From NCBI GenBank assembly GCA_964423505.1, contig CAYREX010000003.1, forward strand, positions 76,817 through 140,816: a DNA stretch of 64,000 bases, written 5' to 3'. Of this stretch, positions 1 to 64,000 are shown piece by piece. The notes under the pieces were generated by a model that saw nothing but the letters and a program-made list of their open reading frames with translations, did no database searches and was not told the origin of the DNA. This stretch comes from an uncultured bacterium. Its GTDB lineage: Bacteria; Fermentibacterota; Fermentibacteria; Fermentibacterales; JCC-6. A program made the translations under genes and the position numbers. How positions within the stretch are numbered: position 1 is the stretch's first letter; every line of letters starts with the position of its first letter.

Positions 1-972
1 GGCAGGCTGATGCACCGGCTGGTGGAGGAGCTCTTCCTCTCCGTGTTCGGCGCCCCCCCGCCGGGCGCCCGCGCGGACGCCGCCACCCTGGACCTCCCCG
101 GTCGCCGTCTGGCCATGACCACCGACGCCCACGTTGTGTCGCCGCTCTTCTTCCCCGGCGGCGACATCGGCTCCCTCTCCGTCCACGGGACGGTGAACGA
201 CCTGGCGGTCAGCGGCGCGAGGCCGCTCTGGCTCAGCGCGGGCTTCGTCCTGGAGGAGGGGCTGCCGATGGAGACCCTCTGGCGGGTGGTCCTCTCCATG
301 GGCCGGGCTGCGGAGGAATCCGGGGTGTCGGTGGTCACGGGGGATACAAAGGTCGTGGAGCGGGGAAAGGCCGACGGCCTCTACATCACCACCACCGGCG
401 TGGGCGCTCCCCTCTCCGCCCGTCCGCCCATCCCCGACCGCATCGAGCCGGGAGATGCCATAATCGTCAGCGGAGACCTGGGGAGGCACGGCATAGCGGT
501 GCTCTCCGCCAGGGAGGGGATGGACCTGGCCCCGTCTCTGGCCAGCGACCTGGCCCCTCTGGCAGATGTGGTGGCCGCACTCTACGGGGCCGGTCTGGAG
601 CCGCACTGCATGCGGGACCTGACCCGGGGCGGCCTGGCCTCAGGCCTCCACGAGACCGTTGGTGCGGCCGGTCTCTCGGCACTTGTCCACGAGGAGCTCG
701 TACCGGTGAGGGAGGGCGTAGCCGGAGCCTGCGAGATACTCGGGCTGGACCCGGTCTACCTGCCGAACGAGGGGAGGCTCGTCCTCTTCCTGCCGGAGCG
801 GGACGCCGGGCGGGCCCTGTCGGTGATGTCCGGGTTCCCCGTATGCGAGCGGGCGGCAGTCGTCGGCGACGTCGGGGAGCCGGGCGCTGCCTCGGTGGTT
901 ATGAGGACGGTCATAGGGTCTGACAGGGTGTTGGACATGCTGAGCGGGGAGCAGCTCCCCCGCATATGCTAG
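1..972 (+). CDS. hypE: Hydrogenase maturation protein HypE (AIR-synthase-related), 5'-truncated at window edge
   Basis: Translation aligns to HypE from about residue 14 onward (my recollection of the E. coli sequence): ...TTDAHVVSPLFFPGGDIGSLSVHGTVNDLAVSGARPLWLSAGFVLEEGLPMETL... and the characteristic C-terminal ...PRIC. The open frame runs to position 1, so the N-terminus is outside the window. Confidence 0.8.
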   Translation, partial: GRLMHRLVEELFLSVFGAPPPGARADAATLDLPGRRLAMTTDAHVVSPLFFPGGDIGSLSVHGTVNDLAVSGARPLWLSAGFVLEEGLPMETLWRVVLSMGRAAEESGVSVVTGDTKVVERGKADGLYITTTGVGAPLSARPPIPDRIEPGDAIIVSGDLGRHGIAVLSAREGMDLAPSLASDLAPLADVVAALYGAGLEPHCMRDLTRGGLASGLHETVGAAGLSALVHEELVPVREGVAGACEILGLDPVYLPNEGRLVLFLPERDAGRALSVMSGFPVCERAAVVGDVGEPGAASVVMRTVIGSDRVLDMLSGEQLPRIC

Positions 973-973
973 A

Positions 974-2344
974 CTAGGGTCCGGAAGGCGGCTCCAGCCT
1001 TCGGGCCAGCTTCACCGAGGGCTCCTCGTCCCGGCCGCAGCAGGGCAGCTCGAAGGCGAAGACGCTTCCCTTCTCCGGCTCGCTATGCACGGAGACCCTG
1101 CCGCCGTGCATGTCCACGATCCGCTTCACTATGGAGAGGCCGAGCCCGATCCCGGGGACCTTCTCCCCGGACCACTGCTTCCGCTTTATCCTGGAGAACT
1201 CCCGGAAGAGCAGCTTCTGGTCCTCCTCGGAGACGCCTATGCCGGTGTCCTCGACCTCGACCCTCACCAGTGACTCGCCGGGCAGGACCCGTACGCATAT
1301 CTGGCCGCCGTCCGGGGTGTACTTGATAGCGTTGGATACGAGGTTGGAGACCACCTCCACGAGGAGCCTCTCCACCCCCATGACCACCGGCACCTCCTCC
1401 GGCACTTCGCAGGCGAGCGAGTGGCCCTTTCGACCCGAGAGGTCGCGGTGGGCCTCCACCGCCTTGCGGGCCACGCTGCCCAGATCCACGGGGCCAGCGT
1501 GCTTCCTGACCTGCGATGTGTCCTCCAGGGCGGCGAAGAACTGGAAGTCGCGCAGGAACGATGTGGCCTCGTCCAGCCTGTCGTGCATCCTCTCCACCAG
1601 GTGGGCCTCCCTCTCGTCCAGCTTTTCGCCGGAGAGGGTCTCCAGGCTGTGGAGGAGCATCTTCGTGGCGGATATGGGCGACTTGAGGTCGTGTACGGCT
1701 ATGTGGAGGAAGTCCCGCCGGAGCTTGGAGAGCTCCCGGAGTGAGGCGTTGGTCTTGCGGAGACGCTCCTCCCGGTCCCGGAGGGCCGCCTGGGTCATCA
1801 TCACCTTCCTGCTCAGCTCCCCGACCACGGCGGCCATGACCAGGAAGAAGGCTATCCGCGCCAGGTCCGCCCACAGCGGGCCCTCGTAGGTATGGAAGAG
1901 CCGGAATGCCAGGATCTCGCATCCCAGGACTGCGGCGACCAGGATGGCCCTCCTGCCCCACCATATGCCGCTTATGACTATGGAGATGTAGGCGAAGTGG
2001 GTGTAGGCTATGCTTATGCCGAGTACCAGGTGGAAGTAGGTGCCGAGGGCCATGTAGGCCAGGACCAGAGCGCCGACGATGAACAGCCGGGCGCGCCTGC
2101 TCCTTATCGCCCCGAGCAGCTCCACCCCCTCGCGGCGGCTCTCGCCCGGCTCCTCGGTAAGCTTCAGCTCGGCACCTCCGCTCCTGCGTCCGCATCCGTT
2201 CTTATAAGACTTGAAAATACCCCTCCCGCCCCGGCCTTGTCCAGCACCGGACGCTGCTTCCGGCGGTCGGGGGTAGTCGTCAGGGGTGCCGGTGGTTATC
2301 CTCTCGATGACGGTCGGACGCCGTGGCCATCCCCGGTGCGGCAT
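974..2344 (-). CDS. Membrane-bound sensor histidine kinase (HisKA + HATPase_c); start codon uncertain
   Basis: Hydrophobic N-terminal helices, H-box HIAVHDLKSPISA, and ATPase G-boxes (EDTGIGVSEED...GIGLGLSIVKRIVDMHGGRVSV). The N-terminal 60 aa of the ORF are low-complexity and probably untranslated. Confidence 0.8.
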   Translation of the reverse strand: MPHRGWPRRPTVIERITTGTPDDYPRPPEAASGAGQGRGGRGIFKSYKNGCGRRSGGAELKLTEEPGESRREGVELLGAIRSRRARLFIVGALVLAYMALGTYFHLVLGISIAYTHFAYISIVISGIWWGRRAILVAAVLGCEILAFRLFHTYEGPLWADLARIAFFLVMAAVVGELSRKVMMTQAALRDREERLRKTNASLRELSKLRRDFLHIAVHDLKSPISATKMLLHSLETLSGEKLDEREAHLVERMHDRLDEATSFLRDFQFFAALEDTSQVRKHAGPVDLGSVARKAVEAHRDLSGRKGHSLACEVPEEVPVVMGVERLLVEVVSNLVSNAIKYTPDGGQICVRVLPGESLVRVEVEDTGIGVSEEDQKLLFREFSRIKRKQWSGEKVPGIGLGLSIVKRIVDMHGGRVSVHSEPEKGSVFAFELPCCGRDEEPSVKLARRLEPPSGP

Positions 2345-2384
2345 GGCGCGTCAGCTTCCATGAAGGGGAGAGGACCGGACGCTC

Positions 2385-4067
2385 TTGGGCGTTTACGACG
2401 GGCTCGGAGTATCAGAGCTGGAGGAGCTGCTCCGTTCGAGCGGGCCACAGGAGAGGTACGACATACTCATCGTCCTCTCCAAGCGGATATACAAGAAGGA
2501 TCCCGAGAGGGCGGAAGCCCTCGCCCGAGAGGCCGTTGCAATCGCCGGGGAGGCCGGTCGGGAGGTAGACGAGGCCAAGGCCCGTGACCTGCTCGGTATG
2601 GTCCTGGGTGCCGTGGGCGAGTACAGCGATGCACTCGACGAGATCTCACGGAGCCTCGAGGTGCTGGAGCGGTACGGTCTGGACTTCGATATAGCCCGGT
2701 GCTGCAACAACCTGGCTCTCGTCCACAGGTATCTGGGTGACCACGCGAGATCCATCGAGCTCTTCCACAGGTCTCTGCGCATCAAGGAGAGGATCGGTGA
2801 CCTCACAGGAGAGGCTGCGACCTGGAACAACCTCTTCGGCGTCTACGACTACCTGAAGGACTACGACACCGCCCTGGTCTGCATAGACAGGGCGATCGCC
2901 CTGGCAGAGGAAGCGGATGACGAACGGCTCCTCCCGTCGAAGTACAACAACAAGGGATCGATCCTCGTGAAGAAGGGCGAGTTCCGGGAGGCTGAGCGCT
3001 ACCTTCGGATGGCAATGGAGATGAACCACAGGAGCGGGAACGTCATCCCGCTTATCAAGAACATGCACAACTACAGCGAGTACTACATCGCCTCAGGTGA
3101 TTACGACGAGGCGGAGAAGTGCCTCGGGAGGATGCTGGAGCTCTCGAGGGAGCACGACTTCGAGATGGGGCTGGTGCTAGCCCACGGTACACTGGCGGAG
3201 CTGTACGACCTCACATGCGACGTGAAGCGCCTCAGGGAGCATGCATCAAGCTGCCTCGAGGCAAATGACGGGGTAGACATGGAGGCCTGGCGGCTAAAGG
3301 CGCTCCACCTGATGGGCAAGGGCGACGCGGGGCTCGGCAGGTACCGGGAGGCCTGCGACAGCCTCCTTGGCTACATCGACGGCATCGGTGGGTTGGAGGT
3401 GGAGACGAGGAGTCACGAGGTGGCCAGGATCGAGGCCAGGGCCGACTACGAGCACCGCCTCCGCGACAGGCTGCGCAAGGTCCTGCACGACATCATCCTC
3501 ACGATGACCCGGGTGGTGGAGATGAAGGATCCCTACACCGCCGGACACCAGGAGAACGTGGCAAGGCTGTCGGAGGAGATAGGGCGGAGGATGGGGCTGG
3601 ACCCTGACCGGCTCGAAGGCCTGCGCATAGCCGCGACCCTGCACGACATCGGCAAGGTGTTCATCCCGGCGGAGATACTGGCCAAGCCCGGAAGGCTCAA
3701 CGATATGGAGATGGCCCTGATCAAGATGCATCCGCGCTCCGGGTACGACCTGCTCTCCTCGATAGAGTTTCCCTGGACCGTGGCCGAGTTCGTGCTCCAG
3801 CACCACGAGAAGCTGGACGGCAGCGGCTATCCACAGGGCCTCTCCGGGGACGGGATACTCCTTGAGGCAAGGATAATATCCGTCTCCGATGTTGTAGAAG
3901 CCATGTCCATGCACCGTCCGTACAGGCCTGCGCTAGGTGCCGAGAAAGCACTGGCCACGGTGAGGGAGATGGCGCCCGAGAAGCTCGATATCGCGGTTGT
4001 GGAGGCGTGCGGCGAGGTCTTCGAGGAGGGCTTCAACCTGCGCTGCGGTAGCTCACTCGGGGGATGA
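2385..4067 (+). CDS. TPR-repeat protein fused to an HD-GYP-type phosphohydrolase (c-di-GMP phosphodiesterase family)
   Basis: N-terminal TPR-like repeats and a C-terminal HD-GYP domain (ATLHDIGKVFIP...HHEKLDGSGYPQGL). Divergently transcribed from the histidine kinase. Confidence 0.85.
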   Translation: MGVYDGLGVSELEELLRSSGPQERYDILIVLSKRIYKKDPERAEALAREAVAIAGEAGREVDEAKARDLLGMVLGAVGEYSDALDEISRSLEVLERYGLDFDIARCCNNLALVHRYLGDHARSIELFHRSLRIKERIGDLTGEAATWNNLFGVYDYLKDYDTALVCIDRAIALAEEADDERLLPSKYNNKGSILVKKGEFREAERYLRMAMEMNHRSGNVIPLIKNMHNYSEYYIASGDYDEAEKCLGRMLELSREHDFEMGLVLAHGTLAELYDLTCDVKRLREHASSCLEANDGVDMEAWRLKALHLMGKGDAGLGRYREACDSLLGYIDGIGGLEVETRSHEVARIEARADYEHRLRDRLRKVLHDIILTMTRVVEMKDPYTAGHQENVARLSEEIGRRMGLDPDRLEGLRIAATLHDIGKVFIPAEILAKPGRLNDMEMALIKMHPRSGYDLLSSIEFPWTVAEFVLQHHEKLDGSGYPQGLSGDGILLEARIISVSDVVEAMSMHRPYRPALGAEKALATVREMAPEKLDIAVVEACGEVFEEGFNLRCGSSLGG

Positions 4068-4164
4068 GGAGCGAATCGATGAGGATGATGCCGCAACCTC
4101 GTTGCCTCTGCTCCGGCGAGGGAATCGGTCATCTGGGGTCAGGGCTCGAAGAACGGAGGAGCAC

Positions 4165-4845
4165 ATGAAGTTGAGGATCTACCCGCTGGCCGTCCTGGCG
4201 ATACTGGCGGTATCGGTCGGTCAGAGCAACTACCCGGTGGTGATCAACGAGATAATGTACAATCCTTCACAGGCCCTGGGTCCGGACTACCTCTTCGAAT
4301 GGGTCGAGCTCTACAACGACAGCCATGATGCCGTGGACATGTCCGGTTGGATGCTGACCGATGACGCCTTGACCTCCACGCAGACCTTCGACCCGGGCAC
4401 GGTCATCGAGCCGGCCGGTTACCTCGTGGTCGCAAGGAACGACTCGGCCTATGCCGCCCATTACGGCAGCTCCGTTGAGCTCGTCGGATGGACAGGCAGC
4501 TGGAGTGGTCTGAACAACGGTGGTGACTACGTCTTCCTCTACAATCCCCTGGACGACGTAGTCGACATGGTCCACTACGACGATACGGCCTCCTGGGGCT
4601 CCGACTATGGAGACGAGAACACTACACCGGACCACGACGGGGATGGACCGCCTCTCGCCCGGATCGACCCCGGCGGCGACTCGAACGACCCGGCCAACTG
4701 GGAGTCCAGCATCGACGAAGCCAGCGGAATCCCGGACGACGACTGGGAGGGGCATGACGAGTCCCACGGCACCCCGGGCTGCTGGAACGAGACCGGCATG
4801 GCCCTCGAGACGGGGACCTGGGCGATGATAAAGGCAGCTTTCTGA
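4165..4845 (+). CDS. Secreted lamin-tail-domain (LTD) protein
   Basis: A GGAGGA RBS precedes ATG 4165 and a signal peptide (MKLRIYPLAVLAILAVSVG). The LTD signature VVINEIMYNP...EWVELYN...MSGWMLTDD is present. The upstream 56 codons of the longer ORF are low-complexity. Confidence 0.75.
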   Translation: MKLRIYPLAVLAILAVSVGQSNYPVVINEIMYNPSQALGPDYLFEWVELYNDSHDAVDMSGWMLTDDALTSTQTFDPGTVIEPAGYLVVARNDSAYAAHYGSSVELVGWTGSWSGLNNGGDYVFLYNPLDDVVDMVHYDDTASWGSDYGDENTTPDHDGDGPPLARIDPGGDSNDPANWESSIDEASGIPDDDWEGHDESHGTPGCWNETGMALETGTWAMIKAAF

Positions 4846-5235
4846 GCCTGGACGCTGCCTGCATGCGAGCTGCAGCGATCGAAGACGAACAGGTAGCGGG
4901 AGGACCGGAATGGCAATGACCGGGGTTGCTCTGTGCGTACTCGCCGCGGCATCCGCCGTTTACGGGAAGCTGCCGGTGATGGTTGCGGAGCTGGACGAGG
5001 AGACGACCGAATCGGCTTCGAGATCCGGGAGGTCTATCAGGGAGACAGGTTCGAGGACACGGCGATAGAGGAGCTGATACTCCTCGGCGCTCACTGAGCC
5101 ATCCTTCAACGGTATCGTCCGGGGTTCGACGCGGACTGCCCTTTATCCTCGGCCGGCCTATATTCCGACCGGGCGGCCGTCTCCGGGCCCCGTGGTAGGG
5201 TGCAGCAGGGGAGAGGCCGAAAGAAGCTGGAGGGA

Positions 5236-5742
5236 CCTATGGGAGCCGACGGTCTGGATCACAGCGAGCTGCTCTCCCGTGCCGAGATGGAGGGGCACGT
5301 CTGGTACATGAAGCCGGGCTGGAGGAAATGGCAGGTCTTCGCCGGCGTCCTCTGCTGCCTGCTCATCCTCACCATTCCGCTGGGGATATGGATAATCGTC
5401 AAGGCGAAGAAGGCCCGTGTGGGGCTGACAGAGGAGGGCTTCGCATTCACATACCTGGGGAGCGTCTCCGGCAGGTGGAGCGAGGTGGAGTCGATAACCC
5501 CCGTTGGCATGGGCTCCATGACCTTCGGCGGCGGGCTGGTCGGCCTGGCGGTGGCCTCCACGGTCAAGGCCAGGACCGAGGGCCTGAAGGGACCGCTCCA
5601 CATCAAGATGAAGGGCAGGAGGACTCCGAAGATAATCCCCGCCCATACCATAGACCGCTCCCTGGAGATGGCCCTGGAGATGGAGCGCCTCTCAGGCATC
5701 GAGTTCCTGCCGCGGGAGGGGGAGGGAGGCCGGACCGGCTGA
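5236..5742 (+). CDS. Hypothetical membrane protein (bacterial PH-like)
   Basis: Plus-strand ORF with one clear TM helix (VFAGVLCCLLILTIPLGIWIIV) and non-repetitive composition. Competing antisense ORFs are Arg/Pro-rich. Confidence 0.45.
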   Translation, partial: PMGADGLDHSELLSRAEMEGHVWYMKPGWRKWQVFAGVLCCLLILTIPLGIWIIVKAKKARVGLTEEGFAFTYLGSVSGRWSEVESITPVGMGSMTFGGGLVGLAVASTVKARTEGLKGPLHIKMKGRRTPKIIPAHTIDRSLEMALEMERLSGIEFLPREGEGGRTG

Positions 5743-5758
5743 GGCCCGTGAGCGGCGG

Positions 5759-7141
5759 TCACCTGGTCCGGTAGAGGACCACGCTCCCCTCGCCGCATAT
5801 CACCGGGCTGGGGCTCTCGAACTCCCGGACCGGCAGCAGCGACTTGCCGGCCCTGCCCACCAGCTCGGCGTACTGGCCGGGGAAGACCAGCAGCCAGTCC
5901 GCCCTCTCCGGGACCCAGGCGGCCAGCTCCTCCATGCCCATGCCCATCGTCACGGGGGTGACCAGGCCGTCAACGTCCAGGACGGCCAGGTCGGTGAGCC
6001 AGCCGGCCGCGCCGGCGTCGGCCACCGCCACGGTGTCCCCGGAGGTAGCCTCCCCCGCCAGGTCGAGGGCCGGGGCGACGTCTATCGCCCAGACGTCCTC
6101 GGAGGCCCCCGCGCGCCTTCCCGCGAAGACGACGAGCCCGGGCAGCATGGTGAGGAGCAGCAGCGCCACGTTGCCCCGGCTCTTCCTGATCCGGGGCAGC
6201 CAGACCGATGCGGCCAGCGCCACCGCCACCAGTCCCGGCACGTGATACCTCATCTGGAACCACGCGTTGGGCTGCATGACGACCGAGGAGCCGAGCAGCA
6301 GTAGCGGGATGGCAGCCAGGGCCCTCCCCCGTCTACGGTCGCCCTCCGCGCCCTCCCTGAGTAGCTTCGCCATTCCTGCGCCGCCGGCAACGAAGAGCAG
6401 GGGGGAGGAGAGCAGGAGCCCGACCGCGAGGCCGCGCAGCGCCGAGAACGGCGAGGACCAGGCGCCCGACTGCTTGGCGTAGAAGGAGGCGGGGAGGGGA
6501 CGGCCGATGGCGTAGAGGTCCCACGCCACCCAGAGCAGCCCGGCGGCAAGTGCCGGCAGGAGGAGGAGCAGCCTGCGTCTCCATCCCTCCTCGGCCATGA
6601 GCATCGGTAGGGCCAGCAGGCAGAGCTCCGGCCTGGTCAGCACCGCCGCCGCCAGCAGCCAGGGCCGAGCGCCGGCCCACCGCCCGCTCTCCAGGCTCTT
6701 CCAGACCAGCACCAGAAGCAGGACCGCCAGGCCGGTCTCCATGCCGCTGCCGGAGTGGAAGGCAACCGGCCCCGCGAAGGCGATGACCGCCCCGGCCACC
6801 GGTCCCGCCAGGAGCACCCCTGCCAGGGTGGCCAGAAGGGAGAGGAGCATCAGCACCGGCGCGGCAGACATCCTCCCGGCCAGAGAGGCCAGTGCCGAGG
6901 GAACCAGCCATAGCGGGCTCGTGAAGCCCGCCGAAGGCTCGCCCGGGAGGAGCTGGAGCGGATGTCCTGACAGGATGGACCGGCCGTACCGCAGGTGTAT
7001 GTAGCTGTCGTCCATTGGAGGGACCGAGGGCCTCGCCGAGAGGAGGACCGAGGCGAGGGAGAAGATGAGCAGGGCGGCGGGCCCGATCCACCATGGGACC
7101 CGTGCTACCCGTCTGCCGGCGCCGCCCTTCCTCTTCCCCAT
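5759..7141 (-). CDS. Polytopic membrane protein, probable GT-C (PMT/ArnT-like) glycosyltransferase
   Basis: About 11 predicted TM helices, a DDSYIHLRYG loop motif and a soluble C-terminal domain. Start moved to ATG at 7141 (MGKRKGGAGRRVARVPWWIG...). The upstream 156 codons are low-complexity. Confidence 0.65.
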   Translation of the reverse strand: MGKRKGGAGRRVARVPWWIGPAALLIFSLASVLLSARPSVPPMDDSYIHLRYGRSILSGHPLQLLPGEPSAGFTSPLWLVPSALASLAGRMSAAPVLMLLSLLATLAGVLLAGPVAGAVIAFAGPVAFHSGSGMETGLAVLLLVLVWKSLESGRWAGARPWLLAAAVLTRPELCLLALPMLMAEEGWRRRLLLLLPALAAGLLWVAWDLYAIGRPLPASFYAKQSGAWSSPFSALRGLAVGLLLSSPLLFVAGGAGMAKLLREGAEGDRRRGRALAAIPLLLLGSSVVMQPNAWFQMRYHVPGLVAVALAASVWLPRIRKSRGNVALLLLTMLPGLVVFAGRRAGASEDVWAIDVAPALDLAGEATSGDTVAVADAGAAGWLTDLAVLDVDGLVTPVTMGMGMEELAAWVPERADWLLVFPGQYAELVGRAGKSLLPVREFESPSPVICGEGSVVLYRTR

Positions 7142-7273
7142 CGGGGATTCATTCGGAGGCGGCGCCCTCGCGTCAAGACCGGAGCGTCCTGCCGGCCTTT
7201 CCGTGTGGACGCGCAATGGCGCATATGTTAGGGTAAAGCGGTAACCCGGAAGAGGACCGGACACTGGAAGAGC

Positions 7274-7665
7274 GTGCGATTGAGCGTCGTCGGAGTCGGT
7301 CTGGACATCATCGACATCGACAGGTTCAGGGCCTCTCTGGACGACGCGCTTGCACGGGAGTTGTTCCTCCCCGGGGAGATCGAGTACTGCGAGGGCCGGG
7401 CACGGCCGTGGGAGAGCTACGCCGCGCGCTTCGCCGCCAAGGAGGCGGCGTTCAAGGCCCTGGGGCGCGGCCTCGCCCAGGGGATGACCTGGCACTCCGT
7501 GGAGGTCGTGCGAGAGGAAAGCGGAGCGGTGAGCCTGCTGCTCCGGGGTCCCGCGCTTGCGCGGGCCGGGGAGCTGGGCGTCACACGCATGCACGTAACG
7601 CTGAGCCATGACGCAACGGGAGCCGTCGCGGCGGTGATAATGGAGAGCACGGGAGGGGGACCGAG

Positions 7666-7669
<4 letters not shown>
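7274..7669 (+). CDS. acpS: Holo-[acyl-carrier-protein] synthase (4'-phosphopantetheinyl transferase)
   Basis: GVGLDIIDIDRF...FAAKEAAFKALG motifs of AcpS at about 130 aa. Stop overlaps the start of the downstream ligase gene. Confidence 0.8.
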
Positions 7670-9411
<1,742 letters not shown>

Positions 9412-9429
9412 GCGAAGGAGGATGAACCG

Positions 9430-9678
9430 ATGGACGACATGAAGGACGTGGTGCTCCAGTACGTGGTGGACGAGTACCTGGACGAGGAGGACGAGGAGGA
9501 GATCTCCTACGACTCCCCGCTCATCTCCTCCGGCATAGTCGACAGCTTCTCCATGGTCTCGCTGAAGAAGTTCCTGGAGAAGAGGTACGAGATATCCCTT
9601 CCGGACGACGAGGCCACGCCGGAGGCGTTCGACACCGTGGAGTCGATAGTCACCCTGGTCAAGAAGCACCGGGGTTAG
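9430..9678 (+). CDS. Acyl-carrier-protein-like small acidic protein
   Basis: 82 aa, highly acidic, with a central GIVDSFSMVSL (a Ser phosphopantetheine-site-like DSF motif). Sits between the ligase and the aminotransferase. Confidence 0.65.
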   Translation: MDDMKDVVLQYVVDEYLDEEDEEEISYDSPLISSGIVDSFSMVSLKKFLEKRYEISLPDDEATPEAFDTVESIVTLVKKHRG

Positions 9679-9687
9679 GGGGTACGC

Positions 9688-10935
<1,248 letters not shown>

Positions 10936-11005
10936 GGACCGGCGAAGGGCCGGACCGGAGGACGGTCCGGCCCACTGCCCGGTGGTCCCTGGGAGGGAGG
11001 CCGGG

Positions 11006-12106
11006 ATGAGAGCAGCCCCCGCCTCTTTGCTGCTCGCGGCTGCCGCCGTCTCGGCGGACGCCGGTTTCTTCGGCACCATGGCCCAGCACCCGGTCCCCCA
11101 CGACCCGGATGCGTCTCACCCCCACATCTCCATGGAGAGCGAGCAGGTGGTCGTCATGGTGGGCGACTCGATGGAGGCCCGCATTGTCGCCGACTTCCTC
11201 TTCGAGCACAGCGGCGCGGCGGCCGCGGATACGGTGGTCATGTACTACCCGTGGGCCGTCCGGCTCCCGGTGCACTCGGTCCTGTGGAGCCTGGACCTCG
11301 TGACCGACCCGATGGACGTCAGCGTTAGGGTAGACGGAGAGCCGGTGGAGACATGGCCGATGCTGGCCTGCAGGTGGTCCGCCGACCGCGGCCTGTCATG
11401 GTCCGACGTCCTCGAGGGCGCGGAGCCGCTCCGCCAGGACGAGCCGGCCGACGGCGAGGTCTTCCACGTTCGCCTGGCGCCCGGCGCCTGGGAGCAGATC
11501 GACATGGACGGCACCCCCGACGCGGAGGGGGCGTACCGGACGGCGGAGCAGCTGGCCTACTCGGCGCACGCTTGCCTGTGCTGCTGGGCGGTCCCCTTCG
11601 AGCCGGGGAGCACGAGGCTCGTGGAGGTCTCCATGGACTACGTCCTCACAACCGGCTACGGGGAGAGGGACGCCTACGTGACCTACCCGCTCTACACCGG
11701 CGCCTCCTGGTCGGGAGCCATCGGCAGGGGGAGGCTGATGGTCGTCCCGGGGGAGGGGGTCTCTCCGAAGCAGCTGGAGGAGGCCGCCTCCGTCTCCATG
11801 CCCGAGCCCCGGCGCATGGAGGGGGAGGGGGAGGAGCTCTCCGTGCTGCCGGAGATAGAGGGGCACCCGGCATTCCGCTCCACCGAGCTGTCCGCCCTCC
11901 GCGGGACCGACGTCTCCGGCGGCTGGCTCTGGGAGTTCGAGGGACTGGAGCCGGTCGTTCCGGAGACCTCCTGGCAGTACTTCTACGTCGACCCGATCAC
12001 CGGCCACGACATGAACGGGCTCTACTACCCCGAGGCCCACGGCAGCGAGCGCCCCTGGGCTTCCGCAATAGTGGCCAGGGTGAGGTACGGAGGCGTGAAG
12101 TGGTGA
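11006..12106 (+). CDS. Hypothetical secreted protein
   Basis: Signal peptide (MRAAPASLLLAAAAVSA) and diverse composition. The overlapping frame-1 ORF 11353.. is Arg/Pro/Gly-rich and rejected over this interval. Confidence 0.55.
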   Translation: MRAAPASLLLAAAAVSADAGFFGTMAQHPVPHDPDASHPHISMESEQVVVMVGDSMEARIVADFLFEHSGAAAADTVVMYYPWAVRLPVHSVLWSLDLVTDPMDVSVRVDGEPVETWPMLACRWSADRGLSWSDVLEGAEPLRQDEPADGEVFHVRLAPGAWEQIDMDGTPDAEGAYRTAEQLAYSAHACLCCWAVPFEPGSTRLVEVSMDYVLTTGYGERDAYVTYPLYTGASWSGAIGRGRLMVVPGEGVSPKQLEEAASVSMPEPRRMEGEGEELSVLPEIEGHPAFRSTELSALRGTDVSGGWLWEFEGLEPVVPETSWQYFYVDPITGHDMNGLYYPEAHGSERPWASAIVARVRYGGVKW

Positions 12107-13251
12107 GGCCGGCCGCAGCGGCGCTGGCGCTCGCGACGCTCATCCTCGCCTCCTGCGGAACGGTTGCCGTCTCCCCCTGGACGTGGTCCATGCCCGGGGA
12201 GGAGAACGTGGAGTTCACCTACTTCGACGGTATCTGTCCCATGCCCCGGGGCGGGTGTGCGGCGCTGGGGAGGGTCGGGCTGAAGCGGGAGGCGACGCGC
12301 ATGCTGGTCGTCCGGCTGGACGCCTCGGGCGACGTTCTGCTCCGGAGCCTGCACGGCGACGGCGAGCACGTCTGCGAAGGCTACGACGCGGCGCTTCTCG
12401 GAACCGGAGAGCTGGTCTGCGTCGGCGTCAGGGCCGACGGACCGGAGCTCTCCGCCGACGACACCTGGGCGGTGGCGCTCGACCGGAGTGGCGGTGTCCT
12501 CTGGGAGAGGACCTTCCTCGGGCTCAGGGGCTCCTACGACCTGGCGGACGAGGTGGAACCATACCCCGACGGAGGCTTCGTCATGGCCTGCGAGGTCGAG
12601 ACTCCCAGGGCAAGCAACGACGTGGCCGTGGTGCGTGTGGACGGAGACGGCGAGACGGCCTGGACCGCGACCGTCGGCGGCGACGACTGGGAGGACGCGG
12701 GCGGGATGGTCGTCCTCGCGGACGGCTCGATAATGCTCCTCCTGACCTCCGGCCCGTGGGACGTCCCGGAGCGCGACTGGCGGCTGGTGCGCATCTCACC
12801 GGAGGGGGAGACCCTTGAAGACGAGAGGCTGGACAGCGGCAGGGCGGACGACGCGGTGGCCCTCTGCCCGGACGCCGAGGGCGGTCTCTACCTGGTGGGG
12901 GTCTCCGGCATCATACAGGCGGGAGACAAGGACGTCCGGGTGGTCCGGAGGGACTCCTCCGGAGATGTCCTGTGGGAGTACGTCCTGGACCCTCCCGGCG
13001 ACGACATCGTCGACTGCGCCTGCACCGCCCACGGGGGCGGTCTGCTGCTGGGCGGGAGGATGCGCGGCTCGGTGGGGCTGCTGCTGCTCGACCCCGAGGG
13101 GCGGGTGGCCGGCCGCGTCGACCTGCCCATGGACGCGGTGGAGGGCGTTTGCAGGACGACGGACGGTGGCTACGCTGCCTGCGGCTACGCCGATCGCAGG
13201 GGCGTGGTCGTCAAGCTGGAATCCGACCTGACCCCTCCCGGAACCGTCTAG
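12103..13251 (+). CDS. Lipoprotein with repeated beta-propeller-like segments (GTG start)
   Basis: Lipobox LALATLILASCG just after GTG 12103, which overlaps the upstream stop. Repeated ...DGG...G..W... blocks follow. Confidence 0.55.
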   Translation: MRPAAAALALATLILASCGTVAVSPWTWSMPGEENVEFTYFDGICPMPRGGCAALGRVGLKREATRMLVVRLDASGDVLLRSLHGDGEHVCEGYDAALLGTGELVCVGVRADGPELSADDTWAVALDRSGGVLWERTFLGLRGSYDLADEVEPYPDGGFVMACEVETPRASNDVAVVRVDGDGETAWTATVGGDDWEDAGGMVVLADGSIMLLLTSGPWDVPERDWRLVRISPEGETLEDERLDSGRADDAVALCPDAEGGLYLVGVSGIIQAGDKDVRVVRRDSSGDVLWEYVLDPPGDDIVDCACTAHGGGLLLGGRMRGSVGLLLLDPEGRVAGRVDLPMDAVEGVCRTTDGGYAACGYADRRGVVVKLESDLTPPGTV

Positions 13252-13252
13252 C

Positions 13253-13756
13253 TTGCGCTACCTGAGGGCCATGGGCGGGAAGCTGGTCTTCCAGGGGGGA
13301 GCCGGCGGCGGCCGGAGCATCGTAAGGGCGGCGCTGGTCGGGAGCTCCGCCGTCTTCATGGTGGCGGTGATGGTTGTGCTCTTCGTCCTCAGGGGGGCCG
13401 GGCATCCGGCCACGGCCGTTCTGGTGATGCTCGTATCGGTCCCGGTCTACGCGGTGGCCCTCTGGCTGGCCTGGAGCAGGCTGGTCGGCGCCTCCAGGCT
13501 CACTGTCGACCTGACCGGGGGAACGCTCTCGGCGGGAGGGAGGAAGCTCCGGACGGAGAGGGTCAGGGAGGTCCTCCTGACCGGGCAGGCGGGCGGCTGG
13601 ACGGTCTCGGTGGAGACGGCCGACGGGGTCAGGGTGGGCCTGGCAGCGCTGCGTGAGAGGAAGGATGCGGAGGGGCTGGCAGGGGAGCTGGCCTCGGTGC
13701 TGTCGCTGCCCGGACCTCCCGAAGGAACCGCCAGCGGCTCCCGACCGTTATACTAG
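13253..13756 (+). CDS. Hypothetical membrane protein
   Basis: Two TM helices then a soluble tail. Same strand and tightly spaced. Confidence 0.45.
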   Translation: MRYLRAMGGKLVFQGGAGGGRSIVRAALVGSSAVFMVAVMVVLFVLRGAGHPATAVLVMLVSVPVYAVALWLAWSRLVGASRLTVDLTGGTLSAGGRKLRTERVREVLLTGQAGGWTVSVETADGVRVGLAALRERKDAEGLAGELASVLSLPGPPEGTASGSRPLY

Positions 13757-13817
13757 GGCATAACTGACGCCACGTCCGCATCTGCGGAAGAACCCCTCTC
13801 AGAAGGAGCGAACGGAT

Positions 13818-15374
13818 ATGCCTCGCAGCATCGCAGCAGCCCTCGTCCTGACCATGGCCCTCTCGGCAGGCTCTCTGGTCATGCTGGAGGGAGACCTCTC
13901 CGGCCTCGACCACGGCCGCAGGGAGGGGCTCACCCCCCTCTTCGTCGGCAGGGAGCACTCCATAGCGCTCCTCTCCGGAAGCGCCGAGGACGCCCCCGAG
14001 CACACGGTCCTCGACCCCGTGGCCGCACCGGTCGGCGACTACCGCATCGCCTTCCTCGCGGACCCGCTGGCAGCTGCGATCGTTGCGGACTACGGCGAGG
14101 TTCTCCTCGAAAACGACGAGATGGTCCTCCTCCTGCCCGACCGCCCCCTGCCCGACGCGGCCATACCCGGCGTGCACCTGGTGGTCCCGCTCAGGGAGAC
14201 CGTATGGCCGGCCGGCTCGTCCTTCCTGCTGCGTGACAGGGGCCGCGACGGCTACGTCGAGGACATAGCGGCGGCGGTCGACCAGGACACCATCATGGCC
14301 TACACCCAGCAGTTCCAGAACTACCAGACCAGGCACTCCAGCACCGACAACTACGACACCTGCTGCGACTGGGTGGACACCAAGATGGAGACCTACGGCG
14401 TCGAGGCCGAGCAGCAGACCTTCCACACCCTCGGCTACGAGTGCCAGAACGTCGTCGGCGAGATGGCAGGGGTGGAGGACTCCACCAAGATTTGGATAAT
14501 ATGCGGCCATCTCGACTCGACATCGCCGTCCCCCCAGACCAACGCCCCGGGGGCCGATGACAACGGCAGCGGCTCGGCGGCGGTCCTGGAGGCGGCCAGG
14601 GTCATGTCACAGTACGACTTCCGCTACACCGTCCGGTTCGTCCTCTTCGGCGGAGAGGAGCAGGGCCTGTACGGCAGCGAGTACTACGCCGAGCAGGCCA
14701 GCCTTGCCGGCGACGACATACTGGGCGTGGTCAACCTGGACATGATCTACTACGGGCCTCCGGGAGACGACGTCCTCTGGGTGCCCTACAACACCCAGTC
14801 CACCGGCCTCGCCATGGCGATGGAGGCCATCTGCGACACGCACGTGCCCTCGCTGGAGACCTTCGTCGAGTACAACCCCTCCATAACCTACAGCGACCAC
14901 GCGTCGTTCTGGGCCGAGGGGTATGCGGCGGTCCTGGGCATAGAGCGTGAGGTCTTCAGCAACCCCTACTACCACCAGACCACGGACCTGCTGGAGAACT
15001 ACGTCGAGTACTTCCCCTTCGGTACCGACTGCACCAGGGGCGCGATAGCCACCGTGGCCTACCTGGCGGAGCCGGTCGGGCCGACGGGCGTTGGCGGGAC
15101 GGGCAGCACAGTCCCGTCGCCGCTGGTCCTCTCCGTGGCGCCCAACCCGGCTTACGGCAGCGCCACGCTCAGCCTTGGCGGCGGCCACACCGGTCCGGTG
15201 AGTTACTCCCTCTACGACGTCTCGGGCAGACGCGTGATGGAGGGGACGGCCTCCCTGGACGACGGCTCGGCCACGCTCGAGCTCGGGGCGGCTCCCGCCG
15301 GCGCCTACCTGCTGCGGGTGATATCGCCCGGTGGGTCCGACGCCTCGACCCGCCTCCTCCTGCTCGGACGCTGA
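13818..15374 (+). CDS. M28-family zinc aminopeptidase with C-terminal T9SS-type sorting domain
   Basis: Signal peptide and M28 motifs (WIICGHLDS...GADDNGSGSAAVLEAARV, EEQGLYGS). The C-terminal about 80 aa (VAPNPAYGSATLSL...YSLYDVSGRRV...GAYLLRV) match the Por/T9SS CTD. Confidence 0.85.
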   Translation: MPRSIAAALVLTMALSAGSLVMLEGDLSGLDHGRREGLTPLFVGREHSIALLSGSAEDAPEHTVLDPVAAPVGDYRIAFLADPLAAAIVADYGEVLLENDEMVLLLPDRPLPDAAIPGVHLVVPLRETVWPAGSSFLLRDRGRDGYVEDIAAAVDQDTIMAYTQQFQNYQTRHSSTDNYDTCCDWVDTKMETYGVEAEQQTFHTLGYECQNVVGEMAGVEDSTKIWIICGHLDSTSPSPQTNAPGADDNGSGSAAVLEAARVMSQYDFRYTVRFVLFGGEEQGLYGSEYYAEQASLAGDDILGVVNLDMIYYGPPGDDVLWVPYNTQSTGLAMAMEAICDTHVPSLETFVEYNPSITYSDHASFWAEGYAAVLGIEREVFSNPYYHQTTDLLENYVEYFPFGTDCTRGAIATVAYLAEPVGPTGVGGTGSTVPSPLVLSVAPNPAYGSATLSLGGGHTGPVSYSLYDVSGRRVMEGTASLDDGSATLELGAAPAGAYLLRVISPGGSDASTRLLLLGR

Positions 15375-15424
15375 CCCGCGCCGTGGAGACGGAGGAAGAG
15401 AGCCGGAAGGCCGGAACCGGGAAG

Positions 15425-15862
15425 ATGACGAGCATGGGCAGGAGAGCAGCAGCGACCGCCCTCATGGCCGCCCTGGCGCTGGCGGCCTGCGACAGCGACC
15501 CGACCGGCGGAGGGTCCGTGACCGGGGGCGACTGGAGCGGTACCGCCATGGACAGCGTACCGCTCACGTTCACGGTGAGCGGGGACGAGGTCCGACGGAT
15601 GACCCTGGAGATCACATACGACCTCGGACAGGTGCCGGACACCACGGTCACCTGGGTCTTCGACGCCGACATCGTCAACGACGGCTTCCAGTACCTGGAG
15701 ATGACCGGGGTGACGCCCTACTCCTTCAGCCTGGACGTCAGCGGGACCTTCGACCCGCCGGGCGCGGTCTCGGGGACACTGTCGACCTCGGCGAGCTACG
15801 ACTCGGCGGGTGTCGGCGAGGAGGACTCGCTGGCCGGGAGCTGGAGCGCCACCCCCGACTGA
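15425..15862 (+). CDS. Hypothetical lipoprotein
   Basis: Lipobox ALALAACDSD. Start moved to the internal ATG. Confidence 0.5.
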   Translation: MTSMGRRAAATALMAALALAACDSDPTGGGSVTGGDWSGTAMDSVPLTFTVSGDEVRRMTLEITYDLGQVPDTTVTWVFDADIVNDGFQYLEMTGVTPYSFSLDVSGTFDPPGAVSGTLSTSASYDSAGVGEEDSLAGSWSATPD

Positions 15863-15877
15863 CCGGCCGGGTCCGGC

Positions 15878-16393
15878 TCAGATGGTCCGGTAGAGCTCCA
15901 GCATCCAACCGGCGAGACCCTCCTCGCCCCGCCATTCCGGGTCGGGCGTGAGGTGCTCGGTTACGCCGTCCTCTATCATCCTGTCGTCCAGGTGCAGGAC
16001 CTCGCCCGACTCGTCGTACCAGGTGCGGTACTCCCATACCGGGCCGGTGCCGTTCCTGAAGGCGTAGAGCATGAACGCCGGGTAGGTCTCGTCGCCGGAG
16101 CCCCGGTAGAGAACCTCTACGTATTCCCGGTGTGCGGCGATCTCAGCGGAGAAGATGCCCAGCTCCAGCTCGCTCTCACCGCCCTCCGCGTCCCAGTAGA
16201 GGTCGACCTCGGTCAGGTAGATGCCCACGGCCGGGTACTGGCGGCCGTCGGCGTTCACCACCACGCTGGTCCTGTAGAGGGTGGAGTCGGATGCGGCCTG
16301 CATGGCCTCACCGTACTCCGCGCGGATGTCCTCTACGACCGGCGGGGCATCCGGCAGGGCGATGGCGGAGAGGAGCAGCATCGGGATGAGCAT
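15878..16393 (-). CDS. Hypothetical secreted protein
   Basis: N-terminal signal peptide MLIPMLLLSAIALP, balanced composition. Confidence 0.5.
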   Translation of the reverse strand: MLIPMLLLSAIALPDAPPVVEDIRAEYGEAMQAASDSTLYRTSVVVNADGRQYPAVGIYLTEVDLYWDAEGGESELELGIFSAEIAAHREYVEVLYRGSGDETYPAFMLYAFRNGTGPVWEYRTWYDESGEVLHLDDRMIEDGVTEHLTPDPEWRGEEGLAGWMLELYRTI

Positions 16394-16663
16394 AATGGGC
16401 CTCCAGTGCTGAAGGTGCGGCAGCAGGCCGCCCGGGGTCCGTCCGACCTACGATAAGACGGAGGCGGCGGGCGGGCTACCCGCACATACATGGGTAGCCG
16501 CCCCGACTCCGACTCCAGTCGCTCCCTCACCGACATGAGGCCGGAGGCCTTGCCCCCCACCTCGCCGCCGCCGATGACGGCAGGCACGGCCCGTTCCCGC
16601 ATTGTCAGACTCCCGCTCCAGCTTCCGCAGGCGCCTGCGGACAGTCGTCCACCGGCCGCGTGG

Positions 16664-16825
16664 CTACGCTCCCAGGCCCAGGGCCCGGCCCAGGTACCAG
16701 GGCCATATCAGGAGGGCCAGCACGGCCTGCCAGAAGGTCAGGTGGACGTAGCCGATGGCGAAGAGCCATCCCGCTACCCAGAACGCGCCTCCAGCTCCCT
16801 CGCTGCACTTCACCCTCGCCGCCAT
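16664..16825 (-). CDS. Small two-helix membrane protein (hypothetical)
   Basis: MAARVKCSEGAGGAFWVAGWLFAIGYVHLTFWQAVLALLIWPWYLG is strongly hydrophobic and Trp-rich. Confidence 0.3.
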   Translation of the reverse strand: MAARVKCSEGAGGAFWVAGWLFAIGYVHLTFWQAVLALLIWPWYLGRALGLGA

Positions 16826-16939
16826 CCGATGCTCCTCTCCGGTTGGGTCATCCTGCCCCGGCAGTATAATCCCGGACGGCCTGCATGCAAGCCGCGTAAA
16901 GCTGGACAAGGGCGACCCGCAGAGTTAGTTACTCTTCGT

Positions 16940-19900
16940 ATGGGCAACGGAGATTGCGCTGGAGGGGGCTGGAGGAGCATGGGGCTCGACCCGCTTACCG
17001 GGCTCCACGACAGGAGCCACCTCGATGTCCTGGAACGGGAGTTCAGGGAGCGCATAGAGCCCTGGTCGCTCATCATGCTGGACATCGACCACTTCAAGCT
17101 GGTCAACGATATATACGGTCACCTGATGGGGGACGAGGTCCTCAGGCAGGTGGCGCTGAACCTCCAGGCGAGCCTCAAGCGGACCGACACCGCCCTCCGG
17201 TTCGGCGGCGACGAGCTCATGGCCGTCCTGCCCGCCACGACCGGAGACGGCGCCCTCGACCTGGCCCAGCGACTGGTCTACGACGTCGAGCGCCAGAGCT
17301 TCCCCCGGGGGCTCCGGGTCACCGTCTCCCTCGGCGTAACCACCGACCGGGGGGAGGACTCCTCCCTGCAGGACCTGGTGGACAGGGCGGACAAGGCGCT
17401 CTACAGGGCGAAGGAGTCCGGGCGGGGCAGGTTCTTCTTCTACTCGGAGGATCTGGTGGAGCGGGACTCCACCGAGGTCAGCTTCACCCACATGGTCGGC
17501 AGGCGAGGGGAGCTGCAGAAGCTCAGGCACCTGCTGGAGGAGGCGGTGGGGGAGGGGGCCCGGTTCGCACTCATCTCCGGGGAGATGGGGGTGGGAAAGA
17601 GCCGCCTGGTGGACGAGCTGCTGAACTACTGCGACTTCATGAAGGCCATGGTGGTCCGCAGCACCGCGGCGGAGCACGTGGGGCTCGAGCCCTACGCCCT
17701 GCTGGTCGGGCCCCTGCGCGAGGCGCTGGACAGGCTCTCCACGAGGGAGCTGGACCGGGTCAGGAGGCGCATAGAGCCCGTACACCCGGCTACGCTGGAG
17801 CTCTTCCCGGAGCTCCGGGCCGAGTCGCTGGACGACACCATGTACTTCAGGGAGGAGAGGCTGCGCTTCAGGATATTCCAGGACATCGCGGTCCTGGTCT
17901 CCTCCATATCCGCCTCGAGGCCGCTGGTCATGGTCCTGGACAACCTGCAGTGGGCGGGGGAGCCGGACGTCTCGATACTCTCGTTCGTCGCCAGGAACAC
18001 CGCCGACGCCCACGTGATGTACGTCTGCCTCCTGAGGCCGTCGGAGACGGAGAGGGAGACCATGGGCGTGCTCCGGGCCATACGCTCCTCGGTACCGCTG
18101 CTCCAGGTCGAGCTCGGCAACCTCACCCCTCACGACGCCCGGAACATGATTCTCTTCGCCCTGAAGGACCCGAACGTCCCGAAGGAGCTGCAGGACTTCC
18201 TGATATCCCAGAGCGGATGCAACCCGCTCTTCCTCCGTGAGCTGCTTGAGTCGATGGTCGCGTCCGGACACATCAGCACCGGCAGGTCCGGCGAGAAGAA
18301 CTACGCCCTGCCGGAGGAGCGTGAGCTCCCCGAGACGCTGGCGCAGGTGGTAACCGCCAGGCTCTCCGGGGTGGACGAGCAGACCCGCGACCTCCTGCGC
18401 ATAGCATCCCTCTCTCCCGAGCGGCTCTCCATACCGCTCCTGGAGGCGGTCACCGGGACCGACCAGGTGGAGCTGGCCAGGCGCATCGACAGGTGCATAC
18501 AGGTCGGCCTACTGGAGGAGGTGCGGCAGGGTGGTCTGGAGGTCGGGCTCCGGTTCGCGCACGGGGCGGTGCGCGACTTCCTGGCCTCCGGCCTGCCCGG
18601 GTCGCTCAGGCAGACCTACCACATGCGGATGGCCTCCTACTTCCGTCTGTTCTACGAGGCCGGCTCCGACGAGCTGCTGGCGGCGGTGGCCTACCACTAC
18701 GCTGGGAGCCTGGACGACGAGAACGCCGCCAGGTTCAGCCTGCTCGCCGCCAGACAGGCCTTCTCCAGGGGCGCCAACAGAGACGCCGTCCGCTGGTACC
18801 GGGAGTACCTGCGGAGGGTGGACGAGGAAGCCGTCGGAAGGGTCGAGCTGTTCAGGGCACACGTCAACCTGGGAATGCTCTGCACGATGGGCGGCCGGAC
18901 CGAGGAGGCGCACCGCCTGCTCGAGAGGGCCCTGCAGATGGCCGGCATGCCGGAGGAGGAGGCGGCGGTCCACTACAGGCTCGGCCGGAACTACCACAAC
19001 AGGAGCATGTTCCCCGAGGCGCTCTCCAGCTTCGACAGGGCGGTCAGCCTCTGCAGCGAGAGCGATGGAGAGGGGGACGTGGTCCTGGGGACTATGGTGG
19101 ACGCGCTTCTCTGGGCATCCTTCATAATGCGGATGCAGGGCCGCTACGACGAGGCGATGGCCGCAGTGGACAGGGCGGACGAGCTGCTCGGCGGACTCGA
19201 CTCCGAGCGCGTGGAGTCGCTGGCCGGCCTGAGCTGCGCCAGGAGGGCGGACGTCCTGTCCGACAGGGGCCAGCGCGATGACGCCCTGCTCCTCTACGAG
19301 AAGGCGCTATCCATGAGCCGCGATGCGGCGGACATCCACCTGGAGTCGCTGGTCCTGAACAACATGCACGGCCTCTACGGCAGCAGGGGAGACTACCCGG
19401 CAATGCTGGAGGCCCTGGAGAGGGCCCTGGAGCTGAGCAGGAGGATGGACGAGAGGATCGGCATGGCCATCGCATACTACAACCTGGCCGAGTACCACCA
19501 GACACTGAACATGACCGACCTGGCGGAGGACTACTACCGCCAGTACATGGAGCTGAACGACACCATCGGCAACGAGCTCGGAATAGGCTACGGCCGTTTC
19601 GGTCTCGGCTCGCTCCAGCTGCAGCGGGGCGACCTGGACGCCGCCCGGGGGAGCCTGGAGGGGGCCCTCGAGGTCTTCGGGGAGCTTGGCTGCACCAGGA
19701 TGTGCATACACGGCAGGCTGATGCTGGCCGGGCTGGCGCTGCGCGCCGGCGACTGCGACGAGGCTCTCGCCCTCCTTCCGGAGAGGGATGACGACGGCTG
19801 GGAGCCGGCCTTCGAGGGTGAGAGGGACTTCACCGAGGGGCTCATCCTGCTGGAGTGCGCAGGCTCCGGGGCCGCGGATGACGCGGAGAGGGCCCTGGAG

Positions 19901-20182
19901 CTCCTCCGCCGATCCGTCTCCGGACCGGATGGCCTGGAGGACCTGGATATCCCGGAGCGCTTCGGCACCCTGGCCAGGGCGCTCCTCGAGGCCGGAAGGG
20001 CCGGCGAGGCGGACGACGTCCTCCGGAAGGGCGCCGAGCTCCTCTCCCGGAGGCTGGCCAGGATACCCTCCTACACGGTCAGGCGGAACCTGATGTCAAG
20101 GCCTGAGCTGGGCGGCTTCCAGGCTCTCTGCCGGGAGCGCCGGGTGGCCCCGGGCGGAGAGGACGGCCCGGCCGGCGGCTGA
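16940..20182 (+). CDS. GGDEF diguanylate-cyclase domain fused to a STAND/AAA NTPase and a long TPR array
   Basis: GGDEF region ([10 protein letters not shown]...[17 protein letters not shown]...[12 protein letters not shown]), Walker [15 protein letters not shown], then about 600 aa of TPR-like repeats. Start moved to ATG 16940. Upstream codons are Pro/Arg-rich. Confidence 0.8.
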
Positions 20183-20300
20183 GCCCTCCATCCGGGGCGC
20201 CCGCTTCATGCGGGACTCCCGCTCAACCTGTATATTTCCCGGGTATGACTGCAAAGCGCGCCGACCACGACGCTCCCCCCGGATATCCGAGAGGCGACAC

Positions 20301-21503
20301 ATGCTCACAGACGCGATGAAGCTCAGGCTCCTAGGGGGCCTCGAGAAGACAATGGAGAGAGGTACCTACAAGAGCGAGAGGATAATACGCTCCCGGCAGG
20401 GCACCGAGGTGGACGTGCTCGGCAGGGGGGAGGTCCTGAACTTCTGCGCCAACAACTACCTGGGCCTCTCGGGCGACCAGAGGCTCGTCGACAGGGCCGT
20501 CCGGGTGCTGGAGGAGCGCGGTTTCGGCCTCTCGTCCGTGCGGTTCATCTGCGGCACCCAGGACCTCCACCGGGAGCTGGAGGAGCGCATAGCGTCATTC
20601 CTCGGCATGGAGGACGCCATCCTCTACTCCAGCTGCTTCGACGCCAACGGCGGCCTCTTCGAGCCGCTCCTGGGCGATGCCGACGCGGTCATATCCGACC
20701 AGCTCAACCACGCCTCCATCATAGACGGCATAAGGCTCTGCAAGGCCAAGCGTTACAGGTACGCGCACGCCGACATGGAGGACCTGGAGGCAGCCCTCGT
20801 CCACTCGAGGGAGGCGGCCTGCAGGGCGGTGGTGACCGACGGCGTATTCTCCATGGACGGCGAGACGGCGCCCCTGGGCGAGATATGCGACCTGGCCGAG
20901 CGGTACGACGCCCTGGTCGTAGTGGACGACTCCCACGCCACCGGCTTCGTCGGCGAGCACGGGCGTGGCACACCTGAGCTGTGCGGTGTCGAGGGCAGGG
21001 TCGACGTGGTCACCAGCACGTTCGGGAAGGCGCTGGGCGGGGCGTCCGGCGGCTTCACCGCCGGGCCGGCGGAGGTCGTGGAGACGCTCCGCCAGCGCTC
21101 CCGGCCATACCTGTTCAGCAACACCCTGGCGCCGGTCATCGCCGGGGTCACCCTGGCCGTGCTGGACATCATAGAGGAGTCGGGCGAGGAGCGGAGGAGG
21201 CTGCTGGAGAACCAGCGACGCTTCAGGGCCGGTATGTCGGAGGCCGGCTTCAGGCTTGTACAGGGAGACCACCCGATAGTCCCGGTGATGCTCGGACACC
21301 TGGAGGACGACGCGGTCATGGCCCAGAGGCTCGCCGCCGGGCTCCTGGAGAGGGGCATCTACGTGATAGGCTTCTTCTACCCGGTGGTCCCCCGGGGCCA
21401 GGCCAGGATAAGGGTCCAGCTCTCCGCGGCCCACACTGCGGAGCAGGTGGAGAGGTGCGTGGACGCCTTCACCGGTGCGGCCCGGGAACTCGGCATACTC
21501 TGA
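20301..21503 (+). CDS. kbl: 2-amino-3-ketobutyrate CoA ligase (glycine C-acetyltransferase)
   Basis: Near-colinear match to my recollection of E. coli Kbl ([10 protein letters not shown]..., [68 protein letters not shown]..., [24 protein letters not shown]). Confidence 0.9.
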
Positions 21504-21557
21504 CCCGCCGGCCGGCGGGTATTGCGGCTCCGCCCCGGCAATGAGATAGTACCCTCC

Positions 21558-22202
21558 ATGAGTAAGGAACTGGAGAGGCTCGACGAGGCGCTGTTCGGGA
21601 AGGTACGCAGGGGGCTGCTCAGCCTTCTGATCCTGAACCGGGGCAGGCGCTTCTTCCTGCTGGAGCTCGTGGGGCTGCTCAGGACCGGCAGGGGCTGCGT
21701 CCAGAGGGAGCTCGCCAACCTCGAGGGCGCCGGTATAGCCCGGCGTGAGCGGTCCGGCGTGCGGGTCTACTTCGACCTCTCCCCGGAGTGCCCCCTCTCG
21801 AAGGAGCTGGAAGCGCTCCTCCGGGGTATGGCCGACTTCCGGGAGAGCCTTGCCGCCGAGCTCCCGCCAGCGACCCCGGAGGGCCTGCCGGCACTGGCCG
21901 TGTCGCCGACCCGGCCGGGCCGGAGGCCGTCGCTCACCGTCATCTCCGTCTCACGGGAGCCGGACGGGCATCCGGAGGAGGAGGTCGGCAGGGCCGCGCT
22001 TCTCACCGGGACGGACGTTGACCTTCTGAGGTCGGCTCCCGAGGGCATAGGCCGTCTCATGGACTCCACTCCGGAGCTGGCATGGGCTCGGGACCGGGAG
22101 AATACCCTTATAGGGGATGCCGAGATCTTCGATACCGGCGGGGCTTCGGAGGAGGAGACCGGCACGCCGGACCTCTTCTCGAGCGCCGGCCTGGGATGGT
22201 GA
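21558..22202 (+). CDS. Winged-helix transcriptional regulator with Pro/Arg-rich tail
   Basis: N-terminal wHTH-like region (LLSLLILNRGRRFFLLELVGLL...RELANLEGAGIARRER). Start moved to MSKELERLD. Confidence 0.5.
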   Translation: MSKELERLDEALFGKVRRGLLSLLILNRGRRFFLLELVGLLRTGRGCVQRELANLEGAGIARRERSGVRVYFDLSPECPLSKELEALLRGMADFRESLAAELPPATPEGLPALAVSPTRPGRRPSLTVISVSREPDGHPEEEVGRAALLTGTDVDLLRSAPEGIGRLMDSTPELAWARDRENTLIGDAEIFDTGGASEEETGTPDLFSSAGLGW

Positions 22203-22215
22203 GTCGGCCGGGGGC

Positions 22216-22623
22216 CTAGTCCTTCTCGTCCTTTCGCACGTCGTTCATCAGGAACTCCACGTCCTCGCCGCCGCTGCCCACCTCGCGCTTCAGTATCATG
22301 AGGGAGCTGCCCAGGCAGCTTCCGACGGTGGCCACCATCCAGCCCTCCTTCTGCTTCCTCCCGATTATCTCGGCTATCTTGCCGCGGAGGCTCCAGAATA
22401 CCTGGATGATGTCGTGCTGGTACACCCGACCGTCGTCCACCATGATGAGGACGTTCCCGCCTCCCACCTCTCCCAGCGCGGAGACGCTCCAGCCGTCCCT
22501 CTCCTTCTCCTCGATGAGCTTCTTGAGCGCTCCGGCGCTCTTCCAGGTAGCGGGTACTATCAGGTGCCTCAAGGTCGGACCTCCGGTCGCTTCTCGCCCG
22601 GGGCGAGTCGTGCCAAGGTTCAT
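22216..22623 (-). CDS. Hypothetical protein (DUF4177-like)
   Basis: About 135-aa ORF with a conserved-looking ...EKERDGWSVSALGEV... core. Weak. Confidence 0.4.
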   Translation of the reverse strand: MNLGTTRPGREATGGPTLRHLIVPATWKSAGALKKLIEEKERDGWSVSALGEVGGGNVLIMVDDGRVYQHDIIQVFWSLRGKIAEIIGRKQKEGWMVATVGSCLGSSLMILKREVGSGGEDVEFLMNDVRKDEKD

Positions 22624-22693
22624 CCGGACGCTCTTTCGGGCGCTCTACGCTCACGGGGATGAATAAGCAGAATCCGCCGCCGGGACAACTCCC

Positions 22694-24046
22694 TCAGCGG
22701 ATGTAGCCCAGGTCCCTGAGGGTTCTCTCCATGGCCTCCCGGAAGGGCACCTCCGGAGGGGGGGAGACAGGAGGGGTCGCCCAGTAGTCGAGCAGCAGCT
22801 CCACCGACCCGGAGTCCGGCTCGACCGGAGAGCTCTCGAGCGGGTCGGCCGAGAGGTCGTAGGCCACCATCGAGTCCAGGTGCGGGTTGCCGACCACCTT
22901 GGTGCTGCCCGACAGCACCGCCGCGAGGTCTTCCGGGCTCCAGACGAGGTTGCCGGAGGGGATGCTCCTGCCGGCGGGGGCGGAGCCGACGGTCAGGTCG
23001 GCGCCGGAGGTCCATCCGGGCGCTTCCAGCCCCGCCATGGCGAGCATCGTCGGCAGCACGTCCACGTGCGCGGCGCAGCCGCGTGCCTCCCCCGGGCCCA
23101 GCCCCGGCCCGGCGATGATGAGCGGCACGTGCAGCAGCTCCTGGTACATGGTGTGGCCGTGGCCCATCCTGCCGTGGTCCATCAGCTCCTCGCCGTGGTC
23201 GCCCACCACGACCAGGAAGGCGTCCTCCATGGCGCCCCGGGCCTCCAGCTCCGAGAGCAGGCGGCCGAGCTGCGCGTCGGTGTAGGCCAGCTCGCCGTCG
23301 TACAGAGCGGTAAGGTTGTACAGGCCGGCGCTGTCCAGCGCTGTGACGCCGGTGTTCACCTGCATGACGTCGTCCCGGCCGCCCCACTCCGGACCGAACG
23401 GCCCGCCGTAGTCCGGGTCGGTCCACATGGCGTCGTAGGGCGGGGGAGGGGCGTAGGGCAGGTGCGGGTCGAAGAAGTGGATGGCGGCGAAGAGCGGCCT
23501 GTCCGTGTCACGCGACCGGTCGTACCAGGCCAGGAAGTCGTCCACCGTCCCGGCGGCATCCCTCCGGCTGGCACTCCCTACGAAGCCCTCCCGGTCGAAG
23601 TGGTCGAAGCCCCGGTGGAACCCGAAGTCCTCCCCCATGAAGATGACGTTGAACAGCGCCACCGTCTGGTAGCCGGCGTCGCCCAGCAGCATCTGCAGGG
23701 TGGGCAGCTCCGCGGCGATGCCGTAGAAGCCTCCGTCGGACCAGCCGGCGCCGTGCTCCCTCTGGGAGAGGCCGGTGAGTATCGAGGCCATTGCCGGCAG
23801 GGTCCAGCCGCTCTGGCCCTGCATCCTGTCCCAGGACAGCCCGTCCGCCGCCAGGCTGTCCATGACTGGGGTGGTCTCCCGCCCGTAGCCGGCTGCGGAC
23901 ATGTGGTCCCACCGAATCGTGTCAACCAGGACCAGGTAGAGGTCGGGTCTCCGCTCCCCGGCAGCCTCGCCACCGCCGCCGCAGGCCGCCAGCGCAAGCA
24001 GGCAGCAGGGCAGGAGGGGGGCGAGGGAACGGCGGAGGTCAGCCAT
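22694..24046 (-). CDS. Sulfatase / alkaline-phosphatase-superfamily lipoprotein
   Basis: Lipobox LLALAACGGG and sulfatase N-terminal motif DLYLVLVDTIRWDHMSAAGYG...TPVMDSLAADG. Confidence 0.8.
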   Translation of the reverse strand: MADLRRSLAPLLPCCLLALAACGGGGEAAGERRPDLYLVLVDTIRWDHMSAAGYGRETTPVMDSLAADGLSWDRMQGQSGWTLPAMASILTGLSQREHGAGWSDGGFYGIAAELPTLQMLLGDAGYQTVALFNVIFMGEDFGFHRGFDHFDREGFVGSASRRDAAGTVDDFLAWYDRSRDTDRPLFAAIHFFDPHLPYAPPPPYDAMWTDPDYGGPFGPEWGGRDDVMQVNTGVTALDSAGLYNLTALYDGELAYTDAQLGRLLSELEARGAMEDAFLVVVGDHGEELMDHGRMGHGHTMYQELLHVPLIIAGPGLGPGEARGCAAHVDVLPTMLAMAGLEAPGWTSGADLTVGSAPAGRSIPSGNLVWSPEDLAAVLSGSTKVVGNPHLDSMVAYDLSADPLESSPVEPDSGSVELLLDYWATPPVSPPPEVPFREAMERTLRDLGYIR

Positions 24047-25337
24047 CCCCGCCCCCGCCGAACATCCTGTCGCTGGTCTTCAGGGCGCAGAGGTGGCCGC
24101 ACATGCTGCAGACGTCGCCGTCCCGGGGCAGCGCCTCGTCCCTCTCGCTCCTGGCCAGGGCGGGGTCAACCGCCAGCCGGTACTGCTCCTCCCAGTCGAA
24201 GCTCCTCCTGGCGGCGGCCATGGCGTCGTCCGCGTCCCTGGCCCCCGGGAGACCCCTGGCCACGTCCGCCGCATGGGCGGCTATCCTGGCGGTCATCACC
24301 CCCACCCGGACGTCGTCGGCGTCTGGCAGCCTCAGGTGCTCCGCCGGGGTCACGTAGCAGAGGAAGTCCGCGCCCATCCAGGCGGAGACCGCCCCGCCTA
24401 TGGCCGAGGTCACGTGGTCGTACCCGGGTGCTATGTCGGTGACGACCGGCCCCAGCACGTAGAAGGGCGCCCCGCCGCAGAGGCTCTTCTGCATCCTGAC
24501 GTTCTCGGCTATCCGGTCCAGCGGCACGTGCCCCGGGCCCTCGACCATCACCTGCACCCCCGCCGCGAGGGAGCGGGCCTGCAGCTCGCCCAGCGTGACC
24601 AGCTCCTCTATCTGCGCCCTGTCCGAGGCGTCGGCCAGGCAGCCCGGACGCATCCCGTCTCCCAGCGAGAAGGTGGCGTCGTGCTCGCGAAGTATCTCCA
24701 CCAGCCTGTCGAAGTGCTCGTAGAAGGGATTCTCCCTGCCGTTGCCGTCCATCCACTCCGCAAGGAGCGACCCTCCCCTCGAGACTATGCCCAGGCTCCG
24801 TCCCTGCTCCCGCAGGAGGGCTACGGAGCGCCTGGTGATCCCGCAGTGCAGGGTCAGGTAGTCGACACCGGCGCGGCAGTGCTCCGCCACCGCCTCGAAC
24901 ATCTCCTCCTCGGTGACGTCCGGGAAGTCCCGGCCCCGCCTGGCCGCCTCCCCGAAGACCTGGTAGAGCGGCACCGTGCCGACCGGGACCGGGCTCCGCT
25001 CGAGTATGGCGCCGAGTATCTCCCTCCAGCCGGGTCCGGTGGAGAGGTCCATCACCGTGTCGGCGCCGCTGGCCACGGCCACCCTCAGCTTCTCGAGCTC
25101 GGCGCCGGCCGACTCCAGGTCCTCCGAGCTGCCTATGTTGGCGTTCACCTTCACTCTGGAGGGGGCGCCTATGGCGCACGGGGCCGCCGGGGTGGAGACG
25201 TTGCTGGCCGGCACCACGATGGTCCCGGCGGCCATGCCCCGGACCAGCGTCTCCCGGTCCAGCCCCTCCCTGGCCGCCGCGAGCGCCGCCGTCTCGCCGG
25301 TCTCGCCCCTCCTGGCTCTCTCTATCGCGGTCATCAA
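24039..25337 (-). CDS. thiC: Phosphomethylpyrimidine synthase
   Basis: ThiC hallmarks: TVPLYQ, GVDYLTLHCG, GIVSRGGS, QVMVEGPGHVP, FYVLGPVVTDIAPGYDHVT and the C-terminal CSMCGHLCALK cluster. Confidence 0.9.
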   Translation of the reverse strand: MMTAIERARRGETGETAALAAAREGLDRETLVRGMAAGTIVVPASNVSTPAAPCAIGAPSRVKVNANIGSSEDLESAGAELEKLRVAVASGADTVMDLSTGPGWREILGAILERSPVPVGTVPLYQVFGEAARRGRDFPDVTEEEMFEAVAEHCRAGVDYLTLHCGITRRSVALLREQGRSLGIVSRGGSLLAEWMDGNGRENPFYEHFDRLVEILREHDATFSLGDGMRPGCLADASDRAQIEELVTLGELQARSLAAGVQVMVEGPGHVPLDRIAENVRMQKSLCGGAPFYVLGPVVTDIAPGYDHVTSAIGGAVSAWMGADFLCYVTPAEHLRLPDADDVRVGVMTARIAAHAADVARGLPGARDADDAMAAARRSFDWEEQYRLAVDPALARSERDEALPRDGDVCSMCGHLCALKTSDRMFGGGGDG

Positions 25338-25594
25338 GCACCTCCCTACGCCGGCATTACCCGGATCAGGTACTCAGGGTATGATCTCAGCCCCGTCGGG
25401 CACCCCTCAATCGCACAATATAGCCTCCGAGGCCTCTCCGGGCTACCTGGGCCGCCACGCTGCCGCGGGGTCGTCTTGACGATATAATTCCGGGAGGCAT
25501 ATCTTCCTAAGCTGTTCCGCAGGGCCCCGGCCCGCGGATGCAGGCCCGTCCGTGGACCCGCCGGTGGACCACCCCTCGACCTGGAGATGACCGT

Positions 25595-26794
25595 ATGACG
25601 CTGCTGCTCCTGGCGCTGCTCTCGGTGACCCTCCCCGCGACGGACTCGGCCCTCGACAGGCCGGGCGTGTCGGCCGGCGTCGGTCTGAACGAGGCGCCCC
25701 GGGAGTTCTACGAGCTGGTGGACCGGGATACCTACGAGCTAGGCCCCGGCGACGTGCTCCGGGTTGTGGTGGAGGGCGGCTGCACCCCGGCCATGCTCTC
25801 CGCCGGCCTCTACCCGGTATCGAACGTCACCGTCTCCGGCGACGGGAACCTCGTGGTCTCCGGCATCGGGCAGGTTGCCGTGGGCGGCCTCACCATCCAG
25901 GAGGCCGAGTCGGCCCTGCGGGAGCTGGCCTCCCGCTACTACCCCCGCACGACCTTCTCCCTCTCGCTCACCGCCCCGAGGGTCTTCATCGTCAGGATAA
26001 GCGGCATGGTCAACGAGCCGGGGCACTTCTTCATGCGCTCCATCGATCGGACCTCCGCGCTGGTGGACCAGGCCGGCGGCATCTCCGCCGGCGGCACCCG
26101 CAGGGGGAGGCTGATAACGGCGGACGGGGACACCCTGGCCGTAGACCTGATGCTCGACCCGGAGACCGGCCGGCCCACTGCGGACCCGCTCCTCTCAGAG
26201 CAGGCGGTCCTGGAGTTCGGCCCCAGCGACAGCCCGGTTACCGTCGTCAGGGCCCCGGGCGCCGGCGCACTCCTGCCCGTGGAGACCTTCGACCTGGGAC
26301 CGACGCCGGGCGAGGTGGACATCGAGGGGTTCAGCGCGCTGGTCGGCGGCTTCCAGGGCAACGTCGACATGGCGAAGAGCTTCCTCATACGGGACGGCGA
26401 GTACCTGCCCATATGGGACGGCGTGGACAACGAGTTCCTGGAGCTGACCCTTCAGACGGACGACACGCTCAGGCTCGCCTCCGTCACCGACTCGGTCGTA
26501 GTCAGCGGTGCCGTCTACCTCCCCAGGAGCGTGGCATACGTACCGGGGGCCACCGTCGCCGACTACATAGGCAGGGCCGGCGGCGCCACCAGCGACGCCG
26601 CCACTGGACGGGTGCGCCTCTCCCGGAACGGCCGTCTGGTCGAGCGGGGCGGCGACGCGCTGGAGAGGATTCCCCTCCCGGGCGACGACATAGAGGTCCC
26701 CTACTCCTGGCTCGCCCGGAACTCCGATGCAATCTCCGTCTTCACCAGCCTGGTGAGCGCCTCCGTCCTCCTGTACAATGCCTTCAGCAACTGA
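25595..26794 (+). CDS. Polysaccharide export protein (Wza/SLBB family)
   Basis: Signal peptide, YELGPGDVLRVVV motif and SLBB-like repeats. Confidence 0.7.
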   Translation: MTLLLLALLSVTLPATDSALDRPGVSAGVGLNEAPREFYELVDRDTYELGPGDVLRVVVEGGCTPAMLSAGLYPVSNVTVSGDGNLVVSGIGQVAVGGLTIQEAESALRELASRYYPRTTFSLSLTAPRVFIVRISGMVNEPGHFFMRSIDRTSALVDQAGGISAGGTRRGRLITADGDTLAVDLMLDPETGRPTADPLLSEQAVLEFGPSDSPVTVVRAPGAGALLPVETFDLGPTPGEVDIEGFSALVGGFQGNVDMAKSFLIRDGEYLPIWDGVDNEFLELTLQTDDTLRLASVTDSVVVSGAVYLPRSVAYVPGATVADYIGRAGGATSDAATGRVRLSRNGRLVERGGDALERIPLPGDDIEVPYSWLARNSDAISVFTSLVSASVLLYNAFSN

Positions 26795-27086
26795 GCGGGG
26801 CGGCGAGGAGGGCCGGCGCCTCAGCAGCGAGCGCCTGGTCACCGTCCACGAGGCCGAGTCGGAGATGGAGGCGCTCACACTGAGGGCCTTCCTGGAGGAC
26901 CAGGGCATAGAGGCGGCCGTCAGGAGCAGACAGATACCCATGTACGACGGCATAGCCAAGGTCTGGAACCCGGTCTGGGGTTACGTGATGGTCCTCGAGT
27001 CGGACGGGGAGAGGGCGAGGGAGCTGCTCTCCGGCTACCTGGAGGGCCTGGAGGGGGCGGAGCCGGTTGAGGACGACGCGGACTGA
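26778..27086 (+). CDS. DUF2007-like small protein
   Basis: LVTVHEAESEMEALTLRAFLEDQGIEAAV resembles DUF2007. Confidence 0.45.
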   Translation: MPSATERGGEEGRRLSSERLVTVHEAESEMEALTLRAFLEDQGIEAAVRSRQIPMYDGIAKVWNPVWGYVMVLESDGERARELLSGYLEGLEGAEPVEDDAD

Positions 27087-28737
27087 CCGCCTGGTCACCA
27101 CGCTCCTCCTGGCCGCGCTGGCCGCGCAGGCCGCCGCATCCGTCCCCGGCCTGCCCGACGCCCTCCCGGACGAGCTCCTGGAGGCGGCCAGGAGGGGGTA
27201 TCCCCCCGACTCGCTGAGCATGCCGGCGGACAGCCTCGTGGAGGAGCTGCTGCTTCGGGGCGGCCTGGCCGCCCGTTACGCCGCCTGGTGCTCCCGCCTC
27301 ATGGGCGACCCGCTGCCCGGCGCCCCCACGCCGGCCCTGCTTGAGCACGGCGAGCCGCCGACCCTCCCGGCGCCGCAGACGGCCACGGCCGACCCCTCCC
27401 TCATGAGGGCGGCGCTGCTGGGAGCCATCCACCGCTTCGGCGGGGAGGGGGAGTACCCTCTCGGGGCGGAGCTCGTCGGGCTGGTCACGGCCTCCTGGAA
27501 CGGCCTGCCGCAGGGGGTGCGCACCCTGGCGCTGCAGGCTCTGGGCAGGCTCGGCCTGGACGTCACCGGCGACCTCCCCCCGGAGGAGCTCCGGCGGGCC
27601 GGCACCGGCCCCGCCCTCCGCTACATGGTGGAGATAGGCGCCCTCTGCGACCCGGCGCTCCCGCCGGGAGCCGCGGTCACCGAGCGGGTCTACGCCGCCG
27701 GCTGCGCGCCTCCGGAGAGCCTGGGCCCCTTCCTCTCGGACGCGGCGTGGGCGGTGCGGCACACCGCCGCCGCCAGGGCGCCGCTTGCTCTCCTCGAGCC
27801 GCTCCTCCGGGACTCCGTCCCCTACGTGAGGCTGGCCGCCGCGGGCAGGCTAGCCGACTCCACCGGGGAGACGCAGGCCAGGCTCGCCCTGGCGGAGCTG
27901 GCCCTGGAGCCGGGCCCGGTCGGCCACATGGCCGCCGGCATGCTGGGAGCCGGCGACTCCATGCTCATCGCCCTCCTCCTGGAGGACCCGGCGCCCGCCA
28001 GGAGGGCGGCCGCCCAGTCCGCCTGGCTCTCCTGCTCCCTGGCCGTGGACAGCGCGCTCCGCGCAGACTGGCTCGCGGACCCCTACTGGGTGCTCCCGGT
28101 CGAGGCGGCCTGGCACCAGCTGGATTCCGGCGACTCCACCGGCTGCATCGAGTCCTGCGCCCTGATCCTCGACCTTGCAGCCGCGGGCGCCTACGACCAC
28201 CCCCGGAGGGCCTCGGAGTACGCGGTCATGCTTGAGGCTCGGGCCAGGGGCGACTCCGCCCCGGAGCCGCCGGAGAGCCCGCGGCAGCCGCTCCCCTTCG
28301 AGCCGCAGCCGCAGGCCCCGGACACGGCGGTCATCAGGACAACCGAGGGGGACGTCACCATGCTGCTCCTGGACGACGTGGCCCCCGTCACGTGCGCCGG
28401 CTTCAGGCACCTGGCCGCAGCGGGCTTCTACGACGGCCTCCGGTTCCACCGGGTCATCCCCGGCTTCGTGGCCCAGGCCGGCTGCCCCGAGGGCAACGGC
28501 TACGGCGGGCCCGGCTACGAGCTCCCGAACGAGAGGAGCCTTGTCCCCTACGGGAGGGGGGTGGTGGGCATGGCCGACGCCGGGCTGGATACCGGCGGCA
28601 GCCAGTTCTTCATCATGCTCGACTCCCACAGGCGGCTGGACGGCAGGTACACCGCCTTCGGCAGCGTGACGGCCGGCGAGGATGTCCTGGACCGCATAAC
28701 CGTGGGCACGCTCATAAGGGCCGTCGAGCTGCGCTGA
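27067..28737 (+). CDS. HEAT-repeat protein fused to a cyclophilin-type peptidyl-prolyl isomerase
   Basis: C-terminal cyclophilin domain (FHRVIPGFVAQAGCPEGNGYGGPGYELPNE...GSQFFIMLD) after about 380 aa of HEAT-like repeats. Signal peptide present. Confidence 0.8.
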   Translation: MRTTRTDRLVTTLLLAALAAQAAASVPGLPDALPDELLEAARRGYPPDSLSMPADSLVEELLLRGGLAARYAAWCSRLMGDPLPGAPTPALLEHGEPPTLPAPQTATADPSLMRAALLGAIHRFGGEGEYPLGAELVGLVTASWNGLPQGVRTLALQALGRLGLDVTGDLPPEELRRAGTGPALRYMVEIGALCDPALPPGAAVTERVYAAGCAPPESLGPFLSDAAWAVRHTAAARAPLALLEPLLRDSVPYVRLAAAGRLADSTGETQARLALAELALEPGPVGHMAAGMLGAGDSMLIALLLEDPAPARRAAAQSAWLSCSLAVDSALRADWLADPYWVLPVEAAWHQLDSGDSTGCIESCALILDLAAAGAYDHPRRASEYAVMLEARARGDSAPEPPESPRQPLPFEPQPQAPDTAVIRTTEGDVTMLLLDDVAPVTCAGFRHLAAAGFYDGLRFHRVIPGFVAQAGCPEGNGYGGPGYELPNERSLVPYGRGVVGMADAGLDTGGSQFFIMLDSHRRLDGRYTAFGSVTAGEDVLDRITVGTLIRAVELR

Positions 28738-28844
28738 GACCCTTGCCCGGGCAATCCCGGGCACTTAACGTACCGTCTGACGAATCACCTGCGGGCCCGG
28801 CGGCCCGGACACGAGAACGAGACACGGACATCGGAGGGCTCCAG

Positions 28845-29816
28845 ATGGGTAGCGACACACGGAGGGTACTGGTCACCGGGGCGCTAGGGCAGATAGGCTC
28901 CGAGCTCACGGTGGAGCTGCGCGCTCGGTACGGGGCGGACAACGTGGTCGCCTCCGACTTGAGGGAGGGGGACCCGGACGGCCCGGTGGCCGGCGGCGGC
29001 CCCTGGACGCTCCTGGACGTCACCGACGCCGACAGGGTGGCCGGGGTCTGCAGGCGGCACCGCATCGACACCGTCTTCCACATGGCGGCCATCCTCTCCG
29101 CCACGGGGGAGGGCAACCCCGCCCTCTGCTGGCACGTGAACATGCAGGGCACCATCAACGTCCTCGACGTTGCCCGCGACATGGAGATGAAGCGGGTGAT
29201 AGTCCCGAGCAGCATAGCCGCCTTCGGCCCGGAGACCCCGAGGGAGAGCACCCCCCAGGAGACCGTCCTCAGGCCCAGGACCATGTACGGCATCACGAAG
29301 GTCGCCGGCGAGCTCCTCTGCGACTACTACTTCCGCCGCTACGGCGTGGACGCCCGAGGCCTCCGCTACCCGGGTATCATCTCCTCCGAGACCCCTCCCG
29401 GCGGCGGCACCACCGACTACGCCGTGGACATCTACTACAAGGCGGCTCAGGGCAAGGACTACAGCTGCTTCGTCAGGGAGGACACCATGCTTCCGATGAT
29501 GTACATGCCGGACTGCATCAGGGCCACCATCGACCTGGCCGAGGCCTCCCCGGATGGCCTCGTCCACCACGGCGACTTCAACGTGGGCGCCCTCTCCGTC
29601 ACCGCCGGCGACATCGCCGCCAGCATCCGGGAGCACCTGCCGGGCTTCCGGGTCACCTACGAGCCGGACTACAGGCAGGAGATCGCCGACACCTGGCCCA
29701 CGAGCGTCGACGACTCCGCCGCCCGAGAGGAGTGGGGCTGGAGCCCCGGGTGGGACCTTCCCTCCATGACGGAGGACATGCTCCAGAAGCTCCGTACCAG
29801 GTTCGAGACCGGTTAG
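28845..29816 (+). CDS. tdh: L-threonine 3-dehydrogenase, NAD-dependent epimerase/dehydratase (UDP-glucose-4-epimerase-like) type
   Basis: RVLVTGALGQIGSELTVELRARYGADNVVASDL Rossmann motif of SDR-type TDH. ATG at 28845. The upstream part of the 474-aa ORF is Arg/Pro-rich junk. Confidence 0.8.
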   Translation: MGSDTRRVLVTGALGQIGSELTVELRARYGADNVVASDLREGDPDGPVAGGGPWTLLDVTDADRVAGVCRRHRIDTVFHMAAILSATGEGNPALCWHVNMQGTINVLDVARDMEMKRVIVPSSIAAFGPETPRESTPQETVLRPRTMYGITKVAGELLCDYYFRRYGVDARGLRYPGIISSETPPGGGTTDYAVDIYYKAAQGKDYSCFVREDTMLPMMYMPDCIRATIDLAEASPDGLVHHGDFNVGALSVTAGDIAASIREHLPGFRVTYEPDYRQEIADTWPTSVDDSAAREEWGWSPGWDLPSMTEDMLQKLRTRFETG

Positions 29817-29829
29817 GGGAGCCCCCGCC

Positions 29830-30246
29830 ATGAGGCTCGCCACCCGCCTTGCAGTTCTCATGCTGAGCATATCGGCCTTTGCCCAGAGCACGGCGGAGTT
29901 CACGATTTCCGGTGAGGCCATCGAGAGTCCCGTACCCGCCGGTTACTACTACCTCTCCGTGAGCCCCGAGTACGAGCTCAGGGTCATCCTGTACGAGTAC
30001 TGGGGCCAGTACATTCTCTACATCGACAAGCTCTGGGTGGACGACATCGAGGGGCTGCCCCATGTGAGCTACAGCATCCGGGTGACCGCCGAGGAGCTCG
30101 CCGAACGCATCGGCATGGACTACGTCGCCAGCTTGGAGTTCCTCGAGTGGACCGGTCCGACTTCGTTCAGGATGGGCTTCAACGGCGGCCAGTCCGTGAC
30201 CGTGGAGAGGACCGGCAAGGGCACCTACCTGTTCACCCGGGAGTGA
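29830..30246 (+). CDS. Hypothetical secreted protein
   Basis: Signal peptide MRLATRLAVLMLSISAFAQS. Confidence 0.5.
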   Translation: MRLATRLAVLMLSISAFAQSTAEFTISGEAIESPVPAGYYYLSVSPEYELRVILYEYWGQYILYIDKLWVDDIEGLPHVSYSIRVTAEELAERIGMDYVASLEFLEWTGPTSFRMGFNGGQSVTVERTGKGTYLFTRE

Positions 30247-30297
30247 GCACCCCCGCCCGGCAGACCAGACTCCGCAGGCCTGACGGCATCTCCCGGG

Positions 30298-31497
30298 TCA
30301 CTGCGCCAGCAGGTCCGGCTTTCGTCCATGCCCGTCGTCCAGCCCCTTGACCACATGCAGGTAGACCCTGGTGGTCTCCAGGCTCCTGTGCCCCAGCAGC
30401 TCCTGTATCTCACAGAGGTCGACGCCCTTCATCAGCAGGTGCGTGGCGAACGAATGCCGAAGCGTGTGCACCGTGGCGTGCTTCCGTACCCCGGACTCCC
30501 TGACGGCCCTTCTCATAGCCCTCTGCACAACCGAGTAGTGCATGTGGTGACGCCGCACCGCACCCGACTCCGGGTCGACCGAGGGCCCAGACGCCGGGAA
30601 CAGGTACTGCCACTTCCACTCCAGGCCTGCCCCCGGGTACTTCCTCTCCAGAGCGAAGGGAAGCGATACCGGCACTCTCTCCCCGCTGAAGCCGTCCCTG
30701 ACCCGCTCCAGCTGCTCCTCGAGAGCAGGCACCAGAGACCTGCTGAGCAGGGTCACCCTGTCCTTGTCCCCCTTGCCTCCCCGGACCGTCAGGGAGCACC
30801 CGTCCGGGTCCAGGTCCTGCACGCGAAGCGACAGGGCTTCACCCAGCCTGAGACCGCTCGAGTAGATGATGCGCAGCACCAGCCCGGCCACTCCGTCCAC
30901 AAGCGACAGCACCCTGGACACCTCGGCAGGGGAGAGGACCACAGGCAGCCTCTTCGGCTTCCGAGCCCGAACCGCGTCGATGCCCTCCGGCTCCCTTCCC
31001 CATACGTTCCGGAACAGGAAGAGCACCGCGTTGAAGGCCTGATTCTGCGTTGACGATGCAACCTTCTTCCTCAGCGCCAGGAAGGACATGTAGTCTCGGA
31101 AGGAGGAATCCTCCCTCGGCTCCAGCTCCCGCTCCCGACAGAAGCAGAGGTACTTCCGGGACCAACCAGAGTAGGTCTTCACGGTGCTCCTGGAGTAGTG
31201 CCGGACCCGCAGCGCATCCACCAGCGCGGCTACCGGATCGGATGAAACCGAGACAGCCTCGTTACCCTCCTCGACACCCGCGAACCTGGAGTAGAGCTTC
31301 ACCGCATCCAGAGCCTGCCTGATCTGCCAGTCCTTCCGCCCCTCCTTCTCGAGCGCATCCGCATACTCATGCTCTCCCGGCCGTCCCAGAGCCCGGTAAT
31401 GCCTGACCCACCAGAGCATGAAAGGGACCTGCTTCTCCCGCACCAGCTTCAGCGACTGCAGATACTCCTCGAATCCATCAATAGAAGCCCGAGTCAT
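30298..31497 (-). CDS. intI: Integron integrase (IntI-family tyrosine recombinase) with about 70-aa N-terminal extension
   Basis: Long colinear similarity to IntI1 as I recall it: RLPVVLSPAEV, GLRLGEALSLRVQDLD, GKGDKDR, the IntI-specific insertion LPFALERKYPGAGLEWKWQYLFPAS, ...SGAVRRHHM, HTLRHSFATHLL and LGHRSLETTRVYLHV. Start set at the ATG 31497 preceded by GGTGGGAGGG. The 5' 100 codons of the longer ORF are AT-rich and belong to attI/cassette 1. Confidence 0.9.
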   Translation of the reverse strand: MTRASIDGFEEYLQSLKLVREKQVPFMLWWVRHYRALGRPGEHEYADALEKEGRKDWQIRQALDAVKLYSRFAGVEEGNEAVSVSSDPVAALVDALRVRHYSRSTVKTYSGWSRKYLCFCRERELEPREDSSFRDYMSFLALRKKVASSTQNQAFNAVLFLFRNVWGREPEGIDAVRARKPKRLPVVLSPAEVSRVLSLVDGVAGLVLRIIYSSGLRLGEALSLRVQDLDPDGCSLTVRGGKGDKDRVTLLSRSLVPALEEQLERVRDGFSGERVPVSLPFALERKYPGAGLEWKWQYLFPASGPSVDPESGAVRRHHMHYSVVQRAMRRAVRESGVRKHATVHTLRHSFATHLLMKGVDLCEIQELLGHRSLETTRVYLHVVKGLDDGHGRKPDLLAQ

Positions 31498-31527
31498 ATT
31501 GCCCTCCCACCTATACGGCTGCAGCAT

Positions 31528-31684
31528 AACAACGCCATTCCCAGCGTTAGTGTACGCATGTTCACTACCCCTTGTCAAGATACAAGCATTGACTAGCAGT
31601 AGCCGTGCAGCTATTCTCATGCAGCGTAACCAGGCAGCCGGCATACACAGCAGCCGCAGAATCATTGTTAGAGCTAAGGAAAAA
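31528..31684 (+). promoter_or_regulatory. Putative attI / cassette promoter (Pc) region of the integron
   Basis: Located between the intI start and the first cassette ORF. TTGACT (31589-31594), 17 bp, TATTCT (31612-31617) is oriented toward the cassettes. A GTTAGAG box at 31667-31673 resembles the attI1 GTTRRRY crossover site. A GTAC-N4-GTTC palindrome at 31551-31562 lies upstream of intI. Confidence 0.35.
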
Positions 31685-32638
31685 ATGGGAAACAGAAGTA
31701 GAGCTGAAATCTGGAAACAACAGAAATACAACAACTCCTGTGCTTGGGATTGCTTATCCATGCTTCTCAAAACGCAAGGAGTTGAAACAAGCTCCATCGA
31801 GCTTGTCGGTTCAACTCAGGTTCCCTACCAACTCCGTCTTCATCCAGAAGAGAATCGACTTACTGCAGGTATGCTCGTTCAAGCCGATGAAAATGTTAAT
31901 CTTGCACTCGGGCAATACGGCTTTAAACTTCAGAGCACTAGAGTATCGACAATCGCTGAATACGTTAAGCTCGCAGAGGAAACATTACTTTCTGGGGAAG
32001 CCTTCGTCACAAGTATTAAGAGACCAGATGATTTGCCAGGAAGACATGCCGTGGTTTTCACAGGATTAGAAGATTCAATCTTTAAAGGGCTTGATCCTGA
32101 TTGCCGTCTTGATCGAACTACGGACTATCACTACTCCGATGTTCATGATATCGTAACTCTTGATCTTGAGCAAGAAGAATTCCATCAAAGGGTTACTGGC
32201 GATACAGGGTATGTTCCACTTCTTGGTGTACTAGTTTCCTGCGACCCTTTCAAGATCAATCCTGAAATAATGAAAAATATGTTCAGTAGAAGTAAGGAAG
32301 CTCTTGATTTCTATGAGTCTGCTACAGGTGAACTTGACTTCCAGAGCTCCAAATCGATGCCTGTTATCTACAATGTGCTAAAACCTGTTTTATCTGACTT
32401 ACGAACAGCAATCGAAATCCGAGATGAGTATCAGAATCGAGATTCAGAGATTGCCTTATTCCTGAAAGAATTTGAAACCGGAATCCTGGAGTTTCGGAAA
32501 CTAACAAAGAATAATGAAGCAATACCGGAGAAACTTACCGAGAGATTGAGTGCTTCCCTTGCAAGATCTTACGAACTTCTTGAGAAGCACCTGTCTTTTG
32601 AGATGTACAGAAGAAAAGAGGCTCTAACCACTGAATGA
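31685..32638 (+). CDS. Cassette 1: putative papain-like (C39-like) cysteine peptidase
   Basis: AAGGA RBS then ATG at 31685. N-terminal QQKYNNSCAWDCLSMLLKTQG resembles the catalytic Cys block of C39/papain-fold peptidases. AT-rich codon usage. Stop lies inside attC1. Confidence 0.55.
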   Translation: MGNRSRAEIWKQQKYNNSCAWDCLSMLLKTQGVETSSIELVGSTQVPYQLRLHPEENRLTAGMLVQADENVNLALGQYGFKLQSTRVSTIAEYVKLAEETLLSGEAFVTSIKRPDDLPGRHAVVFTGLEDSIFKGLDPDCRLDRTTDYHYSDVHDIVTLDLEQEEFHQRVTGDTGYVPLLGVLVSCDPFKINPEIMKNMFSRSKEALDFYESATGELDFQSSKSMPVIYNVLKPVLSDLRTAIEIRDEYQNRDSEIALFLKEFETGILEFRKLTKNNEAIPEKLTERLSASLARSYELLEKHLSFEMYRRKEALTTE

Positions 32639-32700
32639 ACCTGTCACAGCCGTCAAGGTACGGGCTACGTAATACCTGTGCAGGTTATTCAGATTGTTCG
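32621..32700 (+). repeat. attC site 1
   Basis: GCTCTAACCACTGAATGAACCTG ... CTGTGCAGGTTATTCAGATTGTTCGGC. R''/L'' almost identical to attC11, 3' box GTTCGGC. Confidence 0.55.
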
Positions 32701-32717
32701 GCATAGGAAAGGGGATA

Positions 32718-33128
32718 GAAGTGCAGAAACTAATCACATGTGCGCTGATCGTTCTGACTTGTTCGATCGTGCTTGCGGGTGAGGTAGCGGACGAGGTGAC
32801 CTTCAGGACAGCGCAACCTGCTCCAACCGATATCATATCCTGGAGTTTCTTCTGGGTGATGCCTGAGATTGCACCGGATGCAACGCTTGAATATGCGGTG
32901 ATCCAGCCTGATGGTGAGGAGTATTTCCGGATGGCTATTCCTGCTGAAACTCCATCAGGAAGTCCAATTCGCTCGGATTTCCGTGAAGGTCTTGCCGGTG
33001 GCAATCCGGAGGTATTCAGCGGTCATAACATCCAGTTCACTTTCACAGTGGACATCGGCACAATCCAGTTCCCGGATGGTGCAACATTCCTCTTCGAGTT
33101 CACAGAAGTCGTCGAGGCAGTTAGATAG
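32718..33128 (+). CDS. Cassette 2: small secreted hypothetical protein
   Basis: GTG start after AAAGGGGA. Signal peptide LITCALIVLTCSIVLAG. Confidence 0.45.
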   Translation, partial: EVQKLITCALIVLTCSIVLAGEVADEVTFRTAQPAPTDIISWSFFWVMPEIAPDATLEYAVIQPDGEEYFRMAIPAETPSGSPIRSDFREGLAGGNPEVFSGHNIQFTFTVDIGTIQFPDGATFLFEFTEVVEAVR

Positions 33129-33134
33129 GGATTG

Positions 33135-33211
33135 CCGAACAACTGCATGAACCATCTACGAGCGGAGCTGTTTGAGCTAGGTGGTCGTAATGGTTATGCA
33201 GAGCGTTCGAA
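33135..33211 (+). repeat. attC site 2
   Basis: GCCGAACAACTGCATGAACCAT ... ATGGTTATGCAGAGCGTTCGAA. Family-1 attC, 3' box GTTCGAA. Confidence 0.6.
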
Positions 33212-33225
33212 GACGAGGAAGAAGC

Positions 33226-34074
33226 GATCGCGCTATGAAAGTCTCGTTCACACTGAAACCCGACCAGAAGTTGATTCTTCGCATTCTTCGCGAGGCGGGC
33301 AAAGTCCATTACCCAGTCCTACGCCGAGTTCTAGAGGCGATTGAGCATTCCGAGTCCGATTTCGACGCCTTCGTGAAGGCGGTCGCTGACAAAAGGGAGT
33401 TCGATTTCCGACCCGACTGGCAGAAACCAAAGCTGACGGAGTTGGAACGTACCCTCGAGGGATTGCTCTTCGTTGGTCTGATCGAACAGTCATTCCACTC
33501 GGATGGACAAATCAGAGTCTTCATGGGGGACACCGGCCTGACCAACAGTGACATTGCTCTCACGACCGAAGGCGAGAGAGTCGCCAAGAGCATCAAGGAG
33601 GAGCGACGCCTAATTCTGAGGCCGGCACCGACACGGCGCACCACAATCTTCGTCGCCTGTGCTTTCGGGCATGATGAGGTCGATTTGCTTTATGAGAAGC
33701 ACTTCCTTCCCGCGTGCCAAAGTGCGAACTACGAGGCAGTCCGAGTGGATATGACCGAACCGAAGCAGAGCATCACAGAAGCGATTCTCGAGGGTATTAC
33801 GGAGTGTGCTTGCGTCATCGCCGATCTGACATACGCTCGACCTTCCGTCTACTTCGAGGTCGGTCTTGCCCACGGCCTCGGAATTCCGCTGCTCTTGACG
33901 TGCAGATCAGATCACCACCGGGGCAAGGCGGACGACAAGAAGGTTCACTTTGACCTCGAACAGTACAAAATCAGTTTCTGGAAGCAAACACCCAAGGGTG
34001 ATTTCAGTTGGCCAAAGAACATGAAGCCAACTGCACGTCTGTCTGCATTGGTGCCAAAGCGGACGGGAGAATGA
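33226..34074 (+). CDS. Cassette 3: wHTH domain fused to a nucleoside-2-deoxyribosyltransferase-like (Ndt/TIR-like Rossmannoid) domain
   Basis: C-terminal TIFVACAFGHDEVDLLY...ECACVIADLTYARPSVYFEVGLAHGLGIPLLL matches the Ndt-fold signature (F-E-x-G-x-A, active-site Glu). The N-terminal about 110 aa are wHTH-like. ATG 33226 is the first start outside attC2. Confidence 0.6.
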   Translation, partial: DRAMKVSFTLKPDQKLILRILREAGKVHYPVLRRVLEAIEHSESDFDAFVKAVADKREFDFRPDWQKPKLTELERTLEGLLFVGLIEQSFHSDGQIRVFMGDTGLTNSDIALTTEGERVAKSIKEERRLILRPAPTRRTTIFVACAFGHDEVDLLYEKHFLPACQSANYEAVRVDMTEPKQSITEAILEGITECACVIADLTYARPSVYFEVGLAHGLGIPLLLTCRSDHHRGKADDKKVHFDLEQYKISFWKQTPKGDFSWPKNMKPTARLSALVPKRTGE

Positions 34075-34085
34075 CAAAGAAGCTT

Positions 34086-34172
34086 CGAACAAGAGCGTGG
34101 AGCTCGACTTCGGGTTAGCCGCGCCGCTTCGCTCTGCGGCACCCCCGAAGCGGCTCACGCTCGACGTTAGCT
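34086..34172 (+). repeat. attC site 3
   Basis: CGAACAAGAGCGTGGAGCTCGAC ... GCTCACGCTCGACGTTAGCT. Third sequence family, 3' box GTTAGCT. Confidence 0.55.
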
Positions 34173-34179
34173 GGAAGGG

Positions 34180-34953
34180 ATGCAAATGCCTATCGGCAGA
34201 AATCGTGTTTTTGAAATCATCGGAACAAAGCCAAGAAATCCACAATGGGCCTGGTGCGCAATTTCTCCGAACTACGAAAGAGTTGTATTTACTCTATGGG
34301 CTGATGAATTACTCGGTGACAGATATCTATTGTTTAGAGATCGACGAACCAATTCGCTAAACCGCAGCGAAAGAGATCTAAAAGAGAAGCTCGATCTTGC
34401 AATGGAGATGAACATTCCAGCTTATGGGTTGGTATGCGAAGCGCGCAATGTAAATGCACCAATAAGAAAAATAGGAAAGGTACATGCAGATTATCTTGTC
34501 AAATTGAGATTGCAGAAGGACGAGGAAGGGATTTATGCAATAGATATTGGCAAGGTTCAACTTGCTGAGATTGTGAGTGAAGAGAAGGCTAAGAGAGAGG
34601 CAACGGAGAATAACGGTCTTAACGATATAAATTCAATCCCACCAGGTTCTGAGTCTCCTGATAGAGCCCATGTTGAGGGCTTAATAGTCAAGAGGGACCC
34701 CAAAGTCAGGCGGTATGTTATTGAACAAGCTGAAGGGAAGTGTGAGTTCTGCGGGAAGCAAGGGTTCCAAATGGACTCAGGTAGGAGGTATCTAGAAGCT
34801 CACCATGTAATCACACTCTCTAATCAGGGAGCTGATACTGTGGAAAATGTTATTGCATTATGTCCGGAACACCATAGAGAAGCACATTATGGGGTGAATG
34901 CAGAGGAGTTGGAAGAACAATTCTTGGAATGTATTAACAACAGAAACGGGTAA
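34180..34953 (+). CDS. Cassette 4: HNH endonuclease with unknown about 150-aa N-terminal domain
   Basis: C-terminal CEFCGKQGF...LEAHHVITLSNQGADTVENVIALCPEHHREAHYG is a canonical HNH finger. The N-terminal domain is uncharacterised. Confidence 0.75.
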   Translation: MQMPIGRNRVFEIIGTKPRNPQWAWCAISPNYERVVFTLWADELLGDRYLLFRDRRTNSLNRSERDLKEKLDLAMEMNIPAYGLVCEARNVNAPIRKIGKVHADYLVKLRLQKDEEGIYAIDIGKVQLAEIVSEEKAKREATENNGLNDINSIPPGSESPDRAHVEGLIVKRDPKVRRYVIEQAEGKCEFCGKQGFQMDSGRRYLEAHHVITLSNQGADTVENVIALCPEHHREAHYGVNAEELEEQFLECINNRNG

Positions 34954-34984
34954 GAGTCGCCTTCTGGAGACACACTATTATCAG

Positions 34985-35032
34985 CTAACAACAAAATGCA
35001 GCAGAACTGCGTGCAGGTGTTCAGAAGTAAGT
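34985..35032 (+). repeat. Possible short attC site 4
   Basis: GCTAACAACAAAATGCAGCAGAACTGCGTGCAGGTGTTCAGA. R''-like GCTAAC, short imperfect stem, 3' GTTCAGA. Confidence 0.35.
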
Positions 35033-35162
35033 GTATCGCAGTCTGCTGATTTTGAGTGTTGTGGGATTCAATGGCCGGCCTGCTGGCTAGCCCGGCGAAG
35101 GATGACAAGAGGACAAAGAGAACATATTTATGGTGTAGGCAATGCGAACAGATAGACACGGG

Positions 35163-35366
35163 ATGAAAATGGAATACGGATCAAAATCAATGCCCGCCCT
35201 AATCGCCAGCCCAGAACTCTATGCATCCCTTGCGAAGAACAAGCAGACCTACTGGACAACAGGAACCGGCCCGGCTCGAAGGCACGGAGCTTGGAGTATA
35301 GAGCTGCTGGAATACTGCCATAGTGGAGTGAATGGTATCAAGAAATATATGAGATCAAAGGCATAA
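35163..35366 (+). CDS. Cassette 5: possible small ORF (67 aa)
   Basis: Only ORF in the about 500-bp cassette between attC4 and attC5. Weak. Confidence 0.2.
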   Translation: MKMEYGSKSMPALIASPELYASLAKNKQTYWTTGTGPARRHGAWSIELLEYCHSGVNGIKKYMRSKA

Positions 35367-35462
35367 CGACATAAAGAAAACAAGGATAAAGCAAAGAGAA
35401 CAAAGGACATAGGACAAAGACAGGAGCTTGGGCGCAGGCAAGCAAGGAGACAATAGCTGCCC

Positions 35463-35543
35463 ACAACAACAGCATGAACCAGGCGCGGGGGGCAGTTGGA
35501 CGTGCGAGGGTAGTTCCCGCGCTGGTTATGCTGGATGTTATGT
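35463..35543 (+). repeat. attC site 5
   Basis: CACAACAACAGCATGAACCAGGCG ... CGCGCTGGTTATGCTGGATGTTATGT. Family 1, 3' box GTTATGT. Confidence 0.6.
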
Positions 35544-35562
35544 GAGATAGGGAGTATACGAA

Positions 35563-36243
35563 ATGGAAACAGTAGACATCATTTTAGAAGTACTGTTGTT
35601 ACTCGGTTTGCTGTATCTTGCTCTCTTCAAATCGTATTTTAAGGAGAAAGGGAAAAACCTAGCAACTCGGGAAGATATCCAGGAGATCACTTCTCTTGTT
35701 GAGACCTTAAGAGCAAAAATAGAATACTCATTGCAGGCGAAATTGGTACTAAGGCGAGAAGAGCATGAATCACTATTACACTACTACTCTTGTCTATCTA
35801 AGTGGATTCACACAATATCGAGCTTCAGTTTTGCAGGAATAACATACGATACATTACACATGATTAATGAAAGAATCAGTAGTGTGAACATATGCTATTC
35901 GGAAACGATATTGGCATTTTCAAAAGTAGAACTACTGGTTAATAATGATAAGTTGAGAGCAGAGGGCCATGGTCTGATTAGAAGAGTACTAAAATATCAA
36001 AATAGAACAATTAAGATGTGTGGTGACTATCATCTCTTATGTCTTGAGATCCATGCGGAAGAGAAAAGATTAAAGGATGGTGAGCGTGTTGAGGAATGGG
36101 CTAAAGTAATTGCAAAGCAACAAATAGCAATAAAGAAATACTATGAAGAGCAAGCTAGCGAATATGGAACTCTGTTAAGGTACATAATACCACATATGGA
36201 GACTATATCAGCACATTTAGAAGAGATCGTTAAGGAGGAGTGA
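35563..36243 (+). CDS. Cassette 6: hypothetical protein with N-terminal TM helix
   Basis: AT-rich ORF with TM helix ILEVLLLLGLLYLALF. Follows attC5 by 20 bp. Confidence 0.5.
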   Translation: METVDIILEVLLLLGLLYLALFKSYFKEKGKNLATREDIQEITSLVETLRAKIEYSLQAKLVLRREEHESLLHYYSCLSKWIHTISSFSFAGITYDTLHMINERISSVNICYSETILAFSKVELLVNNDKLRAEGHGLIRRVLKYQNRTIKMCGDYHLLCLEIHAEEKRLKDGERVEEWAKVIAKQQIAIKKYYEEQASEYGTLLRYIIPHMETISAHLEEIVKEE

Positions 36244-36299
36244 TAACTACTAATCACAAGAATAAATGCAATGAGATGTGGGCAAAACAGAGACCAGCA

Positions 36300-36379
36300 C
36301 ATAACCACAGCATGAACCAGCCGCGGGGCAGTTGAATATGCGAGGTTGATTCCCGCGCTGGTTATGCTGAGTGTTACAG
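36300..36379 (+). repeat. attC site 6
   Basis: ACCACAGCATGAACCAGCCGCGG ... CGCGCTGGTTATGCTGAGTGTTACAG. Family 1. Confidence 0.6.
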
Positions 36380-36523
36380 AAGTAGGACGGCGGCGTCTGA
36401 GAACATAGAGCAAACAGAATCGGGCACATCGGAAATCGGGCCCATAGAACAAGAAAAAGCCGCCGCCGTGAAAAAATAGGAAACCGGAGATCGGACAACC
36501 GGACAGCGACAGAGGAGACAGAG

Positions 36524-36600
36524 CCTGTAACAATGGGCTGTAGCTGAATCGCGCGACTGTACCGTCAACCTGTGCAATCAGCTAAGCCCAAGCGTTGTGG
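36524..36600 (+). repeat. attC site 7
   Basis: GTAACAATGGGCTGTAGCTGAATCGC ... CAATCAGCTAAGCCCAAGCGTTGTGG. Family 2, like attC8. Confidence 0.55.
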
Positions 36601-36626
36601 GTTGAAATGAAAAGAGGCATTCTAAG

Positions 36627-36869
36627 TTGGGAGGACAGCGTATGAAAGCGAAGAAGATATACTGGGCGAACCCCCATTCTGATGGAGGTTGGGCAGTTCA
36701 GAAATCTAGATTTGGAGGAACGATATCCAAGCATTCTACCCAATCCAGTGCATGGAAAACTGCTCGCCGCATGGCTTGCGGTACGGAATCAGATGCAATA
36801 CTGCAGGACCAGCAGAAGAGAATTGTGACAAGACATACATACTCAAATGAGACTTTAGAAGAAGATTAA
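36627..36869 (+). CDS. Cassette 8a: DUF2188-like small protein
   Basis: KKIYWANPHSDGGWAVQKSRFGGTISKHSTQSSAWKTARRMA fits the DUF2188 pattern as I recall it. Confidence 0.5.
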   Translation: MGGQRMKAKKIYWANPHSDGGWAVQKSRFGGTISKHSTQSSAWKTARRMACGTESDAILQDQQKRIVTRHTYSNETLEED

Positions 36870-36870
36870 T

Positions 36871-37731
36871 ATGCGAGCATATATACCTCTTGCGATAGTC
36901 TATGACTTCGATGGAACACTTGCTCCTGGCAACATGCAGGAAAGAGATTTCATTCCAGCAATTGGCATGACACAACAAGCGTTCTGGGATGAAGTCAATA
37001 GTGAAGCAAAACAACATCAGGCAGATAATATCCTCGTATATATGAAATTGATGCTAGATAAAGCTAGACAGGCTCAAGTAACAGTTCAAGAGGATGATTT
37101 CAAAGACTATGGACGTCGCCTGTCATTCTACGAAGGGATCTTGCCTAATGAAGAACAGTCAGATCCAGGTTGGTTCGCGAGAATCAATTATTATGGCAGA
37201 GGTGCTAGCATAGCAGTCAAGCACTATGTTGTCTCTTCAGGTATCCGAGAGATGATAAAGGGTACACGAATCGCAAACCAGTTTGAGGCGATTTTTGCAT
37301 CCTCATTTTGCTATGAACATCATGGTATTGCTGTATGGCCAGCCTTGGCTCTTAATTACACATCCAAGACGCAATATCTATTTAGGATTAATAAGGGCTG
37401 TCTTGATGTTAGCGAACATGTGCAAATTAACAAATACTTACCCGAAAATGATAGACCAGTACCGTTTAGGAACATGATCTATATTGGCGATGGAGCTACT
37501 GACATTCCTTGTATGCGAGTAGTAAAGGACAGGGGAGGTTGTACAATTGCTGTGTATAAGCCCCACACTCCTGGAGCCAGGGCCAATGTTCAACAACTTG
37601 TTAAAGAAGGTAGGGCAAACTGCATTGCATCAGCGAAATACAACGAAGGCAGTACTCTTGATAAGATAGTCAAGACATACATAGATCATCTGCAGTTCTA
37701 CTATGCATATAAGCGCTTGCAAGAAACATAG
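36871..37731 (+). CDS. Cassette 8b: HAD-superfamily hydrolase (phosphatase-like)
   Basis: HAD motif I VYDFDGTL, motif II VVSSG, motif IV IYIGDGATDIPCM. Starts 2 bp after the DUF2188 stop, in the same cassette. Confidence 0.7.
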   Translation: MRAYIPLAIVYDFDGTLAPGNMQERDFIPAIGMTQQAFWDEVNSEAKQHQADNILVYMKLMLDKARQAQVTVQEDDFKDYGRRLSFYEGILPNEEQSDPGWFARINYYGRGASIAVKHYVVSSGIREMIKGTRIANQFEAIFASSFCYEHHGIAVWPALALNYTSKTQYLFRINKGCLDVSEHVQINKYLPENDRPVPFRNMIYIGDGATDIPCMRVVKDRGGCTIAVYKPHTPGARANVQQLVKEGRANCIASAKYNEGSTLDKIVKTYIDHLQFYYAYKRLQET

Positions 37732-37733
37732 AG

Positions 37734-37818
37734 CCCACAACAAGCGGCTGTAGCGGAATTGCTGCCGGCCTGGGGGGGGGCTGAGTCTATCGCAATCCGC
37801 TAAGCCACAGCGTTATGC
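37734..37818 (+). repeat. attC site 8
   Basis: CACAACAAGCGGCTGTAGCGGAATTGC ... GCAATCCGCTAAGCCACAGCGTTATGC. Family 2. Confidence 0.6.
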
Positions 37819-37837
37819 GTAAATACGAACCGGAGAA

Positions 37838-38602
37838 ATGGAGATCATGACAATACCGGATGAAACGAAAATACTGGATGAAGATGAAGTCCAGCGTCTT
37901 CTAGGGTTAATGCTAGGCGCTCTCCCTTATACTGTAAAGGAAATGTTAGTACTGAAAGATATCAATCCGGAGGATTCGATTCGTATTAGATCGCTCTCAA
38001 AATCTTTTCAGAAAGCCCGTGAAACTGCCAAGGAAATGCTTAAGGATACATCCAGCAAAACCAAGATTCCTCAATATCGAATCCGAGCAATCGAAGAAGG
38101 CAAGTTGGCTGAGATCAAACCGGAATTCCTAAAACAGCTAAGCCGATACTTCGGACTAGATGAATGGTGTTCTCGTTGGGCAACCGTGAACACAGAACTA
38201 GCATCTGGACTTGGGATGTTTTCCTGGGTAGAACTCGGGAAACGAAGAAATGGGAAAGGATTGCCCGTATCTGTATTGTCAGATTCAGAGAAACAGCTTA
38301 AGGATTTCGTGGAATCCCGCCGACCTGAAGAGCACATAAGATCGGAATTGGATATTGGTTATCGGATCACAGGTAAAAGTTTCGAGATATTTGAAATCCG
38401 GCCAAGATGGAAGCAACCGGACATTACACAAGAAATCTCAGTTGCCAAGGCAACCTATGTTAAAAGTAGAAAAATATGGAAACTCTATTGGATGCGCGCT
38501 GATTTGAAATGGCACAGGTATGATCCTCTACCTGACACAAAATCGCTCCAGGATGTGCTTAACGAAATTGGCGAGGATCCGTATTGCTGTTTTTGGGGAT
38601 GA
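37838..38602 (+). CDS. Cassette 9: XRE-type HTH fused to a DUF3024-like C-terminal domain
   Basis: Central IRAIEEGKLAEIKPEFLKQLSRYFGLD (Cro/C1-type HTH). The C-terminal W-rich block KIWKLYWMRADLKWHRYDPL...DPYCCFWG resembles DUF3024. Confidence 0.5.
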   Translation: MEIMTIPDETKILDEDEVQRLLGLMLGALPYTVKEMLVLKDINPEDSIRIRSLSKSFQKARETAKEMLKDTSSKTKIPQYRIRAIEEGKLAEIKPEFLKQLSRYFGLDEWCSRWATVNTELASGLGMFSWVELGKRRNGKGLPVSVLSDSEKQLKDFVESRRPEEHIRSELDIGYRITGKSFEIFEIRPRWKQPDITQEISVAKATYVKSRKIWKLYWMRADLKWHRYDPLPDTKSLQDVLNEIGEDPYCCFWG

Positions 38603-38606
38603 AAGA

Positions 38607-38685
38607 GCGCATAACCAACGCATGAACCAGACGCTTGTAAGGGAATAGGTTAGGGTTACAGCGCTGGTTACGCGTATTGTTAAGT
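38607..38685 (+). repeat. attC site 9
   Basis: GCGCATAACCAACGCATGAACCAGACG ... CAGCGCTGGTTACGCGTATTGTTAAGT. Family 1. Confidence 0.6.
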
Positions 38686-38706
38686 AGCGATAGAAGGAAG
38701 AGCATA

Positions 38707-39381
38707 ATGGTACCTATTCTGTATGGGATAGCGAGTGGAATCGCATTACTGTTAATCAAGATGTTATGGGTTAAGGGACATTATAGATTCAAGATGAAGA
38801 TAGTGAATAATTCATTTCCTGTAAGCGGTGCAAATGTAGCAGTTATTCTTGGCAGTAAGTACTTCGAGAGCGAGAGCTCAAGGCAACTGCTATATGTACC
38901 GCTCACGGGTGTATCAGCATATGCAAAGCTATCAACATTGCTCAGTAAGTATGGATCCGATGTTAGTTTCTATGTGGATAAGACCGTACCAAAGGATAAG
39001 CGCATTACCTTTGAGATATGCATAGGTGGAAAGCATAGTAGCGTTCGCACAGAGCACTACTTGAAGAAGCATTGTTCTCGGATGTTTCACCCCAACGGTA
39101 GTACTCTAACTCCCAACGAAGCGCGAATTGTAAAACTAGACAGAACGTTCGAAGATGGCAAGAAGAAGTCAGTCCTCATTATCTATGGGCAGAACCGATT
39201 TGACACCATGTGTGCAATAGCCTACTTCTGCGAGTACTTCGAAGAACTGGTGCGGAAGCAGTTTGCTAGAGATCATGCAGCAATCCGTCTGGAGACAGAT
39301 CCTCAACTTGGGCATTATGATGCGGAGTATAAGGCCGATGACACACACTTGATAGACCTATGTCAAGTAGATGCTACTTAA
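38707..39381 (+). CDS. Cassette 10: hypothetical protein with N-terminal TM anchor
   Basis: ATG 38707 is the first start outside attC9. TM helix ILYGIASGIALLLIKMLWV. Confidence 0.5.
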   Translation: MVPILYGIASGIALLLIKMLWVKGHYRFKMKIVNNSFPVSGANVAVILGSKYFESESSRQLLYVPLTGVSAYAKLSTLLSKYGSDVSFYVDKTVPKDKRITFEICIGGKHSSVRTEHYLKKHCSRMFHPNGSTLTPNEARIVKLDRTFEDGKKKSVLIIYGQNRFDTMCAIAYFCEYFEELVRKQFARDHAAIRLETDPQLGHYDAEYKADDTHLIDLCQVDAT

Positions 39382-39454
39382 CAAGCGGCTGCAGCGGCAT
39401 TGCGGTAGGGTAGCAACCGGTATAGGTGCAATCCGCTGAGCCTTAGTGTTAGCA
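39378..39454 (+). repeat. attC site 10
   Basis: TAACAAGCGGCTGCAGCGGCATTGC ... GCAATCCGCTGAGCCTTAGTGTTAGCA. Family 2, nearly perfect stem. Confidence 0.6.
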
Positions 39455-39469
39455 TGGAAATGAGGAAGA

Positions 39470-40543
39470 ATGGGAAAAGCAGCGATTTTCCTTGGTGCTG
39501 GCGCTTCTAAGGCGGAGGGTGCTCCTCTGCAAGGAGAGTTGTTCACTGAATACTTTGCATCTGATGCATTCAAGAATAGCTATAAAGATATTGACAGAGA
39601 ACTTGCAACGTTTTTCCTCTGTAACTTCAGAATTGACCTAGACCATCAAGACATATCATCGATTAGCTTTCCCACATTCGAGGAAGTTCTTGGTTTGGTT
39701 GATCTTGCCATTCTTAGAAAAGAATCATTCCGAGAGTTTGAGATTGAGAATAGAGCATCCAACAGTGGGCGCTTAAGATTCATAGGCCAGTATCTTGTAT
39801 TTCTGTTGGCAAGGGTTCTAGATGATAAGCTGAAGGGTCACAACGGCATTCATCAGAAATTGGTACGAACACTACATGATACTGGTATTCTAAGAGATGT
39901 GACTTTTATAACTACAAATTATGACATACTTATCGACAATGCATTAGTAAAGCTGGAAAAGCATGATGTTGATGTTGACTACGGAATTGAGTTCCGTAAT
40001 TTCGGAACTCAAAACAATTGGCGACGCCCAAGAATGGATAAGAAGGTATCACTATACAAACCGCATGGATCGTTAAATTGGCTGCTATGCCCAACTTGCA
40101 GTGAACTCGATATTACACCGAAAGAGAAGGGAGTTGTCAGACTTATCTCTGATTTTGCAAATGCAACATGTCCAGAGTGCGAAAGTGTTTATGTGCCTCT
40201 CATTGTACCTCCGATATATTACAAAGATATGAGCAATGTATTCCTGAGTTCAATATGGAATCGAACTGATGCTTCTTTACGGAAAGTGGACCATGTAATC
40301 TTCTGCGGATATTCCTTTCCTGATGCTGATATGCATATTAAGTATTTAATGAAAAGAGCTCAGACTAATCGTAAAAACCCTCTTAGAATTACGGTTATGA
40401 ACTATCACCCAGGAAAAACAGAGTCAGAATCCAGAAGTGAAGAGAATAGGTACAAGCGGTTCTTAGGAAAACAAGTGAAGTATACAGATAAATCATTTGA
40501 ATGGTTTGCAGATAATCCTATGGATGTTTTGGGAAATTCTTGA
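39470..40543 (+). CDS. Cassette 11: standalone SIR2-like protein (SIR2_2 / DUF4020-type, predicted NAD+-consuming effector)
   Basis: N-terminal MGKAAIFLGAGASKAEGAPL (GAGxS motif of the SIR2_2 clade) and ...KPHGSLNW downstream. 357 aa, single gene between attC10 and attC11. Confidence 0.7.
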   Translation: MGKAAIFLGAGASKAEGAPLQGELFTEYFASDAFKNSYKDIDRELATFFLCNFRIDLDHQDISSISFPTFEEVLGLVDLAILRKESFREFEIENRASNSGRLRFIGQYLVFLLARVLDDKLKGHNGIHQKLVRTLHDTGILRDVTFITTNYDILIDNALVKLEKHDVDVDYGIEFRNFGTQNNWRRPRMDKKVSLYKPHGSLNWLLCPTCSELDITPKEKGVVRLISDFANATCPECESVYVPLIVPPIYYKDMSNVFLSSIWNRTDASLRKVDHVIFCGYSFPDADMHIKYLMKRAQTNRKNPLRITVMNYHPGKTESESRSEENRYKRFLGKQVKYTDKSFEWFADNPMDVLGNS

Positions 40544-40544
40544 T

Positions 40545-40622
40545 GCTAACCACTGCATGAACCAGCTACGAACAGATCTGATTGACCCGGGGTAGTCGTG
40601 CTGGTTATACAGAATGTTAGGC
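40545..40622 (+). repeat. attC site 11
   Basis: GCTAACCACTGCATGAACCAGC ... GTGCTGGTTATACAGAATGTTAGGC. 3' box GTTAGGC fits the GTTRRRY consensus and the 5' box is close to its reverse complement. Confidence 0.65.
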
Positions 40623-40641
40623 AGGAAAGGAGATACATGCC

Positions 40642-41070
40642 ATGTCGCTACACGCATCCGAGATTCTGGCATGTCCCAAGTGCGGACATAAACAGGCAAC
40701 TCTCATCTGGCAGTCGCTGAATGTTACCCTTGACCCCGGCCAGAAGCAGAACCTCTTTGATGGAAAGATAAATGTACTTGAATGCACGCAGTGCGGGAAC
40801 AAGGCATTCGTCGATGCACCTTTTCACTATCACGACATGAATCTCGAGTTTTACGTGCGGTATGTTCCCTTGGCATCTCTAGAGCATCCAGAGACATTTG
40901 ACGACTTTCTTGCGAATGGATTTCCATCCATGGAAGAGAACGAAGATATGGGAATACCGGCGGATTCATACTTGCGCACTATCCATATTGTTTTTGATAT
41001 GGGTGAATTGGTGCGCTATGTGATGTTCCGCGAATGTCTGGCCAACATCAAGCAAGGTAAGAAGGCCTAA
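40642..41070 (+). CDS. Cassette 12: CpXC-domain zinc-ribbon protein
   Basis: CPKCGHKQ ... CTQCGNKAF pairs characteristic of CpXC proteins. Confidence 0.6.
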   Translation: MSLHASEILACPKCGHKQATLIWQSLNVTLDPGQKQNLFDGKINVLECTQCGNKAFVDAPFHYHDMNLEFYVRYVPLASLEHPETFDDFLANGFPSMEENEDMGIPADSYLRTIHIVFDMGELVRYVMFRECLANIKQGKKA

Positions 41071-41126
41071 CCATCGAATAGAGGGTATCGGCGCATACGC
41101 GCCGAACCGTCATTGACACGTTCGGC
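41065..41126 (+). repeat. attC site 12 (short)
   Basis: GCCTAAC (41065-41071) ... perfect hairpin GCCGAACCGTCATTGACACGTTCGGC ... 3' box GTTCGGC. Confidence 0.45.
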
Positions 41127-41192
41127 TACCAGAACCGGACTTGCATCTCAGAGAGAGTATATGTATCTACATAGTAGAGACGGGAGGATACT

Positions 41193-41435
41193 ATGCTTGC
41201 ACGAATCCAGAAATGGGGCAACAGCCTAGCGGTTCGAATCCCCAAAGCCTTCGCGAAGGAAATGAACGTGTCTGATGGTGGAGCTGTCAACATGACAATC
41301 GATGACGGAAAGATCGTCATCAGTCCTGAGATAGAGCAGGTCTACCGACTGGATGACCTTCTGGAGGAGATAACCTCGGAGAATCTTCATGCTGAGGTCG
41401 AGTCCGGAGAGGTAGTTGGGCAGGAGATTTGGTGA
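41193..41435 (+). CDS. mazE: Cassette 13a: MazE/AbrB-type antitoxin
   Basis: IQKWGNSLAVRIPKAF (SpoVT/AbrB swapped-hairpin motif). Overlaps mazF by 7 bp. Confidence 0.75.
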   Translation: MLARIQKWGNSLAVRIPKAFAKEMNVSDGGAVNMTIDDGKIVISPEIEQVYRLDDLLEEITSENLHAEVESGEVVGQEIW

Positions 41436-41776
41436 AGACAGATGAGTGCTGCCCTGGGAGGGGGGATATCGTCTGGCTCTCCTTCACACCCCAGGCAGGC
41501 CATGAACAGGCAGGCATACGTCCTGCACTAGTCCTGTCTCCCAAATCGTACAACCGGAAAACAGGTCTTGCATTGTACTGTCCGGTTACGACAGTAGTGA
41601 AAGGCTATCCGTTCGAGGTTGCCATTCCACCTGACCTTGAGGTTTCCGGAGTTATTCTATCGGACCAAGTGAAGAGCCTGGACTGGAGAGCACGAAAGGC
41701 AGAGTTAATCTGCAGACTCCCAGATGCCGTGACCAGAGAAGTACTCGGCAAGGTGGGCACTCTTGTTCGGGACTAG
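41429..41776 (+). CDS. mazF: Cassette 13b: MazF/PemK-family endoribonuclease toxin
   Basis: GDIVWLSFTPQAGHEQAGIRPALVLSPKSYNRKTGLALYCPVTT matches PemK/MazF. Confidence 0.8.
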   Translation: MVKTDECCPGRGDIVWLSFTPQAGHEQAGIRPALVLSPKSYNRKTGLALYCPVTTVVKGYPFEVAIPPDLEVSGVILSDQVKSLDWRARKAELICRLPDAVTREVLGKVGTLVRD

Positions 41777-41779
41777 AGA

Positions 41780-41859
41780 GCCGAACAGCAGCATGAACCA
41801 GCCAACAGGGCAGAGCTGATCGAACGGGTGTTCCGTGCTGGTTATGCTGAGTGTTCGAG
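41780..41859 (+). repeat. attC site 13
   Basis: GCCGAACAGCAGCATGAACCAGCC ... CGTGCTGGTTATGCTGAGTGTTCGAG. Family 1. Confidence 0.6.
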
Positions 41860-41908
41860 TTCCGGCATGACTTGACAACCACCACCATAGAGGTATAGAT
41901 ATTATACC

Positions 41909-42169
41909 ATGGTGTTCGAATACGATGCTCGTAAGAGCAAGAGAAACTTGGAGAAGCACGGGATCGACTTCGAGGAGTCGCAGCTTCTCTGGGATGATCC
42001 GGACCTGCTGGAGATTCCGGCAAGGACCGAAGATGAAACGCGATTCATGGTGATCGGTCGGATAGACAGCTCCCATTGGTCTGGGATCATCACCTATCGC
42101 GGAGAGGCGGTTCGAATCATCTCCGTCCGCAGATCCCGTAACGAGGAGGTGGTGCTGTATGAAGGCTAA
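41909..42169 (+). CDS. brnT: Cassette 14a: BrnT (DUF497) ribonuclease toxin
   Basis: MVFEYDARKSKRNLEKHGIDFEESQLLWDDP matches the BrnT N-terminus. Confidence 0.75.
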   Translation: MVFEYDARKSKRNLEKHGIDFEESQLLWDDPDLLEIPARTEDETRFMVIGRIDSSHWSGIITYRGEAVRIISVRRSRNEEVVLYEG

Positions 42170-42386
42170 GGACCTGGACAAGAAGTTCGATGACGGTGAG
42201 GATGTCCTCAGATACCTCGAACTCAGCAAGGCCCGTCGTGTTGAGCAGGAGCAGAAGCGAGTCAATGTGGACTTCCCCATTTGGATGATTCACTCGCTGG
42301 ACAAGGAAGCAAAGCGACTGGGTATTCCCAGGCAGTCCCTGATCAAGATGTTGATCGCCAGGCATATCGAGGAAGCCAGAGCATAG
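42159..42386 (+). CDS. brnA: Cassette 14b: BrnA (CopG/RHH-like) antitoxin
   Basis: Overlaps brnT by 11 bp. C-terminal ribbon-helix-helix-like IPRQSLIKMLIARHIEEA. Confidence 0.7.
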   Translation: MKAKDLDKKFDDGEDVLRYLELSKARRVEQEQKRVNVDFPIWMIHSLDKEAKRLGIPRQSLIKMLIARHIEEARA

Positions 42387-42391
42387 AGACT

Positions 42392-42462
42392 CGAACAAGC
42401 GGCTGCATTGGTCTTGCAGCATTGCGACACCTGACAGAGGACAACGCATAGTGCTTCTTAGT
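42392..42462 (+). repeat. attC site 14 (diverged)
   Basis: CGAACAAGCGGCTGCATTGGTCTTGCAGCATTGCGAC... has a family-2-like 5' half and a degenerate 3' half. Confidence 0.4.
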
Positions 42463-43116
42463 GGACACCCAGATCCGCGCACTTCTGAGAGGAGCCCGAG
42501 CACCAGATATTCCTGAGGTTGAGTACCCACTCTATCTCATGCGGTCTTCCGTGCCCAGGCTCCGGTGGAAGGATGTTATGGCGGCAAGCATAATGCAAGA
42601 GCACGGGCGGAGCGTCCGTAGCCTTGCGCGGGATCTGGGTGTCCATTGACAGGAGTATCTGGTATTCGAGTCTATCACGGTCCTGGATACCGGGTCTGCT
42701 TCAAGAATCGGGGGAAGAGCCTGGTGATCATATTGGCCGGTGGTGACAAGCGGACACGAAAGAAGATCGAGAAGGCGTTGCGCCTGGCACGAGATCTATC
42801 GGAGAGAGAGAAGAGAATTAGCAGGACCAAGACTACTCGATTCGAAACCGCTGAGCATCGTCGAGCTCCAGAGAAAATGGCCGCACATCTTGAAGCATGC
42901 CTTGAGGAGTCCAACGGAGATGCGGCGTTTGTAGCGAAGGCACTCGGAGATATCGCGAAAGCAAAGGGAATGACGCAGGTTGCACGCGATGCTGGTCAGT
43001 CTCGAGAGCCTGTACAAGGCTCTGTCGGGCAAACGTACACCCCGGTTCGACACCCTTCTGAGAGTAGCACATGCCCTCGGGATGGAGCTTCACGCGGCAC
43101 CACTGAATCGCTGAAA
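42461..43116 (+). pseudogene. Cassette 15a: decayed higB-like (addiction-module killer, COG3657) / higA-like (antidote) toxin-antitoxin pair
   Basis: IRVYHGPGYRVCFKNRGKSLVIILAGGDKRTRKKIEKALRLARDL matches the killer C-terminus. It runs without a stop into the antidote sequence KTTRFETAEH...MAAHLEACLEESNGDAAFVAKALGDIAKAKGMTQVARDAG. The antidote C-terminus (SLYKALSGKRTPRFDTLLRVAHALGMELHAAPLNR, ending 43116) is in a different frame after a 2-nt loss in a GAGAG run near 43003. The killer N-terminus is also out of frame. Confidence 0.5.
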
Positions 43117-43193
43117 TCGACTGGCCAACAACAGCATGCAGCTGGAAAGCTGCTGATGTTGAGCGTTCGGCCTTATGAAATGAGAGGTGCAGC

Positions 43194-43610
43194 ATGGGAG
43201 CTATAGCAGACTCGATCATCGCGTACGCGAAACCGCTGCTCGACGAAGCTGATGGTTCACTCGAGGACATGAACAATGCCTTGTCACTTGCTCAGCTATG
43301 TTGGAATCTCGCACTGTTACCGGAAAAGGAACGTGACGCAAGACTCGCAAAGATGCAGTCGGCCCTCGCGATGGATGACACGGAATTCGAGGATTTCCGG
43401 CAATCGATCGTCCTGCCGATGATCCAGAGGCACCATGACATGTTTCCTAACATGCCCAGGCACGGGTCTGCGAAGGCGTCGAGAGCAAGGGTGCAACCGC
43501 AGCGACGGGCGGCGGCAACGCCGCAGGCAAAGAGATATCCTGGAACTGCACGCAACGCGCCGTGCCCGTGCAATAGCGGAAAGAAGTACAAACGTTGTTG
43601 CGGACGGTAG
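43194..43610 (+). CDS. Cassette 15b: UPF0149/YecA-like protein with C-terminal SEC-C zinc motif
   Basis: C-terminal APCPCNSGKKYKRCCGR is the SEC-C metal-binding motif. Confidence 0.6.
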   Translation: MGAIADSIIAYAKPLLDEADGSLEDMNNALSLAQLCWNLALLPEKERDARLAKMQSALAMDDTEFEDFRQSIVLPMIQRHHDMFPNMPRHGSAKASRARVQPQRRAAATPQAKRYPGTARNAPCPCNSGKKYKRCCGR

Positions 43611-43651
43611 GCTGGCATCGTTGTCCACGGAACGCGTGCGAAGAGCTGGCC

Positions 43652-43733
43652 AAACAAGCGCCTGCAGTTGAACGGGCACGTCCGGCCGCTTCGCGGGGTC
43701 GCGCACCCGTCTACTGAGGCGCACCGTTATGCC
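43652..43733 (+). repeat. attC site 15 (GC-rich variant)
   Basis: CAAACAAGCGCCTGCAGTTGAACGGGCACG ... CGCACCCGTCTACTGAGGCGCACCGTTATGC. Family-2-like ends, 3' box GTTATGC. Confidence 0.45.
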
Positions 43734-43774
43734 GCTTCTGGAGAGGCAACGCTAACTCGGAGGAAGCTGTTCGC

Positions 43775-44578
43775 ATGAAGCTCGCAGACGTTAGCCCCGA
43801 GACAGAGGTCACGTTTCTGCACTGCCTGCATGATGAGAGGCGGGACGACCCCCGAGTGATGGAGATGCGGCGCCGGTGGTTTCACGCTCAGCGGGATCAC
43901 GGGCTCCGCGGAAAGGTCCTCGTGCTGGACACGGGGGAAGTTGCCGGGCTCTGCCAGTACATGCCTATCGAGAGAACCTTCATGGTGGGCAGCGCTCTTC
44001 TCGCGATTCTGTGTATCTGGGTTCATGGGTACGAGCATCTCGTCGGGAACGTCCAGGGCAATGGGTACGGCAGGTATATGCTGGAGTCGATCGAGCGTGA
44101 CGCCCGAGAGAGCGGGAAGCTGGGTGTATCTGCCTGGGGAATGGACTTCCCCCACTGGAATCCTGTGTCCTTCTACGAGCATATGGGCTACACCAGGGCC
44201 GACAAGTCGGGCATGGCGGTCCTCGTGTGGAAGCCCTTCTCAGAGAGCGCCGTAGCGCCCCGTTTCCTTCGCCCCGTGCGCCGCCCGGTGGGCCGCCCGG
44301 ACAAGGTGTCGCTGGCAGTCTTTGTCAACGGGTGGTGCATGGGTTCCTGCGAGCAGTCCGTACTGGCACGCGAGGCGGTGGACGGGCTCGAGTGCTTCGT
44401 AGACTACATGGAGCTCGACGGCTCGGACCCGGACGTTCAGCGTTCGTGGGGTATCTCCGACGGTGTCTATCTCCAGGGTGAGCCATACCGTCCGCATGAG
44501 CCGCCATGGACGAGCGAAGTCCTCAGGCGCGATCTGCTCGATCGCATCGAGATTGAGGGCGGGGGAGGCAGGGGATAG
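43775..44578 (+). CDS. Cassette 16: GNAT-family acetyltransferase with C-terminal Cys-containing extension
   Basis: N-terminal acetyltransferase fold (...VLVLDTGEVAGLCQYMP...GNGYGRYMLESIERDARESGKLGV...). C-terminal about 100 aa with a VNGWCMGSCEQ motif. Confidence 0.55.
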   Translation: MKLADVSPETEVTFLHCLHDERRDDPRVMEMRRRWFHAQRDHGLRGKVLVLDTGEVAGLCQYMPIERTFMVGSALLAILCIWVHGYEHLVGNVQGNGYGRYMLESIERDARESGKLGVSAWGMDFPHWNPVSFYEHMGYTRADKSGMAVLVWKPFSESAVAPRFLRPVRRPVGRPDKVSLAVFVNGWCMGSCEQSVLAREAVDGLECFVDYMELDGSDPDVQRSWGISDGVYLQGEPYRPHEPPWTSEVLRRDLLDRIEIEGGGGRG

Positions 44579-44699
44579 AACGAAGCGGAGTAACCAGCGT
44601 GTGCAGCCGACGCGTCTGTCACGGCGGCTGCAGGCGAAGCTTCGCCGCAGGCATCCGCCGAGCCAGCCCCCGGGCTGATCATGTTCCTTCGGGGCACCA
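44578..44699 (+). repeat. Possible attC site 16 (long, GC-rich)
   Basis: AACGAAGCGGAGTAACCAGCG ... internal palindrome TGCAGCCGACGCGTCTGTCACGGCGGCTGCA ... GCATCCGCCGAGCC ... GTTCCTT. The ends resemble the family-2 attCs. Confidence 0.35.
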
Positions 44700-44800
44700 C
44701 GTTGGAGCCCTGGGTCTGCGGATACCTCGGGTACGGGACGGGGCATCCTTCTATCCTGGATGTCTCGAGAGGAGGATGCCGAGCGATCGGGCTCTGGACG

Positions 44801-45463
44801 ATGAGCGATGAGATCCGCGTTCAGCGGGGCTTTCCGGACGAGTACCGTCCGAAGGCGGCGGAGCTGTACGATGCCGCCTTCGGAGCCAAGCTCTCGGCGG
44901 CCATGCCCGACCCCGTCTCGCGCAAGGCCGTTCTGGAGGAGGGATTGAACCCCCGGTTCTCCCTGGCCGCGCTGAGCGGTGGTGAGATGGTCGGCATCGC
45001 CGGCTTCAGGACTGAGTCGGGATCTCTGACGGGCGGGATATCGTACGGACTGCTCAGGGCGCGACTCGGGTTCCTCGGGGCGATTCGAGCTGTCCCCCTC
45101 CTTGTGCTGCTCGAGCGGAAGCAGACACCGGGAGAGCTGCTGATGGACGGGATAGGCGTCTCGCCCCGGATGCGCGGCAGGGGCATCGGGACCAGGCTCC
45201 TCCGCGGTCTACTGGAGTATGCGGCAGAGGAGGGGTACCTGTCGGTCCGCCTCGATGTCATCGACACGAACCGTGGGGCAAGGCGCCTGTACGAGCGCGT
45301 CGGGTTCGTGCCCGTGAGAGTCCAGAGGTTCGGATACCTGAAACGGCTGCTCGGCTTCGGGGCGGCTACGCGGATGGAGTACCGCCTCGGCTCCCGGGCC
45401 CGACCGGGCGCGGCACCAGCACCTGGCGGCCCCGTGCCGGCAGTGGAAGGATCGAAGGAATGA
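44801..45463 (+). CDS. GNAT-family N-acetyltransferase
   Basis: Acetyl-CoA-binding motif IGVSPRMRGRGIGTRLLRGLLEYAAEEG...RLYERVGF. Start moved to MSDEIRV. Confidence 0.7.
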   Translation: MSDEIRVQRGFPDEYRPKAAELYDAAFGAKLSAAMPDPVSRKAVLEEGLNPRFSLAALSGGEMVGIAGFRTESGSLTGGISYGLLRARLGFLGAIRAVPLLVLLERKQTPGELLMDGIGVSPRMRGRGIGTRLLRGLLEYAAEEGYLSVRLDVIDTNRGARRLYERVGFVPVRVQRFGYLKRLLGFGAATRMEYRLGSRARPGAAPAPGGPVPAVEGSKE

Positions 45464-46332
45464 GCGACGCGCTTCACATCACAAGCGGCGACTGCGCGGG
45501 GGATAGTCTCAGGGAGGCCGGGCTGGCCGGCGAGGTCCTGGTCTGGCGGGACATCCTCTACGACGGTCCCCGGTCCCCCGGCTGGCCGGACTGGAAGACC
45601 CTGGAGGCTCGTGCGGCCTTCCTGGCGGAGGAAACCGGGGGCGGACTCGACGGGAAGACCGTCCGGGAGACGCTTCTCCGCCAGTACCGCGCTCTCGAAG
45701 CGGCAGCGCCGGGAAGGCACGTCGTGCTCTGGTTCGATGCGTGCCTCTTCGACCAGGCCATGCTTGCGCACATACTCGCCTGCCTGCACCATCTCGATGC
45801 CGGCGGGGCGGAGCTGCTCTGCGTCGACTCGTTCCCGGGGATAGAGCCCTTCCACGGGCTGGGGCAGCTGCGGCCGGGGCAGCTGGCCTCGCTGTACGGA
45901 GACCGGCGGCCGGTCACCGACGAGCAGTACGCCTTCGCGGGTCGGGTGGACGAGGCGTTCGCCACGCGGGATCTCCTCTTGCTGACCGGGTTGTCCCGCA
46001 TGGAAGAAGCTCCGCTGCCGTGGGTCCCGGCCGCCGCCGCCCGGTGGCTGCAGGAGCGGCCCGACCCGGTAACCGGGCTGGGGAGGCTCGAGACCCTGGC
46101 CCTGGAGGCCATCCGCGGCGGGGTCCGGACGCCAGGGGAGGTCTTCGAGGCCGTTGCCGCGGCGGACACCCCTCCGCAGTACTGGGGAGACACGACGCTC
46201 TGGGCGAAGGTCAACGCCCTGGCGGAGCGTGAGCCGCCACTGGTTGAGATAGAGGGGCCAGGGGAGAGGCTGCCCCAGTGGGAGAGCGATGTGCCGCTGG
46301 AGGAGTTCTCGATAAGGGCGCTGACCGACTAG
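45460..46332 (+). CDS. DUF1835-domain protein
   Basis: N-terminal LHITSGDCAGDSLREAG...VLVWRDILYDGP resembles DUF1835. Start overlaps the GNAT stop (ATGA). Confidence 0.65.
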   Translation: MSDALHITSGDCAGDSLREAGLAGEVLVWRDILYDGPRSPGWPDWKTLEARAAFLAEETGGGLDGKTVRETLLRQYRALEAAAPGRHVVLWFDACLFDQAMLAHILACLHHLDAGGAELLCVDSFPGIEPFHGLGQLRPGQLASLYGDRRPVTDEQYAFAGRVDEAFATRDLLLLTGLSRMEEAPLPWVPAAAARWLQERPDPVTGLGRLETLALEAIRGGVRTPGEVFEAVAAADTPPQYWGDTTLWAKVNALAEREPPLVEIEGPGERLPQWESDVPLEEFSIRALTD

Positions 46333-46378
46333 AAGCAGCCTTCTCCGCGTGTCGGCTTCGTGCTTTCCGCCGAGAGGG

Positions 46379-49300
46379 CTAGAGCCTTCCCGCCAGGACG
46401 ACCACCAGGCAGTCCTCCCGGACCTCCCCCGAATCCGAGGGGCGGGCGCTGGCGTAGACGATGTAGCGGCCGATGTGTAGCCTCCGTCCGTCGTCGTCGG
46501 TGCCGTCCCAGGAGACGGTGGTGACGCTCCCGACCGTCTCGCCTGCAAGAAGCTCGCGGACCGGCCGCCCCTGCACGTTGTAGACGGTGAGGGTGACGGT
46601 GGCGGTCCCTCCGGGCCTGACGGTGATGGAGAGCACGTCTTCCCTGCCGTCGCCGTCGGGGGAGAAGGGGTCAGGATGCAGCTCCAGGAAGGCGCCCTCC
46701 GGGGAGGCCGCGCCGGAGACGCTGTTCCGCTGGCCGGGCGTGCCGCCGCAGGTGCAGGATGCCCAGTTGTCGCCTCTCCAGCTTGCGGTTTCGGCGCATA
46801 CCCTCTCCAGGCTGGTCCCGCTGCCGCCGCCCCACGAGTCGTCGTAGGGGACGTGGTCGGATGCCTCTCCTCCCGGGCTGGTCAGGGTGACCAGGTCGGC
46901 GTAGCCGGCGCCGGGCTGGGTGGTGTTGTTAAGGGCGGGCCAGTCGTCGAGCTGGATGACCGGGCAGCCGACGTCTCCCCACCTGGCAGCGAACCCGGCG
47001 CTGTCCGGGACCAGCAGGGCGTAGCCGCCCGCCGGGACCGGCTGCGGAGCCTCGGGGAGTGTGACGGTCTCCCTGGAGTCCGACAGCTCCCAGAGGGCCG
47101 GTGCCACCGCCTCCTGGGAGGTGTTCCGCAGCTCTATCCACTCCGGCTCTCCCTGGGCGGGTGAGTACATGAGCTCGTTCAGGACGAGGGGTCCCGGGTC
47201 GTTCCACGAGCAGCTCGCGGTGTCTCCCTGAGGGAAGGTGTCCGCCTGGCAGTCCACCAGTGCTATCAGGGGCATGGGGCCTTCGCTGCCGGTCCAGTAG
47301 AGATGGGCCTCCAGCGTGTCGCCCGGAGCCATGGCTCCCGCGGACCAGGAGTCGACGGCCTCGTCCGGGTCAGGCAGGCCGTCGCCGCCGGAGTCGGCGT
47401 GGAGGATCACCCGGAGGGAGCCTGTCCGGATGCTGTCCGTGCCGGTGGAGACCACCATCGCCGTGACGGTCACCTGAGTGCCTGCCTCGCCCACGGGCGG
47501 CATGGCGCAGGTCCAGCCCAGCGTGGCGTCCGGCCCCTCGGGCGTGTAGGGGGGATCGGCTCCGGGAGTGGGGCCATCCGGGCTCACCAGCCAGGAGTCC
47601 TCCTCGTCCGGGAGGTCCGTCGAGCGGCGCTGCAGGCTCTGGCCCTCGCCCGGGTCCCGCGGGATGTCGTCCAGGCCGTCGTCGTCCCTCTGGCTCCAGT
47701 CGTCCGAGGGCACCGGCGTGCCGTAGGTGGAGTGGACGTCCTCGGTGCCGGTGCCGCCGCGGCCGTAGAGGGTGAGCGGGTCGGTGGAGGTCAGGCCGTC
47801 TCCGATGGTGGTGTTGCCGGTGGTGAGCACCACAGTCCCGGGAGCAAGGTCCCAGGGCTCGCCACCCTGGGCGTACTCCCTGTCCAGCACAACGGCGTAG
47901 CATCCGGCCTGCAGGTAGGGGGAGACGACGGCGTCCGGGTCCGATGGTGGCTCCACCGCCGTGGGCCACGCGACCAGCACGTCCAGGGCGTCTCCGTCGG
48001 TTAGCCGCATGCCGTCCAGGGTGGCGATGCCCGGGCCGGGGAAGCAGAGCTCCACCATCTCGTCCGTGTCCTCGTTCTCCGGGTTGCAGACCACCTCGGT
48101 GATGACCAGCGGGACGCCGCCTCCGGAGCCGAACGGGCAGAGGGCCGCGTCGTCCGACCGGTCTCCGTCTCCAGGGCAGCTTACCCTGGCCGCAGCGAGG
48201 TACTCGCCAGCCTCGGGGGCCGTGGTCTCGGCCTCGAGGGTGTCGGAGGAGCCGGGGTAGAGGGTGTCCGGCGGGGAGTGGGTCGAGATCAGCTCGGCCG
48301 GGCCGGCGAGGGAGTCTCCGTCGGCGTCGAGGAAGAAGTCCACCGACATGCCTGTGACCGGGGTGGTGCCGGCGTTTCGGAGGACTGCGGTCAGTGAGAG
48401 CGGCTCGCCGGGATCGGGCCCGCCGGGAGAGACAATGACGGTATCGATGGCCGCGTTGGTTGTGTCGCTGGAGAAGGCGGGGAGCCCCGGTGTGCCGCCC
48501 GGGGGGGAGGCGGCCCAGCACCACTCCTCGTCCGGCATGTCGTGGGACCTGCGCTCGACGGAGAAGCCGTCGCCCGGGTCGAAGGGGATGTCGTTCAGGC
48601 CGTCGTCGTCGCAGAGCAGCGGGTCGTCGGAGAGGACGGGTGTGCCGTAGGTGGAGACCATGTCGGAGATGGTGGTGCCGCCCGGGCGGTAGAGGACGAC
48701 AGGGTCGGTGGTGGTGAGGCCGTTGCCGATGGTGGTGTTGCCGACGGTGCAGAGGAGGGTGGAGTCCGGCGGGGAGTAGGGGGTGGGACTCTGCGGGTGC
48801 TCGGGGTCCAGCACCAGGGCGTAGTTGCCCGCCCGGAGCCAGTGGCCGGTCCGGCAGGGGAAGGGAGCTTCGCCCTCCCAGCGCACTATTCCGTCCAGGG
48901 CGTCGCCGTCGGTGAGGGAGCTGCCCGCCATCGGGTAGGTGCCGGGGCCGGGGTAGTAGACCTCGACCATCTCGTCGGTGTCTTCGAAGGTGGGATTGGC
49001 GAAGACCTCGGTGATGACGGGGCAGACGCCTCCGCCGGCTGCTGCTGCGACCGCTCGGCAGTCGTCGGTCGGGTCGATGTCGCCCCCGGCGTCCGCCCGG
49101 CCTGCCGCGGCGTACCAGCCGGCCGCAAGGGTGGGCCATGCGGTCAGGGTGACGGACCCTCCAGGGGGGAGCCCGGCGGCGCTCTGCGAGGCGAGCACCT
49201 CCTCCTGGGAGGCGACGGAGTCTGCGTTCAGGTCCAGGAAGAGGGTCAGCTCGCCATCCTCCGGGGGGACGTTGCCGGCGTTGGTGAAGGTCGCGCAGAG

Positions 49301-49993
49301 GAGGAAGGGCTCGCCTGCGGGGGGCTCCTCCGGCTCGGTCCAGACCGAGTCGCAGGAGACGTTAACGGTATCGGGAGGCGCCTCGGGCGGAAGGCCGGGG
49401 GTGCCTCCCCGGACGGAGGCGCGCCAGCTCCCCTCGGCGTCGGGGGCGGAAAGGGGGTACCGCTCCACGGAGAAGCCGTCGCCCGGGTCGAAGGGAATGC
49501 CGTCCAAGCCGTCGTCGTCCCGCCGGCTCCAGTCGTCCGATGGAACCGGGGTGCCGTATGTGCTCACGGCGTTGCTGTCTGCCGTGCCGCCAGCGTCGAA
49601 CAGCGTGAGAGGGTCCGATGAGGCGGCCAGGCCGTTGCAGATGGAGTGGTCGCCAGTTGTGAGTATGAGCGTGCCCTCCGGGAGGTTGTACGCCGGCTCG
49701 CCCGCGTAGTCCAGCTCGAAGACAAGGGCGACTGCCCCGGGCGGGAGGGTGTCTGTGCCGAGGAGCATGCCCTGGTGGGGGAAGGGGCCGTGGGCGAGAG
49801 TGTCCCATGGGAGGAGGACGTCGAGGGCGTCGCCGTCGGTCAGGGACCAGCCCCCGAGGCACTGCGTCTGCGCGCCGGTGTTGATGAGCTCGACGAACTC
49901 GCAGGCCGTCTCGTTCAGGGGGTTGGCACCCACCTCCGAGAGGACGACCGTGCGGAGGACCGCAAGAAGCTGCAGGACGGCTTGCATGCTCAT
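46379..49993 (-). CDS. Giant secreted protein with four to five lamin-tail-domain (LTD) repeats and a C-terminal T9SS-type sorting domain
   Basis: Repeated VITEV[FV]ANP...DEMVE...LTDGDALD blocks. The C-terminal about 90 aa (LHPDPFSPDGDGREDVLSITV...VYNVQGRPVRELL...WDGTDDDGRRLHIGRYIVY) match the Por/T9SS CTD. Confidence 0.8.
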   Translation of the reverse strand: MSMQAVLQLLAVLRTVVLSEVGANPLNETACEFVELINTGAQTQCLGGWSLTDGDALDVLLPWDTLAHGPFPHQGMLLGTDTLPPGAVALVFELDYAGEPAYNLPEGTLILTTGDHSICNGLAASSDPLTLFDAGGTADSNAVSTYGTPVPSDDWSRRDDDGLDGIPFDPGDGFSVERYPLSAPDAEGSWRASVRGGTPGLPPEAPPDTVNVSCDSVWTEPEEPPAGEPFLLCATFTNAGNVPPEDGELTLFLDLNADSVASQEEVLASQSAAGLPPGGSVTLTAWPTLAAGWYAAAGRADAGGDIDPTDDCRAVAAAAGGGVCPVITEVFANPTFEDTDEMVEVYYPGPGTYPMAGSSLTDGDALDGIVRWEGEAPFPCRTGHWLRAGNYALVLDPEHPQSPTPYSPPDSTLLCTVGNTTIGNGLTTTDPVVLYRPGGTTISDMVSTYGTPVLSDDPLLCDDDGLNDIPFDPGDGFSVERRSHDMPDEEWCWAASPPGGTPGLPAFSSDTTNAAIDTVIVSPGGPDPGEPLSLTAVLRNAGTTPVTGMSVDFFLDADGDSLAGPAELISTHSPPDTLYPGSSDTLEAETTAPEAGEYLAAARVSCPGDGDRSDDAALCPFGSGGGVPLVITEVVCNPENEDTDEMVELCFPGPGIATLDGMRLTDGDALDVLVAWPTAVEPPSDPDAVVSPYLQAGCYAVVLDREYAQGGEPWDLAPGTVVLTTGNTTIGDGLTSTDPLTLYGRGGTGTEDVHSTYGTPVPSDDWSQRDDDGLDDIPRDPGEGQSLQRRSTDLPDEEDSWLVSPDGPTPGADPPYTPEGPDATLGWTCAMPPVGEAGTQVTVTAMVVSTGTDSIRTGSLRVILHADSGGDGLPDPDEAVDSWSAGAMAPGDTLEAHLYWTGSEGPMPLIALVDCQADTFPQGDTASCSWNDPGPLVLNELMYSPAQGEPEWIELRNTSQEAVAPALWELSDSRETVTLPEAPQPVPAGGYALLVPDSAGFAARWGDVGCPVIQLDDWPALNNTTQPGAGYADLVTLTSPGGEASDHVPYDDSWGGGSGTSLERVCAETASWRGDNWASCTCGGTPGQRNSVSGAASPEGAFLELHPDPFSPDGDGREDVLSITVRPGGTATVTLTVYNVQGRPVRELLAGETVGSVTTVSWDGTDDDGRRLHIGRYIVYASARPSDSGEVREDCLVVVLAGRL

Positions 49994-50046
49994 CTCACGG
50001 TCAGCTTACCCGGGATTCGGGGGAGCTGTCAAGCGAACCGGACGGC

Positions 50047-50565
50047 TCAGGGGGCGACGAAGCCCAGGCCCTCGTTCAGGACGGAGTCGATGGTGCAGGC
50101 GCGCCAGCCACTGGGGGTCTCCACCATGCGGACGTGGAGGTCCAGGTCCCACCACGGCTCCTCCGGCCTGACGCTTATGTGGACGGTTGCCTCCCCGCCC
50201 TCTCCGGTGACGCTGTCGAAGCGGACCACCGAGCTCTCCATGTAGTCCTGGACCGTGGGCATCGAGAGGAACATCTCGAGGACCGATATCTCGTCCCAGT
50301 ACTGCACCTCGTTGGCGGCGCAGTCCAGGCCGGCGGCGGCGAAGACCAGGGAGAGCTCGACGGTGGACATGTCCTTCATGCGTTCGAGCAGGACTCTGAA
50401 GATCGCCTCCATGCCCTGCCTGGTCTCCGGCTCCAGCCTGCGGAGGAGCTCGACGGCGTTTCCGGCCCTGGCCAGACCCCAGGCTTCCCGCGCGGCCTGC
50501 TCGGCGGGGTGCATGCCCCGGACGACCGCCGCGGAGAGCAGCAGGAGGGCGGCCGTCCGGAGCAT
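50047..50565 (-). CDS. Hypothetical secreted protein
   Basis: Start moved to ATG 50565 (MLRTAALLLLSAAVV signal peptide). The upstream part of the ORF is Arg-rich low complexity. Confidence 0.5.
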   Translation of the reverse strand: MLRTAALLLLSAAVVRGMHPAEQAAREAWGLARAGNAVELLRRLEPETRQGMEAIFRVLLERMKDMSTVELSLVFAAAGLDCAANEVQYWDEISVLEMFLSMPTVQDYMESSVVRFDSVTGEGGEATVHISVRPEEPWWDLDLHVRMVETPSGWRACTIDSVLNEGLGFVAP

Positions 50566-50576
50566 GCGTCCCAGGG

Positions 50577-51299
50577 CTACTGCTCCAGCTCGTAGGTGAC
50601 CGAGACCTCTATGCCCACCCGGAAGGCTCCGGGAGTGACCGGAGGCACCTCTCCGCCGTATCCGGCGCCGGCGCCGTAGTTGGCGTAGGAGTAGCCGTAG
50701 TCCTGGTAGTAGTAGTCGTTGGTCCACTCGCTTATGCCGGTGACCCTGCCCAGCTCCAGGCCGAAGCCGTCGGCGAGCTGCTCGGCCTTGGCTGCGGCGT
50801 TGGCGGCGGCCGTCTGCCGGGCCTCGGCGTAGAGGTCGGAGGTGTCCTCCACTCCGAAGGTGACGCTGCTGATGGTGTTGGCGCCGCCCTCCACCAGGGC
50901 GGAGAGCACGTCCCCGACCGAGTCGAGGTCGCGGACCACGGCGGTGGCGTAATGTGTGACGTGGTACTCCATCTCGCCGGTGTACTCGTAGGTGTAGTCG
51001 TCCCAGATCTGCTCCACCCAGAGGTTGTAGCTGGTGGTGCTGAGGTCCTCTCCGGCGACCCCCTCGGCCCTGGCCGCGGCCATGGCCTCCTCCATCAGAA
51101 TCGCGGCCTCGTCCACCGCCTCCCCCGGCTCGCGCCGCTTCAGGTCGACGCCGAAGACTATGGTGGCCATGTCCGGCTCGGCGCTGGCAATCCCGTGACC
51201 GGTGGAGCTGATGGTGGCCGGGTACTCGTACATCTCCTGCGCGGCCGCCGGCACGGCCAGGAGCAGGAGGGCGGCCCCGGCTGTCAGTGTCCTGAGCAT
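50577..51299 (-). CDS. SIMPL-domain (DUF541) periplasmic protein
   Basis: Signal peptide, then the SIMPL-like ATISSTGHGIASAEPDMATIVFGV... core and a Tyr/Gly-rich tail. Confidence 0.7.
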   Translation of the reverse strand: MLRTLTAGAALLLLAVPAAAQEMYEYPATISSTGHGIASAEPDMATIVFGVDLKRREPGEAVDEAAILMEEAMAAARAEGVAGEDLSTTSYNLWVEQIWDDYTYEYTGEMEYHVTHYATAVVRDLDSVGDVLSALVEGGANTISSVTFGVEDTSDLYAEARQTAAANAAAKAEQLADGFGLELGRVTGISEWTNDYYYQDYGYSYANYGAGAGYGGEVPPVTPGAFRVGIEVSVTYELEQ

Positions 51300-51369
51300 C
51301 TTCGTGACCCCTTTCAGATGGGTGTTCGGCACCGGATGGCCCCCGACCGCACGCTGCGGCGGGCGGGCC

Positions 51370-51789
51370 CTACTCTCCTATTACCTTCACCAGCACGCGT
51401 TTCTTCCTCCTGCCGTCGAACTCGCCGTAGAAGACCTGCTCCCAGGGGCCGAGGTCGAGCTTCCCGCCGGTGATGGCCAGGACCACCTCGCGGCCCATTA
51501 CCTGGCGCTTCAGGTGGGCGTCGCCGTTGTCCTCGCCGGTGTTGTTGTGCAGGTAGGCGGATGTCGGCTCGTGAGGCGCCAGCTCCTCCAGCCAGCGCTC
51601 GTAGTCCCGGTGCAGGCCCGGCTCGTCGTCGTTCACGAAGACGCTGGCGGTTATGTGCATGGCGTTGACGAGGCAGAGCCCCTCCTGCACTCCGCTGGCA
51701 CGGACCACCTCCCCGACGTTGCCCGTGATGTTTATGAAAGCCCGCCTCGTCGGCGTCTCGAACCAGAGGTACTCCGTGCTGCTCCTCAA
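51370..51789 (-). CDS. yjbQ: YjbQ/UPF0047-family protein
   Basis: [23 protein letters not shown]...[12 protein letters not shown]...[17 protein letters not shown] is UPF0047. TTG start with AAGGAGAG RBS. The N-terminal 100 codons of the longer ORF are Arg/Pro-rich. Confidence 0.7.
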
Positions 51790-51791
51790 GG

Positions 51792-52079
51792 TCACTCTCC
51801 TTCTTCTTCCGGGTCGACGGGGGCGATATCCCGCCAGCCCCCTGCAGGTTCCCTGGCGGGGGAGGGGATGATTCGGTCGAAGGCGTCCAGCATCTCGCCA
51901 GCCATCTTGCGTGAGCTCGCGATGCAGGAGACGGCTATGGTGGCGCTGCGGGGCTCGCCCGGCGGCTCCATCCGCGCGAGGGAGAGGCCCATGCGCCTGG
52001 CCCTCTCCTGCAGGGAGCGGAGCTCGGCCCGGCGGTCCTTGAGGCTCCGGGCCCCGGGGATGACCAGCTCCCTGACCAT
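51792..52079 (-). CDS. DUF503 (YlxP-like) protein
   Basis: [23 protein letters not shown] matches the DUF503 N-terminus. Confidence 0.6.
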
Positions 52080-52196
52080 CACCCCGCACCAGAAGAGACC
52101 ACTGCCACTACCCATGTCGCACCTCCCGGGTTAAATATACAAGCGGGAGCCCGCCCGTTTACCCTGGGCGGCGCCGACGGGAAGGAGGATACCGCC

Positions 52197-52613
52197 GTGA
52201 GGTCCGTCCTGCTCTGGCTGATAGTCGGCCTTCCCTCCGCGGGGCTCGTCATGGCCGTGATGTTCGGCCTGGAGATGAAGCGCTTCGCGGAGGAGACTCC
52301 CCGCATCTCCACAAGGCGAGACCTGGACGCCTTCGGCCGCATGGCGAAGAGGCAGATGTACGCGGCCCTTGCCCAGATAGTGATACTCGGCCTGCCGGTC
52401 GTGCTCTACGTTGTGGGTCTGCTGAACGGAACCCTCCGGAACGACGACTTCCTCTACGTGGTCGTGCCCGGCAGCATCGTCTTCGTGGCCGCCAGGCTGC
52501 TGAAGGGCTGGGAGAGGCGCGTCCAGAGCCTGCCGGTGGACGACGGGGGACTGGAGCGGGAGCGGGACGCCATGGTCAGGGTCTGGATGCACAGGCCCTT
52601 CCCGGACTGGTAG
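52197..52613 (+). CDS. Hypothetical membrane protein
   Basis: Three hydrophobic helices. Sits between minus-strand genes. Confidence 0.4.
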   Translation: MRSVLLWLIVGLPSAGLVMAVMFGLEMKRFAEETPRISTRRDLDAFGRMAKRQMYAALAQIVILGLPVVLYVVGLLNGTLRNDDFLYVVVPGSIVFVAARLLKGWERRVQSLPVDDGGLERERDAMVRVWMHRPFPDW

Positions 52614-52615
52614 TC

Positions 52616-54814
52616 TCAGCCGCCTTCCCGTCCCAGAACCAGGGCGGCCATCGGCGGCAGGGTAAGCTCCGCGGAGAAGGGGAGGGAGTGGAAGGGGACC
52701 GCCTCCGCCTCCGCTCCGCCCATGTTCCCCCAACCGGAGCCGCCGTAGTGCTCCGAGTCCGAGTTGAGAAGCTCGACCCAGCGCCCCCCGCGGGGCAGGC
52801 CGACCCTGTAGCCCTGCCTGGGCGTCGGGGTGAGGTTCAGTATGCAGACCAGCTCCTCGCCGGCCGGTGACCTCCTGATGTAGGAGACCACCGTGGCCTG
52901 CTCGTCCCTGAAGTCGACCCACCGGAAGCCGGCCGGGTCCGAGTCGAGCTCGTAGAGGGCCGGGTGTGCCTCCGCGAGGGCGTTCAGGTCGGTGACCAGC
53001 CTGAGGACGCCCCCGTGGGTCGTGTGGGCCAGCAGCTCCCAGTCGAGCTCGCCGTCGTGGTCCCACTCCCTCCACTGCGCCAGCTCGCCGCCCATGAAGA
53101 GCAGCTGCTTGCCCGGATGCGTCCACTGGTAGGCCAGGAGGGTCCTCAGGTTGGCCAGCTTCCGCCACTGGTCTCCCGCGCCCTTGCCGGTCAGTGAGGA
53201 CTTGCCGTGGACGACCTCGTCGTGGGAGAGGGGGAGGATGTAGCGCTCGGAGAAGGCGTAGACCAGGGAGAAGGTCAGGTCCCGCATGTGGTGCTTCCTG
53301 TGGACCGGGTCCCTGGCGAAGAAGCGGAGCGAGTCGTTCATCCAGCCCATGTTCCACTTGAAGGTGAAGCCGAGGCCGCCCTCCGACGTGGGGGCTGTGA
53401 CGCCGGGCCAGGCGGTGCTCTCCTCGGCGGCGGTGATGAAGCCCGGGTGCTCGTCCCGCAGGACGTCGTTCACCGTTCTCAGCAGCTCCACCGCATCCAG
53501 GTCCTCCCGGCCGCCGTAGCGGTTGGGCACCCACTCGCCCGGCGGGCGCGAGTAGTCCAGGTAGAGCATCGAGGCGACGGCGTCCACCCGCAGGCCGTCC
53601 ACGTGGTACCTGTGGGCCCAGAAGAGGGCGCTGGCCAGCAGGAAGTTCCGGACCTCGTTCCTGCCGTAGTTGAAGACCAGGGTCCCCCAGTCGGGGTGCC
53701 TGCCCCTCCGTGGGTCCTCGTGCTCGTAGAGGGCGGTGCCGTCCAGCCGGGCCAGGCCGTGCGGGTCGTCGGGGAAGTGGGCCGGTGCCCAGTCGAGAAT
53801 CACGCCGATGCCGGCGCGGTGGCAGGCGTCCACGAATCGCTGGAATCCCTCGGGTGGGCCCAGGCGGACCGTTGGGGCGTAGTAGCCCAGGGTCTGGTAG
53901 CCCCAGGATCCGTCGAATGGGTGCTCCATTACCGGCAGGAGCTCCACGTGTGTGAAGCCGGCATCCCCGACGTAGGGGACGAGCCGGTCGATGAGCAGGT
54001 CCCACGTCGGGAAGCCGCCCTCCGGCCTGCGCCAGGACTGCGGGTGCACCTCGTAGATGCTGATGCGCTCCCTCGAGTGGTCCAGCCCGGCCCTCCGCTC
54101 CATCCAGTCCCCGTCGGTCCAACGGTGGAGGCAGACGTCCTCCACGACGGAGGCGGTCATGGGGCGGAGCTCCGACCGGAGGGCGAGCGGGTCGGCCTTC
54201 TCCAGCGTTCCGCCGTCCCCGGTCATGACGCTGTACTTGTAGAGGTCACCCCTGCCCAGCCCGGGGACGAACAGCTCCCATACGCCGGACTCGCCCCGGG
54301 ATCTCATGGGGTGCCTGCGCCTGTCCCAGCCGTTCCAGCTTCCGATGACGCTCACGCCGGAGGCGTTGGGGGCCCAGAGGGAGAAGAGAACCCCCTCGCA
54401 GTCGCCGGCCCTCCATAGCCTGCCGCCGAACCTGTCGTAGAGCCGCAGGTGCCTGCCCTCGCCCAGGAGGTAGAGGTCGGTGTCACCCAGCTGGGGCAAA
54501 AACACGTAGGGGTCCCTGGTCTCCCACGAGTCCCCCTCCTCCGTCTCCAGGACCAGGGTATACCCGAAGCGCGGCTCGCCCGGTGGGGAGGACCATGCGA
54601 AGACGCCCTCCGGGTGGACCCTCGTCATCGGGAGCGGCTCTCCGCCCTCGGGCCTGACCATGGCCCGGGTGGCGACGGGACAGAAGGTGCGCACCTCGAG
54701 GGAGCCGCCCTCCGTCCGGTGCATGCCGAGGAGGGTGAAGGGGTCCGGCAGCTCGGCCGCCGCTATCCGGTCGAGCTGGGAGGGGGAGAGGACGGTGCCG
54801 GGCCGGGAGGTCAG
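52616..54814 (-). CDS. glgB: 1,4-alpha-glucan branching enzyme; start codon unresolved
   Basis: GH13 branching-enzyme motifs (LYDRFGGRLW..., ...VDGLRVDAVASMLYLDYSR..., HDEVVHGKSSL). Similarity starts at SPSQLDRIAAAELPDPFTLLGMH, immediately after the mgtE stop. No ATG/GTG/TTG is available in frame there. The ORF's annotated ATG at 55105 would overlap mgtE by 295 bp and add a Gly/Arg-rich leader. Confidence 0.8.
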   Translation of the reverse strand: MTSRPGTVLSPSQLDRIAAAELPDPFTLLGMHRTEGGSLEVRTFCPVATRAMVRPEGGEPLPMTRVHPEGVFAWSSPPGEPRFGYTLVLETEEGDSWETRDPYVFLPQLGDTDLYLLGEGRHLRLYDRFGGRLWRAGDCEGVLFSLWAPNASGVSVIGSWNGWDRRRHPMRSRGESGVWELFVPGLGRGDLYKYSVMTGDGGTLEKADPLALRSELRPMTASVVEDVCLHRWTDGDWMERRAGLDHSRERISIYEVHPQSWRRPEGGFPTWDLLIDRLVPYVGDAGFTHVELLPVMEHPFDGSWGYQTLGYYAPTVRLGPPEGFQRFVDACHRAGIGVILDWAPAHFPDDPHGLARLDGTALYEHEDPRRGRHPDWGTLVFNYGRNEVRNFLLASALFWAHRYHVDGLRVDAVASMLYLDYSRPPGEWVPNRYGGREDLDAVELLRTVNDVLRDEHPGFITAAEESTAWPGVTAPTSEGGLGFTFKWNMGWMNDSLRFFARDPVHRKHHMRDLTFSLVYAFSERYILPLSHDEVVHGKSSLTGKGAGDQWRKLANLRTLLAYQWTHPGKQLLFMGGELAQWREWDHDGELDWELLAHTTHGGVLRLVTDLNALAEAHPALYELDSDPAGFRWVDFRDEQATVVSYIRRSPAGEELVCILNLTPTPRQGYRVGLPRGGRWVELLNSDSEHYGGSGWGNMGGAEAEAVPFHSLPFSAELTLPPMAALVLGREGG

Positions 54815-56166
54815 GTTATCACCAGCATCCCGAGGCCCAGGAGCAGGAGGTAGCCGAGCGAGTCGGTGAAGGCGGTGAGGAGTATGTTGCTGCCCAGGGC
54901 CGGGTCGCGGCCCATGGAGCGGAGGAGCAGAGGTATCGCGGCGCCCAGCATCCCCGCCAGGCACATGTTCCCCACCATCGCCATGAGTATGACCAGCCCG
55001 AAGAGGAGCGGGCTCGCCGCGCCGCCCGGGAACAGGACCGCCACCAGCGCCGCGACCGTCCCTGCCACGAGGCCCATCATGAGGCCGACCCGGGCCTCCT
55101 TCCACATGGCCCGGAGGCTGGAGGAGAACTCCATCTCGCCCAGCGCGATGCCCCTGGTGATTACGACCAGCGACTGGTTGCCGGTGTTGCCGCCCATGCC
55201 GGCGACTATCGGCATGAAGGCCACGAGGGTGGCAACCTGCTCGATGGCGCCCTGGAAGAGCCTGACCACCATGGATGCGGCGAAGGCCGTCAGGAGGTTT
55301 ACCCAGACCCAGGGGAAGCGCCTGCGGAACGCCATGGACACCGGGGTGAATATCCTGTCCTCCTCCGAGAGGCCGGCCATCCGGTACATGTCCTCGGTGG
55401 CCTCCTCCTCCATGACGTCGAAGAGGCTGTCGCCCGGGATTACGCCCACCAGGCGGTGGTTGTCGTCCACCACCGGGATGGCCATCAGGTCGTACTTCCG
55501 GGCGAGCTGGGCGGCCTCCTCACGGTCCGAGTGGACGTTCACGGTGAACGGGTCGGACATCATGATCTTCCGCACCGGAGTGTCCTGCGGACACGTCACC
55601 AGGCGCCGGAGGGGTATCACCCCGGCGAGGCGGCGGTGGTCGTCGATCACGTAGACGTAGAAGGGGACGTCCACGTCGCCGCTCTGCTCCCTGATGCTCT
55701 GGACCGCCTCCGCCGCGGCTATCTCGTCGGGTATGGACATGTAGCCGGCGCTCATGCAGTAGCCGGCGGAGTCCTCCGGGTAGATCAGGAGCCGCTCTAT
55801 CCGGCTGCGCTCCCTGGGCTCCATCTGCTCGAGGAGGCTGTCCCGCCGCTCCTCCGGGACCGCCTCCAGCAGGAGCACGGCGTCGTTCGGGTCCAGCCTT
55901 CCCAGCAGCTCGACGGTCTTGGTGTCCTCGAGGCGCTCGAGTATGGGAGTCAGGATGCCCTCGGGGAGCTCGGCCAGCACCGCTCCCGCCAGCTTCTGGG
56001 TGAAGAGCAGCTCCACCAGCACGGTGGCCTCCGAGGGGGTCATCGTGCCGAAGAGGTCGGCGATGTCGGCCGGGTGCATCTTCCGGACGGCGATGACCGC
56101 GCGGCTGGTGGCGCCGCTGGATATCAGCTTCCGAATGTACTCGCCGTGCTTCTGGGTGAGCGGCAT
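54811..56166 (-). CDS. mgtE: Magnesium transporter MgtE
   Basis: MgtE N-domain, tandem CBS domains and the C-terminal TM domain (...GNTGNQSLVVITRGIALGE...). Confidence 0.85.
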   Translation of the reverse strand: MPLTQKHGEYIRKLISSGATSRAVIAVRKMHPADIADLFGTMTPSEATVLVELLFTQKLAGAVLAELPEGILTPILERLEDTKTVELLGRLDPNDAVLLLEAVPEERRDSLLEQMEPRERSRIERLLIYPEDSAGYCMSAGYMSIPDEIAAAEAVQSIREQSGDVDVPFYVYVIDDHRRLAGVIPLRRLVTCPQDTPVRKIMMSDPFTVNVHSDREEAAQLARKYDLMAIPVVDDNHRLVGVIPGDSLFDVMEEEATEDMYRMAGLSEEDRIFTPVSMAFRRRFPWVWVNLLTAFAASMVVRLFQGAIEQVATLVAFMPIVAGMGGNTGNQSLVVITRGIALGEMEFSSSLRAMWKEARVGLMMGLVAGTVAALVAVLFPGGAASPLLFGLVILMAMVGNMCLAGMLGAAIPLLLRSMGRDPALGSNILLTAFTDSLGYLLLLGLGMLVIT

Positions 56167-56246
56167 AGCCCTGACCTCCCTCCGGGGCCCCTAAGCTGCG
56201 CGCCCGGCCGCTGGGGCCGGGCGCGGCTCGGGACCTACGGGGTCCT

Positions 56247-56837
56247 CTAGCGGAATCCCCTCGGGATGCCGGGCATGACGATGTTCGCCAGGACCGACGT
56301 CAGGGCGCCGGCGACTATCATGCCGACCAGGAGGACCACGAAGTAGCCCACCTGCTTCTCCTTGGGGATGTCCAGCAGCTTGTCGGTGGCCATGTAGAGC
56401 AGGTAGAGGCCGTAGAGGCCGCCGAGGAATGCGAGGGGTGCCAGCGGCAGGAAGATGAAGAAGACGCCGGCCACCCAGCCGGGCGTGTAGGAGTAGATGA
56501 CCGCCTTGCCCGCCTGGTCCACCGAGACGGAGCCGCCGAAGCTGTCGGCCAGCTTGGAGGCGATGAAGGAGACGCCCACCAGGAGGGCGATGCTGGCCAC
56601 GAACCATACGATGGCGTAGGGGATGGCGTACTGCATCGGGTACCGCACGGTGTACCCCATGAAGCTCCTGCCGATGAGCCCGTAGCCGATGAAGTTGGCT
56701 ATGGCCGGGATGGCGGCGAGGAAGACGGCGTAGTTGAGAATCATTTCCTTCAGGGTGGTGGGCTCCTCACGCACCTCGGCGAAGAAGTCGCCAGGGTTGG
56801 TGATGAGCCTGATCACCTTCTGGATGATCTGGTCCAT
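56247..56837 (-). CDS. Yip1-family membrane protein
   Basis: Five TM helices and the N-terminal ITNPGDFF motif typical of Yip1/DUF1282. Confidence 0.65.
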   Translation of the reverse strand: MDQIIQKVIRLITNPGDFFAEVREEPTTLKEMILNYAVFLAAIPAIANFIGYGLIGRSFMGYTVRYPMQYAIPYAIVWFVASIALLVGVSFIASKLADSFGGSVSVDQAGKAVIYSYTPGWVAGVFFIFLPLAPLAFLGGLYGLYLLYMATDKLLDIPKEKQVGYFVVLLVGMIVAGALTSVLANIVMPGIPRGFR

Positions 56838-57049
56838 TGCTCCTCCTGTTCAGCGGGCCTGCGGCCCTTCCCGTATCGAGATGATAGACCCCTCCTGCGT
56901 CGTTCCTATTATTCTATACGGCGTGTGGGTCGGGTAGTGCGCAGCCGGCCCGTTTTCGTATTGACACCCCGGAACCCCGGGGGTAGCATTGGCATTGTCC
57001 ATCCGAAGGCCCATTCCAGACCCACGCACTGACCACTGGAGGGAGAGGC

Positions 57050-57385
57050 ATGCAGGACCGGATGAGCGACCGCAGGTCCCACCGCAGGACCGTACTCGAC
57101 TGCGACCTGACGCTCAGTCCCGAGAACATGCCGGTCCTCCCGGTGGTAACCATGAACCTGAGCGCCTCCGGGATATACTGCGTCAGCTCGAGGAGCCTCG
57201 GTGAGCTCGCGAGGGTGGAGCTGGTCCTGCGGATGGAGGGCATGGAGGAGATATCCGCCAGGGCCGTAGTCATACGCGAGGAGCAGCTCTGCGACGGCAC
57301 CTACGGCATCGGGCTCTTCTTCACGAGGATATCGGAGGAGCACCGTGACGCCATCATCGAGCGCACCGGGGAGAAGGTGAGGTAA
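57050..57385 (+). CDS. PilZ-domain protein (c-di-GMP receptor)
   Basis: RRSHRR...DLTLS...LSASGIYCVS (RxxxR and D/NxSxxG PilZ motifs). Confidence 0.65.
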   Translation: MQDRMSDRRSHRRTVLDCDLTLSPENMPVLPVVTMNLSASGIYCVSSRSLGELARVELVLRMEGMEEISARAVVIREEQLCDGTYGIGLFFTRISEEHRDAIIERTGEKVR

Positions 57386-58491
57386 TGCGTCACCCCAGGC
57401 CGGCTCTCACGTCCGCGGCGGTCGCCCTTCTGGTCATTGCCGCGCTCCCGTCGGTCGCCGGAGGAGCAAAGTACGCAGGCGAGTTCCTCTCCATAGGCGC
57501 GGGGGCCAGGGGCCTCGCCATGGGCAGCGCCTTCTGCGCCGTGGCGGACGACGCCACCGCCGGCTACTGGAACCCTGCCGGGCTCCACCTGCTCCAGGGG
57601 CAGGAGGCCCAGCTTATGCACTCCGAGCGCTTCGGCGGCCTGGTCACCTACGACTACCTGGGGTACGGGCGCTCGAACGGCAGCACCGGCCTGGGCGCCA
57701 GCCTGTTCAGGACCGATGCGGGCGACATAGCAGACACACGCGACCTGGAGTGGTACGACACCGGGTCCGACGGCGTCTTCGGGGAGGACGGCACCGGCGA
57801 GCCGGGCGACTCGGGCAACGACGACTACGACCCGGAGAGCAACCCCTACGGCACCGAGGGCAACGGCCAGTGGGACCCGGGCGAGGAGATAATCTACGAC
57901 GAGAGCCGGATATCATGGGGCAGCGGCGTCGACTACGCCCTCTACCTCAGCTGGTCCCGCAGCTTCACCTCGACCCTCTCCCTGGGGGCCAGCGCCAAGC
58001 TGGTCCACCGGAGCCTCGTCGGGTACAGGGCCTTCGGGATGGGACTGGACGTCGGCGTCAGGTGGCAGCCCTCCGAGGCCTTCTCGGCGGGGCTGAACCT
58101 CCAGGACGTCACCGGCACGCACATGTTCTGGGACACCGGCAGCAACGAGTCGGTCCTCCCGACGGCCAAGCTCGGCTTCGCCTTCAGATGGCCCCTCAGG
58201 AAGTTCGCCACCGTTGCCACCTTCGCCGCGGACGGAGACTTCCGGTTCGAGGGCAGGGAGTACGCCGCCCAGTACCACTTCGGCGGTGTCAGCCTCGACA
58301 CCCATTTGGGCGCCGAGTTCACGGTGAAGGAGCTTGTCTCGCTGCGAATCGGCGCCGCCGAGGGCGACATGACAGCCGGCCTCGGCCTGAGCCTCGACCT
58401 CTTCCGCCGCCCGGTCTCGCTGGACTACGCCTACCTGGCCCACCAGGACCTGGACAGCACCCACAGGATATCCCTGGGGGTGGGGTTCTGA
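57385..58491 (+). CDS. Outer-membrane beta-barrel protein, PorV/LptO-like
   Basis: Signal peptide, then GAGARGLAMGSAFCAVADDATAGYWNPAGL as found in the PorV/UPF0164 family. Alternating beta-strand pattern and a C-terminal aromatic residue. Confidence 0.6.
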   Translation: MRHPRPALTSAAVALLVIAALPSVAGGAKYAGEFLSIGAGARGLAMGSAFCAVADDATAGYWNPAGLHLLQGQEAQLMHSERFGGLVTYDYLGYGRSNGSTGLGASLFRTDAGDIADTRDLEWYDTGSDGVFGEDGTGEPGDSGNDDYDPESNPYGTEGNGQWDPGEEIIYDESRISWGSGVDYALYLSWSRSFTSTLSLGASAKLVHRSLVGYRAFGMGLDVGVRWQPSEAFSAGLNLQDVTGTHMFWDTGSNESVLPTAKLGFAFRWPLRKFATVATFAADGDFRFEGREYAAQYHFGGVSLDTHLGAEFTVKELVSLRIGAAEGDMTAGLGLSLDLFRRPVSLDYAYLAHQDLDSTHRISLGVGF

Positions 58492-58507
58492 GGCTCCCTC
58501 CCGGGGG

Positions 58508-59137
58508 ATGACCGCTCCCCATTCCGAAGAGGGCGTCAGGAAGGCGATACACCTCTGCTCCATTGCCTTCCCGGTCGCCACCGTCCTGGCTAACAGGCTC
58601 TATCCGGAGTACGGCAGCGTCTACCTGGCAGCAGTGCTGGCGGCGGTTGCCGTCCTTCTCATGCTCTTCGATCTCATGAAGGCCAGGGTCAGGCCCTTCA
58701 GGTCCTTCGTCCGGCACTTCTTCGGCAGGGTCCTGAGGGAGAGGGAGCTGGAGGGGGGCATGACCGGCTCCACCATCGTCGTCGCCAGCGCGGCGTTCAC
58801 GATACTGGTCTTCAGGGAGCCGGTGGCCGTGGCCGCCCTGGTCTTCCTCAGCCTGGGGGACAGCTCGGCCGCCCTCGTGGGCAAGCACTTCGGAAGGATA
58901 AGGCTCGTCTCGGGAAGGACCCTGGAGGGGAGCCTCGCCGCCCTGAACGTATGCCTGGCCTCCGGCATGGTCATGCTCTGGCTCGCTCCCGACATGGGAT
59001 GGCGCCTGACTCCCGCGACCATCCTGGTCGGCTCCCTGGTCGCCACGGTTTCCGAGCTGGTGGACATGCCGCTTGACGACAACTTCCGCATACCTGTCTT
59101 CGCGGGGATAGCCATGGAGCTGATGCTCCCCGGCTGA
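58508..59137 (+). CDS. CTP-dependent polyprenol/diacylglycerol kinase-family membrane protein (DUF92/SEC59-like)
   Basis: Polytopic, with GDSSAALVGKHFGRIRL...GRTLEGSLAA motif of the CdsA/phytol-kinase superfamily. Confidence 0.55.
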   Translation: MTAPHSEEGVRKAIHLCSIAFPVATVLANRLYPEYGSVYLAAVLAAVAVLLMLFDLMKARVRPFRSFVRHFFGRVLRERELEGGMTGSTIVVASAAFTILVFREPVAVAALVFLSLGDSSAALVGKHFGRIRLVSGRTLEGSLAALNVCLASGMVMLWLAPDMGWRLTPATILVGSLVATVSELVDMPLDDNFRIPVFAGIAMELMLPG

Positions 59138-59156
59138 TGACCAGGGACGGACTGCC

Positions 59157-60476
59157 GTGAGACCCTCCTGCTACGTGGGCGTCTACGGATGCCAGATGAA
59201 CGTGCGCGACTCCGAGACCATCCGGGGGCTCATGGAGTCGGCAGGCTACCGGCTGGTCGAGGAGCCGGCCGGGGCGGAGGTTGTCATCCTGGTCTCCTGC
59301 GCGGTCAGGGAGCATGCCGAGACCCGGGTGCTGGGCCGGCTGTCGCAGCTGGCCGGCGGACGCGGGGGCGGTGGCCCCCTGACCGTGCTCTGCGGCTGCG
59401 TGGCCGAGGAGCACGGCGAGGAGCTCCTGGAGAGGTATCCGGCGCTGGACCTGGTGGTGGGCCCGGACAGGTACCTGGACCTCCCGGCCCTGCTGGCGGC
59501 GGGGGAGAGGGGGGCATCGGTGGGCTTCCTGCCCGGCGCCGACCATTACGACCGCGTATCCCCGGGCAGGACCTGCTTCCCCCGGTCCTTCGTCACCGTG
59601 ATGCGCGGCTGCGACAACTACTGCACCTACTGCATCGTCCCGTACGTCAGGGGCGGTGAGAGGAGCAGGGCCCCCCGGGAGGTCCTGGGGGAGGTCGACC
59701 GCCTGGTGGCCGGCGGCTACACCGAGGTGACCCTGCTCGGCCAGAACGTCACGTCCTACTCCGGTGGCGGCCGCGACTTCGCATGGCTCCTCTCGGAGGT
59801 GGCCCGGAGGGCTCGTCAGGCGTGGGTGAGGTTCGTCACGGGTCATCCCAGGGACCTGACGCGGGACGTCCTCTCCGTGATGGCGTCGGAGCCCAACGTC
59901 TGCCCCCAGCTGCACCTGCCGCTGCAGGCGGGCAGCGCGCGGGTCCTCGCGCTCATGAACCGGGGCTACACGCCGGATGTCTACATCGATAAGGTGGCCC
60001 TCGCTCGGGAGCTCGTGCCGGGCGTGGTCCTCTCCACGGACGTGATAGCAGGCTTCCCCGGGGAGACCCGGGAGGACTTCGAGGAGACGATGGCGCTCAT
60101 GCGCGAGGTGCGGTTCGACCACGCCTTCATGTTCCGCTACAGCGAGAGGGAGGGGACCGCCGCCTGCGGTCTCCCCGGCAGCGTTCCGGTCCCGGAGAGG
60201 CTGGGCAGGCTTCGGGAGCTGCAGGAGCTGCAGAGGTCAGTGACCGTGGAGAGATCGCGGGCCCTCATCGGGGAGGTGAGGGAGGTCATGGTGACCGGCC
60301 CCGCCGCCAGGGAGGGGCAGCAGGCCGGCCGGACTCCCGGGGGCAGGCTCGTGGTGATGGAGGGGACCGGCTTCCAGCCGGGGGAGGTGGTCGACGTTCG
60401 CATCGAGCGGGCTGACGGTTGGACCCACCACGGGATCCCGCTCCGCCGGGGAGACGGTCGGGGAGAAGGCGTCTAG
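59157..60476 (+). CDS. Radical-SAM methylthiotransferase (MiaB/RimO family) with TRAM domain
   Basis: MTTase N-domain (VGVYGCQMNVRDSE), radical-SAM CxxxCxxC (GCDNYCTYC) and a C-terminal TRAM-like region. Confidence 0.8.
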   Translation: MRPSCYVGVYGCQMNVRDSETIRGLMESAGYRLVEEPAGAEVVILVSCAVREHAETRVLGRLSQLAGGRGGGGPLTVLCGCVAEEHGEELLERYPALDLVVGPDRYLDLPALLAAGERGASVGFLPGADHYDRVSPGRTCFPRSFVTVMRGCDNYCTYCIVPYVRGGERSRAPREVLGEVDRLVAGGYTEVTLLGQNVTSYSGGGRDFAWLLSEVARRARQAWVRFVTGHPRDLTRDVLSVMASEPNVCPQLHLPLQAGSARVLALMNRGYTPDVYIDKVALARELVPGVVLSTDVIAGFPGETREDFEETMALMREVRFDHAFMFRYSEREGTAACGLPGSVPVPERLGRLRELQELQRSVTVERSRALIGEVREVMVTGPAAREGQQAGRTPGGRLVVMEGTGFQPGEVVDVRIERADGWTHHGIPLRRGDGRGEGV

Positions 60477-60724
60477 CCCTCGCCGCCGCCGCTCTCCAGG
60501 TCCGCCAGCACGTCCCGGACCGTGGCCTCCGTGGCGTCCAGCCTGGCCCTCAGCGACCGGATGAGCGTCGCCGCCCTCCTCACCCTGGTCTCGAGCAGGT
60601 CGACCGGCGTATCCTCCCGGCCTATCTCGTCGACTATCCTGGTCAGCTCCTCCAGGTCCTCCTCGTAGGAGCCGCCCTTCCCGGCGAGCTCCTCGGGGGC
60701 GTCGGCGCCTATCTCATCGGTCAT
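60473..60724 (-). CDS. xseB: Exodeoxyribonuclease VII small subunit
   Basis: SYEEDLEELTRIVDEIGREDTPVDLLETRVRRAATLIRSLRARLDATEATV fits XseB. Start moved to the internal ATG. Confidence 0.65.
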   Translation of the reverse strand: MTDEIGADAPEELAGKGGSYEEDLEELTRIVDEIGREDTPVDLLETRVRRAATLIRSLRARLDATEATVRDVLADLESGGGEG

Positions 60725-62138
60725 CGGCATCATCCTCCGTATCAAGGATCGAATCTTCCCCGCCGGAGCGGGGACGGACCTCAAGGACCTCCGTCTCGGC
60801 CTCTCCGTCGCTCAGCTCAGCCACCAGGCGGTCTCCTGGCGAGACCTCCCGGCAGCTCCCGACGAGGCCGCCGTCCTGCTTCCTCAGCGTCGCCCAGCCC
60901 CTGGCCCTGAGCCTTGCCGGGTCTCCGGCCGCCAGGACGGCACCGGCGCTGTCCAGCCTCCTGCGCGCGGAGCCTATCCTGTCGGTGCAGCATCGGACAA
61001 GCCTCTCTGTCAGCTCGTCGAGCCTCGCCCGTCCTCCCGACGCCCTCACGCCGGTCTCCAGTGCTCTCAGCAGACCCGCTTCAGCGGTCTGCAGCCGCCC
61101 GTCGGCAGCCCTCAGGCGACTGCCGGCGGAGGCGCTGATCCACCTGGCGAGGGTGTCCAGGTGCCCGGCGCTCCCCCGGCATCGCATTGACGCGGATCTC
61201 TGGAGGTCCGCCGCCATGGAGGAGAGGAGGGAGGAGGCCTCCGCGACCCTCCTGCCCACGATCACCTGCAGAGCCGAGGAGAGGGAGCGAAGGTCCTCCT
61301 CCGCGGAGGCTGCACGGTCCACCAGTATGTCCGCTGCATGGGTGGGGGTCTTCGCCCTGGTGTGGGCCGCGAAGTCCGGCAGGGTGGTGTCGGTCTCGTG
61401 GCCAATACCGGATATCACCGGCCAGGGAAGCTGGGCTATGGTCCTCGCTATGTGCTCGTCGTCGAACCACCCGAGGTCGGTTGCGGAGCCGCCGCCCCTC
61501 GTGAGCACTGCCACGTCGAGGTCGGGCACGGAGAGGAGACCGTTCAGGGCGCTTATCACGCTGGCCCTGGTGCCGCTGCCCTGCATCAGCGCCCAGGCGG
61601 TCCATACCTGGAAAGGGTACCCGCTCTCTCTCAGGCCGTGCAGGAAGTCGCTGCAGGCCGCCGAGTCCCTCGCGGTCACCAGGCCGACCCTGAGCGGCAG
61701 CCGCGGCATCGGCAGCTCTCCGTTCGCGTCCAGCACGCCCTCCGGCCGAAGGCGGTCCACTAGCTCCCGCAGCCTGACCCTGCCCTCTCCGTCCGAGAAG
61801 GTCGGGTCGATATCGACGACCTTGAGCTGGAACCTGCCGGTCCTGTCCCAGAGGGAGACCCTGGCGAGAACGCGAAGCGACATGCCCTGGCGCAGCTCGA
61901 AGAGACGGCCGTGCCTGGCGAAGCTCCTGACAACCGCGTTCCTGGAGCCCGCGAAGAGGGCGCAGTCGACCGAGGCCGACGGCTGGCCGCCGCTCCCGCC
62001 ATCCGGCGGCTGCACGAGCTGGAAGTATGTATGGCCCCTGGGGTTGGTTCTCGGCGTCCTGCTCAGCTCTCCCCTGACCCATACCGGGTAGGGGAACGAG
62101 AGCTCCAGGAGCTCCGCTACCCGCCTGTTCAGCTCCAG
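60714..62138 (-). CDS. xseA: Exodeoxyribonuclease VII large subunit; start codon unresolved
   Basis: XseA catalytic core plus N-terminal OB-fold, whose conserved start (LGVLELNRRVAELLE...) lies upstream of the annotated GTG 62015 in the same open frame. There is no canonical start between 62015 and the in-frame stop at 62229. Confidence 0.75.
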   Translation of the reverse strand: MELNRRVAELLELSFPYPVWVRGELSRTPRTNPRGHTYFQLVQPPDGGSGGQPSASVDCALFAGSRNAVVRSFARHGRLFELRQGMSLRVLARVSLWDRTGRFQLKVVDIDPTFSDGEGRVRLRELVDRLRPEGVLDANGELPMPRLPLRVGLVTARDSAACSDFLHGLRESGYPFQVWTAWALMQGSGTRASVISALNGLLSVPDLDVAVLTRGGGSATDLGWFDDEHIARTIAQLPWPVISGIGHETDTTLPDFAAHTRAKTPTHAADILVDRAASAEEDLRSLSSALQVIVGRRVAEASSLLSSMAADLQRSASMRCRGSAGHLDTLARWISASAGSRLRAADGRLQTAEAGLLRALETGVRASGGRARLDELTERLVRCCTDRIGSARRRLDSAGAVLAAGDPARLRARGWATLRKQDGGLVGSCREVSPGDRLVAELSDGEAETEVLEVRPRSGGEDSILDTEDDADDR

Positions 62139-62175
62139 GACGCCGAGGTCGCCGTCGCCGTGCGGCCCGGTCCGG

Positions 62176-62565
62176 TCAGAAGACCCTGAGATCGTACTCC
62201 CCGCCGGTCTCTCCCATGTCGTGGACCACTATGTACGCCGTCCCGGAGTATGGCGCGGTGAGGACCAGGTCCTCCGCACCCTCCGTGGCTCCCTCCGCGA
62301 GGGCGAACTCCCTGGCATAAACGTAGTCCTCGTAGTACGGCGTCATTATGAACTCGTCGTAGTCCATCTCCGAGGACGCCACCAGCAGGTCGAGGTCACG
62401 CCCCCCGGTCTCGTCGAAGCTCAGCAGTATCCAGTACTGCGTCCCCTCCTCCATCGATATGGTGTACATCGAGGTCGCGCCGCGCTCCAGCACGTCCGAC
62501 GCCTCGAGCAGGGGGGGCGCCGTGGTCGCGTGGAGGGCTGTCAGTATCAGGGCTGCCGTCATCAT
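62176..62565 (-). CDS. Hypothetical secreted acidic protein
   Basis: Start moved to MMTAALILTALHATTA (signal peptide). Upstream codons are Pro/Gly/Arg-rich. Confidence 0.5.
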   Translation of the reverse strand: MMTAALILTALHATTAPPLLEASDVLERGATSMYTISMEEGTQYWILLSFDETGGRDLDLLVASSEMDYDEFIMTPYYEDYVYAREFALAEGATEGAEDLVLTAPYSGTAYIVVHDMGETGGEYDLRVF

Positions 62566-63258
62566 GTTCCGTCTCCTTCGTTTCTCCGGCAACCGGAAGA
62601 TTCCGCCGGCCGGCCCTCCGGTCAAGCTCTCTCTACCTCGCTTCGGGCTCTCCGTTCCCTCCAACTCACTCCCCGGGCTTCTCCCGCCGGGGCCTTCTCC
62701 GCGGCAGGGGGGAGGGGGCCTTGCTACAGGGATGCGACTCAACCGGCCGTACAGGGGCAGGCACGATGCTGGCCCCGGATACCCCGGAGTGGCATGGGCT
62801 ATAACTCACCATAAGATGATGTGATGAAGGTTTGTCAGGCCCGCCGGTGGGGCGGAGGGGGCGGTAGGGAGGGGGTACCACCCCACCCCATGCCAATGCT
62901 GTTTACTATTACAATAAACAAGAATTATAGATATGGGAGCGTTCCTCGGTCTGGCGCAGTGCCCCCGCATCCGGGAGAAAACGCCCCGGGTGTACAGATC
63001 AGCGGATAAACAGGCATATTGCCTGCGCGCCCGGTACCTTCACTGCGTGCGGCGGGCCTCGGTGGGTCGGCAGTGCAGATACTGTATACCTTCATGGTAT
63101 GGAGGGTTATCCTCCTGTCCCCGGCGCTCGTCAGCCGGTCGTCTCGCCTTCTGGAAGGGAGTCCCCAGGGGGCGGATTTGAGCGACAGGTCCGCCGCCTT
63201 ATCTTACTCCCTGCGATTCGTCCGTCCCGAACCCCGAGAGGAGATCAGTATTGAAGCC

Positions 63259-64000
63259 GGAGGATCTGGAAGGCCGTGAGGTAATTGCCGCGGTGCTGCC
63301 CGGAGGGGAGATAGTCTCTCTCAGGGCGCTCGACGGGGAGAGCATCGGCGAGGCCTCCGCGGTGCCGGCCGGTACAGGAGAGGGCAGGGAGGTATACAGG
63401 AGGGGCCTGGTGCTCGCCCTGGACCTCGCGGTTCGCCGGGTCTACCCGGAGTCGAGGCTCTGGGTGGAGCACTCCATATCCCTCGGCTACAGGTGCAGGC
63501 TGGAGAACCCTCCTGCCGACCCGCCGGACGTGGTGGTGGAGCGCCTGGACAGGGAGCTCGCCAGGATATCATCGGAAGCGCTCCCCGTGGAGCCGGTCAG
63601 CTGGCCCAGGGACAGGGAGGCGGTGGAGTCGGAGTCCTTCTCCAGGCTGGCCCAGTGGGCCGGACCGGACGACGAGGTCATGGGCAACATGCTGTCCGGC
63701 GGCTGCGCCTATGCCCTGGGTCCGGCCTTCCCGGATACATCGTGGCTGGACAGGTGGGAGCTGAGGCCCCAGGGGAGGGACTTCGTCCTCAGGTTCCCCG
63801 GGTCCGCCTGCTGGCCGAGGATAAGCGACTGGAGACCCAGGCCCAAGCTGGCCAGGGAGTTCGACCTCGAGGAGCAGCACTGCGCCAGGATAGGCGTGCG
63901 CGACCTCGACCAGCTGAACTCCAGCATAGAGCGGGACGGCGGCTGGCAGGTGGTGCTGATGAGCCACTTCTACCAGACCTACCGTATGGTGGAGATAGTG
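63259..64000 (+). CDS. Hypothetical protein, 3'-truncated at window edge (TTG start)
   Basis: Frame 1 is open from 63259 to the window end with balanced composition. All overlapping minus-strand ORFs are Arg/Pro-rich. Confidence 0.4.

Follow-up and report, generated by a model that had tools for sequence, protein, structure and literature searches.

The window analysed here, a stretch of DNA of 64,000 nucleotides, most probably carries (we put the probability at about 93%) a complete sedentary chromosomal integron of an uncultured GC-rich bacterium of the phylum Fermentibacterota. The observations behind this reading are the identity of the integrase, the architecture and covariation of the attC sites, the modular boundaries of the cassettes, the conserved attI core and the chromosomal context. 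The integrase gene intI lies on the minus strand, attI and a putative cassette promoter (Pc) adjoin it, and the cassettes follow on the plus strand (Table 1), a layout already described by the initial annotation, whose central claim of a sedentary chromosomal integron with about 16 plus-strand cassettes was upheld by every test run. The 16 captured cassettes lie between 31668 and 43726, and the array of attC sites extends from 32622 to 43732, with 15 intact sites and one half-site, on the plus strand throughout. Cassettes 1-13 are consecutive intact units, cassettes 14 and 15 are fused, and cassette 16 follows them intact. The right boundary had previously been set at 46332 (about 46.3 kb), which is approximately 2.6 kb beyond the end of the last supported attC; the two ORFs of host-like GC at 44681-46332 show no sign of cassette status. 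An element proposed at about 44.6 kb found no support from the covariance model or nhmmer.

Table 1. Features of the integron (positions in the window; a slash marks the crossover point; attC sites are intact unless stated otherwise)
Feature	Position	Strand	Content	attC
intI	30298-31497	-	integron integrase, 399 aa	
Putative intI promoter	31549-31578	-	-35 TTGACA 31578-31573, -10 TACACT 31554-31549 (promoter scan)	
Candidate LexA-type operator	31549-31566		AGTGTACGCATGTTCACT, imperfect palindrome overlapping intI promoter	
Putative Pc	31589-31617	+	TTGACT-17-TATTCT, facing array (promoter scan)	
attI core	31658-31673	+	GAATCATTG/TTAGAG, crossover G31667/T31668	
Cassette 1	31668-32696	+	ORF 31685-32638, 317 aa, no family; GC 0.42	32622-32702
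Cassette 2	32697-33205	+	ORF 32721-33128, 135 aa	33134-33211
Cassette 3	33206-34166	+	ORF 33235-34074	34084-34172
Cassette 4	34167-35058	+	HNH endonuclease ORF 34180-34953 (PF01844)	34983-35064
Cassette 5	35059-35537	+	small ORF 35142-35366, 74 aa, no family	35461-35543
Cassette 6	35538-36373	+	ORF 35563-36243, 226 aa, no family; GC 0.38	36299-36379
Cassette 7	36374-36594	+	221 bp	36525-36600
Cassette 8	36595-37812	+	DUF2188 ORF 36627-36869, HAD-family ORF 36871-37731	37735-37818
Cassette 9	37813-38679	+	HTH + DUF3024 ORF 37838-38602	38609-38685
Cassette 10	38680-39448	+	ORF 38707-39381, no family	39376-39454
Cassette 11	39449-40616	+	SIR2-like ORF 39470-40543 (PF13289, PADLOC SIR2 models)	40544-40622
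Cassette 12	40617-41120	+	CpXC ORF 40642-41070	41065-41126
Cassette 13	41121-41853	+	mazE 41193-41435, mazF 41429-41776	41780-41859
Cassettes 14 + 15, fused	41854-43165	+	brnT 41909-42169, brnA 42159-42386	attC14 remnant (5' half-site only) 42390-42424; attC15 43123-43171
Cassette 16	43166-43726	+	SEC-C-motif ORF 43194-43610	43649-43732 (last supported attC)

The product of intI is a true integron integrase. In the profile search it scored 329.5 bits with TIGR02249 (cutoff 265), while the XerC (133) and XerD (124) models remained far below, both under their own cutoffs, which places the recombinase with IntI. Its best match among solved structures was VchIntIA (2a3v; E 3.5e-68, IntI residues 94-383 aligned), which was also the best match in the fold comparison (TM 0.77-0.81), and the conserved catalytic residues R217, K242, H344, R347, H370 and Y379 are present. 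As to the domain structure, an extra N-terminal domain of four helices (residues about 6-72) precedes the usual SAM-like domain, catalytic domain and IntI-specific insertion; the recombinase and its IntI patch, both recognized in the initial annotation, were borne out, the patch aligning to VchIntIA residues about 205-225.

The palindrome AGTGTACGCATGTTCACT occurs only once in the 64 kb (0.01 occurrences expected by chance) and is kept at the same position in 8 related Fermentibacterota loci. It covers the -10 element of the intI promoter, which suggests control of the integrase by a repressor, for which the palindrome would be the operator; this repressor is probably of the SOS/LexA kind, and intI could then be regulated by LexA. 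In class 1 and Vibrio integrons intI is under SOS/LexA control via a promoter box (PMC3108266), and the Fermentibacterota palindrome lies in the same place. As for Pc, its blocks TTGAC and TATTCTC are conserved in related loci, and it would act as the cassette promoter. The two promoters that may be used at the attI region are consensus matches only, and the promoter rules of Fermentibacterota may differ from the consensus. In attI itself, 9 related loci share AATCATTGTT, with the similarity ending directly after GTT, and AATCATTG/TT is conserved in the relatives, with the similarity stopping at the crossover. The attI sequence GTTAGAG and the attC1 R'' box are exact reverse complements of each other (7/7). 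Two related loci, L084 and L085, share the same IntI and attI but differ in their first cassettes.

The palindromic R''-L''-loop-L'-R' elements that had been noticed at the 3' side of plus-strand ORFs were located as 15 intact attC sites, all of which (15/15) start with xxxxAAC and end with GTTxxxx; they measure 49-89 nt, and the maximum of 120 claimed earlier is not reached. The sites are heterogeneous (58% mean column identity), yet their structure greatly exceeds chance: 95.8% of the L stem is paired, with compensatory changes in 11/13 pairs, and the pairing drops to about 30% in the control with slid partners. The bottom strands fold so that a small internal loop separates the R stem from the L stem, the latter bulged at 16 and 23/24; the fold quality of the top and bottom strands is about equal. 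The bulged base at position 16 of the bottom strand is C, while the usual attC base at this position is G. Bulges at these very positions are found in canonical attC sites (PMC5027507). Both of the attC sequence families reported earlier are present in the array. Recruitment from more than one pool, proposed on their account, is not demonstrated: the subtypes share a common framework (AAC-N8-TG-NA ... T-A ... GTT) and co-occur in other Fermentibacterota arrays, so that one phylum-wide pool suffices as an explanation.

A covariance model trained on 13 of the array's own attC sites matched 14 sites at E <= 5e-9 in both strands of the 64 kb, all of them on the plus strand inside the array and none outside it, in agreement with the 13 or more sites initially proposed; the held-out attC15 scored 39.9 bits. 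The atypical attC12 (62 nt) was not matched by this model, but its R'' and R' boxes fit the neighbour cassettes 7/7 and its fold has bulges at 16 and 23. The attC14 half-site was detected by nhmmer at E 0.14, and its R'' box agrees with that of R' in attC13 at 7/7 positions. Applied to 80 intI loci from many phyla (0.92 Mb), the model gave 37 matches, all (37/37) on the strand of the cassettes and on the side of intI where these lie. The classical class 1 aadA1 attC was also detected, with the right orientation (26.1 bits, E 2.4e-5), while the other class 1 attCs tested mostly went undetected by the array-trained model. The cassette boundaries are modular: along 14 successive junctions from attI, the R'' box of site n is perfectly reverse-complementary to the core site with which cassette n begins at its 5' end, whereas each R'' matches the downstream R' of the same site at only 3-6 of 7 positions.

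The cargo comprises toxin-antitoxin genes, anti-phage-type genes and genes without assigned function, a composition typical of chromosomal integrons. To the first group belong MazEF, BrnTA and, in the cassette 15 part of the fused unit, a decayed RelE-type toxin with its antidote (frame 42646-43206; partial TIGR02683 and TIGR02684 matches). Defence functions may be assigned to five cassettes, namely those of the SIR2 protein, the HNH nuclease resembling type IV methyl-directed restriction enzymes (PADLOC mREase_IV, 84.2 bits), the HAD-family protein of cassette 8 (candidate defence gene PDC-S34, PADLOC 383 bits), the cassette 9 product (candidate PDC-S43, 154.5 bits) and the cassette 3 product, which resembles nucleoside 2-deoxyribosyltransferases and TIR proteins (PF05014 at 28.7 bits, just short of the cutoff; PADLOC TIR effector, E 3e-6). 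The ORF of cassette 2 has a putative hydrophobic, signal-peptide-like N-terminus, as read by eye from the translation. In cassette 7 no plausible ORF was found, and its fold z-score of -1.4 is not significant.

In the proposed mechanism, IntI, a tyrosine recombinase expressed divergently from the array, would join folded single-stranded attC hairpins of circular cassettes to the double-stranded attI, cutting the latter between G31667 and T31668; with the cut at this point, new cassettes would enter beside Pc and could be read from it on the plus strand. Recombination between attC sites would excise and reshuffle cassettes. Cassettes 14 and 15 became fused once one attC and a toxin-antitoxin pair had decayed.

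The flanking genes encode an epimerase, cyclophilin, ThiC (with a TPP riboswitch), MgtE and a T9SS-type protein; genes for transposition are absent from the flanks. The host belongs to the Fermentibacterota, from which come the nearest named relatives of both ThiC and IntI. The contrast noted earlier between a host-like intI and AT-rich cassettes is real (GC 0.68 in the host, 0.64 in intI and 0.38-0.59 in the cassettes), and since the GC value goes from 0.64-0.68 to 0.42 in a sharp step no farther than about 200 bp from intI, one might suspect a chimera in which the AT-rich array of another organism had been mis-joined to a GC-rich Fermentibacterota contig with a lone integrase. Assemblies often break at arrays of repeated attCs, the array is where most related intI contigs stop, and independent contigs of two sequencing runs break at 44739-44759, the distal junction not being spanned by any single one of them. 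We nevertheless regard a chimera as very improbable. At about 31.5 kb, where a mis-join had been considered, a contig of another assembler (Logan L081) matches 29491-33162 with 100% identity, from the host flank through intI and attI into cassettes 1-2; intI runs on into the attI region without a break, the latter agrees with the relatives up to the exact crossover, and its core fits the cassette 1 R'' box. At the distal end, contigs L091, L092 and L093 tile 42592-46771: those of two runs cover cassette 15 to 44.76 kb, where a third, overlapping them by 21 nt, runs on into the host flank. The GC contrast therefore does not mark a mis-join: both junctions are spanned or tiled by independent contigs, and the same drop is seen in L083 and L084, two relatives of high GC (where the host has 65% GC, the cassette side has about 46-48%).

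Just as improbable is a mobile integron, or an array residing on a transposon, plasmid or genomic island, even though the attC heterogeneity resembles that of mobile integrons, the cassette GC is foreign to the host and the intI neighbourhood varies among related genomes. The 15 intact attC sites and the half-site exceed the threshold of 10 attC sites proposed for sedentary integrons (PMC9024848); the flanks of host GC (about 30 kb and 17 kb) carry housekeeping genes, with no transposase, Tni or plasmid genes among them; the identity between IntI and IntI1 is no more than 42.6%, and the closest IntIs belong to the phylum in which the nearest relatives of the host ThiC are found as well. Least likely of all, and already contradicted, is the interpretation of the elements as REP-like or terminator palindromes beside a Xer-like recombinase. 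They do stand at gene 3' ends, form hairpins and fold about equally well in both strands, but T-tract terminators are absent, and in the 64 kb scan the elements are confined to the array and to one strand. Invariant AAC/GTT ends and cassette-specific R''/R' complementarity are foreign to REPs and terminators; elsewhere the model matches only beside intI genes and recovers the aadA1 attC, and the recombinase scores above the cutoff of the IntI model but below those of the Xer models.

The integron of the window shares with the V. cholerae superintegron (VchIntIA, VCR attC, PDB 2a3v) the divergent intI, attI and Pc, a long array of mostly promoterless cassettes in the chromosome, toxin-antitoxin modules among them, an IntI similarity extending to the IntI-specific insertion, and the attC bulge positions. 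It differs in the number of cassettes (16 against about 180), in its attCs, which are heterogeneous instead of near-identical repeats, are mostly paired between the R and L boxes and have C instead of G at bulge 16, in the N-terminal four-helix domain of IntI, and in another host phylum with a host-cassette GC gap of 10-30 points. The class 1 mobile integron (IntI1, attI1, aadA1-type attC) follows the same platform logic, and the 42.6% identity to IntI1 extends over residues 80-384; however, IntI1 has no N-terminal extension, the attI1 sequence is unrelated, and the Fermentibacterota element lies on neither a transposon nor a plasmid and lacks the 3' conserved segment and resistance cassettes.

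Closest to it are the loci of Fermentibacterota MAGs (integrases and loci compared include P0007, P0017, P0026, L001-L006 and L082-L085). The IntIs of Candidatus Fermentibacteria, Aegiribacteria and Sabulitectum are 55-68% identical and have the same N-terminal extension; their loci have the same attI architecture (palindrome, two divergent promoters and the crossover core), likewise AT-rich cassette sides, and attC subtypes in common with the window array, up to 89% identical (attC8 and an attC of L084). No relatives closer than 68% (IntI) or 76% (ThiC) are on record, and no cassette ORF of the window is shared with these relatives at high identity (the only similarities are a MazF, 33%, and a BrnT, 40%). 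Whereas the window contains the whole array and both flanks, related contigs mostly end in a break at the array. The initial statement that the element matches no described integron is therefore weakened, since the nearest IntIs (60-68% identity) are already labelled 'integron integrase' in public MAGs; to our knowledge, no named classes exist for chromosomal integrons. Our literature search found no papers describing integrons of Fermentibacterota. The element itself is no new kind of integron, and the Fermentibacterota are a new host lineage for integrons.

The recombinase encoded next to the array is an integron integrase and not a Xer protein, in agreement with the initial annotation, which had noted an IntI-specific insertion in it. 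The NCBIfam integron integrase model TIGR02249 scores 329.5 bits with it, against a cutoff of 265, while the XerC and XerD models stay far below their cutoffs (133.3 against 335 and 123.8 against 330, respectively), and its ALERKYPGAGLEWKWQYLFP stretch, pointed out in the initial annotation, aligns with the IntI-specific insertion (additional domain) of VchIntIA, the integrase of Vibrio cholerae. The latter protein (PDB 2a3v) is also the closest solved structure by sequence (E 3.5e-68) and the best fold match of the AlphaFold model (pLDDT 87; TM 0.77-0.81, E 1e-22), XerA matching the same model at 1e-13. The catalytic R-K-H-R-H-Y residues (R217, K242, H344, R347, H370 and Y379) vary little or not at all across 66 homologues and align to those of VchIntIA as well. 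Membership in the mobile integron classes 1-5 was considered and rejected, the protein being only 42.6% identical to IntI1 and scoring 253 bits with the IntI1-type equivalog model NF011946, below its cutoff of 435.

Coordinates of the integron, its cassettes of particular interest and its flanking genes in the window
Feature	Position	Strand	Remarks
thiC	24039-25337	-	TPP riboswitch directly upstream
TPP riboswitch	25326-25417	-	60.2 bits, above the gathering score
intI	30298-31497	-	399 aa; ATG start, GGAGGG upstream
N-terminal domain of IntI (residues 1-85)	31243-31497	-	four helices in residues 6-72, pLDDT 77-95
Putative intI promoter		-	conserved -35; -10 overlaps the palindrome AGTGTACGCATGTTCACT
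Imperfect palindrome AGTGTACGCATGTTCACT	31549-31566		conserved block in related loci
Putative Pc	31589-31617	+	TTGACT-17-TATTCT; matches a consensus that may not be that of this phylum; blocks conserved in relatives
attI core box GTTAGAG	31667-31673		
Cassette 5	35059-35537	+	only a 74-aa ORF between long A-rich untranslated stretches
Cassette 7	36374-36594	+	221 bp, no plausible ORF
Half-site attC14	42390-42424	+	5' half only, 3' of brnTA
Stretch with decayed toxin/antidote frame	42390-43206	+	
attC held out from model training	43123-43171	+	49 nt
GNAT-like ORF	43775-44578		GC 0.63; without its own attC
Distal ORFs	44681-46332		GC 0.69; host-gene-like
Secreted protein gene	46379-49993	-	1204 aa; lamin-tail, CARDB and FlgD-Ig domains; weak C-terminal CHU_C type IX secretion signal

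The attC sites were located by hand and with scripts; an ungapped inverted-repeat search recovers few of them, because the bulges interrupt the arms. Each of the 15 intact sites (49-89 nt, running from xxxxAAC to GTTxxxx) lies at the 3' end of a plus-strand gene or of a pair of such genes, and one additional site is represented by its 5' half only. In an alignment of 13 sites AAC, TG-A, T-A and GTT are invariant and the centre is variable. The structure model tested on this alignment (an R stem, a small loop and an L stem with bulges) gives pairing in 87% of the cells overall and in 95.8% of those of the L stem, where 11 of 13 pairs have undergone compensatory, two-sided changes; sliding the partners by 1-3 columns brings the pairing down to about 30%. 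With energy parameters for DNA, folding of the bottom strands gives the R stem/L stem shape with single-base bulges at positions 16 and 23 or 24 (numbering starts at the 3' end). Canonical attC sites have their bulges at the same positions, with a 6-bp stem between them (Nivina et al. 2016, PMC5027507).

A covariance model trained on 13 sites of the window was run unfiltered over the 64 kb, both strands included. It gave 14 matches at E <= 5e-9, all on the plus strand at 32.6-43.7 kb and including a site held out from training, and nothing at E < 0.03 elsewhere on either strand; the atypical attC12 is not matched by the model. Two further runs of the model are independent of its training sites. 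In 0.92 Mb comprising 80 intI loci of many phyla there were 37 matches at E <= 0.01, all 37 of them on the expected cassette strand and side of intI. In a class 1 integron, the aadA1 attC was detected in the correct orientation (26.1 bits, E 2.4e-5), and the blaIMP-1 and aac attCs were not. In Rfam scans of the window, run at gathering thresholds and at permissive ones, no attC was matched and the array gave no relevant hit.

The junctions between the cassettes provide further evidence that does not depend on the training sites. Over 14 successive junctions, from attI to attC14, the core that bounds a cassette on its 5' side is matched exactly (7/7), as the reverse complement, by the R'' box of the attC of that same cassette, the first pair being the R'' of attC1 and the GTTAGAG of attI; with the downstream R' of its own site, an R'' box agrees at merely 3-6 of 7 positions. 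In cassette 16 the fit of R'' to the 5' core is 6/7. Such complementarity is the signature of formerly circular units that entered by a G/TT crossover, and the 7/7 fit also validates both the atypical attC12 and the half-site attC14.

Cassettes 1-13 are intact. The half-site attC14 gives an nhmmer E of 0.14, and its R'' fits 7/7; of the toxin-antitoxin pair after it a single frame is left, in which the C-terminal half of a RelE-type toxin is fused to two thirds (the N-terminal part) of its antidote. Taken together, the half attC and the fused toxin/antidote frame mean that decay has merged two cassettes into a single unit, closed by attC15. The last unit, cassette 16, is closed by attC16, which ends at 43732. 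Past this point there is no covariance-model or nhmmer signal, and GTTATGC has no partner. The initial annotation had carried the integron on to the end of the distal ORFs; the attC array that it described is confirmed, while the right boundary was placed about 2.6 kb too far out, as the array ends at 43732. A further attC, the 17th, was considered at about 44588-44689 (with a possible relic at 44616-44670) and rejected: the covariance model does not match there, nhmmer gives E 16, and GTTATGC lacks a downstream complement. Two units within the array are poor in coding sequence, namely cassettes 5 and 7, neither of which has an Rfam match; cassette 7 was tried as a structured RNA and dismissed, its fold z-score (-1.4) being not significant.

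The 170 bp from intI to the first cassette can be aligned with their counterparts in nine other loci of Fermentibacterota and contain four conserved blocks: the palindrome, the -35 element of the putative intI promoter, the putative Pc and the attI core. The core AATCATTG/TT (the slash denotes the crossover) is kept in the nine related loci, and similarity ends after GTT; this end of similarity marks the crossover of the predicted attI site. The imperfect palindrome AGTGTACGCATGTTCACT, one of the conserved blocks, occurs once in the 64 kb and by eye resembles the GAAC-N4-GTTC box of Gram-positive LexA. In integrons of class 1 and of Vibrio, LexA boxes occupy the equivalent place (PMC3108266), and by analogy the palindrome is a candidate SOS operator through which intI could be under LexA control; our literature search found no description of a LexA motif for this phylum. 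Two related loci from different JGI metagenomes (L084 from 3300028822 and L085 from 3300022700) encode an identical IntI (P0016) and have identical attI sequences up to GTTGT, after which they diverge completely. The divergence indicates that the first cassette differs between the two samples, which is indirect evidence that a platform of this type is active; it also suggests that cassettes have turned over recently in this relative.

The cassettes, with GC contents of 0.38-0.59, differ strongly from intI (0.64) and the host (0.68), and the initial annotation had named a mis-join at about 31.5 kb as a finding that would refute its reading. A Logan contig from run SRR15425350 matches 29491-33162 exactly, and the proximal junction is therefore independently spanned. 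At the distal end, contigs of runs SRR15425350 and SRR15425351 reproduce 42592-44759 and 43305-44755, and a third Logan contig covers 44739-46771; here the junction is tiled rather than spanned, with a graph break at 44739-44759. The contigs of the two runs end within this interval and the third one starts there, with an overlap of 21 nt, and the 21-mer occurs once in the window. The assembly graph thus seems to branch about 1 kb past the last attC, possibly because strains differ at the distal end of the array. The contrast in base composition also recurs in two related loci, L083 and L084, whose hosts have 65% GC and whose cassette sides have 46-48%; it is a property of the lineage. A monotonic gradient of GC along the array, considered as a signal of cassette age, is not significant (Spearman rho 0.31, p 0.26), only the last five units climbing steadily.

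The flanks have the GC content of the host and carry ordinary chromosomal and housekeeping genes and a gene for a T9SS-type secreted protein; no transposition genes are present in them. The weak CHU_C signal of this protein agrees with the suggestion of the initial annotation that the host bears a type IX secretion system. Another of the flanking genes, thiC, is preceded by its riboswitch in the ordinary layout and serves as a marker of the host. At 55-68% identity, the nearest relatives of the integrase are proteins from Candidatus Fermentibacteria, Aegiribacteria and Sabulitectum that bear the name integron integrase, and identity falls to 40-48% in other phyla; the nearest named matches of ThiC are 68-76% identical. 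All named nearest matches of both proteins belong to Fermentibacterota, and by this measure the relationships of the integrase appear to follow the phylogeny of the hosts. The number of attC sites, 15 intact ones and a half-site, exceeds the threshold of 10 used for sedentary integrons (PMC9024848), and the flanks give no link to a transposon or plasmid. By these tests the element is a complete chromosomal integron.

The identities of the cassette genes are based on HMM similarity only. The cargo is predicted to consist mostly of toxin-antitoxin and anti-phage-type genes. The former comprise MazEF, BrnTA and the decayed RelE-type pair; among the other products are a SIR2-like protein, an HNH protein with a match (84 bits) to type IV methyl-directed restriction enzymes, two candidate defence proteins matching PDC-S34 (383 bits) and PDC-S43 (154 bits), a weakly TIR/deoxyribosyltransferase-like protein, and CpXC, SEC-C-motif and DUF2188 proteins. 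Several ORFs belong to no family, and one cassette has no ORF. Integrons are known to stockpile phage-defence cassettes, and the cargo found here agrees with their description as stores of such cassettes (10.1101/2024.07.02.601719; PMC12614218). In a search for cassettes common to the related loci only the attC sites matched, and no ORF did so at high identity.

In several respects the element departs from the textbook integrons. The attC sites of Vibrio and Xanthomonas arrays are highly similar to each other, which is commonly seen but not strictly required, whereas those of the window are heterogeneous, with a mean column identity of 58% and at least four subtypes. The initial annotation had explained this heterogeneity by recruitment of cassettes from more than one pool. 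This explanation is not supported, as the subtypes have one common framework and occur together in related arrays: other arrays of Fermentibacterota contain these subtypes as well, and one site of the window is 89% identical to a site of L084. An exact-pattern metagenome scan for the family-A attC retrieved two contigs only, both with small arrays, and says little. The first extrahelical base of the bottom strand (position 16), usually G according to the literature and G in the class 1 aadA1 attC, is C in 13 of the 15 window sites and T in attC12. C is also the commonest base at this position in the attCs of other phyla (15 of 29), in a sample biased by the model that selected it. The R-L spacer, too, is mostly paired in the window sites and departs in this from textbook ones.

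One more difference concerns the integrase itself, which carries an additional four-helix domain at its N-terminus, missing from VchIntIA and IntI1. In this domain W30 is invariant and a DWQIRQAldAVkLY motif is conserved, and it is present in relatives from many phyla, one of them from a cultured organism, Prosthecochloris vibrioformis DSM 260. By fold, the domain comes closest to the N-terminal core-binding domains of archaeal Xer and XerA (TM 0.67-0.74, E 0.036 at best); against the SAM-like domain of the same protein, a profile comparison gave a weak match (E 6e-4, probability 28%), and comparison with the sequences of solved structures gave none below E 0.2. The domain is probably a duplicated core-binding domain.

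We regard these differences (the heterogeneity of attC sites, C at position 16, the paired spacer and the extra domain) as matters of degree. Some of them could also be read as traits of a mechanistic variant, formed by the integrons of the Fermentibacterota type together with a wider environmental clade of IntI of about 400 aa and defined by the extra domain, C16 with the paired spacer, and a shared AT-rich pool; we consider this unlikely. In such a variant the duplicated N-terminal domain of core-binding type might read accessory attI sites, the attC sites may carry at position 16 a bulged C where G is usual, with an almost fully paired R-L spacer, and an AT-rich cassette pool may be common to hosts of 46-68% GC.

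The integrases of this phylum are already annotated in public MAGs, and we found no paper on the integrons of Fermentibacterota. The understanding of integrons in general is not changed by the element described here. Related contigs nearly always end at the array; in the window the platform, the whole array and both flanks are fully assembled, in a phylum known only from metagenomes. What it documents for the integrons of this phylum is the attI core, the putative divergent promoters and their conserved operator-like palindrome, the attC subtypes and the cargo. The gap of 10-30 percentage points between the GC content of cassettes and host, recurring in related high-GC genomes, makes these integrons a clean case for the questions of where cassettes originate and how they travel.

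Follow-up and report, generated by a model that had tools for sequence, protein, structure and literature searches.

The question raised by this locus is why an AT-rich array of gene cassettes lies within a GC-rich genome and whether composition along the array records its history. The window, a stretch of 64,000 nucleotides from an uncultured bacterium, has host flanks of 0.681 and 0.686 GC, whereas the array from 31668 to 42420 has a GC content of 0.461. This bears out the drop described in a first-pass annotation of the same DNA, which had also described a GC gradient along the array. The AT-rich array in this GC-rich genome is real and explainable, and the phenomenon is of a known kind.

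Organization of the integron

The element is a sedentary chromosomal integron and its host is a Candidatus Fermentibacteria genome of about 68% GC. It comprises intI, an attI site with its crossover between 31667 and 31668, sixteen attC-bounded cassettes (31668-43726) as well as GNAT1, which is probably a fossil cassette (Table 1). The integrase passes the curated cut-off of the NCBIfam model TIGR02249 'integron integrase' (329.5 bits against 265) and is 100% identical to P0001, and its nearest named relatives, which are 54-68% identical, were found in Candidatus Fermentibacteria, Aegiribacteria and Sabulitectum. Its reading frame is intact, with a catalytic region that can be aligned with those of the relatives. 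A class 1 identity (IntI1) was rejected because the equivalog model NF011946 gives 253 against a cut-off of 435.

Table 1. Coordinates of the integron features in the window
Feature	Position	Strand	Details
intI, integron integrase, 399 aa	30298-31497	-	GC 0.64; Pfam Phage_integrase and Phage_int_SAM_4
Divergent promoter-like hexamer pairs, intI-attI spacer	31549-31617		plus, 31589-31617, toward cassettes; minus, 31578-31549, toward intI
attI crossover box GTTAGAG	31667-31673	+	cassette 1 starts at 31668
Cassettes 1-12, AT-rich plateau	31668-41120	+	GC 0.38-0.55; pooled GC3 0.43
Boundaries of cassettes 1-12 (between G and TT)	32696, 33205, 34166, 35058, 35537, 36373, 36594, 37812, 38679, 39448, 40616, 41120		cassette 7, 36374-36594
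Cassette 13, MazE/MazF toxin-antitoxin	41121-41853	+	Pfam MazE_antitoxin and PemK_toxin; GC 0.528
attC13	41780-41859		64.8 bits (model R1)
Cassette 14, BrnT/BrnA toxin-antitoxin	41854-42427	+	Pfam BrnT_toxin and CopG_antitoxin; GC 0.529, GC3 0.70
attC14, collapsed	42390-42427		1.6 bits
Cassette 15, decayed HigB-like killer and HI1420-type antidote	42428-43165	+	Pfam dnstrm_HI1420; GC 0.557
attC15, short	43123-43171		44.8 bits (model R1)
Cassette 16, SEC-C motif protein	43166-43726	+	Pfam SEC-C; GC 0.586
attC16, last intact attC	43649-43732		GC 0.68; 59 bits
Unit 17, GNAT1 (gene 43775-44578)	43727-44646	+	GC 0.628, GC3 0.78; attC-like relic 44588-44646
GNAT2 (44801-45463) and DUF1835 (45460-46332)	44801-46332	+	4-bp overlap; no attC

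The attI site was identified by its crossover box alone, as a family model for attI does not exist. The box lies 170 nt from the start of intI and the array runs in the opposite orientation to intI. Its exact reverse complement, CTCTAAC, serves as the R'' box in attC1, which is what a formerly circular cassette should show. The array start given earlier, 31668, is exactly the first base past this crossover. The spacer between intI and attI contains two putative promoters, against 0.2 expected from shuffles, both of which are matches to consensus hexamers.

A total of fifteen attC sites of 49-89 nt were found, an attC being defined as an imperfect palindrome that carries the boxes R'' (RYYYAAC) and R' (GTTRRRY) and in which structure is conserved and sequence is variable. 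The AAC and GTT boxes are invariant, 95% of the cells are paired and compensatory changes were observed in 13 of the 15 stem pairs, while none of 500 shuffles reached the observed structure score. The bases that follow the boundary between G and TT complement the R'' box of their own cassette exactly in cassettes 1-14 and with one mismatch in cassette 16. The covariance model R1 was built from the attCs of this window alone, and its scores here, for example 27-71 bits in cassettes 1-12, are those of its training set. In related loci the model picks up 51, 159 and 26 foreign attCs, and all the 51 sites in intI-anchored loci are on the expected strand and side. It also recognises attCs of other phyla and is therefore not lineage-specific. 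Two attC families, A and B, are common to the AT-rich and the GC-richer parts of the array.

Composition along the array

The A/T-ending codons reported for the proximal cassettes were confirmed, the pooled GC3 of cassettes 1-12 being far below that of 30 host ORFs (0.89 +/- 0.04). The range of 40-48% GC given for cassettes 1-14 was too narrow, as single cassettes vary between 0.38 and 0.55 and six exceed 0.50, and cassettes 3 (0.55) and 7 (0.53) are GC-richer though proximal. A gradient along the array was not recovered (rho -0.16 for cassettes 1-12 and 0.12 for cassettes 1-14). Only the last units rise, in the order 0.528, 0.529, 0.557, 0.586, 0.628 and 0.691. The distal true cassettes, only four in number, differ from the twelve proximal ones with a Mann-Whitney p of 0.007, or about 0.02 when corrected for a split point that was picked after inspection of the data. 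The apparent gradient is a plateau followed by a short ramp, which is probably made up of older cassettes and ends at the probable boundary of the array. The GC content of the attC sites tracks that of their cassettes (rho 0.66, p = 0.007) and its rise with array position is not significant. The distal attCs had been described as GC-enriched variants, which is true of attC16 but not of attC15, a short site of 49 nt and 0.57 GC, or of the collapsed attC14.

The proximal contents include a type IV restriction HNH protein, PDC-S34 (HAD), PDC-S43 (DUF3024), SIR2, a TIR-like protein, CpXC and DUF2188, and no ORF was found in cassette 7. At least five of these cassettes match defence or candidate-defence models, and many of them resemble genes for anti-phage defence. 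Three toxin-antitoxin modules and one SEC-C protein are encoded by the distal cassettes.

The relic that follows GNAT1 retains a TAAC box and an inner stem and has lost the G of R'. When 271 nt were searched it scored 4.8 bits (E = 0.26), and the whole-window search did not report it. A homolog of GNAT1 (83%) has a different upstream gene and a weak attC-like spacer (5.7 bits), with the homology confined to 43754-44610, and the unit recurs behind another neighbour in L150 and L151. Relatives of GNAT1 have about 0.61-0.70 GC in other genomes, where homologs lie in contexts of 0.60-0.70 GC, and its GC content therefore seems to be a property of the family. The unit probably represents a fossil cassette derived from GC-rich relatives. 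The whole-window search with R1 found no attC after 43732, and none was detected between or after GNAT2 and DUF1835 even when the filters were disabled and the threshold was relaxed to E <= 10. Since these two genes lack an attC and have host-like GC3 values (0.80 and 0.87), they are most likely flanking chromosomal host genes and not cassettes. Among the distal cassettes said to approach host GC, SEC-C is thus a true cassette and GNAT1 is followed only by a relic, whereas GNAT2 and DUF1835 most likely belong to the chromosome.

Amelioration of the distal cassettes

In the Lawrence-Ochman model of amelioration, foreign genes drift to the composition of their host, fastest at third codon positions. 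The GC3 of the cassettes was compared with an empirical equilibrium line of GC3 against GC12, whose residual SD of 0.08 gives low power. The residual of cassettes 1-12 is -0.06, with no upward shift and therefore no sign of amelioration. MazEF (GC3 0.57, residual -0.05) and SEC-C (-0.03) fall on the line, and neither these residuals nor that of GNAT1 (+0.08) is significant. BrnTA has a residual of +0.20 [0.04, 0.32].

Orthologs of BrnTA were found in three other arrays, in SDBS01003373.1 (79% nucleotide identity) and in L152 and L153 (73%). GC1 and GC2 are constant among the four copies while GC3 is 0.70 (host 0.68), 0.57 (host 0.59), 0.47 (host 0.53) and 0.44. The last value belongs to L153, where large neighbouring genes have about 0.58-0.61 GC, and so the relation with host GC, which holds in three of the four copies, is not clean. 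Compared with the SDBS ortholog, third positions differ 40:17 in the direction of GC (p = 0.003), a count that is unpolarised and does not identify the changed lineage, and the bias matches that of the resident intI (51:23). BrnTA has a synonymous identity of 0.61 at conserved residues and intI one of 0.50, which suggests that the divergence of BrnTA is almost as old as that of intI.

Decay was also observed at this end of the array. For example, attC14 is reduced to a left half and a short palindrome, and the site behind GNAT1 survives as the relic described above. Cassette 15 is pseudogenised, with a stop in the killer frame and a frameshift of the antidote near 43005, and is 71% identical at the nucleotide level to the HigBA cassette of SDBS, alignable only from 42677 onward. 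This decay of attCs and genes indicates long residence. The earlier proposal that older cassettes have been ameliorated therefore has direct evidence in BrnTA and circumstantial evidence in the decay, is not supported for MazEF and SEC-C, and is not applicable to GNAT2 and DUF1835. MazEF, SEC-C and GNAT1 could simply derive from donors of 55-63% GC.

Related arrays and the source of the proximal cassettes

The attC types of the window recur in four relatives (L011, L010, L005 and L006). We found 62 metagenome contigs with family-A attCs (159 sites, median contig GC 0.455); intI is present in four of them, and in three it is 58-62% identical to that of the window. AT-rich arrays with these attC types are linked to Fermentibacteria-type intI in hosts of 0.44-0.63 GC. 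The search for donors did not recover a copy of any proximal AT-rich cassette. The closest relative of SIR2 is 71% identical, and the proximal proteins looked up (cassettes 2, 6, 8b and 12) have no 90%-identity relatives beyond the assemblies of this sample. Recent capture from low-GC sources, as put forward in the first-pass annotation, agrees with the unshifted GC3 and the recurrence of the attC types but lacks a donor copy, and a low-GC source is thus supported indirectly.

Of 18 related arrays, 16 have a lower GC content than the host over their proximal 2 kb, and low-GC hosts are included, with array and host values of 0.36 and 0.47 (L005) or 0.32-0.36 and 0.47 (L053). Array GC rises with host GC (slope 0.60, r 0.67). 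This trend predicts 0.536 for the window array against the observed value of about 0.44-0.46, and none of the other arrays in the set of 19 shows a gap between array and host as large as its 0.22. Positional trends are inconsistent in other arrays, GC being level along L053 and decreasing toward the distal end of L078 and L043. In the SDBS array GC rises distally and toxin-antitoxin cassettes are located at its end, and relatives such as L152 are AT-rich throughout arrays longer than 20 kb.

Origin of the compositional pattern

New integron cassettes enter at attI, and we infer from textbook integron biology that this also holds here. We consider it probable that composition reflects the history of the array, with un-ameliorated AT-rich imports proximally, long-resident and decaying cassettes distally and chromosome beyond. 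The twelve attI-proximal cassettes would have been imported from a lineage-wide cassette pool, itself AT-rich (about 0.36-0.50 GC), that would be carried by Fermentibacteria-type integrons with the same attC types in much lower-GC hosts. The distal toxin-antitoxin modules and SEC-C would be long resident, with their attC sites and genes decaying, and the synonymous sites of at least one of them (BrnTA) would have drifted toward the high GC of the host. The final step to 0.69 GC would be the chromosome past the array.

It is unlikely that each cassette only keeps the composition of its own donor, with the GC-richer ones distal by chance, the rest of the rise due to the boundary and no amelioration in situ. 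Such a mixture of donors agrees with the position of MazEF, SEC-C and GNAT1 on the equilibrium line, the GC-rich relatives of GNAT1, the proximal location of cassettes 3 and 7 and the inconsistent trends in other arrays, and the tracking of cassette GC by attC GC is expected if both co-evolved elsewhere. However, BrnTA lies above the line, and its synonymous sites differ directionally, with a bias like that of intI, from those of the ortholog whose host has less GC. The distal decay and the corrected contrast between distal and proximal cassettes also argue against a mixture of donors. We regard as less likely still an intrinsic bias that keeps cassettes, which often carry defence genes, AT-rich in every host, possibly through selection, through relaxed selection together with a universal GC-to-AT mutation bias, or because AT-rich foreign DNA costs less or is silenced, so that composition would be silent on donors and age. 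Mobile and defence DNA reportedly tends to have a lower GC content than its host, and both the AT-richness of the related arrays and the defence matches of the proximal cassettes point the same way. Array GC nevertheless climbs with host GC and the GC3 of BrnTA peaks in the GC-richest host; cassettes are therefore subject to host pressure, and an intrinsic set-point alone is insufficient. In addition, the gap of the window array exceeds the trend, which recent import fits better than equilibrium does.

The annotation had also raised an assembly or binning chimera, in which the block at 31.5-42.5 kb comes from another, low-GC organism. The abrupt step of 0.22 at attI would be consistent with this, as would the many related contigs that break at arrays and the breaks of Logan contigs at 33162, 42592 and 44739-44759, the last just upstream of GNAT2. 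However, Logan contigs, which derive from the window's own sample and are an independent assembly but not independent data, match the junctions at 100% (29491-33162, 42592-44759, 43305-44755 and about 44739-46771). The first of these spans a host gene, intI, attI and the AT-rich cassettes 1-2. The region 42592-44759, confirmed at 100% identity by L082 and L083, is covered in two sequencing runs, 43305-44755 coming from the second, and a separate 7.9-kb contig bears cassettes 8 and 12. The block also begins exactly at a canonical attI, shares attC families A and B with the GC-richer part and lies, with high-GC sequence at either end, inside a single NCBI contig of 305 kb, and a chimera is accordingly very improbable. 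The suggestion that the proximal cassettes are kept transcriptionally poised by the AT-richness of DNA close to the Pc promoter is just as hard to credit: its sole support is the one promoter-like site that faces the array, whereas the low GC runs for about 10 kb, well past promoter-proximal effects, is found in the third codon positions of unrelated genes and extends throughout the long arrays of relatives.

Comparison with known integrons

The favoured reading, in which composition follows array history, was set beside known systems. Sedentary chromosomal integrons such as the Vibrio cholerae superintegron and the ilvD-linked integron of Xanthomonas likewise have a chromosomal intI divergent from co-oriented, mostly promoterless cassettes, mutually similar attCs, toxin-antitoxin cassettes and many cassettes of unknown or defence function. 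In contrast, the host here is a Candidatus Fermentibacteria, the array has only 16-17 cassettes and is thus short, one species-specific repeat is replaced by two or three attC sub-types, the toxin-antitoxin cassettes are clustered at the distal end and the compositional gap is the widest of the arrays compared. A full-text search found no paper joining Fermentibacteria and integron. The Xanthomonas integron region also has a GC content below that of its high-GC host (PMC3826837, PMC2246292), and both the part of toxin-antitoxin cassettes in array stability (PMC13108822) and defence cassettes and their roles (bioRxiv 10.1101/2024.07.02.601686) have been described. Taxon-specific attC families are conserved in sequence and structure per lineage and can point to the source taxon of cassettes (Ghaly et al. 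2021, PMC8352920). The attC types of the window likewise recur in other Fermentibacteria arrays, although model R1, derived from one window, matches other phyla too.

BrnTA resembles the amelioration model in that GC1 and GC2 are constant and GC3 is raised in the GC-richer host. The present case differs in that the signal is clear in one cassette only and in that the array is ordered with a known insertion point, so that position serves as an independent proxy of age. We tentatively put forward, as a possibility that is rather unlikely, a compositional stratigraphy in which a conserved distal toxin-antitoxin block (BrnTA, a ParDE-type module and HigBA) was inherited since before the Fermentibacteria genera split and anchors the array while slowly ameliorating, and the part next to attI is renewed by AT-rich cassettes, rich in defence genes, from the shared pool. 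If this is true, cassette position together with GC3 offset could provide a clock for dating acquisitions and measuring turnover rates in uncultured bacteria.

Identity and extent of the integron

The GC trough in this window is an integron. The product of the minus-strand tyrosine recombinase gene intI scored 329.5 bits against the NCBIfam curated integron-integrase model (cut-off 265), and its nearest named relatives come from Candidatus Fermentibacteria, Aegiribacteria and Sabulitectum (54-68% identity). The gene is followed by plus-strand ORFs with imperfect palindromes between them, and a total of fifteen attC sites were found in the window. In each of cassettes 1-14 the first bases reverse-complement the R'' box of the cassette's own attC without a mismatch, which is the signature of formerly circular units. 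The attC stems co-vary, with 95% of the cells paired and compensatory changes in 13 of 15 stem pairs, and the observed score was reached by none of 500 shuffles. The two attC 'families' told apart by eye are variants of a single architecture.

With filters off, a covariance model trained on these fifteen sites (R1) was applied to the entire window. Only the training sites were returned, with none downstream of 43732 even at E <= 10. R1 is able to detect foreign sites, since it recovered 51 attCs in 80 intI-anchored loci of other genomes, every one of them with the expected strand and side, together with 159 attCs in 62 metagenome contigs and 26 in two more arrays. Exact patterns for attC families A and B had given no match in the first 80 loci, and a covariance model was required. 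GNAT2 and DUF1835 share a 4-bp overlap, and no attC was detected between or after them by R1 at E <= 10. The array proper therefore ends with cassette 16 (see the table).

Features of the integron and its surroundings, with coordinates in the window and GC as a fraction
Feature	Coordinates	Content	GC
intI	30298-31497 (-)	tyrosine recombinase, 399 aa; Phage_integrase and SAM-like domains	
attI crossover	31667/31668	box GTTAGAG, crossover G/TT; located by box sequence	
Array proper	31668-43726	16 cassettes	
Cassettes 1-6		mixed, AT-rich	0.42, 0.52, 0.55, 0.43, 0.51, 0.38
Cassettes 7-12		mixed, AT-rich	0.53, 0.44, 0.44, 0.45, 0.40, 0.48
Cassettes 3, 4, 8, 9, 11	33232-40543	five AT-rich cassettes matching PADLOC defence or candidate-defence models	
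Cassette 7	36374-36594	221 bp, attC-bounded, without an ORF of at least 60 aa	
Cassette 13		MazEF	0.528
Cassette 14		BrnTA	0.529
Cassette 15		decayed HigBA-like	0.557
Cassette 16		SEC-C	0.586
Unit 17		GNAT1, probable fossil cassette	0.628
Relic after GNAT1	44588-44646	attC-like, 4.8 bits	
Unit 18		GNAT2 and DUF1835	0.691
Converging gene	46379-49993 (-)	1204-aa protein	

Spacers were also searched alone. The relic after GNAT1 keeps the TAAC box and the inner stem, but its R' box is missing the G; the spacer after BrnA holds a collapsed 38-nt remnant of 1.6 bits. GNAT1 is probably a fossil seventeenth cassette. Nucleotide homology to its 83% homolog is limited to 43754-44610, and the homolog has a different upstream gene and a weak attC-like spacer; GNAT1 thus has the behaviour of a separate mobile unit. 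In both contexts the gene has a GC of about 0.61-0.63, and its more distant relatives lie in regions of 0.60-0.70 GC; the high GC is probably a property of the whole family rather than something gained in the window. GNAT2 and DUF1835 are most likely chromosomal. The first-pass annotation had counted SEC-C, the GNATs and DUF1835 as GC-rich cassettes; SEC-C is indeed a cassette and GNAT1 a probable fossil one, while GNAT2 and DUF1835, with no attC and a host-like GC3, are not retained.

The contexts of two GNAT1 homologs (L086, 1-15512, and L087, 1-14074) are GC-rich (0.60-0.70) runs of small co-directional modification-enzyme genes (methyltransferases, GNATs, APH and nucleotidyltransferases) with spacers of about 50-350 nt. 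Their layout is cassette-like, but they were rejected as integrons as they have no R1 attC and their spacers lack R'' and R' boxes; they may be attC-less islands or may carry an attC type invisible to R1. The 1204-aa protein encoded by the gene converging on the array end contains three or four long internal repeats with recurring 'STYGTPVPSDDW...DDDGL..IPFDPGDGFSVER' blocks and a C-terminal region that resembles a secretion-sorting domain.

Base composition along the array

The sliding-window GC profile upholds the drop that had been described: GC is about 0.68 on either side, falls from about 31.5 kb to a trough of 0.39-0.54 that lasts until about 42 kb, and is back at 0.69 by about 45 kb. 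The gradient along the array was not borne out. No positional GC trend was observed among cassettes 1-12 (rho -0.16). GC is higher in the four distal true cassettes than in the twelve proximal cassettes (Mann-Whitney p = 0.007; about 0.02 when corrected for the choice of split point). GC3 is 0.89 +/- 0.04 in host ORFs and 0.43 in cassettes 1-12 pooled, against 0.78 in GNAT1, at the lower edge of the host range, and host-like values of 0.80 in GNAT2 and 0.87 in DUF1835. The apparent gradient is therefore a heterogeneous plateau followed by a short ramp and the array boundary. The GC of an attC follows that of its cassette (rho 0.66), and the enrichment ascribed to the distal attCs applies to attC16 (0.68 GC), with no other site clearly enriched.

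An assembly chimera, in which the AT-rich block would belong to another organism, is very unlikely on sequence evidence. The source contig is a 305-kb NCBI record, and contigs assembled separately from the same sample (Logan) match the window at 100%. One covers 29491-33162, running from a host gene through intI and attI to cassettes 1 and 2 and ending inside attC2; others cover 42592-44759, 43305-44755 (from a second sequencing run) and approximately 44739-46771, and a contig of 7.9 kb carries cassettes 8 and 12. The AT-rich block also begins exactly at attI and has attC types in common with the GC-richer distal cassettes. Logan contigs of the two runs end or start at 42592 and at 44739-44759, with an overlap of only about 20 nt at 44739-44759. 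This suggests that these positions are assembly-graph branch points, with population variants differing in what joins there, and the variable region may truly end at this point.

Possible amelioration of the distal cassettes

Amelioration was assessed against an empirical line of GC3 on the mean of GC1 and GC2 in host-side genes of 62 genomes (r 0.81, residual SD 0.08), which we preferred to the Muto-Osawa and Lawrence-Ochman coefficients. Cassettes 1-12 have a residual of -0.06 and so show no upward drift in GC3. The residuals of MazEF (-0.05), SEC-C (-0.03) and GNAT1 (+0.08, not significant) are also small, while that of BrnTA is +0.20 [0.04, 0.32].

An ortholog of BrnTA was found on contig SDBS01003373.1 (SDBS), whose host side is 0.59 GC and whose intI is 62.5-67% identical to that of the window, depending on the aligner. 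The two copies share 79% nucleotide identity, with proteins 96% (BrnA) and 83% (BrnT) identical. At third positions, 40 sites are G/C in the window and A/T in SDBS and 17 are the reverse (p = 0.003), and intI has a matching bias (51:23). At conserved residues the synonymous identity of BrnTA is 0.61 and that of intI 0.50, so BrnTA has been diverging almost as long as the integrase. A tblastx comparison found no flank synteny with SDBS, so the integron locus as a whole is not shown to have been inherited vertically. Across four BrnTA copies GC1 (0.55-0.58) and GC2 (0.33) are constant, and GC3 is 0.70 in the window (host GC 0.68), 0.57 in SDBS (0.59), 0.47 in L152 (0.53) and 0.44 in L153 (uncertain, about 0.58-0.61). 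The L153 copy is off the host-GC trend. It differs very little from the L152 copy, suggesting that these hosts exchanged the cassette more recently. The proposal that older cassettes have ameliorated is thus supported by BrnTA and gains no support from MazEF and SEC-C, which lie on the line.

Cassette 15 was considered as a clean 5' truncation; this was rejected because the alignment with the SDBS HigBA shows a full-length decayed cassette. Toxin-antitoxin (TA) cassettes are clustered distally in the window and in SDBS. In several Fermentibacteria arrays BrnTA has a ParD/ParE- or RelE-type TA cassette nearby, and SDBS has HigBA as well. ParDE directly follows BrnTA in L153, and in SDBS a cassette of this ParD/ParE or RelE kind is directly adjacent to it; the ParDE-type cassette of L152 is found a few cassettes past BrnTA, beyond an IS110 insertion. 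The TA cluster with BrnTA may be a conserved 'anchor' block.

Source and content of the AT-rich cassettes

The attC types of the window are also found in relatives within Fermentibacteria with a host GC of 0.44-0.63. Scanning metagenomes for the main type gave 62 contigs of median GC 0.455 that are full of attCs; four have an intI, and in three of these it is 58-62% identical to that of the window. The recurrence of these types on AT-rich contigs with a related intI supports a shared, lineage-wide AT-rich cassette pool. No donor copy of the AT-rich cassettes was found. For the proximal proteins available for look-up (cassettes 2, 6, 8b and 12), no relatives at 90% identity were found beyond the assemblies of this sample, and the nearest relative of the SIR2 cassette is 71% identical, with relatives scattered taxonomically. 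No cassette was shared at E <= 1e-5 when all 21 array proteins were compared by tblastn with the 80 intI-anchored loci, the best match being a 19-residue SEC-C motif. Recent capture from low-GC donors, as first proposed, gains indirect support from the attC types in AT-rich arrays and the unshifted GC3.

Matches to defence or candidate-defence models were obtained for at least five of the proximal cassettes: a TIR-like effector (weak), a type IV methyl-directed restriction HNH protein (84 bits), PDC-S34 (HAD-like, 383 bits), PDC-S43 (HTH+DUF3024, 154 bits) and SIR2. This agrees with the view of chromosomal integrons as stores of anti-phage systems (bioRxiv 10.1101/2024.07.02.601686). Scanned against Rfam, the array gave no match at E <= 0.1, the ORF-less cassette 7 included; this cassette could be an empty or remnant unit, or it could encode a small RNA or small peptide or carry a promoter.

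Comparison with related arrays

AT-rich cassettes in a GC-rich host are already known, for example as low-GC integron regions in high-GC Xanthomonas (PMC3826837, PMC2246292). Our literature search found nothing specific on positional GC gradients or amelioration in integron arrays, or on Fermentibacteria integrons. In 16 of 18 related loci with an assembled array, the 2 kb nearest attI are lower in GC than the host side (mean gap 0.066 over the 18). Array GC rises with host GC across related loci with a slope of only 0.60, and the window has the most extreme gap (0.22), with about 0.44-0.46 observed against 0.536 predicted by the trend. The trend within arrays is inconsistent elsewhere: L053 is flat and L078 and L043 fall distally. 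The SDBS array rises distally (GC 0.39, 0.41, 0.48, 0.45 and 0.54, then 0.57 in host genes) and its last three cassettes are TA modules. In most of the 80 loci the contig breaks off where the array begins, 150-500 nt upstream of intI, which implies that arrays are systematically lost from metagenome-assembled genomes. The fully assembled 12-kb array of the window is unusual.

The L152 array exceeds 20 kb with 17 attCs on a 139.7-kb Fermentibacteria contig, and contains IS110-family and DDE_3 transposases (10482-11745 and 17631-18704), the IS110 directly after BrnA. An integron integrase that is 48% identical to IntI (P0093) is annotated from Candidatus Hadarchaeum, and one member of the BrnA cluster at >=90% (P0370) from a Candidatus Lokiarchaeota MAG (MBD3157807.1). 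These archaeal annotations reflect either cross-domain sharing of cassettes and integrons, which has been described (PMC9668308), or binning contamination.

Implications

The initial observation is partly confirmed and its interpretation partly supported. We regard as moderately probable, taken jointly, an account in which the proximal cassettes would be un-ameliorated imports from an AT-rich pool common to the lineage, the distal cassettes would be long-resident, decaying and mostly TA modules, one of them with demonstrable host-directed synonymous drift, and the last GC rise would be chromosome past the array end. The analysis establishes the identity of the integron, the limits of the array, its composition, the sharing of attC types, the drift in BrnTA and the decay at the distal end; the use of insertion order as a proxy for age, low-GC donors for specific cassettes and amelioration beyond BrnTA are inferred.

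With this window, Candidatus Fermentibacteria joins the lineages whose chromosomal integrons are well characterised. The extreme compositional island seen here in a metagenome-assembled genome is a genuine integron and not a binning error, and GC-based bin-refinement tools would tend to throw out such regions. A single attC pool serves hosts of 0.44 to 0.68 GC. BrnTA provides a rare direct example in which synonymous sites differ by host GC with the protein unchanged. More widely, array position and GC3 offset may jointly record the residence time of a cassette.

Follow-up and report, generated by a model that had tools for sequence, protein, structure and literature searches.

The third cassette of an integron in an uncultured Fermentibacterota bacterium encodes a 279-residue protein whose C-terminal domain belongs to the NDT/DNPH1/TIR superfamily of N-glycosidases. 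This domain is preceded by a variable N-terminal domain, which is weakly assigned a winged-helix-like (wHTH-like) fold. On balance, we think that the protein is somewhat likely to be a self-contained anti-phage conflict effector of the abortive-infection type, working as a single protein. The family is undescribed, but the kind of architecture it represents is known. The elements of the integron and the coding sequence are given below. Coordinates are those of the window, that is, the whole 64,000-nucleotide stretch of DNA that was analysed.

30298 to 31797, reverse strand: integron integrase gene intI (TIGR02249, 328.6 bits against a cut-off of 265; also PF00589 and PF13495).
31545 to 43733, forward strand: cassette array, bounded by the attI crossover (G|TTAGTG) and the last attC.
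33133 to 33212, forward strand: attC of the preceding cassette, whose R' core G|TTCGAAG (33205) is the 5' boundary of the target cassette.
33206 to 34166, forward strand: the complete target cassette, 961 bp with a single ORF, its ends being the two crossover points.
33235 to 34074, forward strand: coding sequence of the wHTH-like/NDT-like protein, 279 aa, from the ORF list, TGA stop included.
34083 to 34173, forward strand: the target cassette's own attC, with R'' CTTCGAAC at 34083 and R' G|TTAGCT at 34166.

The target, third in line from attI, is a mobile integron cassette with one gene and no promoter. An earlier note on this DNA had called it a cassette from the letters alone, and the attC sites on both of its sides, the integrase and the common orientation of the attC sites confirm this. 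A covariance model, built from the window's own aligned attC sites and hence from one array and narrow, detects 14 sites, all on the forward strand. The preceding attC scores 64 bits, and the target's own attC 51.6 bits with a predicted fold of -28 kcal/mol. Twelve of the window's attC sites can be aligned on a single stem, 12 of whose 17 pairs show compensatory changes. The R'' sequence is complementary to TTCGAAG, the first bases of the target cassette, and the successive R'/R'' pairs of the array form a chain of such complementary cores. The target's attC exceeds its neighbours in length and in G+C. Across the cassette array the G+C content falls to 43-55%. Within the open frame of intI, integrase homology spans residues 191-484, and the likely start is near 31497.

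Many cassettes of the array resemble defence or toxin-antitoxin genes. Among the neighbours of the target are matches to a type IV restriction HNH model, PDC-S34, PDC-S43 and SIR2, and the toxin-antitoxin-like ones comprise MazF, a BrnT/BrnA-like pair and a gene with a HigA-like antidote domain. No second ORF or antitoxin was found within the target cassette, between its two attC sites. Rfam models find no structured RNA in the array, their sole match being a TPP riboswitch far upstream. The same cassette, with identical ends, recurs in another array (L033) among different neighbours.

Translation starts at ATG 33235 (MKVSF...), and an equivalent start, MK(V/I)xF, is found in all 55 aligned homologues. 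The earlier note had begun the gene at 33226, which is an in-frame GAT codon; the end that it gave, the forward-strand TGA at 34074, is correct. A longer frame from GTG 33181 was rejected, as it overlaps the upstream attC and is unsupported by homologues. A word-indexed search returned 266 homologues; among the matches listed, about 80 of the clusters at 50% identity cover most of the profile. The ORF is under purifying selection (dN/dS 0.13 against the 87%-identical copy in the L033 array), and the homologue counts together with dN/dS establish that it is more than a chance frame. In comparisons of close copies, dN/dS is similarly low for both domains (0.13 and 0.12), with no sign at this short range of diversifying selection on the N-terminal domain. 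The parts of the protein are as follows.

33235 to 33612, forward strand: N-terminal domain, residues 1-126, putatively winged-helix-like (AF2 models, Foldseek).
33604 to 33639, forward strand: conserved basic linker R124-R135 (RRLILRPAPTRR) between the domains, coil in the model, with R124 and R129 at least 90% conserved.
33634 to 34071, forward strand: C-terminal NDT/DNPH1/TIR-superfamily N-glycosidase-like domain, residues 134-279 (PF05014, PDB profile matches, Foldseek, PDLC00733).
33856 to 33858, forward strand: codon of Glu208, the predicted catalytic nucleophile or general acid-base, invariant and aligned with the catalytic Glu of relatives.

The NDT fold that the earlier note had proposed for the C-terminal half is found by sequence and by structure. 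PF05014 scores 28.9 bits on the window protein, against a cut-off of 28.8. It is matched at E<=1 by 55 of the 56 family members (best E 8e-9), with several of the scanned relatives below the cut-off. The PDB sequences of T. brucei NDT (E 1.1e-4) and of rat Rcl/DNPH1 (E 1.3e-4) are matched once the profile is restricted to the domain and widened by distant relatives; the full-length family profile gave nothing significant against PDB sequences. The AF2 model (pLDDT 89) is Rossmann-like with a five-stranded sheet. In a Foldseek search of this model, a check that the note had proposed, NDTs rank at the top (E 9e-5, probability 1.0), followed by DNPH1, MilB and TIR domains, and no different fold emerges. 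TIR structures enter the list only from E 2e-3. The TIR-family models PF01582 and PF13676 have no match at E<=1 in the window protein, and weak TIR_2 matches occur in just six of the 56 family members (best E 0.004). In BFVD the best match is annotated as a CMP/hydroxymethyl-CMP hydrolase and the second-best is a CAP12/Pycsar TIR protein. The sole PADLOC model matched is PDLC00733 ('Effector', described as 'TIR'), at E 2.8e-6 for the window protein and down to 3.8e-15 for relatives, and this similarity is limited to the catalytic domain.

Both motifs that the earlier note quoted are present in the ORF: IFVACAF (residues 138-144), followed by the acidic loop GHDEVD, and SVYFEVGLAHGLGIPLLL (residues 204-221), which includes Glu208. 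The Glu of the family motif FE(V/A)G sits on the catalytic Glu of T. brucei NDT (FEVG) and on Glu93 of rat Rcl (YELG), whose role has been described (PMC3834327). The note's reading depended on conservation of this residue in homologues, and Glu208 is unchanged in 56 family sequences and 15 distant relatives. Asp172, His238, Asp240, Lys245 and Trp249 are likewise invariant and have no counterpart in the aligned stretches of NDT and Rcl; the family carries an extra conserved C-terminal motif block, CRxDH...VHFDLxQYKISxW. Asp172, Asp197, Arg202, Glu208, His238 and Asp240 are invariant or nearly so even when relatives without the wHTH-like domain are included. The phosphate loop of DNPH1 (GSIRGG) is not kept, and the family has CAFGxxxxD in its place.

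A Tyr in strand 1 (Tyr7 in NDT, Tyr24 in human DNPH1) is catalytic in the characterised enzymes, and its column is occupied in the family by the invariant Phe139. The PDB matches include the mutant structures Y7F (NDT) and Y24F (DNPH1), consistent with the Tyr being regarded as catalytically important. The 5'-OH is read in NDT by Asp92. Arg202, at least 90% conserved and six positions before Glu208, aligns with Ser87 of rat Rcl; Ser87 of Rcl/DNPH1 binds the 5'-phosphate (PMC3834327). With the canonical Tyr and Asp exchanged for Phe139 and Arg202, the protein would therefore not be a classical nucleoside transferase. The two replacements favour a phosphorylated substrate over nucleoside transglycosylation. 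Without the canonical Tyr, catalysis could also be altered or lost.

Modelled alone (pLDDT 81), the N-terminal domain has an insertion of about 30 residues that separates helices 2 and 3; approximately residues 52-68 form a variable insertion, and residues 88-104 a long wing loop. The earlier note had called this part a winged helix. The top Foldseek ranks are nearly all wHTH proteins (MarR, PadR and others), which agrees with that description, but the matches are weak (E 0.025-0.12, TM 0.3-0.5) and no Pfam HTH model matches the window protein. Mean pairwise identity is 27% in this domain against 57% in the enzyme domain, and by this measure the N-terminal domain evolves about twice as fast. 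Its net charge is -1 in the window protein and -0.1 on average in the family. The putative recognition helix (residues 69-80) is acidic (net charge -4), and good conservation of basic residues is limited to three or four positions, R115, R124 and R125 among them. As the domain is near neutral and poorly conserved, the sensing of nucleic acid that the earlier note had suggested is not supported. A profile search for fusions of the N-terminal domain to other effectors returned five members of the same family only, a weak negative because the word-index prefilter limits the reach of the search. Such fusions are the strongest signature expected of a sensor, and their lack counts against an effector.

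In the earlier note the gene was not recognised as a described defence system. This stands for the family, which is undescribed in PADLOC, NCBIfam, PHROGs and the searched literature, but not for its architecture, of which retron type II effectors, Swarozyc and predicted NDT fusions are known examples. That PADLOC and NCBIfam recognise no system here is an observation against the effector reading.

Retron type II effectors join an NDT-like N-glycosidase to a wHTH (PMC7736814, PMC12673091), and the NDT-like effector of retron Eco1 hydrolyses NAD(P)+ (PMC12673091). Like the window protein, the effectors of Eco1/Ec86 and Sen2/St85 ('RcaT') consist of an NDT-superfamily N-glycosidase with a catalytic Glu plus a wHTH in about 300 aa. 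They act as abortive-infection toxins (PMC7736814; bioRxiv 10.1101/2023.08.16.553469; PMC12673091). The window protein has the reverse domain order, wHTH-NDT instead of the NDT-wHTH of the retron effector. The latter binds msDNA through surfaces of both its wHTH and its NDT domain, whereas the N-terminal domain of the window protein is not basic. Homology to the E. coli Ec86/St85 effector (L028:2091-3011) was rejected at an hhalign probability of 0.1-0.2%. No RT domain was found in the array ORFs scanned, and no msr/msd RNA was found in the array with Rfam.

In Swarozyc the phage portal is bound by an HTH/winged sensor that belongs to the same protein as a TIR-like NADase; sensing of the portal, not of DNA, activates NAD+ hydrolysis and leads to abortive infection (bioRxiv 10.64898/2026.05.01.722283). 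It too is a single protein in which a TIR/NDT-superfamily domain with a catalytic Glu is fused to an HTH/winged domain. Both families are patchy in distribution, that of Swarozyc having spread by horizontal transfer (bioRxiv 10.64898/2026.05.01.722283). The window protein differs in its opposite domain order, in being far shorter and in lacking a helical stalk. The catalytic domain of Swarozyc, DUF4062/PF13271, is not matched by the window protein at E<=1 and is unlisted for the 56 members.

The best solved matches in sequence and fold are NDT, DNPH1 (Rcl) and MilB (PF05014, clan Nribosyltransf), which share the Rossmann-like fold and the catalytic Glu in a hydrophobic-aromatic-E-x-G motif after strand 3. 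From these the window protein is set apart by Phe139, Arg202, the C-terminal motif block and the N-terminal fusion. Its gene also travels on mobile elements and is not a housekeeping gene. A further likeness is to PDLC00733 and the CAP12-Pycsar TIR (PF10137), as the PDLC00733 match of the catalytic domain extends throughout the clade and CAP12-TIR is among the BFVD fold matches. However, nucleotide-sensor domains of the kind found in CBASS/Pycsar effectors, such as SAVED or STING, are missing from the window protein, and no CD-NTase, nucleotidyltransferase or cyclase was found in the cassette or in the array ORFs scanned. Fusions of Abi-like N-terminal domains to NDT were predicted in 2013 by Anantharaman et al. 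(PMC3710099). AbiJ-NTD1-NDT follows the same logic: its alpha-helical N-terminal part, about 100-140 aa long, would serve for targeting or sensing, and its C-terminal part is a predicted NDT-fold toxin (PMC3710099).

The homologues are patchily distributed over phyla, and no conserved neighbour or partner gene was found across the loci examined. Homologues lie in cassette arrays in one Acidobacteriota MAG and one Chloroflexota MAG. Another is flanked by a pentapeptide-TIR protein, a CAP12-TIR protein and an nSTAND6 ATPase in a TIR-rich island. Two are isolated among housekeeping genes, and therefore the context is not uniformly defence-like. The narrow attC model, trained on one array, found no sites around four other homologues. 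A distant relative lies downstream of a SEFIR protein on a Leptospira plasmid, and others are found in the lysogeny modules of Streptococcus prophages and in four PHROG families.

If the protein is an abortive-infection effector, its N-terminal domain would serve as a sensor or autoinhibitory module, and a phage protein or a small ligand would be a likelier trigger than nucleic acid. An indirect hint of activation by a phage protein, as in Swarozyc, is that the domain is variable and carries no basic surplus. Engagement of the sensor may cause the enzyme domain to oligomerise or to be released. The enzyme domain would then attack a 5'-phosphorylated nucleotide that is plentiful in the cell, cutting its N-glycosidic bond. 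The examples of the retron Eco1 N-glycosidase and of DUF4062/TIR enzymes point first to NAD(P)+ as the candidate substrate, with adenine or deoxy-nucleotides as conceivable alternatives. Depletion of the nucleotide would starve the infected cell and halt phage replication. Observations in favour of an effector include the same cassette in a second array, the fold with its catalytic-position Glu, the PDLC00733 and BFVD matches, the defence-like context, the patchy distribution with no conserved neighbour, the variable N-terminal domain and the precedents of retron Eco1, Swarozyc and the Abi-like fusions.

The enzyme could instead protect the cell directly, without suicide, as an N-glycosidase for phage-type modified nucleotides (5-hydroxymethyl-dCMP/-dUMP) or for modified bases in phage DNA. 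In this case the wHTH-like domain would dock on nucleic acid, and the host would be spared while the nucleotide pool is sanitised or abasic sites are made. After the NDTs, the nearest solved relatives are DNPH1, a 5hmdUMP hydrolase, and MilB, an hmCMP hydrolase, and the annotation of the best BFVD match is of the same kind. This likeness, however, is at the level of the superfamily (14-23% identity), the catalytic Tyr of DNPH1 and NDT is an invariant Phe in the family, and CAFGxxxxD stands where DNPH1 has its phosphate loop. Arg202 at the phosphate-reading position suits a nucleotide substrate (PMC3834327), and NDT domains have been proposed as possibly acting on DNA (PMC3710099), but the N-terminal domain does not have the basic surface of a DNA binder. 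Compact glycosylases that target modified phage DNA are a known cargo of integrons (bioRxiv 10.1101/2025.10.29.685425), and a constitutive, harmless enzyme would suit a one-gene cassette without an antitoxin. We regard this reading as unlikely. The same low probability is given to a nucleotide or DNA N-glycosidase, not an NADase, whose specificity is new (pyrimidine or purine nucleotides with phage-type modifications, for instance) and which is switched on or targeted by a hypervariable winged-helix-like domain recognising a phage protein. If this were true, a large superfamily of immune sensors, each a single protein and disseminated by integrons, plasmids and prophages, would have gone unrecognised, with the 'DLTYARPSVYFE(A/V)G' module as its hallmark.

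An N-terminal wHTH followed by a C-terminal ligand-binding domain is the commonest layout of bacterial regulators, and one source annotates a homologue as a MarR-family regulator. The NDT-like domain could then be a non-catalytic, SLOG-like sensor of nucleotides or ADP-ribose that controls DNA binding by the wHTH in a one-component regulator; the SLOG domain of ThsA, a related Rossmannoid domain, is a sensor. The DNA-binding part of a regulator is expected to be conserved and basic, but here it is variable and near-neutral, with an acidic putative recognition helix. Moreover, Glu208, Asp172, Asp197, Arg202, His238 and Asp240 are kept even in relatives without the wHTH, and a promoterless mobile cassette would leave a lone regulator without its cognate target. 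A regulator is thus very unlikely. Less probable still is a metabolic enzyme for nucleoside or nucleotide salvage, a true NDT or dNMP hydrolase to which a regulatory domain is attached, the cassette then being one of the ordinary adaptive kind. The PF05014 threshold is passed, though by 0.1 bit only, relatives are annotated as nucleoside 2-deoxyribosyltransferases in databases, and two homologues lie among housekeeping genes. Against salvage, Phe139 and Arg202 replace the canonical Tyr and the 5'-OH-reading Asp, the additional invariant residues Asp172, His238, Asp240, Lys245 and Trp249 are without equivalent in the aligned stretches of NDT and Rcl, the enzyme is fused to a fast-evolving domain, and its patchy spread is tied to cassette arrays, plasmids, prophages and TIR islands. 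The least probable of the readings is that of an addiction-type toxin stabilising the array, or of a degenerate and inactive effector remnant. The array does hold MazF, the BrnT/BrnA-like pair and the HigA-like gene, and toxin-antitoxin cassettes stabilise chromosomal integrons (PMC11023631), but this cassette lacks a second ORF or antitoxin. Decay is opposed by the purifying selection on both domains and by motifs that are invariant across phyla.

Should the prediction of an abortive-infection effector hold, environmental, non-Vibrio integrons would be the source of a compact immune protein (279 aa) that needs no partner, and the picture of integrons as defence biobanks would reach GC-rich environmental bacteria. 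The protein would also be the third independent coupling of an NDT/TIR-fold N-glycosidase to a winged-helix-type domain, after retron type II and Swarozyc, with an unusual active site in which Phe stands for Tyr, Arg occupies the 5'-group position and a His/Asp block is added. In a sister clade the catalytic domain is at the N-terminus and is followed by a hypervariable C-terminal region, and this clade comprises thousands of 50%-identity clusters. The idea that the hypervariable region is a permuted copy of the N-terminal domain was rejected because the hhalign probability is 0.2%. The catalytic module is common to a larger uncharacterised clade of 5,414 clusters at E<=1e-10, streptococcal prophage genes included, and one biochemical characterisation would therefore annotate thousands of proteins.

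The target is carried by a complete chromosomal-type integron, in which imperfect palindromes of the attC type sit between the ORFs of the array. The features of the integron and of the target cassette used below are as follows.

30298-43733: complete chromosomal-type integron, with intI (-), the attI crossover and at least 13 attC sites, all (+)
30298-31797 (-): integron integrase gene intI (TIGR02249, 328.6 bits against a cut-off of 265)
~31545 (+): attI crossover, G/TTAGTG; the target is the third cassette after it
33205/33206 (+): 5' crossover of the target cassette, G/TTCGAAG
33856-33858 (+): codon of Glu208 of the target, within SVYFEVGLAHGLGIPLLL
34083 (+): R'' of the target's own attC, CTTCGAAC
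34166 (+): crossover of the target's own attC, R' G/TTAGCT

The attC core sites form a chain, each R' (GTTxxxx) being complementary to the R'' (xxxxAAC) of the next site. Twelve attC sites align to one stem structure with compensatory changes in 12 of 17 pairs, and the covariance model made from them has 14 matches in the window, every one on the plus strand. The only ORF between crossovers 33205/33206 and 34166 is the target. It is a cassette in the strict sense, as the earlier note had proposed, and its third place after attI is probably near enough for reading from the Pc promoter. Over ~31000-44000 the G+C content drops from 66-77% to 43-59%; the cassettes themselves have 43-55%, against 63-77% in the genome, which suggests donors much less GC-rich than the host. 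An 87% identical copy of the cassette occurs on an unrelated metagenomic contig (L033). The two copies have identical ends (TTCGAAG...CTTCGAAC), including R'', whereas their neighbours differ and their attC interiors are unrelated (91 nt at 34083-34173 vs 61 nt at L033:2986-3046); the cassette has thus moved between arrays. Possibly the gene was retained through a remodelling or exchange of its attC.

The open frame runs on the plus strand from GTG 33181 to TGA 34072-34074. Position 33226, previously taken as the gene start, falls on a GAT codon of this frame; the earliest ATG is that at 33235, and its equivalent, with the sequence MK(V/I)xF, is the start in 55/55 aligned homologues. The gene is therefore placed at 33235-34074, encoding 279 aa. 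Comparison with the L033 copy gives dS 0.46, dN 0.059 and dN/dS 0.13, with similar dN/dS in the two halves of the protein (0.13 and 0.12). The target is a protein-coding gene under selection.

The C-terminal domain belongs to the NDT superfamily. In the AlphaFold2 model (56-sequence alignment; pLDDT 89, pTM 0.81) residues 134-279 form an alternating strand-helix fold with five strands. PF05014 (Nuc_deoxyrib_tr) matches the target at 28.9 bits against a cut-off of 28.8 and 55 of the 56 family members at E≤1, whereas TIR_2 does so, weakly, in only six. The best Foldseek matches in the PDB are NDTs of Chroococcidiopsis and Trypanosoma (E 9e-5 to 7e-4), followed by human and rat DNPH1 and MilB, and then by SPARTA, TLR1 and plant TIR domains at ~2e-3 and above. 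A C-domain profile broadened with distant relatives (A4), searched against PDB sequences, matches T. brucei NDT (E 1.1e-4) and rat Rcl/DNPH1 (E 1.3e-4). The fold assigned in the earlier note is upheld, and both motifs quoted there are present: IFVACAF at residues 138-144, followed by the acidic loop GHDEVD, and SVYFEVGLAHGLGIPLLL at residues 204-221.

The family motif ADLTYARPSVYFE(A/V)G aligns on ADLSPFRGHEPDCGTAFEVG and AEVTQPSLGVGYELG of T. brucei NDT and rat Rcl. Since the profile alignments superpose these motifs, Glu208 takes the position of the catalytic Glu, Glu93 in rat DNPH1, which holds the ribose hydroxyls (PMC3834327). Conservation of this Glu, named beforehand as a point on which the reading could fail, is complete in the family (56/56) and in a superfamily alignment (16/16). 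Two canonical elements of the site are lost. The strand-1 Tyr of NDT and DNPH1 is replaced by an invariant Phe139. Six positions before Glu208 lies Arg202, at least 90% conserved, whose counterpart in Lactobacillus NDT is Asp92. In DNPH1 the counterpart is Ser87, a 5'-phosphate binder (PMC3834327). Other invariant or near-invariant residues in the 56 sequences are Asp172, Glu175, Asp197, Tyr206, His227, His238, Asp240, Lys245, Trp249, Trp259 and Arg268; Asp172, Asp197, Glu208, Gly210 and Asp240 are kept in the most distant relatives (16 sequences). We infer an active N-glycosidase-type site for a phosphorylated substrate, and the domain is probably not a nucleoside transglycosylase.

The N-terminal domain is more variable, with a mean pairwise identity of 27% vs 57% for the enzyme domain and a length of 106-186 residues across homologues. 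It has a long wing loop and a poorly predicted insertion of ~30 residues. When residues 1-126 were modelled separately (pLDDT 81), the top-ranked Foldseek matches were winged-helix proteins almost throughout (MarR, PadR, HxlR-like, replication terminator, ORC), at weak scores (E 0.025-0.12, TM 0.3-0.5); Pfam HTH models do not match the target. The wHTH of the earlier note is thus reduced to 'winged-helix-like', which seems a fair label. Its suggestion that this domain senses nucleic acid finds no support: the mean net charge is -0.1, and the helix at the recognition position carries -4.

PADLOC recognizes the catalytic domain alone, through PDLC00733 ('Effector', description 'TIR'; 2.8e-6 for the target, to 3.8e-15 for relatives), and the protein is without a model in NCBIfam. 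The retron type II effectors Eco1/Ec86 and Sen2/St85 combine an NDT-like domain with a C-terminal winged helix (PMC7736814; bioRxiv 10.1101/2023.08.16.553469), and the Eco1 N-glycosidase hydrolyses NAD(P)+ (PMC12673091). Their architecture is analogous to that of the target, in reversed domain order. Membership of the retron effector family was rejected (hhalign of family profiles against the E. coli Ec86 effector, probability 0.1-0.2%), and no reverse transcriptase or msr/msd RNA was found near the target. A second analogue is Swarozyc, a single protein in which a DUF4062 TIR-like NADase is combined with an HTH/winged auxiliary domain; the latter binds the portal protein of the phage (bioRxiv 10.64898/2026.05.01.722283), so winged folds can sense proteins. 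DUF4062 is absent from the matches of the target at E≤1 and from the families listed for the 56 members. NDT domains joined to N-terminal domains of the Abi type have been predicted to be toxins (Anantharaman et al., 2013; PMC3710099). Integrons are established stores of compact defence genes, and deoxyribosyltransferase terms are absent from the three papers concerned (bioRxiv 10.1101/2024.07.02.601686; 10.64898/2026.03.17.712381; 10.1101/2025.10.29.685425). The view that this is not a described defence system holds for the family, which is new on the evidence of PADLOC, NCBIfam, PHROGs and the searched literature; the design principle is already known from the retron effectors, Swarozyc and the predicted Abi-NDT fusions.

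The cassette structure, the domain folds (winged-helix-like for the N-domain), the invariant Glu at the catalytic position, the absence of a partner and the distribution on mobile elements are established. The leading reading, somewhat likely, is an autonomous sensor-effector, in which trigger, oligomerisation, substrate and defence phenotype are all putative. The variable N-domain would keep the enzyme inactive until an infection cue is met; the NDT/TIR-type domain would then cleave NAD(P)+, or a different abundant phosphorylated nucleotide, at its N-glycosidic bond, which would arrest the infected cell. A non-suicidal glycosidase acting on modified phage nucleotides or DNA is unlikely. A regulator sensing a ligand is improbable. 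A salvage enzyme is slightly more improbable still. Least credible is an addiction toxin or decayed remnant.

A word-indexed search found 266 homologues of the target. Exhaustive HMMER searching across 1.84 billion cluster representatives retrieved 14,937 proteins with E≤1e-3, of which 5,414 reach E≤1e-10 and 177 reach E≤1e-30; among the matches listed, ~80 clusters cover most of the profile. Most others listed form a sister clade that lies among those 5,414 clusters (entries L012-L023, P0153-P0221; L006:4477-5256), with the catalytic module N-terminal (CFVAMAFG...RVDR.EHN...ADLTYARPSVYFEAGYA...CR.DH...VHFDL), followed by a hypervariable region of ~200 aa that proved unrelated to the target N-domain. 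No description of this clade was found; it takes in Streptococcus prophage lysogeny-module genes and four PHROG families without known function.

Genome matches are MAGs of Chloroflexota, Acidobacteriota, Bacteroidota, Verrucomicrobiota, Chlorobiaceae, delta-proteobacteria and Gemmatimonadales, plus one Methanobacterium, a patchy distribution that points to horizontal transfer. In one Acidobacteriota and one Chloroflexota MAG, full-length homologues lie in cassette arrays with IS110-family insertions and attC-model matches on the strand of the gene, one directly upstream. Another homologue lies amid a CAP12-TIR protein, a DUF2971 protein, a pentapeptide-TIR protein and an nSTAND6 ATPase, in an island flanked by IS605 elements; phage terminase genes adjoin one homologue, and two others are lone insertions surrounded by housekeeping genes. 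Full-length homologues have no conserved neighbour among the contexts examined. Of the more distant relatives, one comes after a SEFIR protein on a plasmid of Leptospira and one adjoins an integrase on Bacillus mycoides plasmids; others occur in Streptococcus prophages, where the gene of Javan454 belongs to the lysogeny module and shares its strand with repressor and integrase.

Other cassettes of the array are as follows.

31686-32638 (+): first cassette, protein of ~317 aa (MGNRSRAEIWKQQKYNNSCAWDCL...)
34180-34953 (+): next cassette after the target, HNH protein, 257 aa (PADLOC type IV methyl-directed restriction model PDLC03656, 3e-24)
36871-37731 (+): HAD-type hydrolase (PADLOC candidate PDC-S34, 2e-115)
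37838-38602 (+): HTH + DUF3024 protein, adjacent to the PDC-S34 cassette (PADLOC candidate PDC-S43, 2.5e-46)
38677-39381 (+): 234-aa protein without family match, before the SIR2 cassette
39470-40543 (+): stand-alone SIR2_2 (PF13289) protein, 357 aa, own cassette
41071-43206 (+): toxin-antitoxin-like cassette cluster
41429-41776 (+): small MazE-like ORF and MazF/PemK
~41900-42380 (+): BrnT/BrnA-like pair, read off spacer sequence
42646-43206 (+): HigA-like antidote-domain gene

Neither Pfam nor PADLOC nor NCBIfam gives a match for the first-cassette protein; its cassette is probably the best expressed, because it is nearest attI. The HNH protein also matches the NCBIfam phosphorothioated-DNA restriction endonuclease model, below cut-off. 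The SIR2_2 cassette may carry a defence gene of the SIR2 NADase kind in streamlined form, and the toxin-antitoxin cluster fits a role in stabilising the array. Cassettes 35059-35537 and 36374-36594 have good attC bounds and apparently no convincing ORF. Two unusually short attC-like sites, at 41095-41125 (a ~30-nt palindrome, GCCGAAC...GTTCGGC) and 43122-43172 (a 51-nt covariance-model match, 36.5 bits), could be recombination sites that have degenerated or been truncated. A TPP riboswitch (RF00059, 60.2 bits) lies at 25326-25417 (-), in GC-rich host sequence that precedes the integron.

Follow-up and report, generated by a model that had tools for sequence, protein, structure and literature searches.

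Modification-dependent nucleases act as barriers to phages and plasmids and find use in mapping epigenetic marks (MspJI, AbaSI and EcoWI-type enzymes), and their value as tools hinges on the range of available reader domains. EcoKMcrA, ScoMcrA and TagI are modification-dependent (type IV) HNH enzymes: EcoKMcrA is a 5mC/5hmC-dependent (Y5mCGR) HNH restriction endonuclease, ScoMcrA and SprMcrA are phosphorothioate- and 5mC-dependent and combine SBD and SRA domains with the HNH, and TagI, like ScoA3IV, is an SRA-HNH protein. The type IV enzyme composed of a reader and an HNH nuclease is already well known as a kind, and so is the idea that integrons act as stores of compact defence genes. In McrA the N-terminal position is occupied by the NEco domain (PMC6182155, PMC7145662), and residues 147–276 constitute the dimerising HNH domain, including a segment upstream of the zinc finger (PMC6182155). 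In VcaM4I the N-terminal position is occupied by an EVE domain that flips and reads 5mC/5hmC, and this reader together with the linker autoinhibits a toxic HNH (PMC7897488). According to a recent preprint, compact defence systems, type IV restriction included, are documented in integron cassettes, and single-gene nuclease cassettes with uncharacterised N-domains serve as integron defences (bioRxiv 10.1101/2024.07.02.601686).

The window (the whole 64-kb stretch of DNA analysed here) carries, on a mobile integron cassette, a gene whose product is on balance probably a stand-alone restriction nuclease of a type IV-like kind, equipped with a new reader domain (Table 1). An ORF with an HNH finger had been reported here in a preliminary description of the DNA, and both are present, with a Pfam HNH match and a finger that is kept across 38 homologues. 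Full-length homologues share about 50% identity with the predicted protein, with E-values down to 5e-83, which confirms the ORF as a genuine gene far beyond chance. An identical protein (P0001, 100% identity) is on record with 255 aa, read from the second ATG at 34186. This second ATG is the likelier start, since the Shine-Dalgarno-like motif directly abuts ATG 34180 but is suitably upstream of ATG 34186. Relatives already carry the labels 'McrA' or 'HNH endonuclease' in the source databases because of their HNH module.

Table 1. Coordinates of the integron, the HNH cassette and neighbouring features in the window
Feature	Position	Strand	Basis or remark
Integron integrase IntI ORF	30298..31797	-	TIGR02249 328.6 bits, cut-off 265
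Cassette array, 15 attC sites	32621..43732	+	Covariance model R1, pair counts, composition
TIR-like / nucleoside-deoxyribosyltransferase-like cassette	33235-34074		Adjoins HNH gene upstream
attC of preceding cassette	34083..34172	+	Alignment A6 member; R1 54.8 bits, E 1e-12
Shine-Dalgarno-like GGAAGGG	34173..34179	+	Read from sequence; 6 nt 5' of ATG 34186
HNH gene CDS	34180..34953	+	257 aa from ATG 34180
Orphan N-terminal domain, aa 1-143	34180..34608	+	Putative DNA or modification reader
Linker, acidic, aa 144-170	34609..34689	+	Conserved D149, G156, P160
EcoKMcrA HNH-homologous stretch, aa 152-253	34633..34938	+	phmmer, PADLOC, Foldseek
HNH (beta-beta-alpha-metal) core, aa 188-236	34741..34887	+	Pfam PF01844
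HNH cassette's own attC	34983..35064	+	A6 member; R1 61.6 bits, E 1.5e-14
PDC-S34 cassette (HAD-like hydrolase)	36871-37731		PADLOC, E 2e-115
PDC-S43 cassette (HTH + DUF3024)	37838-38602		PADLOC, E 2.5e-46
SIR2 cassette (SIR2_2 domain)	39470-40543		PADLOC SIR2, E 9e-15
Extra attC, outside training set	41779-41859	+	R1 42.7 bits
Extra attC, outside training set	43122-43171	+	R1 33.6 bits
Extra attC, outside training set	43648-43732	+	R1 26.8 bits

The integron setting is supported by covariation, by gene content and by base composition. Twelve attC-like sites were located by eye and by script and aligned (A6), and the R''/R' and L''/L' pairing was counted. Pairing holds in 84.7% of cells across the 12 sites but in 29–37% when the 3' partner is slid; both-side changes occur in 12 of 19 pairs, and the covariation score is 0.41, where the slid controls give 0.04–0.12. 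A covariance model (R1) built from the 12 aligned sites finds 15 attC sites in the 64 kb, every one on the + strand and none outside the array, and three of these matches were absent from the training set. The three additional sites carry the array into sequence with rising GC. The cassette array has a GC of 0.48 compared with 0.68 for the flanking chromosome, and the individual cassettes range from 43 to 50% GC in a host of about 68%, so that the window presents a high-GC chromosome with a low-GC island. The integrase ORF matches Phage_integrase and Phage_int_SAM_4 in Pfam; its true start is probably internal, because IntI homology covers only aa 192–484 (about 30346–31224). The stretch 30298–43732 is a complete chromosomal integron with at least 15 attC sites on the + strand and intI on the - strand.

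The HNH cassette is number four in this array, with a length of about 892 bp (34167–35058) and a GC of 0.43. It begins at the G|TT crossover (34167) in the attC of the preceding cassette, whose R'' lies within CTTCGAAC and whose R' is GTTAGCT (34166–34172), and it ends at the G (35058) of its own attC, whose R' is GTTGTGG (35058–35064). The HNH gene is the sole ORF between the two sites. The preliminary description had called the gene cassette-borne and single in its cassette, and this holds, given attC on both sides, pairing support from 12 sites and intI on the opposite strand. Further along the array, the attC sites at 35460–35543 and 36299–36379 are near-identical paralogues. Two inter-attC intervals are short, one of about 395 bp (35065–35459) with only a 74-aa ORF and one of about 145 bp (36380–36523) without an ORF; they could represent cassettes that are empty or degenerate, or could encode small peptides or RNAs.

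Several neighbouring cassettes have a defence-like character. The product of the upstream cassette scores 28.7 bits with Nuc_deoxyrib_tr, against a Pfam cut-off of 28.8, and gives a weak match to a TIR effector model; its gene probably starts at M19 (about 33235), a start preferred because the listed ORF start at 33181 falls inside the preceding attC. The PDC-S34 and PDC-S43 cassettes adjoin one another, and both families are PADLOC candidate defence. The integron defence cassettes described in two preprints (Darracq et al. 2024; 'Mobile Integrons Encode Phage Defense Systems') are, in the available parts of these sources, likewise compact single-gene nucleases in defence-like arrays. The systems named in those parts include Sirona and Nemetona, which are NinG-like HNH proteins, and the orphan-domain family described here is not among them. 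Unlike integron defence cassettes, most relatives of the window's HNH protein sit outside integrons.

By homology, the C-terminal ~110 residues (aa ~150–257) are an intact EcoKMcrA-type HNH module, N-terminal extension included. The PF01844 match has a score of 34.3 bits (cut-off 21.4, E 2.6e-8), and the finger comprises C188-x2-C191, H208-H209, N223, C228-x2-H231-H232 and H236. Residues C188, H208, H209, N223, C228, H232 and H236 are invariant in the 38 homologues (alignment A1), with conservation of at least 90% at C191 and H231. The predicted Zn ligands are C188, C191, C228 and H231, and the predicted catalytic residues are H209, N223 and H232/H236. In phmmer, aa 152–253 align with residues 181–283 of 6ghc_A (EcoKMcrA, E 1.2e-23), the closest solved relative, and the PADLOC type IV model mREase_IV PDLC03656 matches the same stretch (E 3e-24). 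Foldseek with the full-length model returned EcoKMcrA 6ghc (1e-9), ScoMcrA (2e-7) and TagI (3e-5) as best matches, and the sequence match to ScoMcrA 5ZMM (E 1e-4) lies in the HNH module. This kinship agrees with the two-domain plan of modification-dependent HNH nucleases that had been proposed for the protein.

The comparison with EcoKMcrA (PDB 6GHC, from the E. coli e14 prophage) extends beyond the nuclease itself. The two proteins are of similar size (277 aa, and 257 aa here) and follow the same plan, in which a specificity domain of ~143 aa is joined by a short linker to a C-terminal HNH. Both are single genes without a methyltransferase on a mobile carrier, which is a prophage for EcoKMcrA and an integron cassette here. 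The linker of the window's protein is partly disordered in the full-length model (aa 154–167, pLDDT <50). ScoMcrA/SprMcrA (5ZMM) and TagI (6GHS) have a related HNH module and share the common reader plus HNH logic. No SBD was detected in the window's protein with NCBIfam PT-DNA_restrict NF045808, which reaches 39.1 bits (cut-off 180) in a match limited to profile positions 158–227, the HNH region.

The N-terminal domain is where the protein departs from the described enzymes. The preliminary description could not assign this domain, and it stays unassigned after profile searches of Pfam (query and 29 members), NCBIfam, PADLOC, PHROGs and PDB sequences, which gave zero matches. AlphaFold2 run on the N-domain alignment gave a model with pLDDT 91.7 and pTM 0.83, in which the elements follow the order alpha1, beta1–3, alpha2, beta4–7, alpha3. 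The motifs of the domain are N20-x-(R/Q)-W-(S/A)-W25-C-A, F37-T-x-W40-x-D42, G63, G83-x-x-C86 and R96, and conservation across the whole family is confined to W25, W40, G63 and G83. Family-wide conservation reveals no nuclease motif in the domain, and its median pI is 8.5.

Structural comparison of the N-domain model with the PDB and BFVD by Foldseek gave no match at E ≤1e-3. Hjc-type resolvases of Holliday junctions come out best (E 0.013, probability 0.9, TM 0.39–0.47), followed by weaker matches to SRA, YTH, Lon-N and MspJI (TM ≤0.3); a viral 'ScoMcrA-like SRA' protein reaches E 2.9e-3 with a TM of 0.30. An SRA, PUA, EVE or YTH fold had been suggested for the domain and is not confirmed, with no sequence match and weak Foldseek matches (E 0.03–0.5, TM ≤0.3) that those to Hjc slightly exceed. 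Set against the EVE domain of VcaM4I in particular, the N-domain has neither an EVE/PUA sequence match nor a significant Foldseek match. Homology to NEco was considered and rejected at hhalign probabilities of 0.6%, 1.6% (single sequence) and 0.23% (A7 against profile A8, a shallow profile, as the NEco search gave 7 close relatives only). EcoKMcrA 6GHC is not among the best 50 Foldseek matches of the isolated N-domain, and with the full-length model the 251-column alignment to 6ghc_A scores no better than the 156-column alignment to 6ghc_B. The secondary-structure order of NEco diverges from that of the orphan domain after beta4 (PMC6182155). An active PD-(D/E)XK nuclease in the domain was likewise rejected: the topology and the weak Foldseek matches are compatible with one, but the conserved (D/E)xK residues are missing. 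Identification with the first half of DUF3427 was also set aside, as it came from a single case (P0253), in which a partial DUF3427 match follows the domain at 24.8 bits against a threshold of 27.7.

An exhaustive profile search with the N-domain recovered 802 clusters at 50% identity (E ≤1e-3), 267 of which reach E ≤1e-10. Among representatives of at least 200 aa, 67 of 83 match HNH_2 and 48 of 83 match HNH. In the exhaustive search a McrA-type C-terminal module is present in 41 of 76 such representatives and a VcaM4I-type linker plus HNH (6YEX) in 28; the remaining seven have neither. On the strength of these two groups, the orphan domain is placed where McrA and VcaM4I, both characterised nucleases that depend on modification, have their reader. 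The HNH of the window's protein is McrA-type, unlike that of VcaM4I. In a sister branch (P0193, P0245 and others) the C-terminal portion consists of the linker helix and HNH of VcaM4I (6yex E 8.6e-26 and 1.5e-17), and BLASTP of the window's protein against P0193 aligns the N-domain alone. Compared with the VcaM4I/TspA15I EVE-HNH group (6YEX), which is specific for 5hmC/5mC, this branch thus puts the orphan domain where EVE sits, and the occurrence of the same N-domain in place of EVE strengthens its reading as a sensor.

Other arrangements of the domain are rarer. Fusions to PLD-like, HEPN-like and DUF3427 segments are single, sub-threshold matches, and fusion to a ScoMcrA-like segment is likewise rare and sub-threshold; little weight is placed on any of these. 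Stand-alone 144-aa copies of the N-domain exist without a nuclease domain (P0146; L115 4001–4709, L116 3153–3861), and in view of these the domain may also function without a nuclease. An attC-like match lies about 220 nt downstream of P0146, and the surrounding genes (BrnT/BrnA, TIR/SEFIR, NYN) resemble a cassette array, so that this copy is apparently cassette-borne as well. In a Burkholderiales-rich branch (P0048–P0095, ~400 aa, A2) a conserved N-terminal extension of ~100 aa and a low-complexity linker precede the orphan domain, and Pfam does not annotate this extension. Another set of proteins (P0104–P0120) has 50–59% identity in the McrA-type HNH module only, at a coverage of 38–50%, and N-terminal halves that differ from the orphan domain and are likewise unannotated. 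Since these proteins match in the HNH only, the McrA chassis may carry several undescribed reader domains.

Relatives of the HNH protein occur in Verrucomicrobiota, Bacteroidota, Alpha-, Beta- and Gammaproteobacteria, Cyanobacteria and Myxococcota. Their loci were seeded on the HNH motifs of the full-length alignment (A1) and then filtered for N-domain coverage, because the N-domain alignment (A3) had no sufficiently conserved stretch. The GC of the gene is lower than that of the locus in 39 of 44 N-domain loci (median difference 0.055), and the window's HNH gene stands at 0.43 against 0.68 for its locus; these differences are signs of horizontal acquisition. Examination of 134 neighbours of 43 relatives, together with the flanks of L010, revealed no common partner gene and no neighbour family that spans clades. 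The 79-aa ORFs upstream of two relatives were considered as a partner and are unrelated to each other. No DNA methyltransferase is found among the 25 commonest neighbour families in this set, the last of which have 2 members, nor does the HNH cassette contain a cognate methyltransferase of the kind that marks type II restriction-modification. One relative sits in a defence island between HsdR/LmuB (type I restriction and Lamassu) and McrBC, and HsdR adjoins relatives in about five loci. In seven Sphingomonadales loci (L031, L033, L037, L038, L046, L049 and L053) the gene lies between those for methylmalonyl-CoA mutase and the propionyl-CoA carboxylase alpha subunit, apparently a conserved hotspot for insertion within a housekeeping operon. 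Matches resembling attC were found near relatives only at L076, L078 and marginally L045, with a model trained on the sites of this window that may miss other attC types.

In the mechanism that we propose, the protein would form a dimer through the McrA-type HNH module, as McrA does, and would cut DNA by means of a divalent metal at H209/N223/H232–H236. The N-terminal 143 residues, which have no catalytic signature, would by their place in the architecture act as a targeting or reader module, probably recognising a modified base or else some other hallmark of foreign DNA, with a reading surface to which W25 and W40, conserved throughout the family, and basic residues, R96 among them, may contribute. 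Recognition of the mark would recruit the HNH dimer or relieve its inhibition, leading to cleavage of invading phage or plasmid DNA, and host DNA would be spared, being without the mark. Because host DNA would lack the mark, no methyltransferase partner would be needed. We infer the modification dependence of the window's protein from architecture and context together. A further conjecture, somewhat unlikely, is that the N-domain represents an undescribed fold class of modification reader, unrelated to PUA/EVE/SRA/YTH, NEco, winged-helix and SBD domains and recruited independently onto McrA-type and VcaM4I-type HNH nucleases, that might read a mark beyond those of known readers, for example a hypermodified phage base.

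Other accounts of the protein assign the N-domain a different ligand. It might sense a phage protein or an infection signal and thereby free an autoinhibited, non-specific HNH, which would make the protein an abortive-infection or toxin nuclease. Autoinhibition of a toxic HNH by reader and linker, as in VcaM4I (PMC7897488), is consistent with such an arrangement, as are the lack of a recognisable DNA-reader fold in the N-domain, the Abi-type effectors (SIR2 and TIR-like) in nearby cassettes and the defence role that the integron preprint gives to single-gene nuclease cassettes with uncharacterised N-domains. We nevertheless consider it unlikely: both HNH chassis that bear the N-domain are known as DNA-modification-dependent restriction enzymes, the domain is basic overall, and a co-conserved sensor or antitoxin gene was not found among the neighbours. 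Alternatively, the weak Hjc-type likeness of the predicted fold might mean that the domain recognises DNA structure. The protein would then be a sequence- or structure-specific nuclease that acts independently of modification, either as a solitary nicking or restriction enzyme or as a recombination or repair factor. In the structural search the domain comes closest to Holliday-junction resolvases with a PD-(D/E)XK fold, the alpha-beta-beta-beta-alpha-beta order fits the core of that fold, and the Sphingomonadales gene resides within a housekeeping operon. However, the Hjc match is below significance and the catalytic residues of the fold are missing, a nuclease directed at a sequence would cut its own genome unless a methyltransferase protected it, and the patchy distribution, low GC and location in cassettes and islands argue for an accessory defence gene over a repair gene, so that we regard this possibility as quite doubtful.

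The least probable account, and a highly improbable one, is that of a selfish homing-type HNH endonuclease with the N-domain as the DNA-binding module for its homing site. HNH domains are frequent in homing endonucleases, and the HNH region matches many phage HNH PHROGs. The N-domain, however, has no PHROG match, and tblastn with it was empty in 50,697 phage genomes and 72,556 plasmids; full-length relatives number only 2–3 among the 2.9 million viral contigs of IMG/VR. The preliminary description had named a homing-endonuclease N-module with homologues in phages or introns as the case that would count against its reading, and this is contradicted by the lack of PHROG matches and the near absence of relatives from phages. 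In addition, the gene is flanked by attC and not by intron or intein sequence, and its HNH is of the McrA type; together with the near absence from phages, these features largely refute a homing endonuclease.

A stand-alone type IV-like nuclease thus remains the reading that we favour, and what is new in it is the domain family in the reader slot, which numbers about 800 clusters at 50% identity, lacks a counterpart in Pfam, the PDB and PHROGs, and is used on two chassis. Because the biochemistry of both chassis is already understood, identification of the ligand is directly testable. The locus also adds a concrete case to the view that integrons stockpile defence genes, here as low-GC cassettes in a high-GC environmental bacterium. 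A 5mC-reading N-domain with a divergent fold of the PUA or Hjc type would make the family an ordinary addition to a known class of enzymes; a fold that is new, or recognition of an unusual modification, would give the finding more weight.
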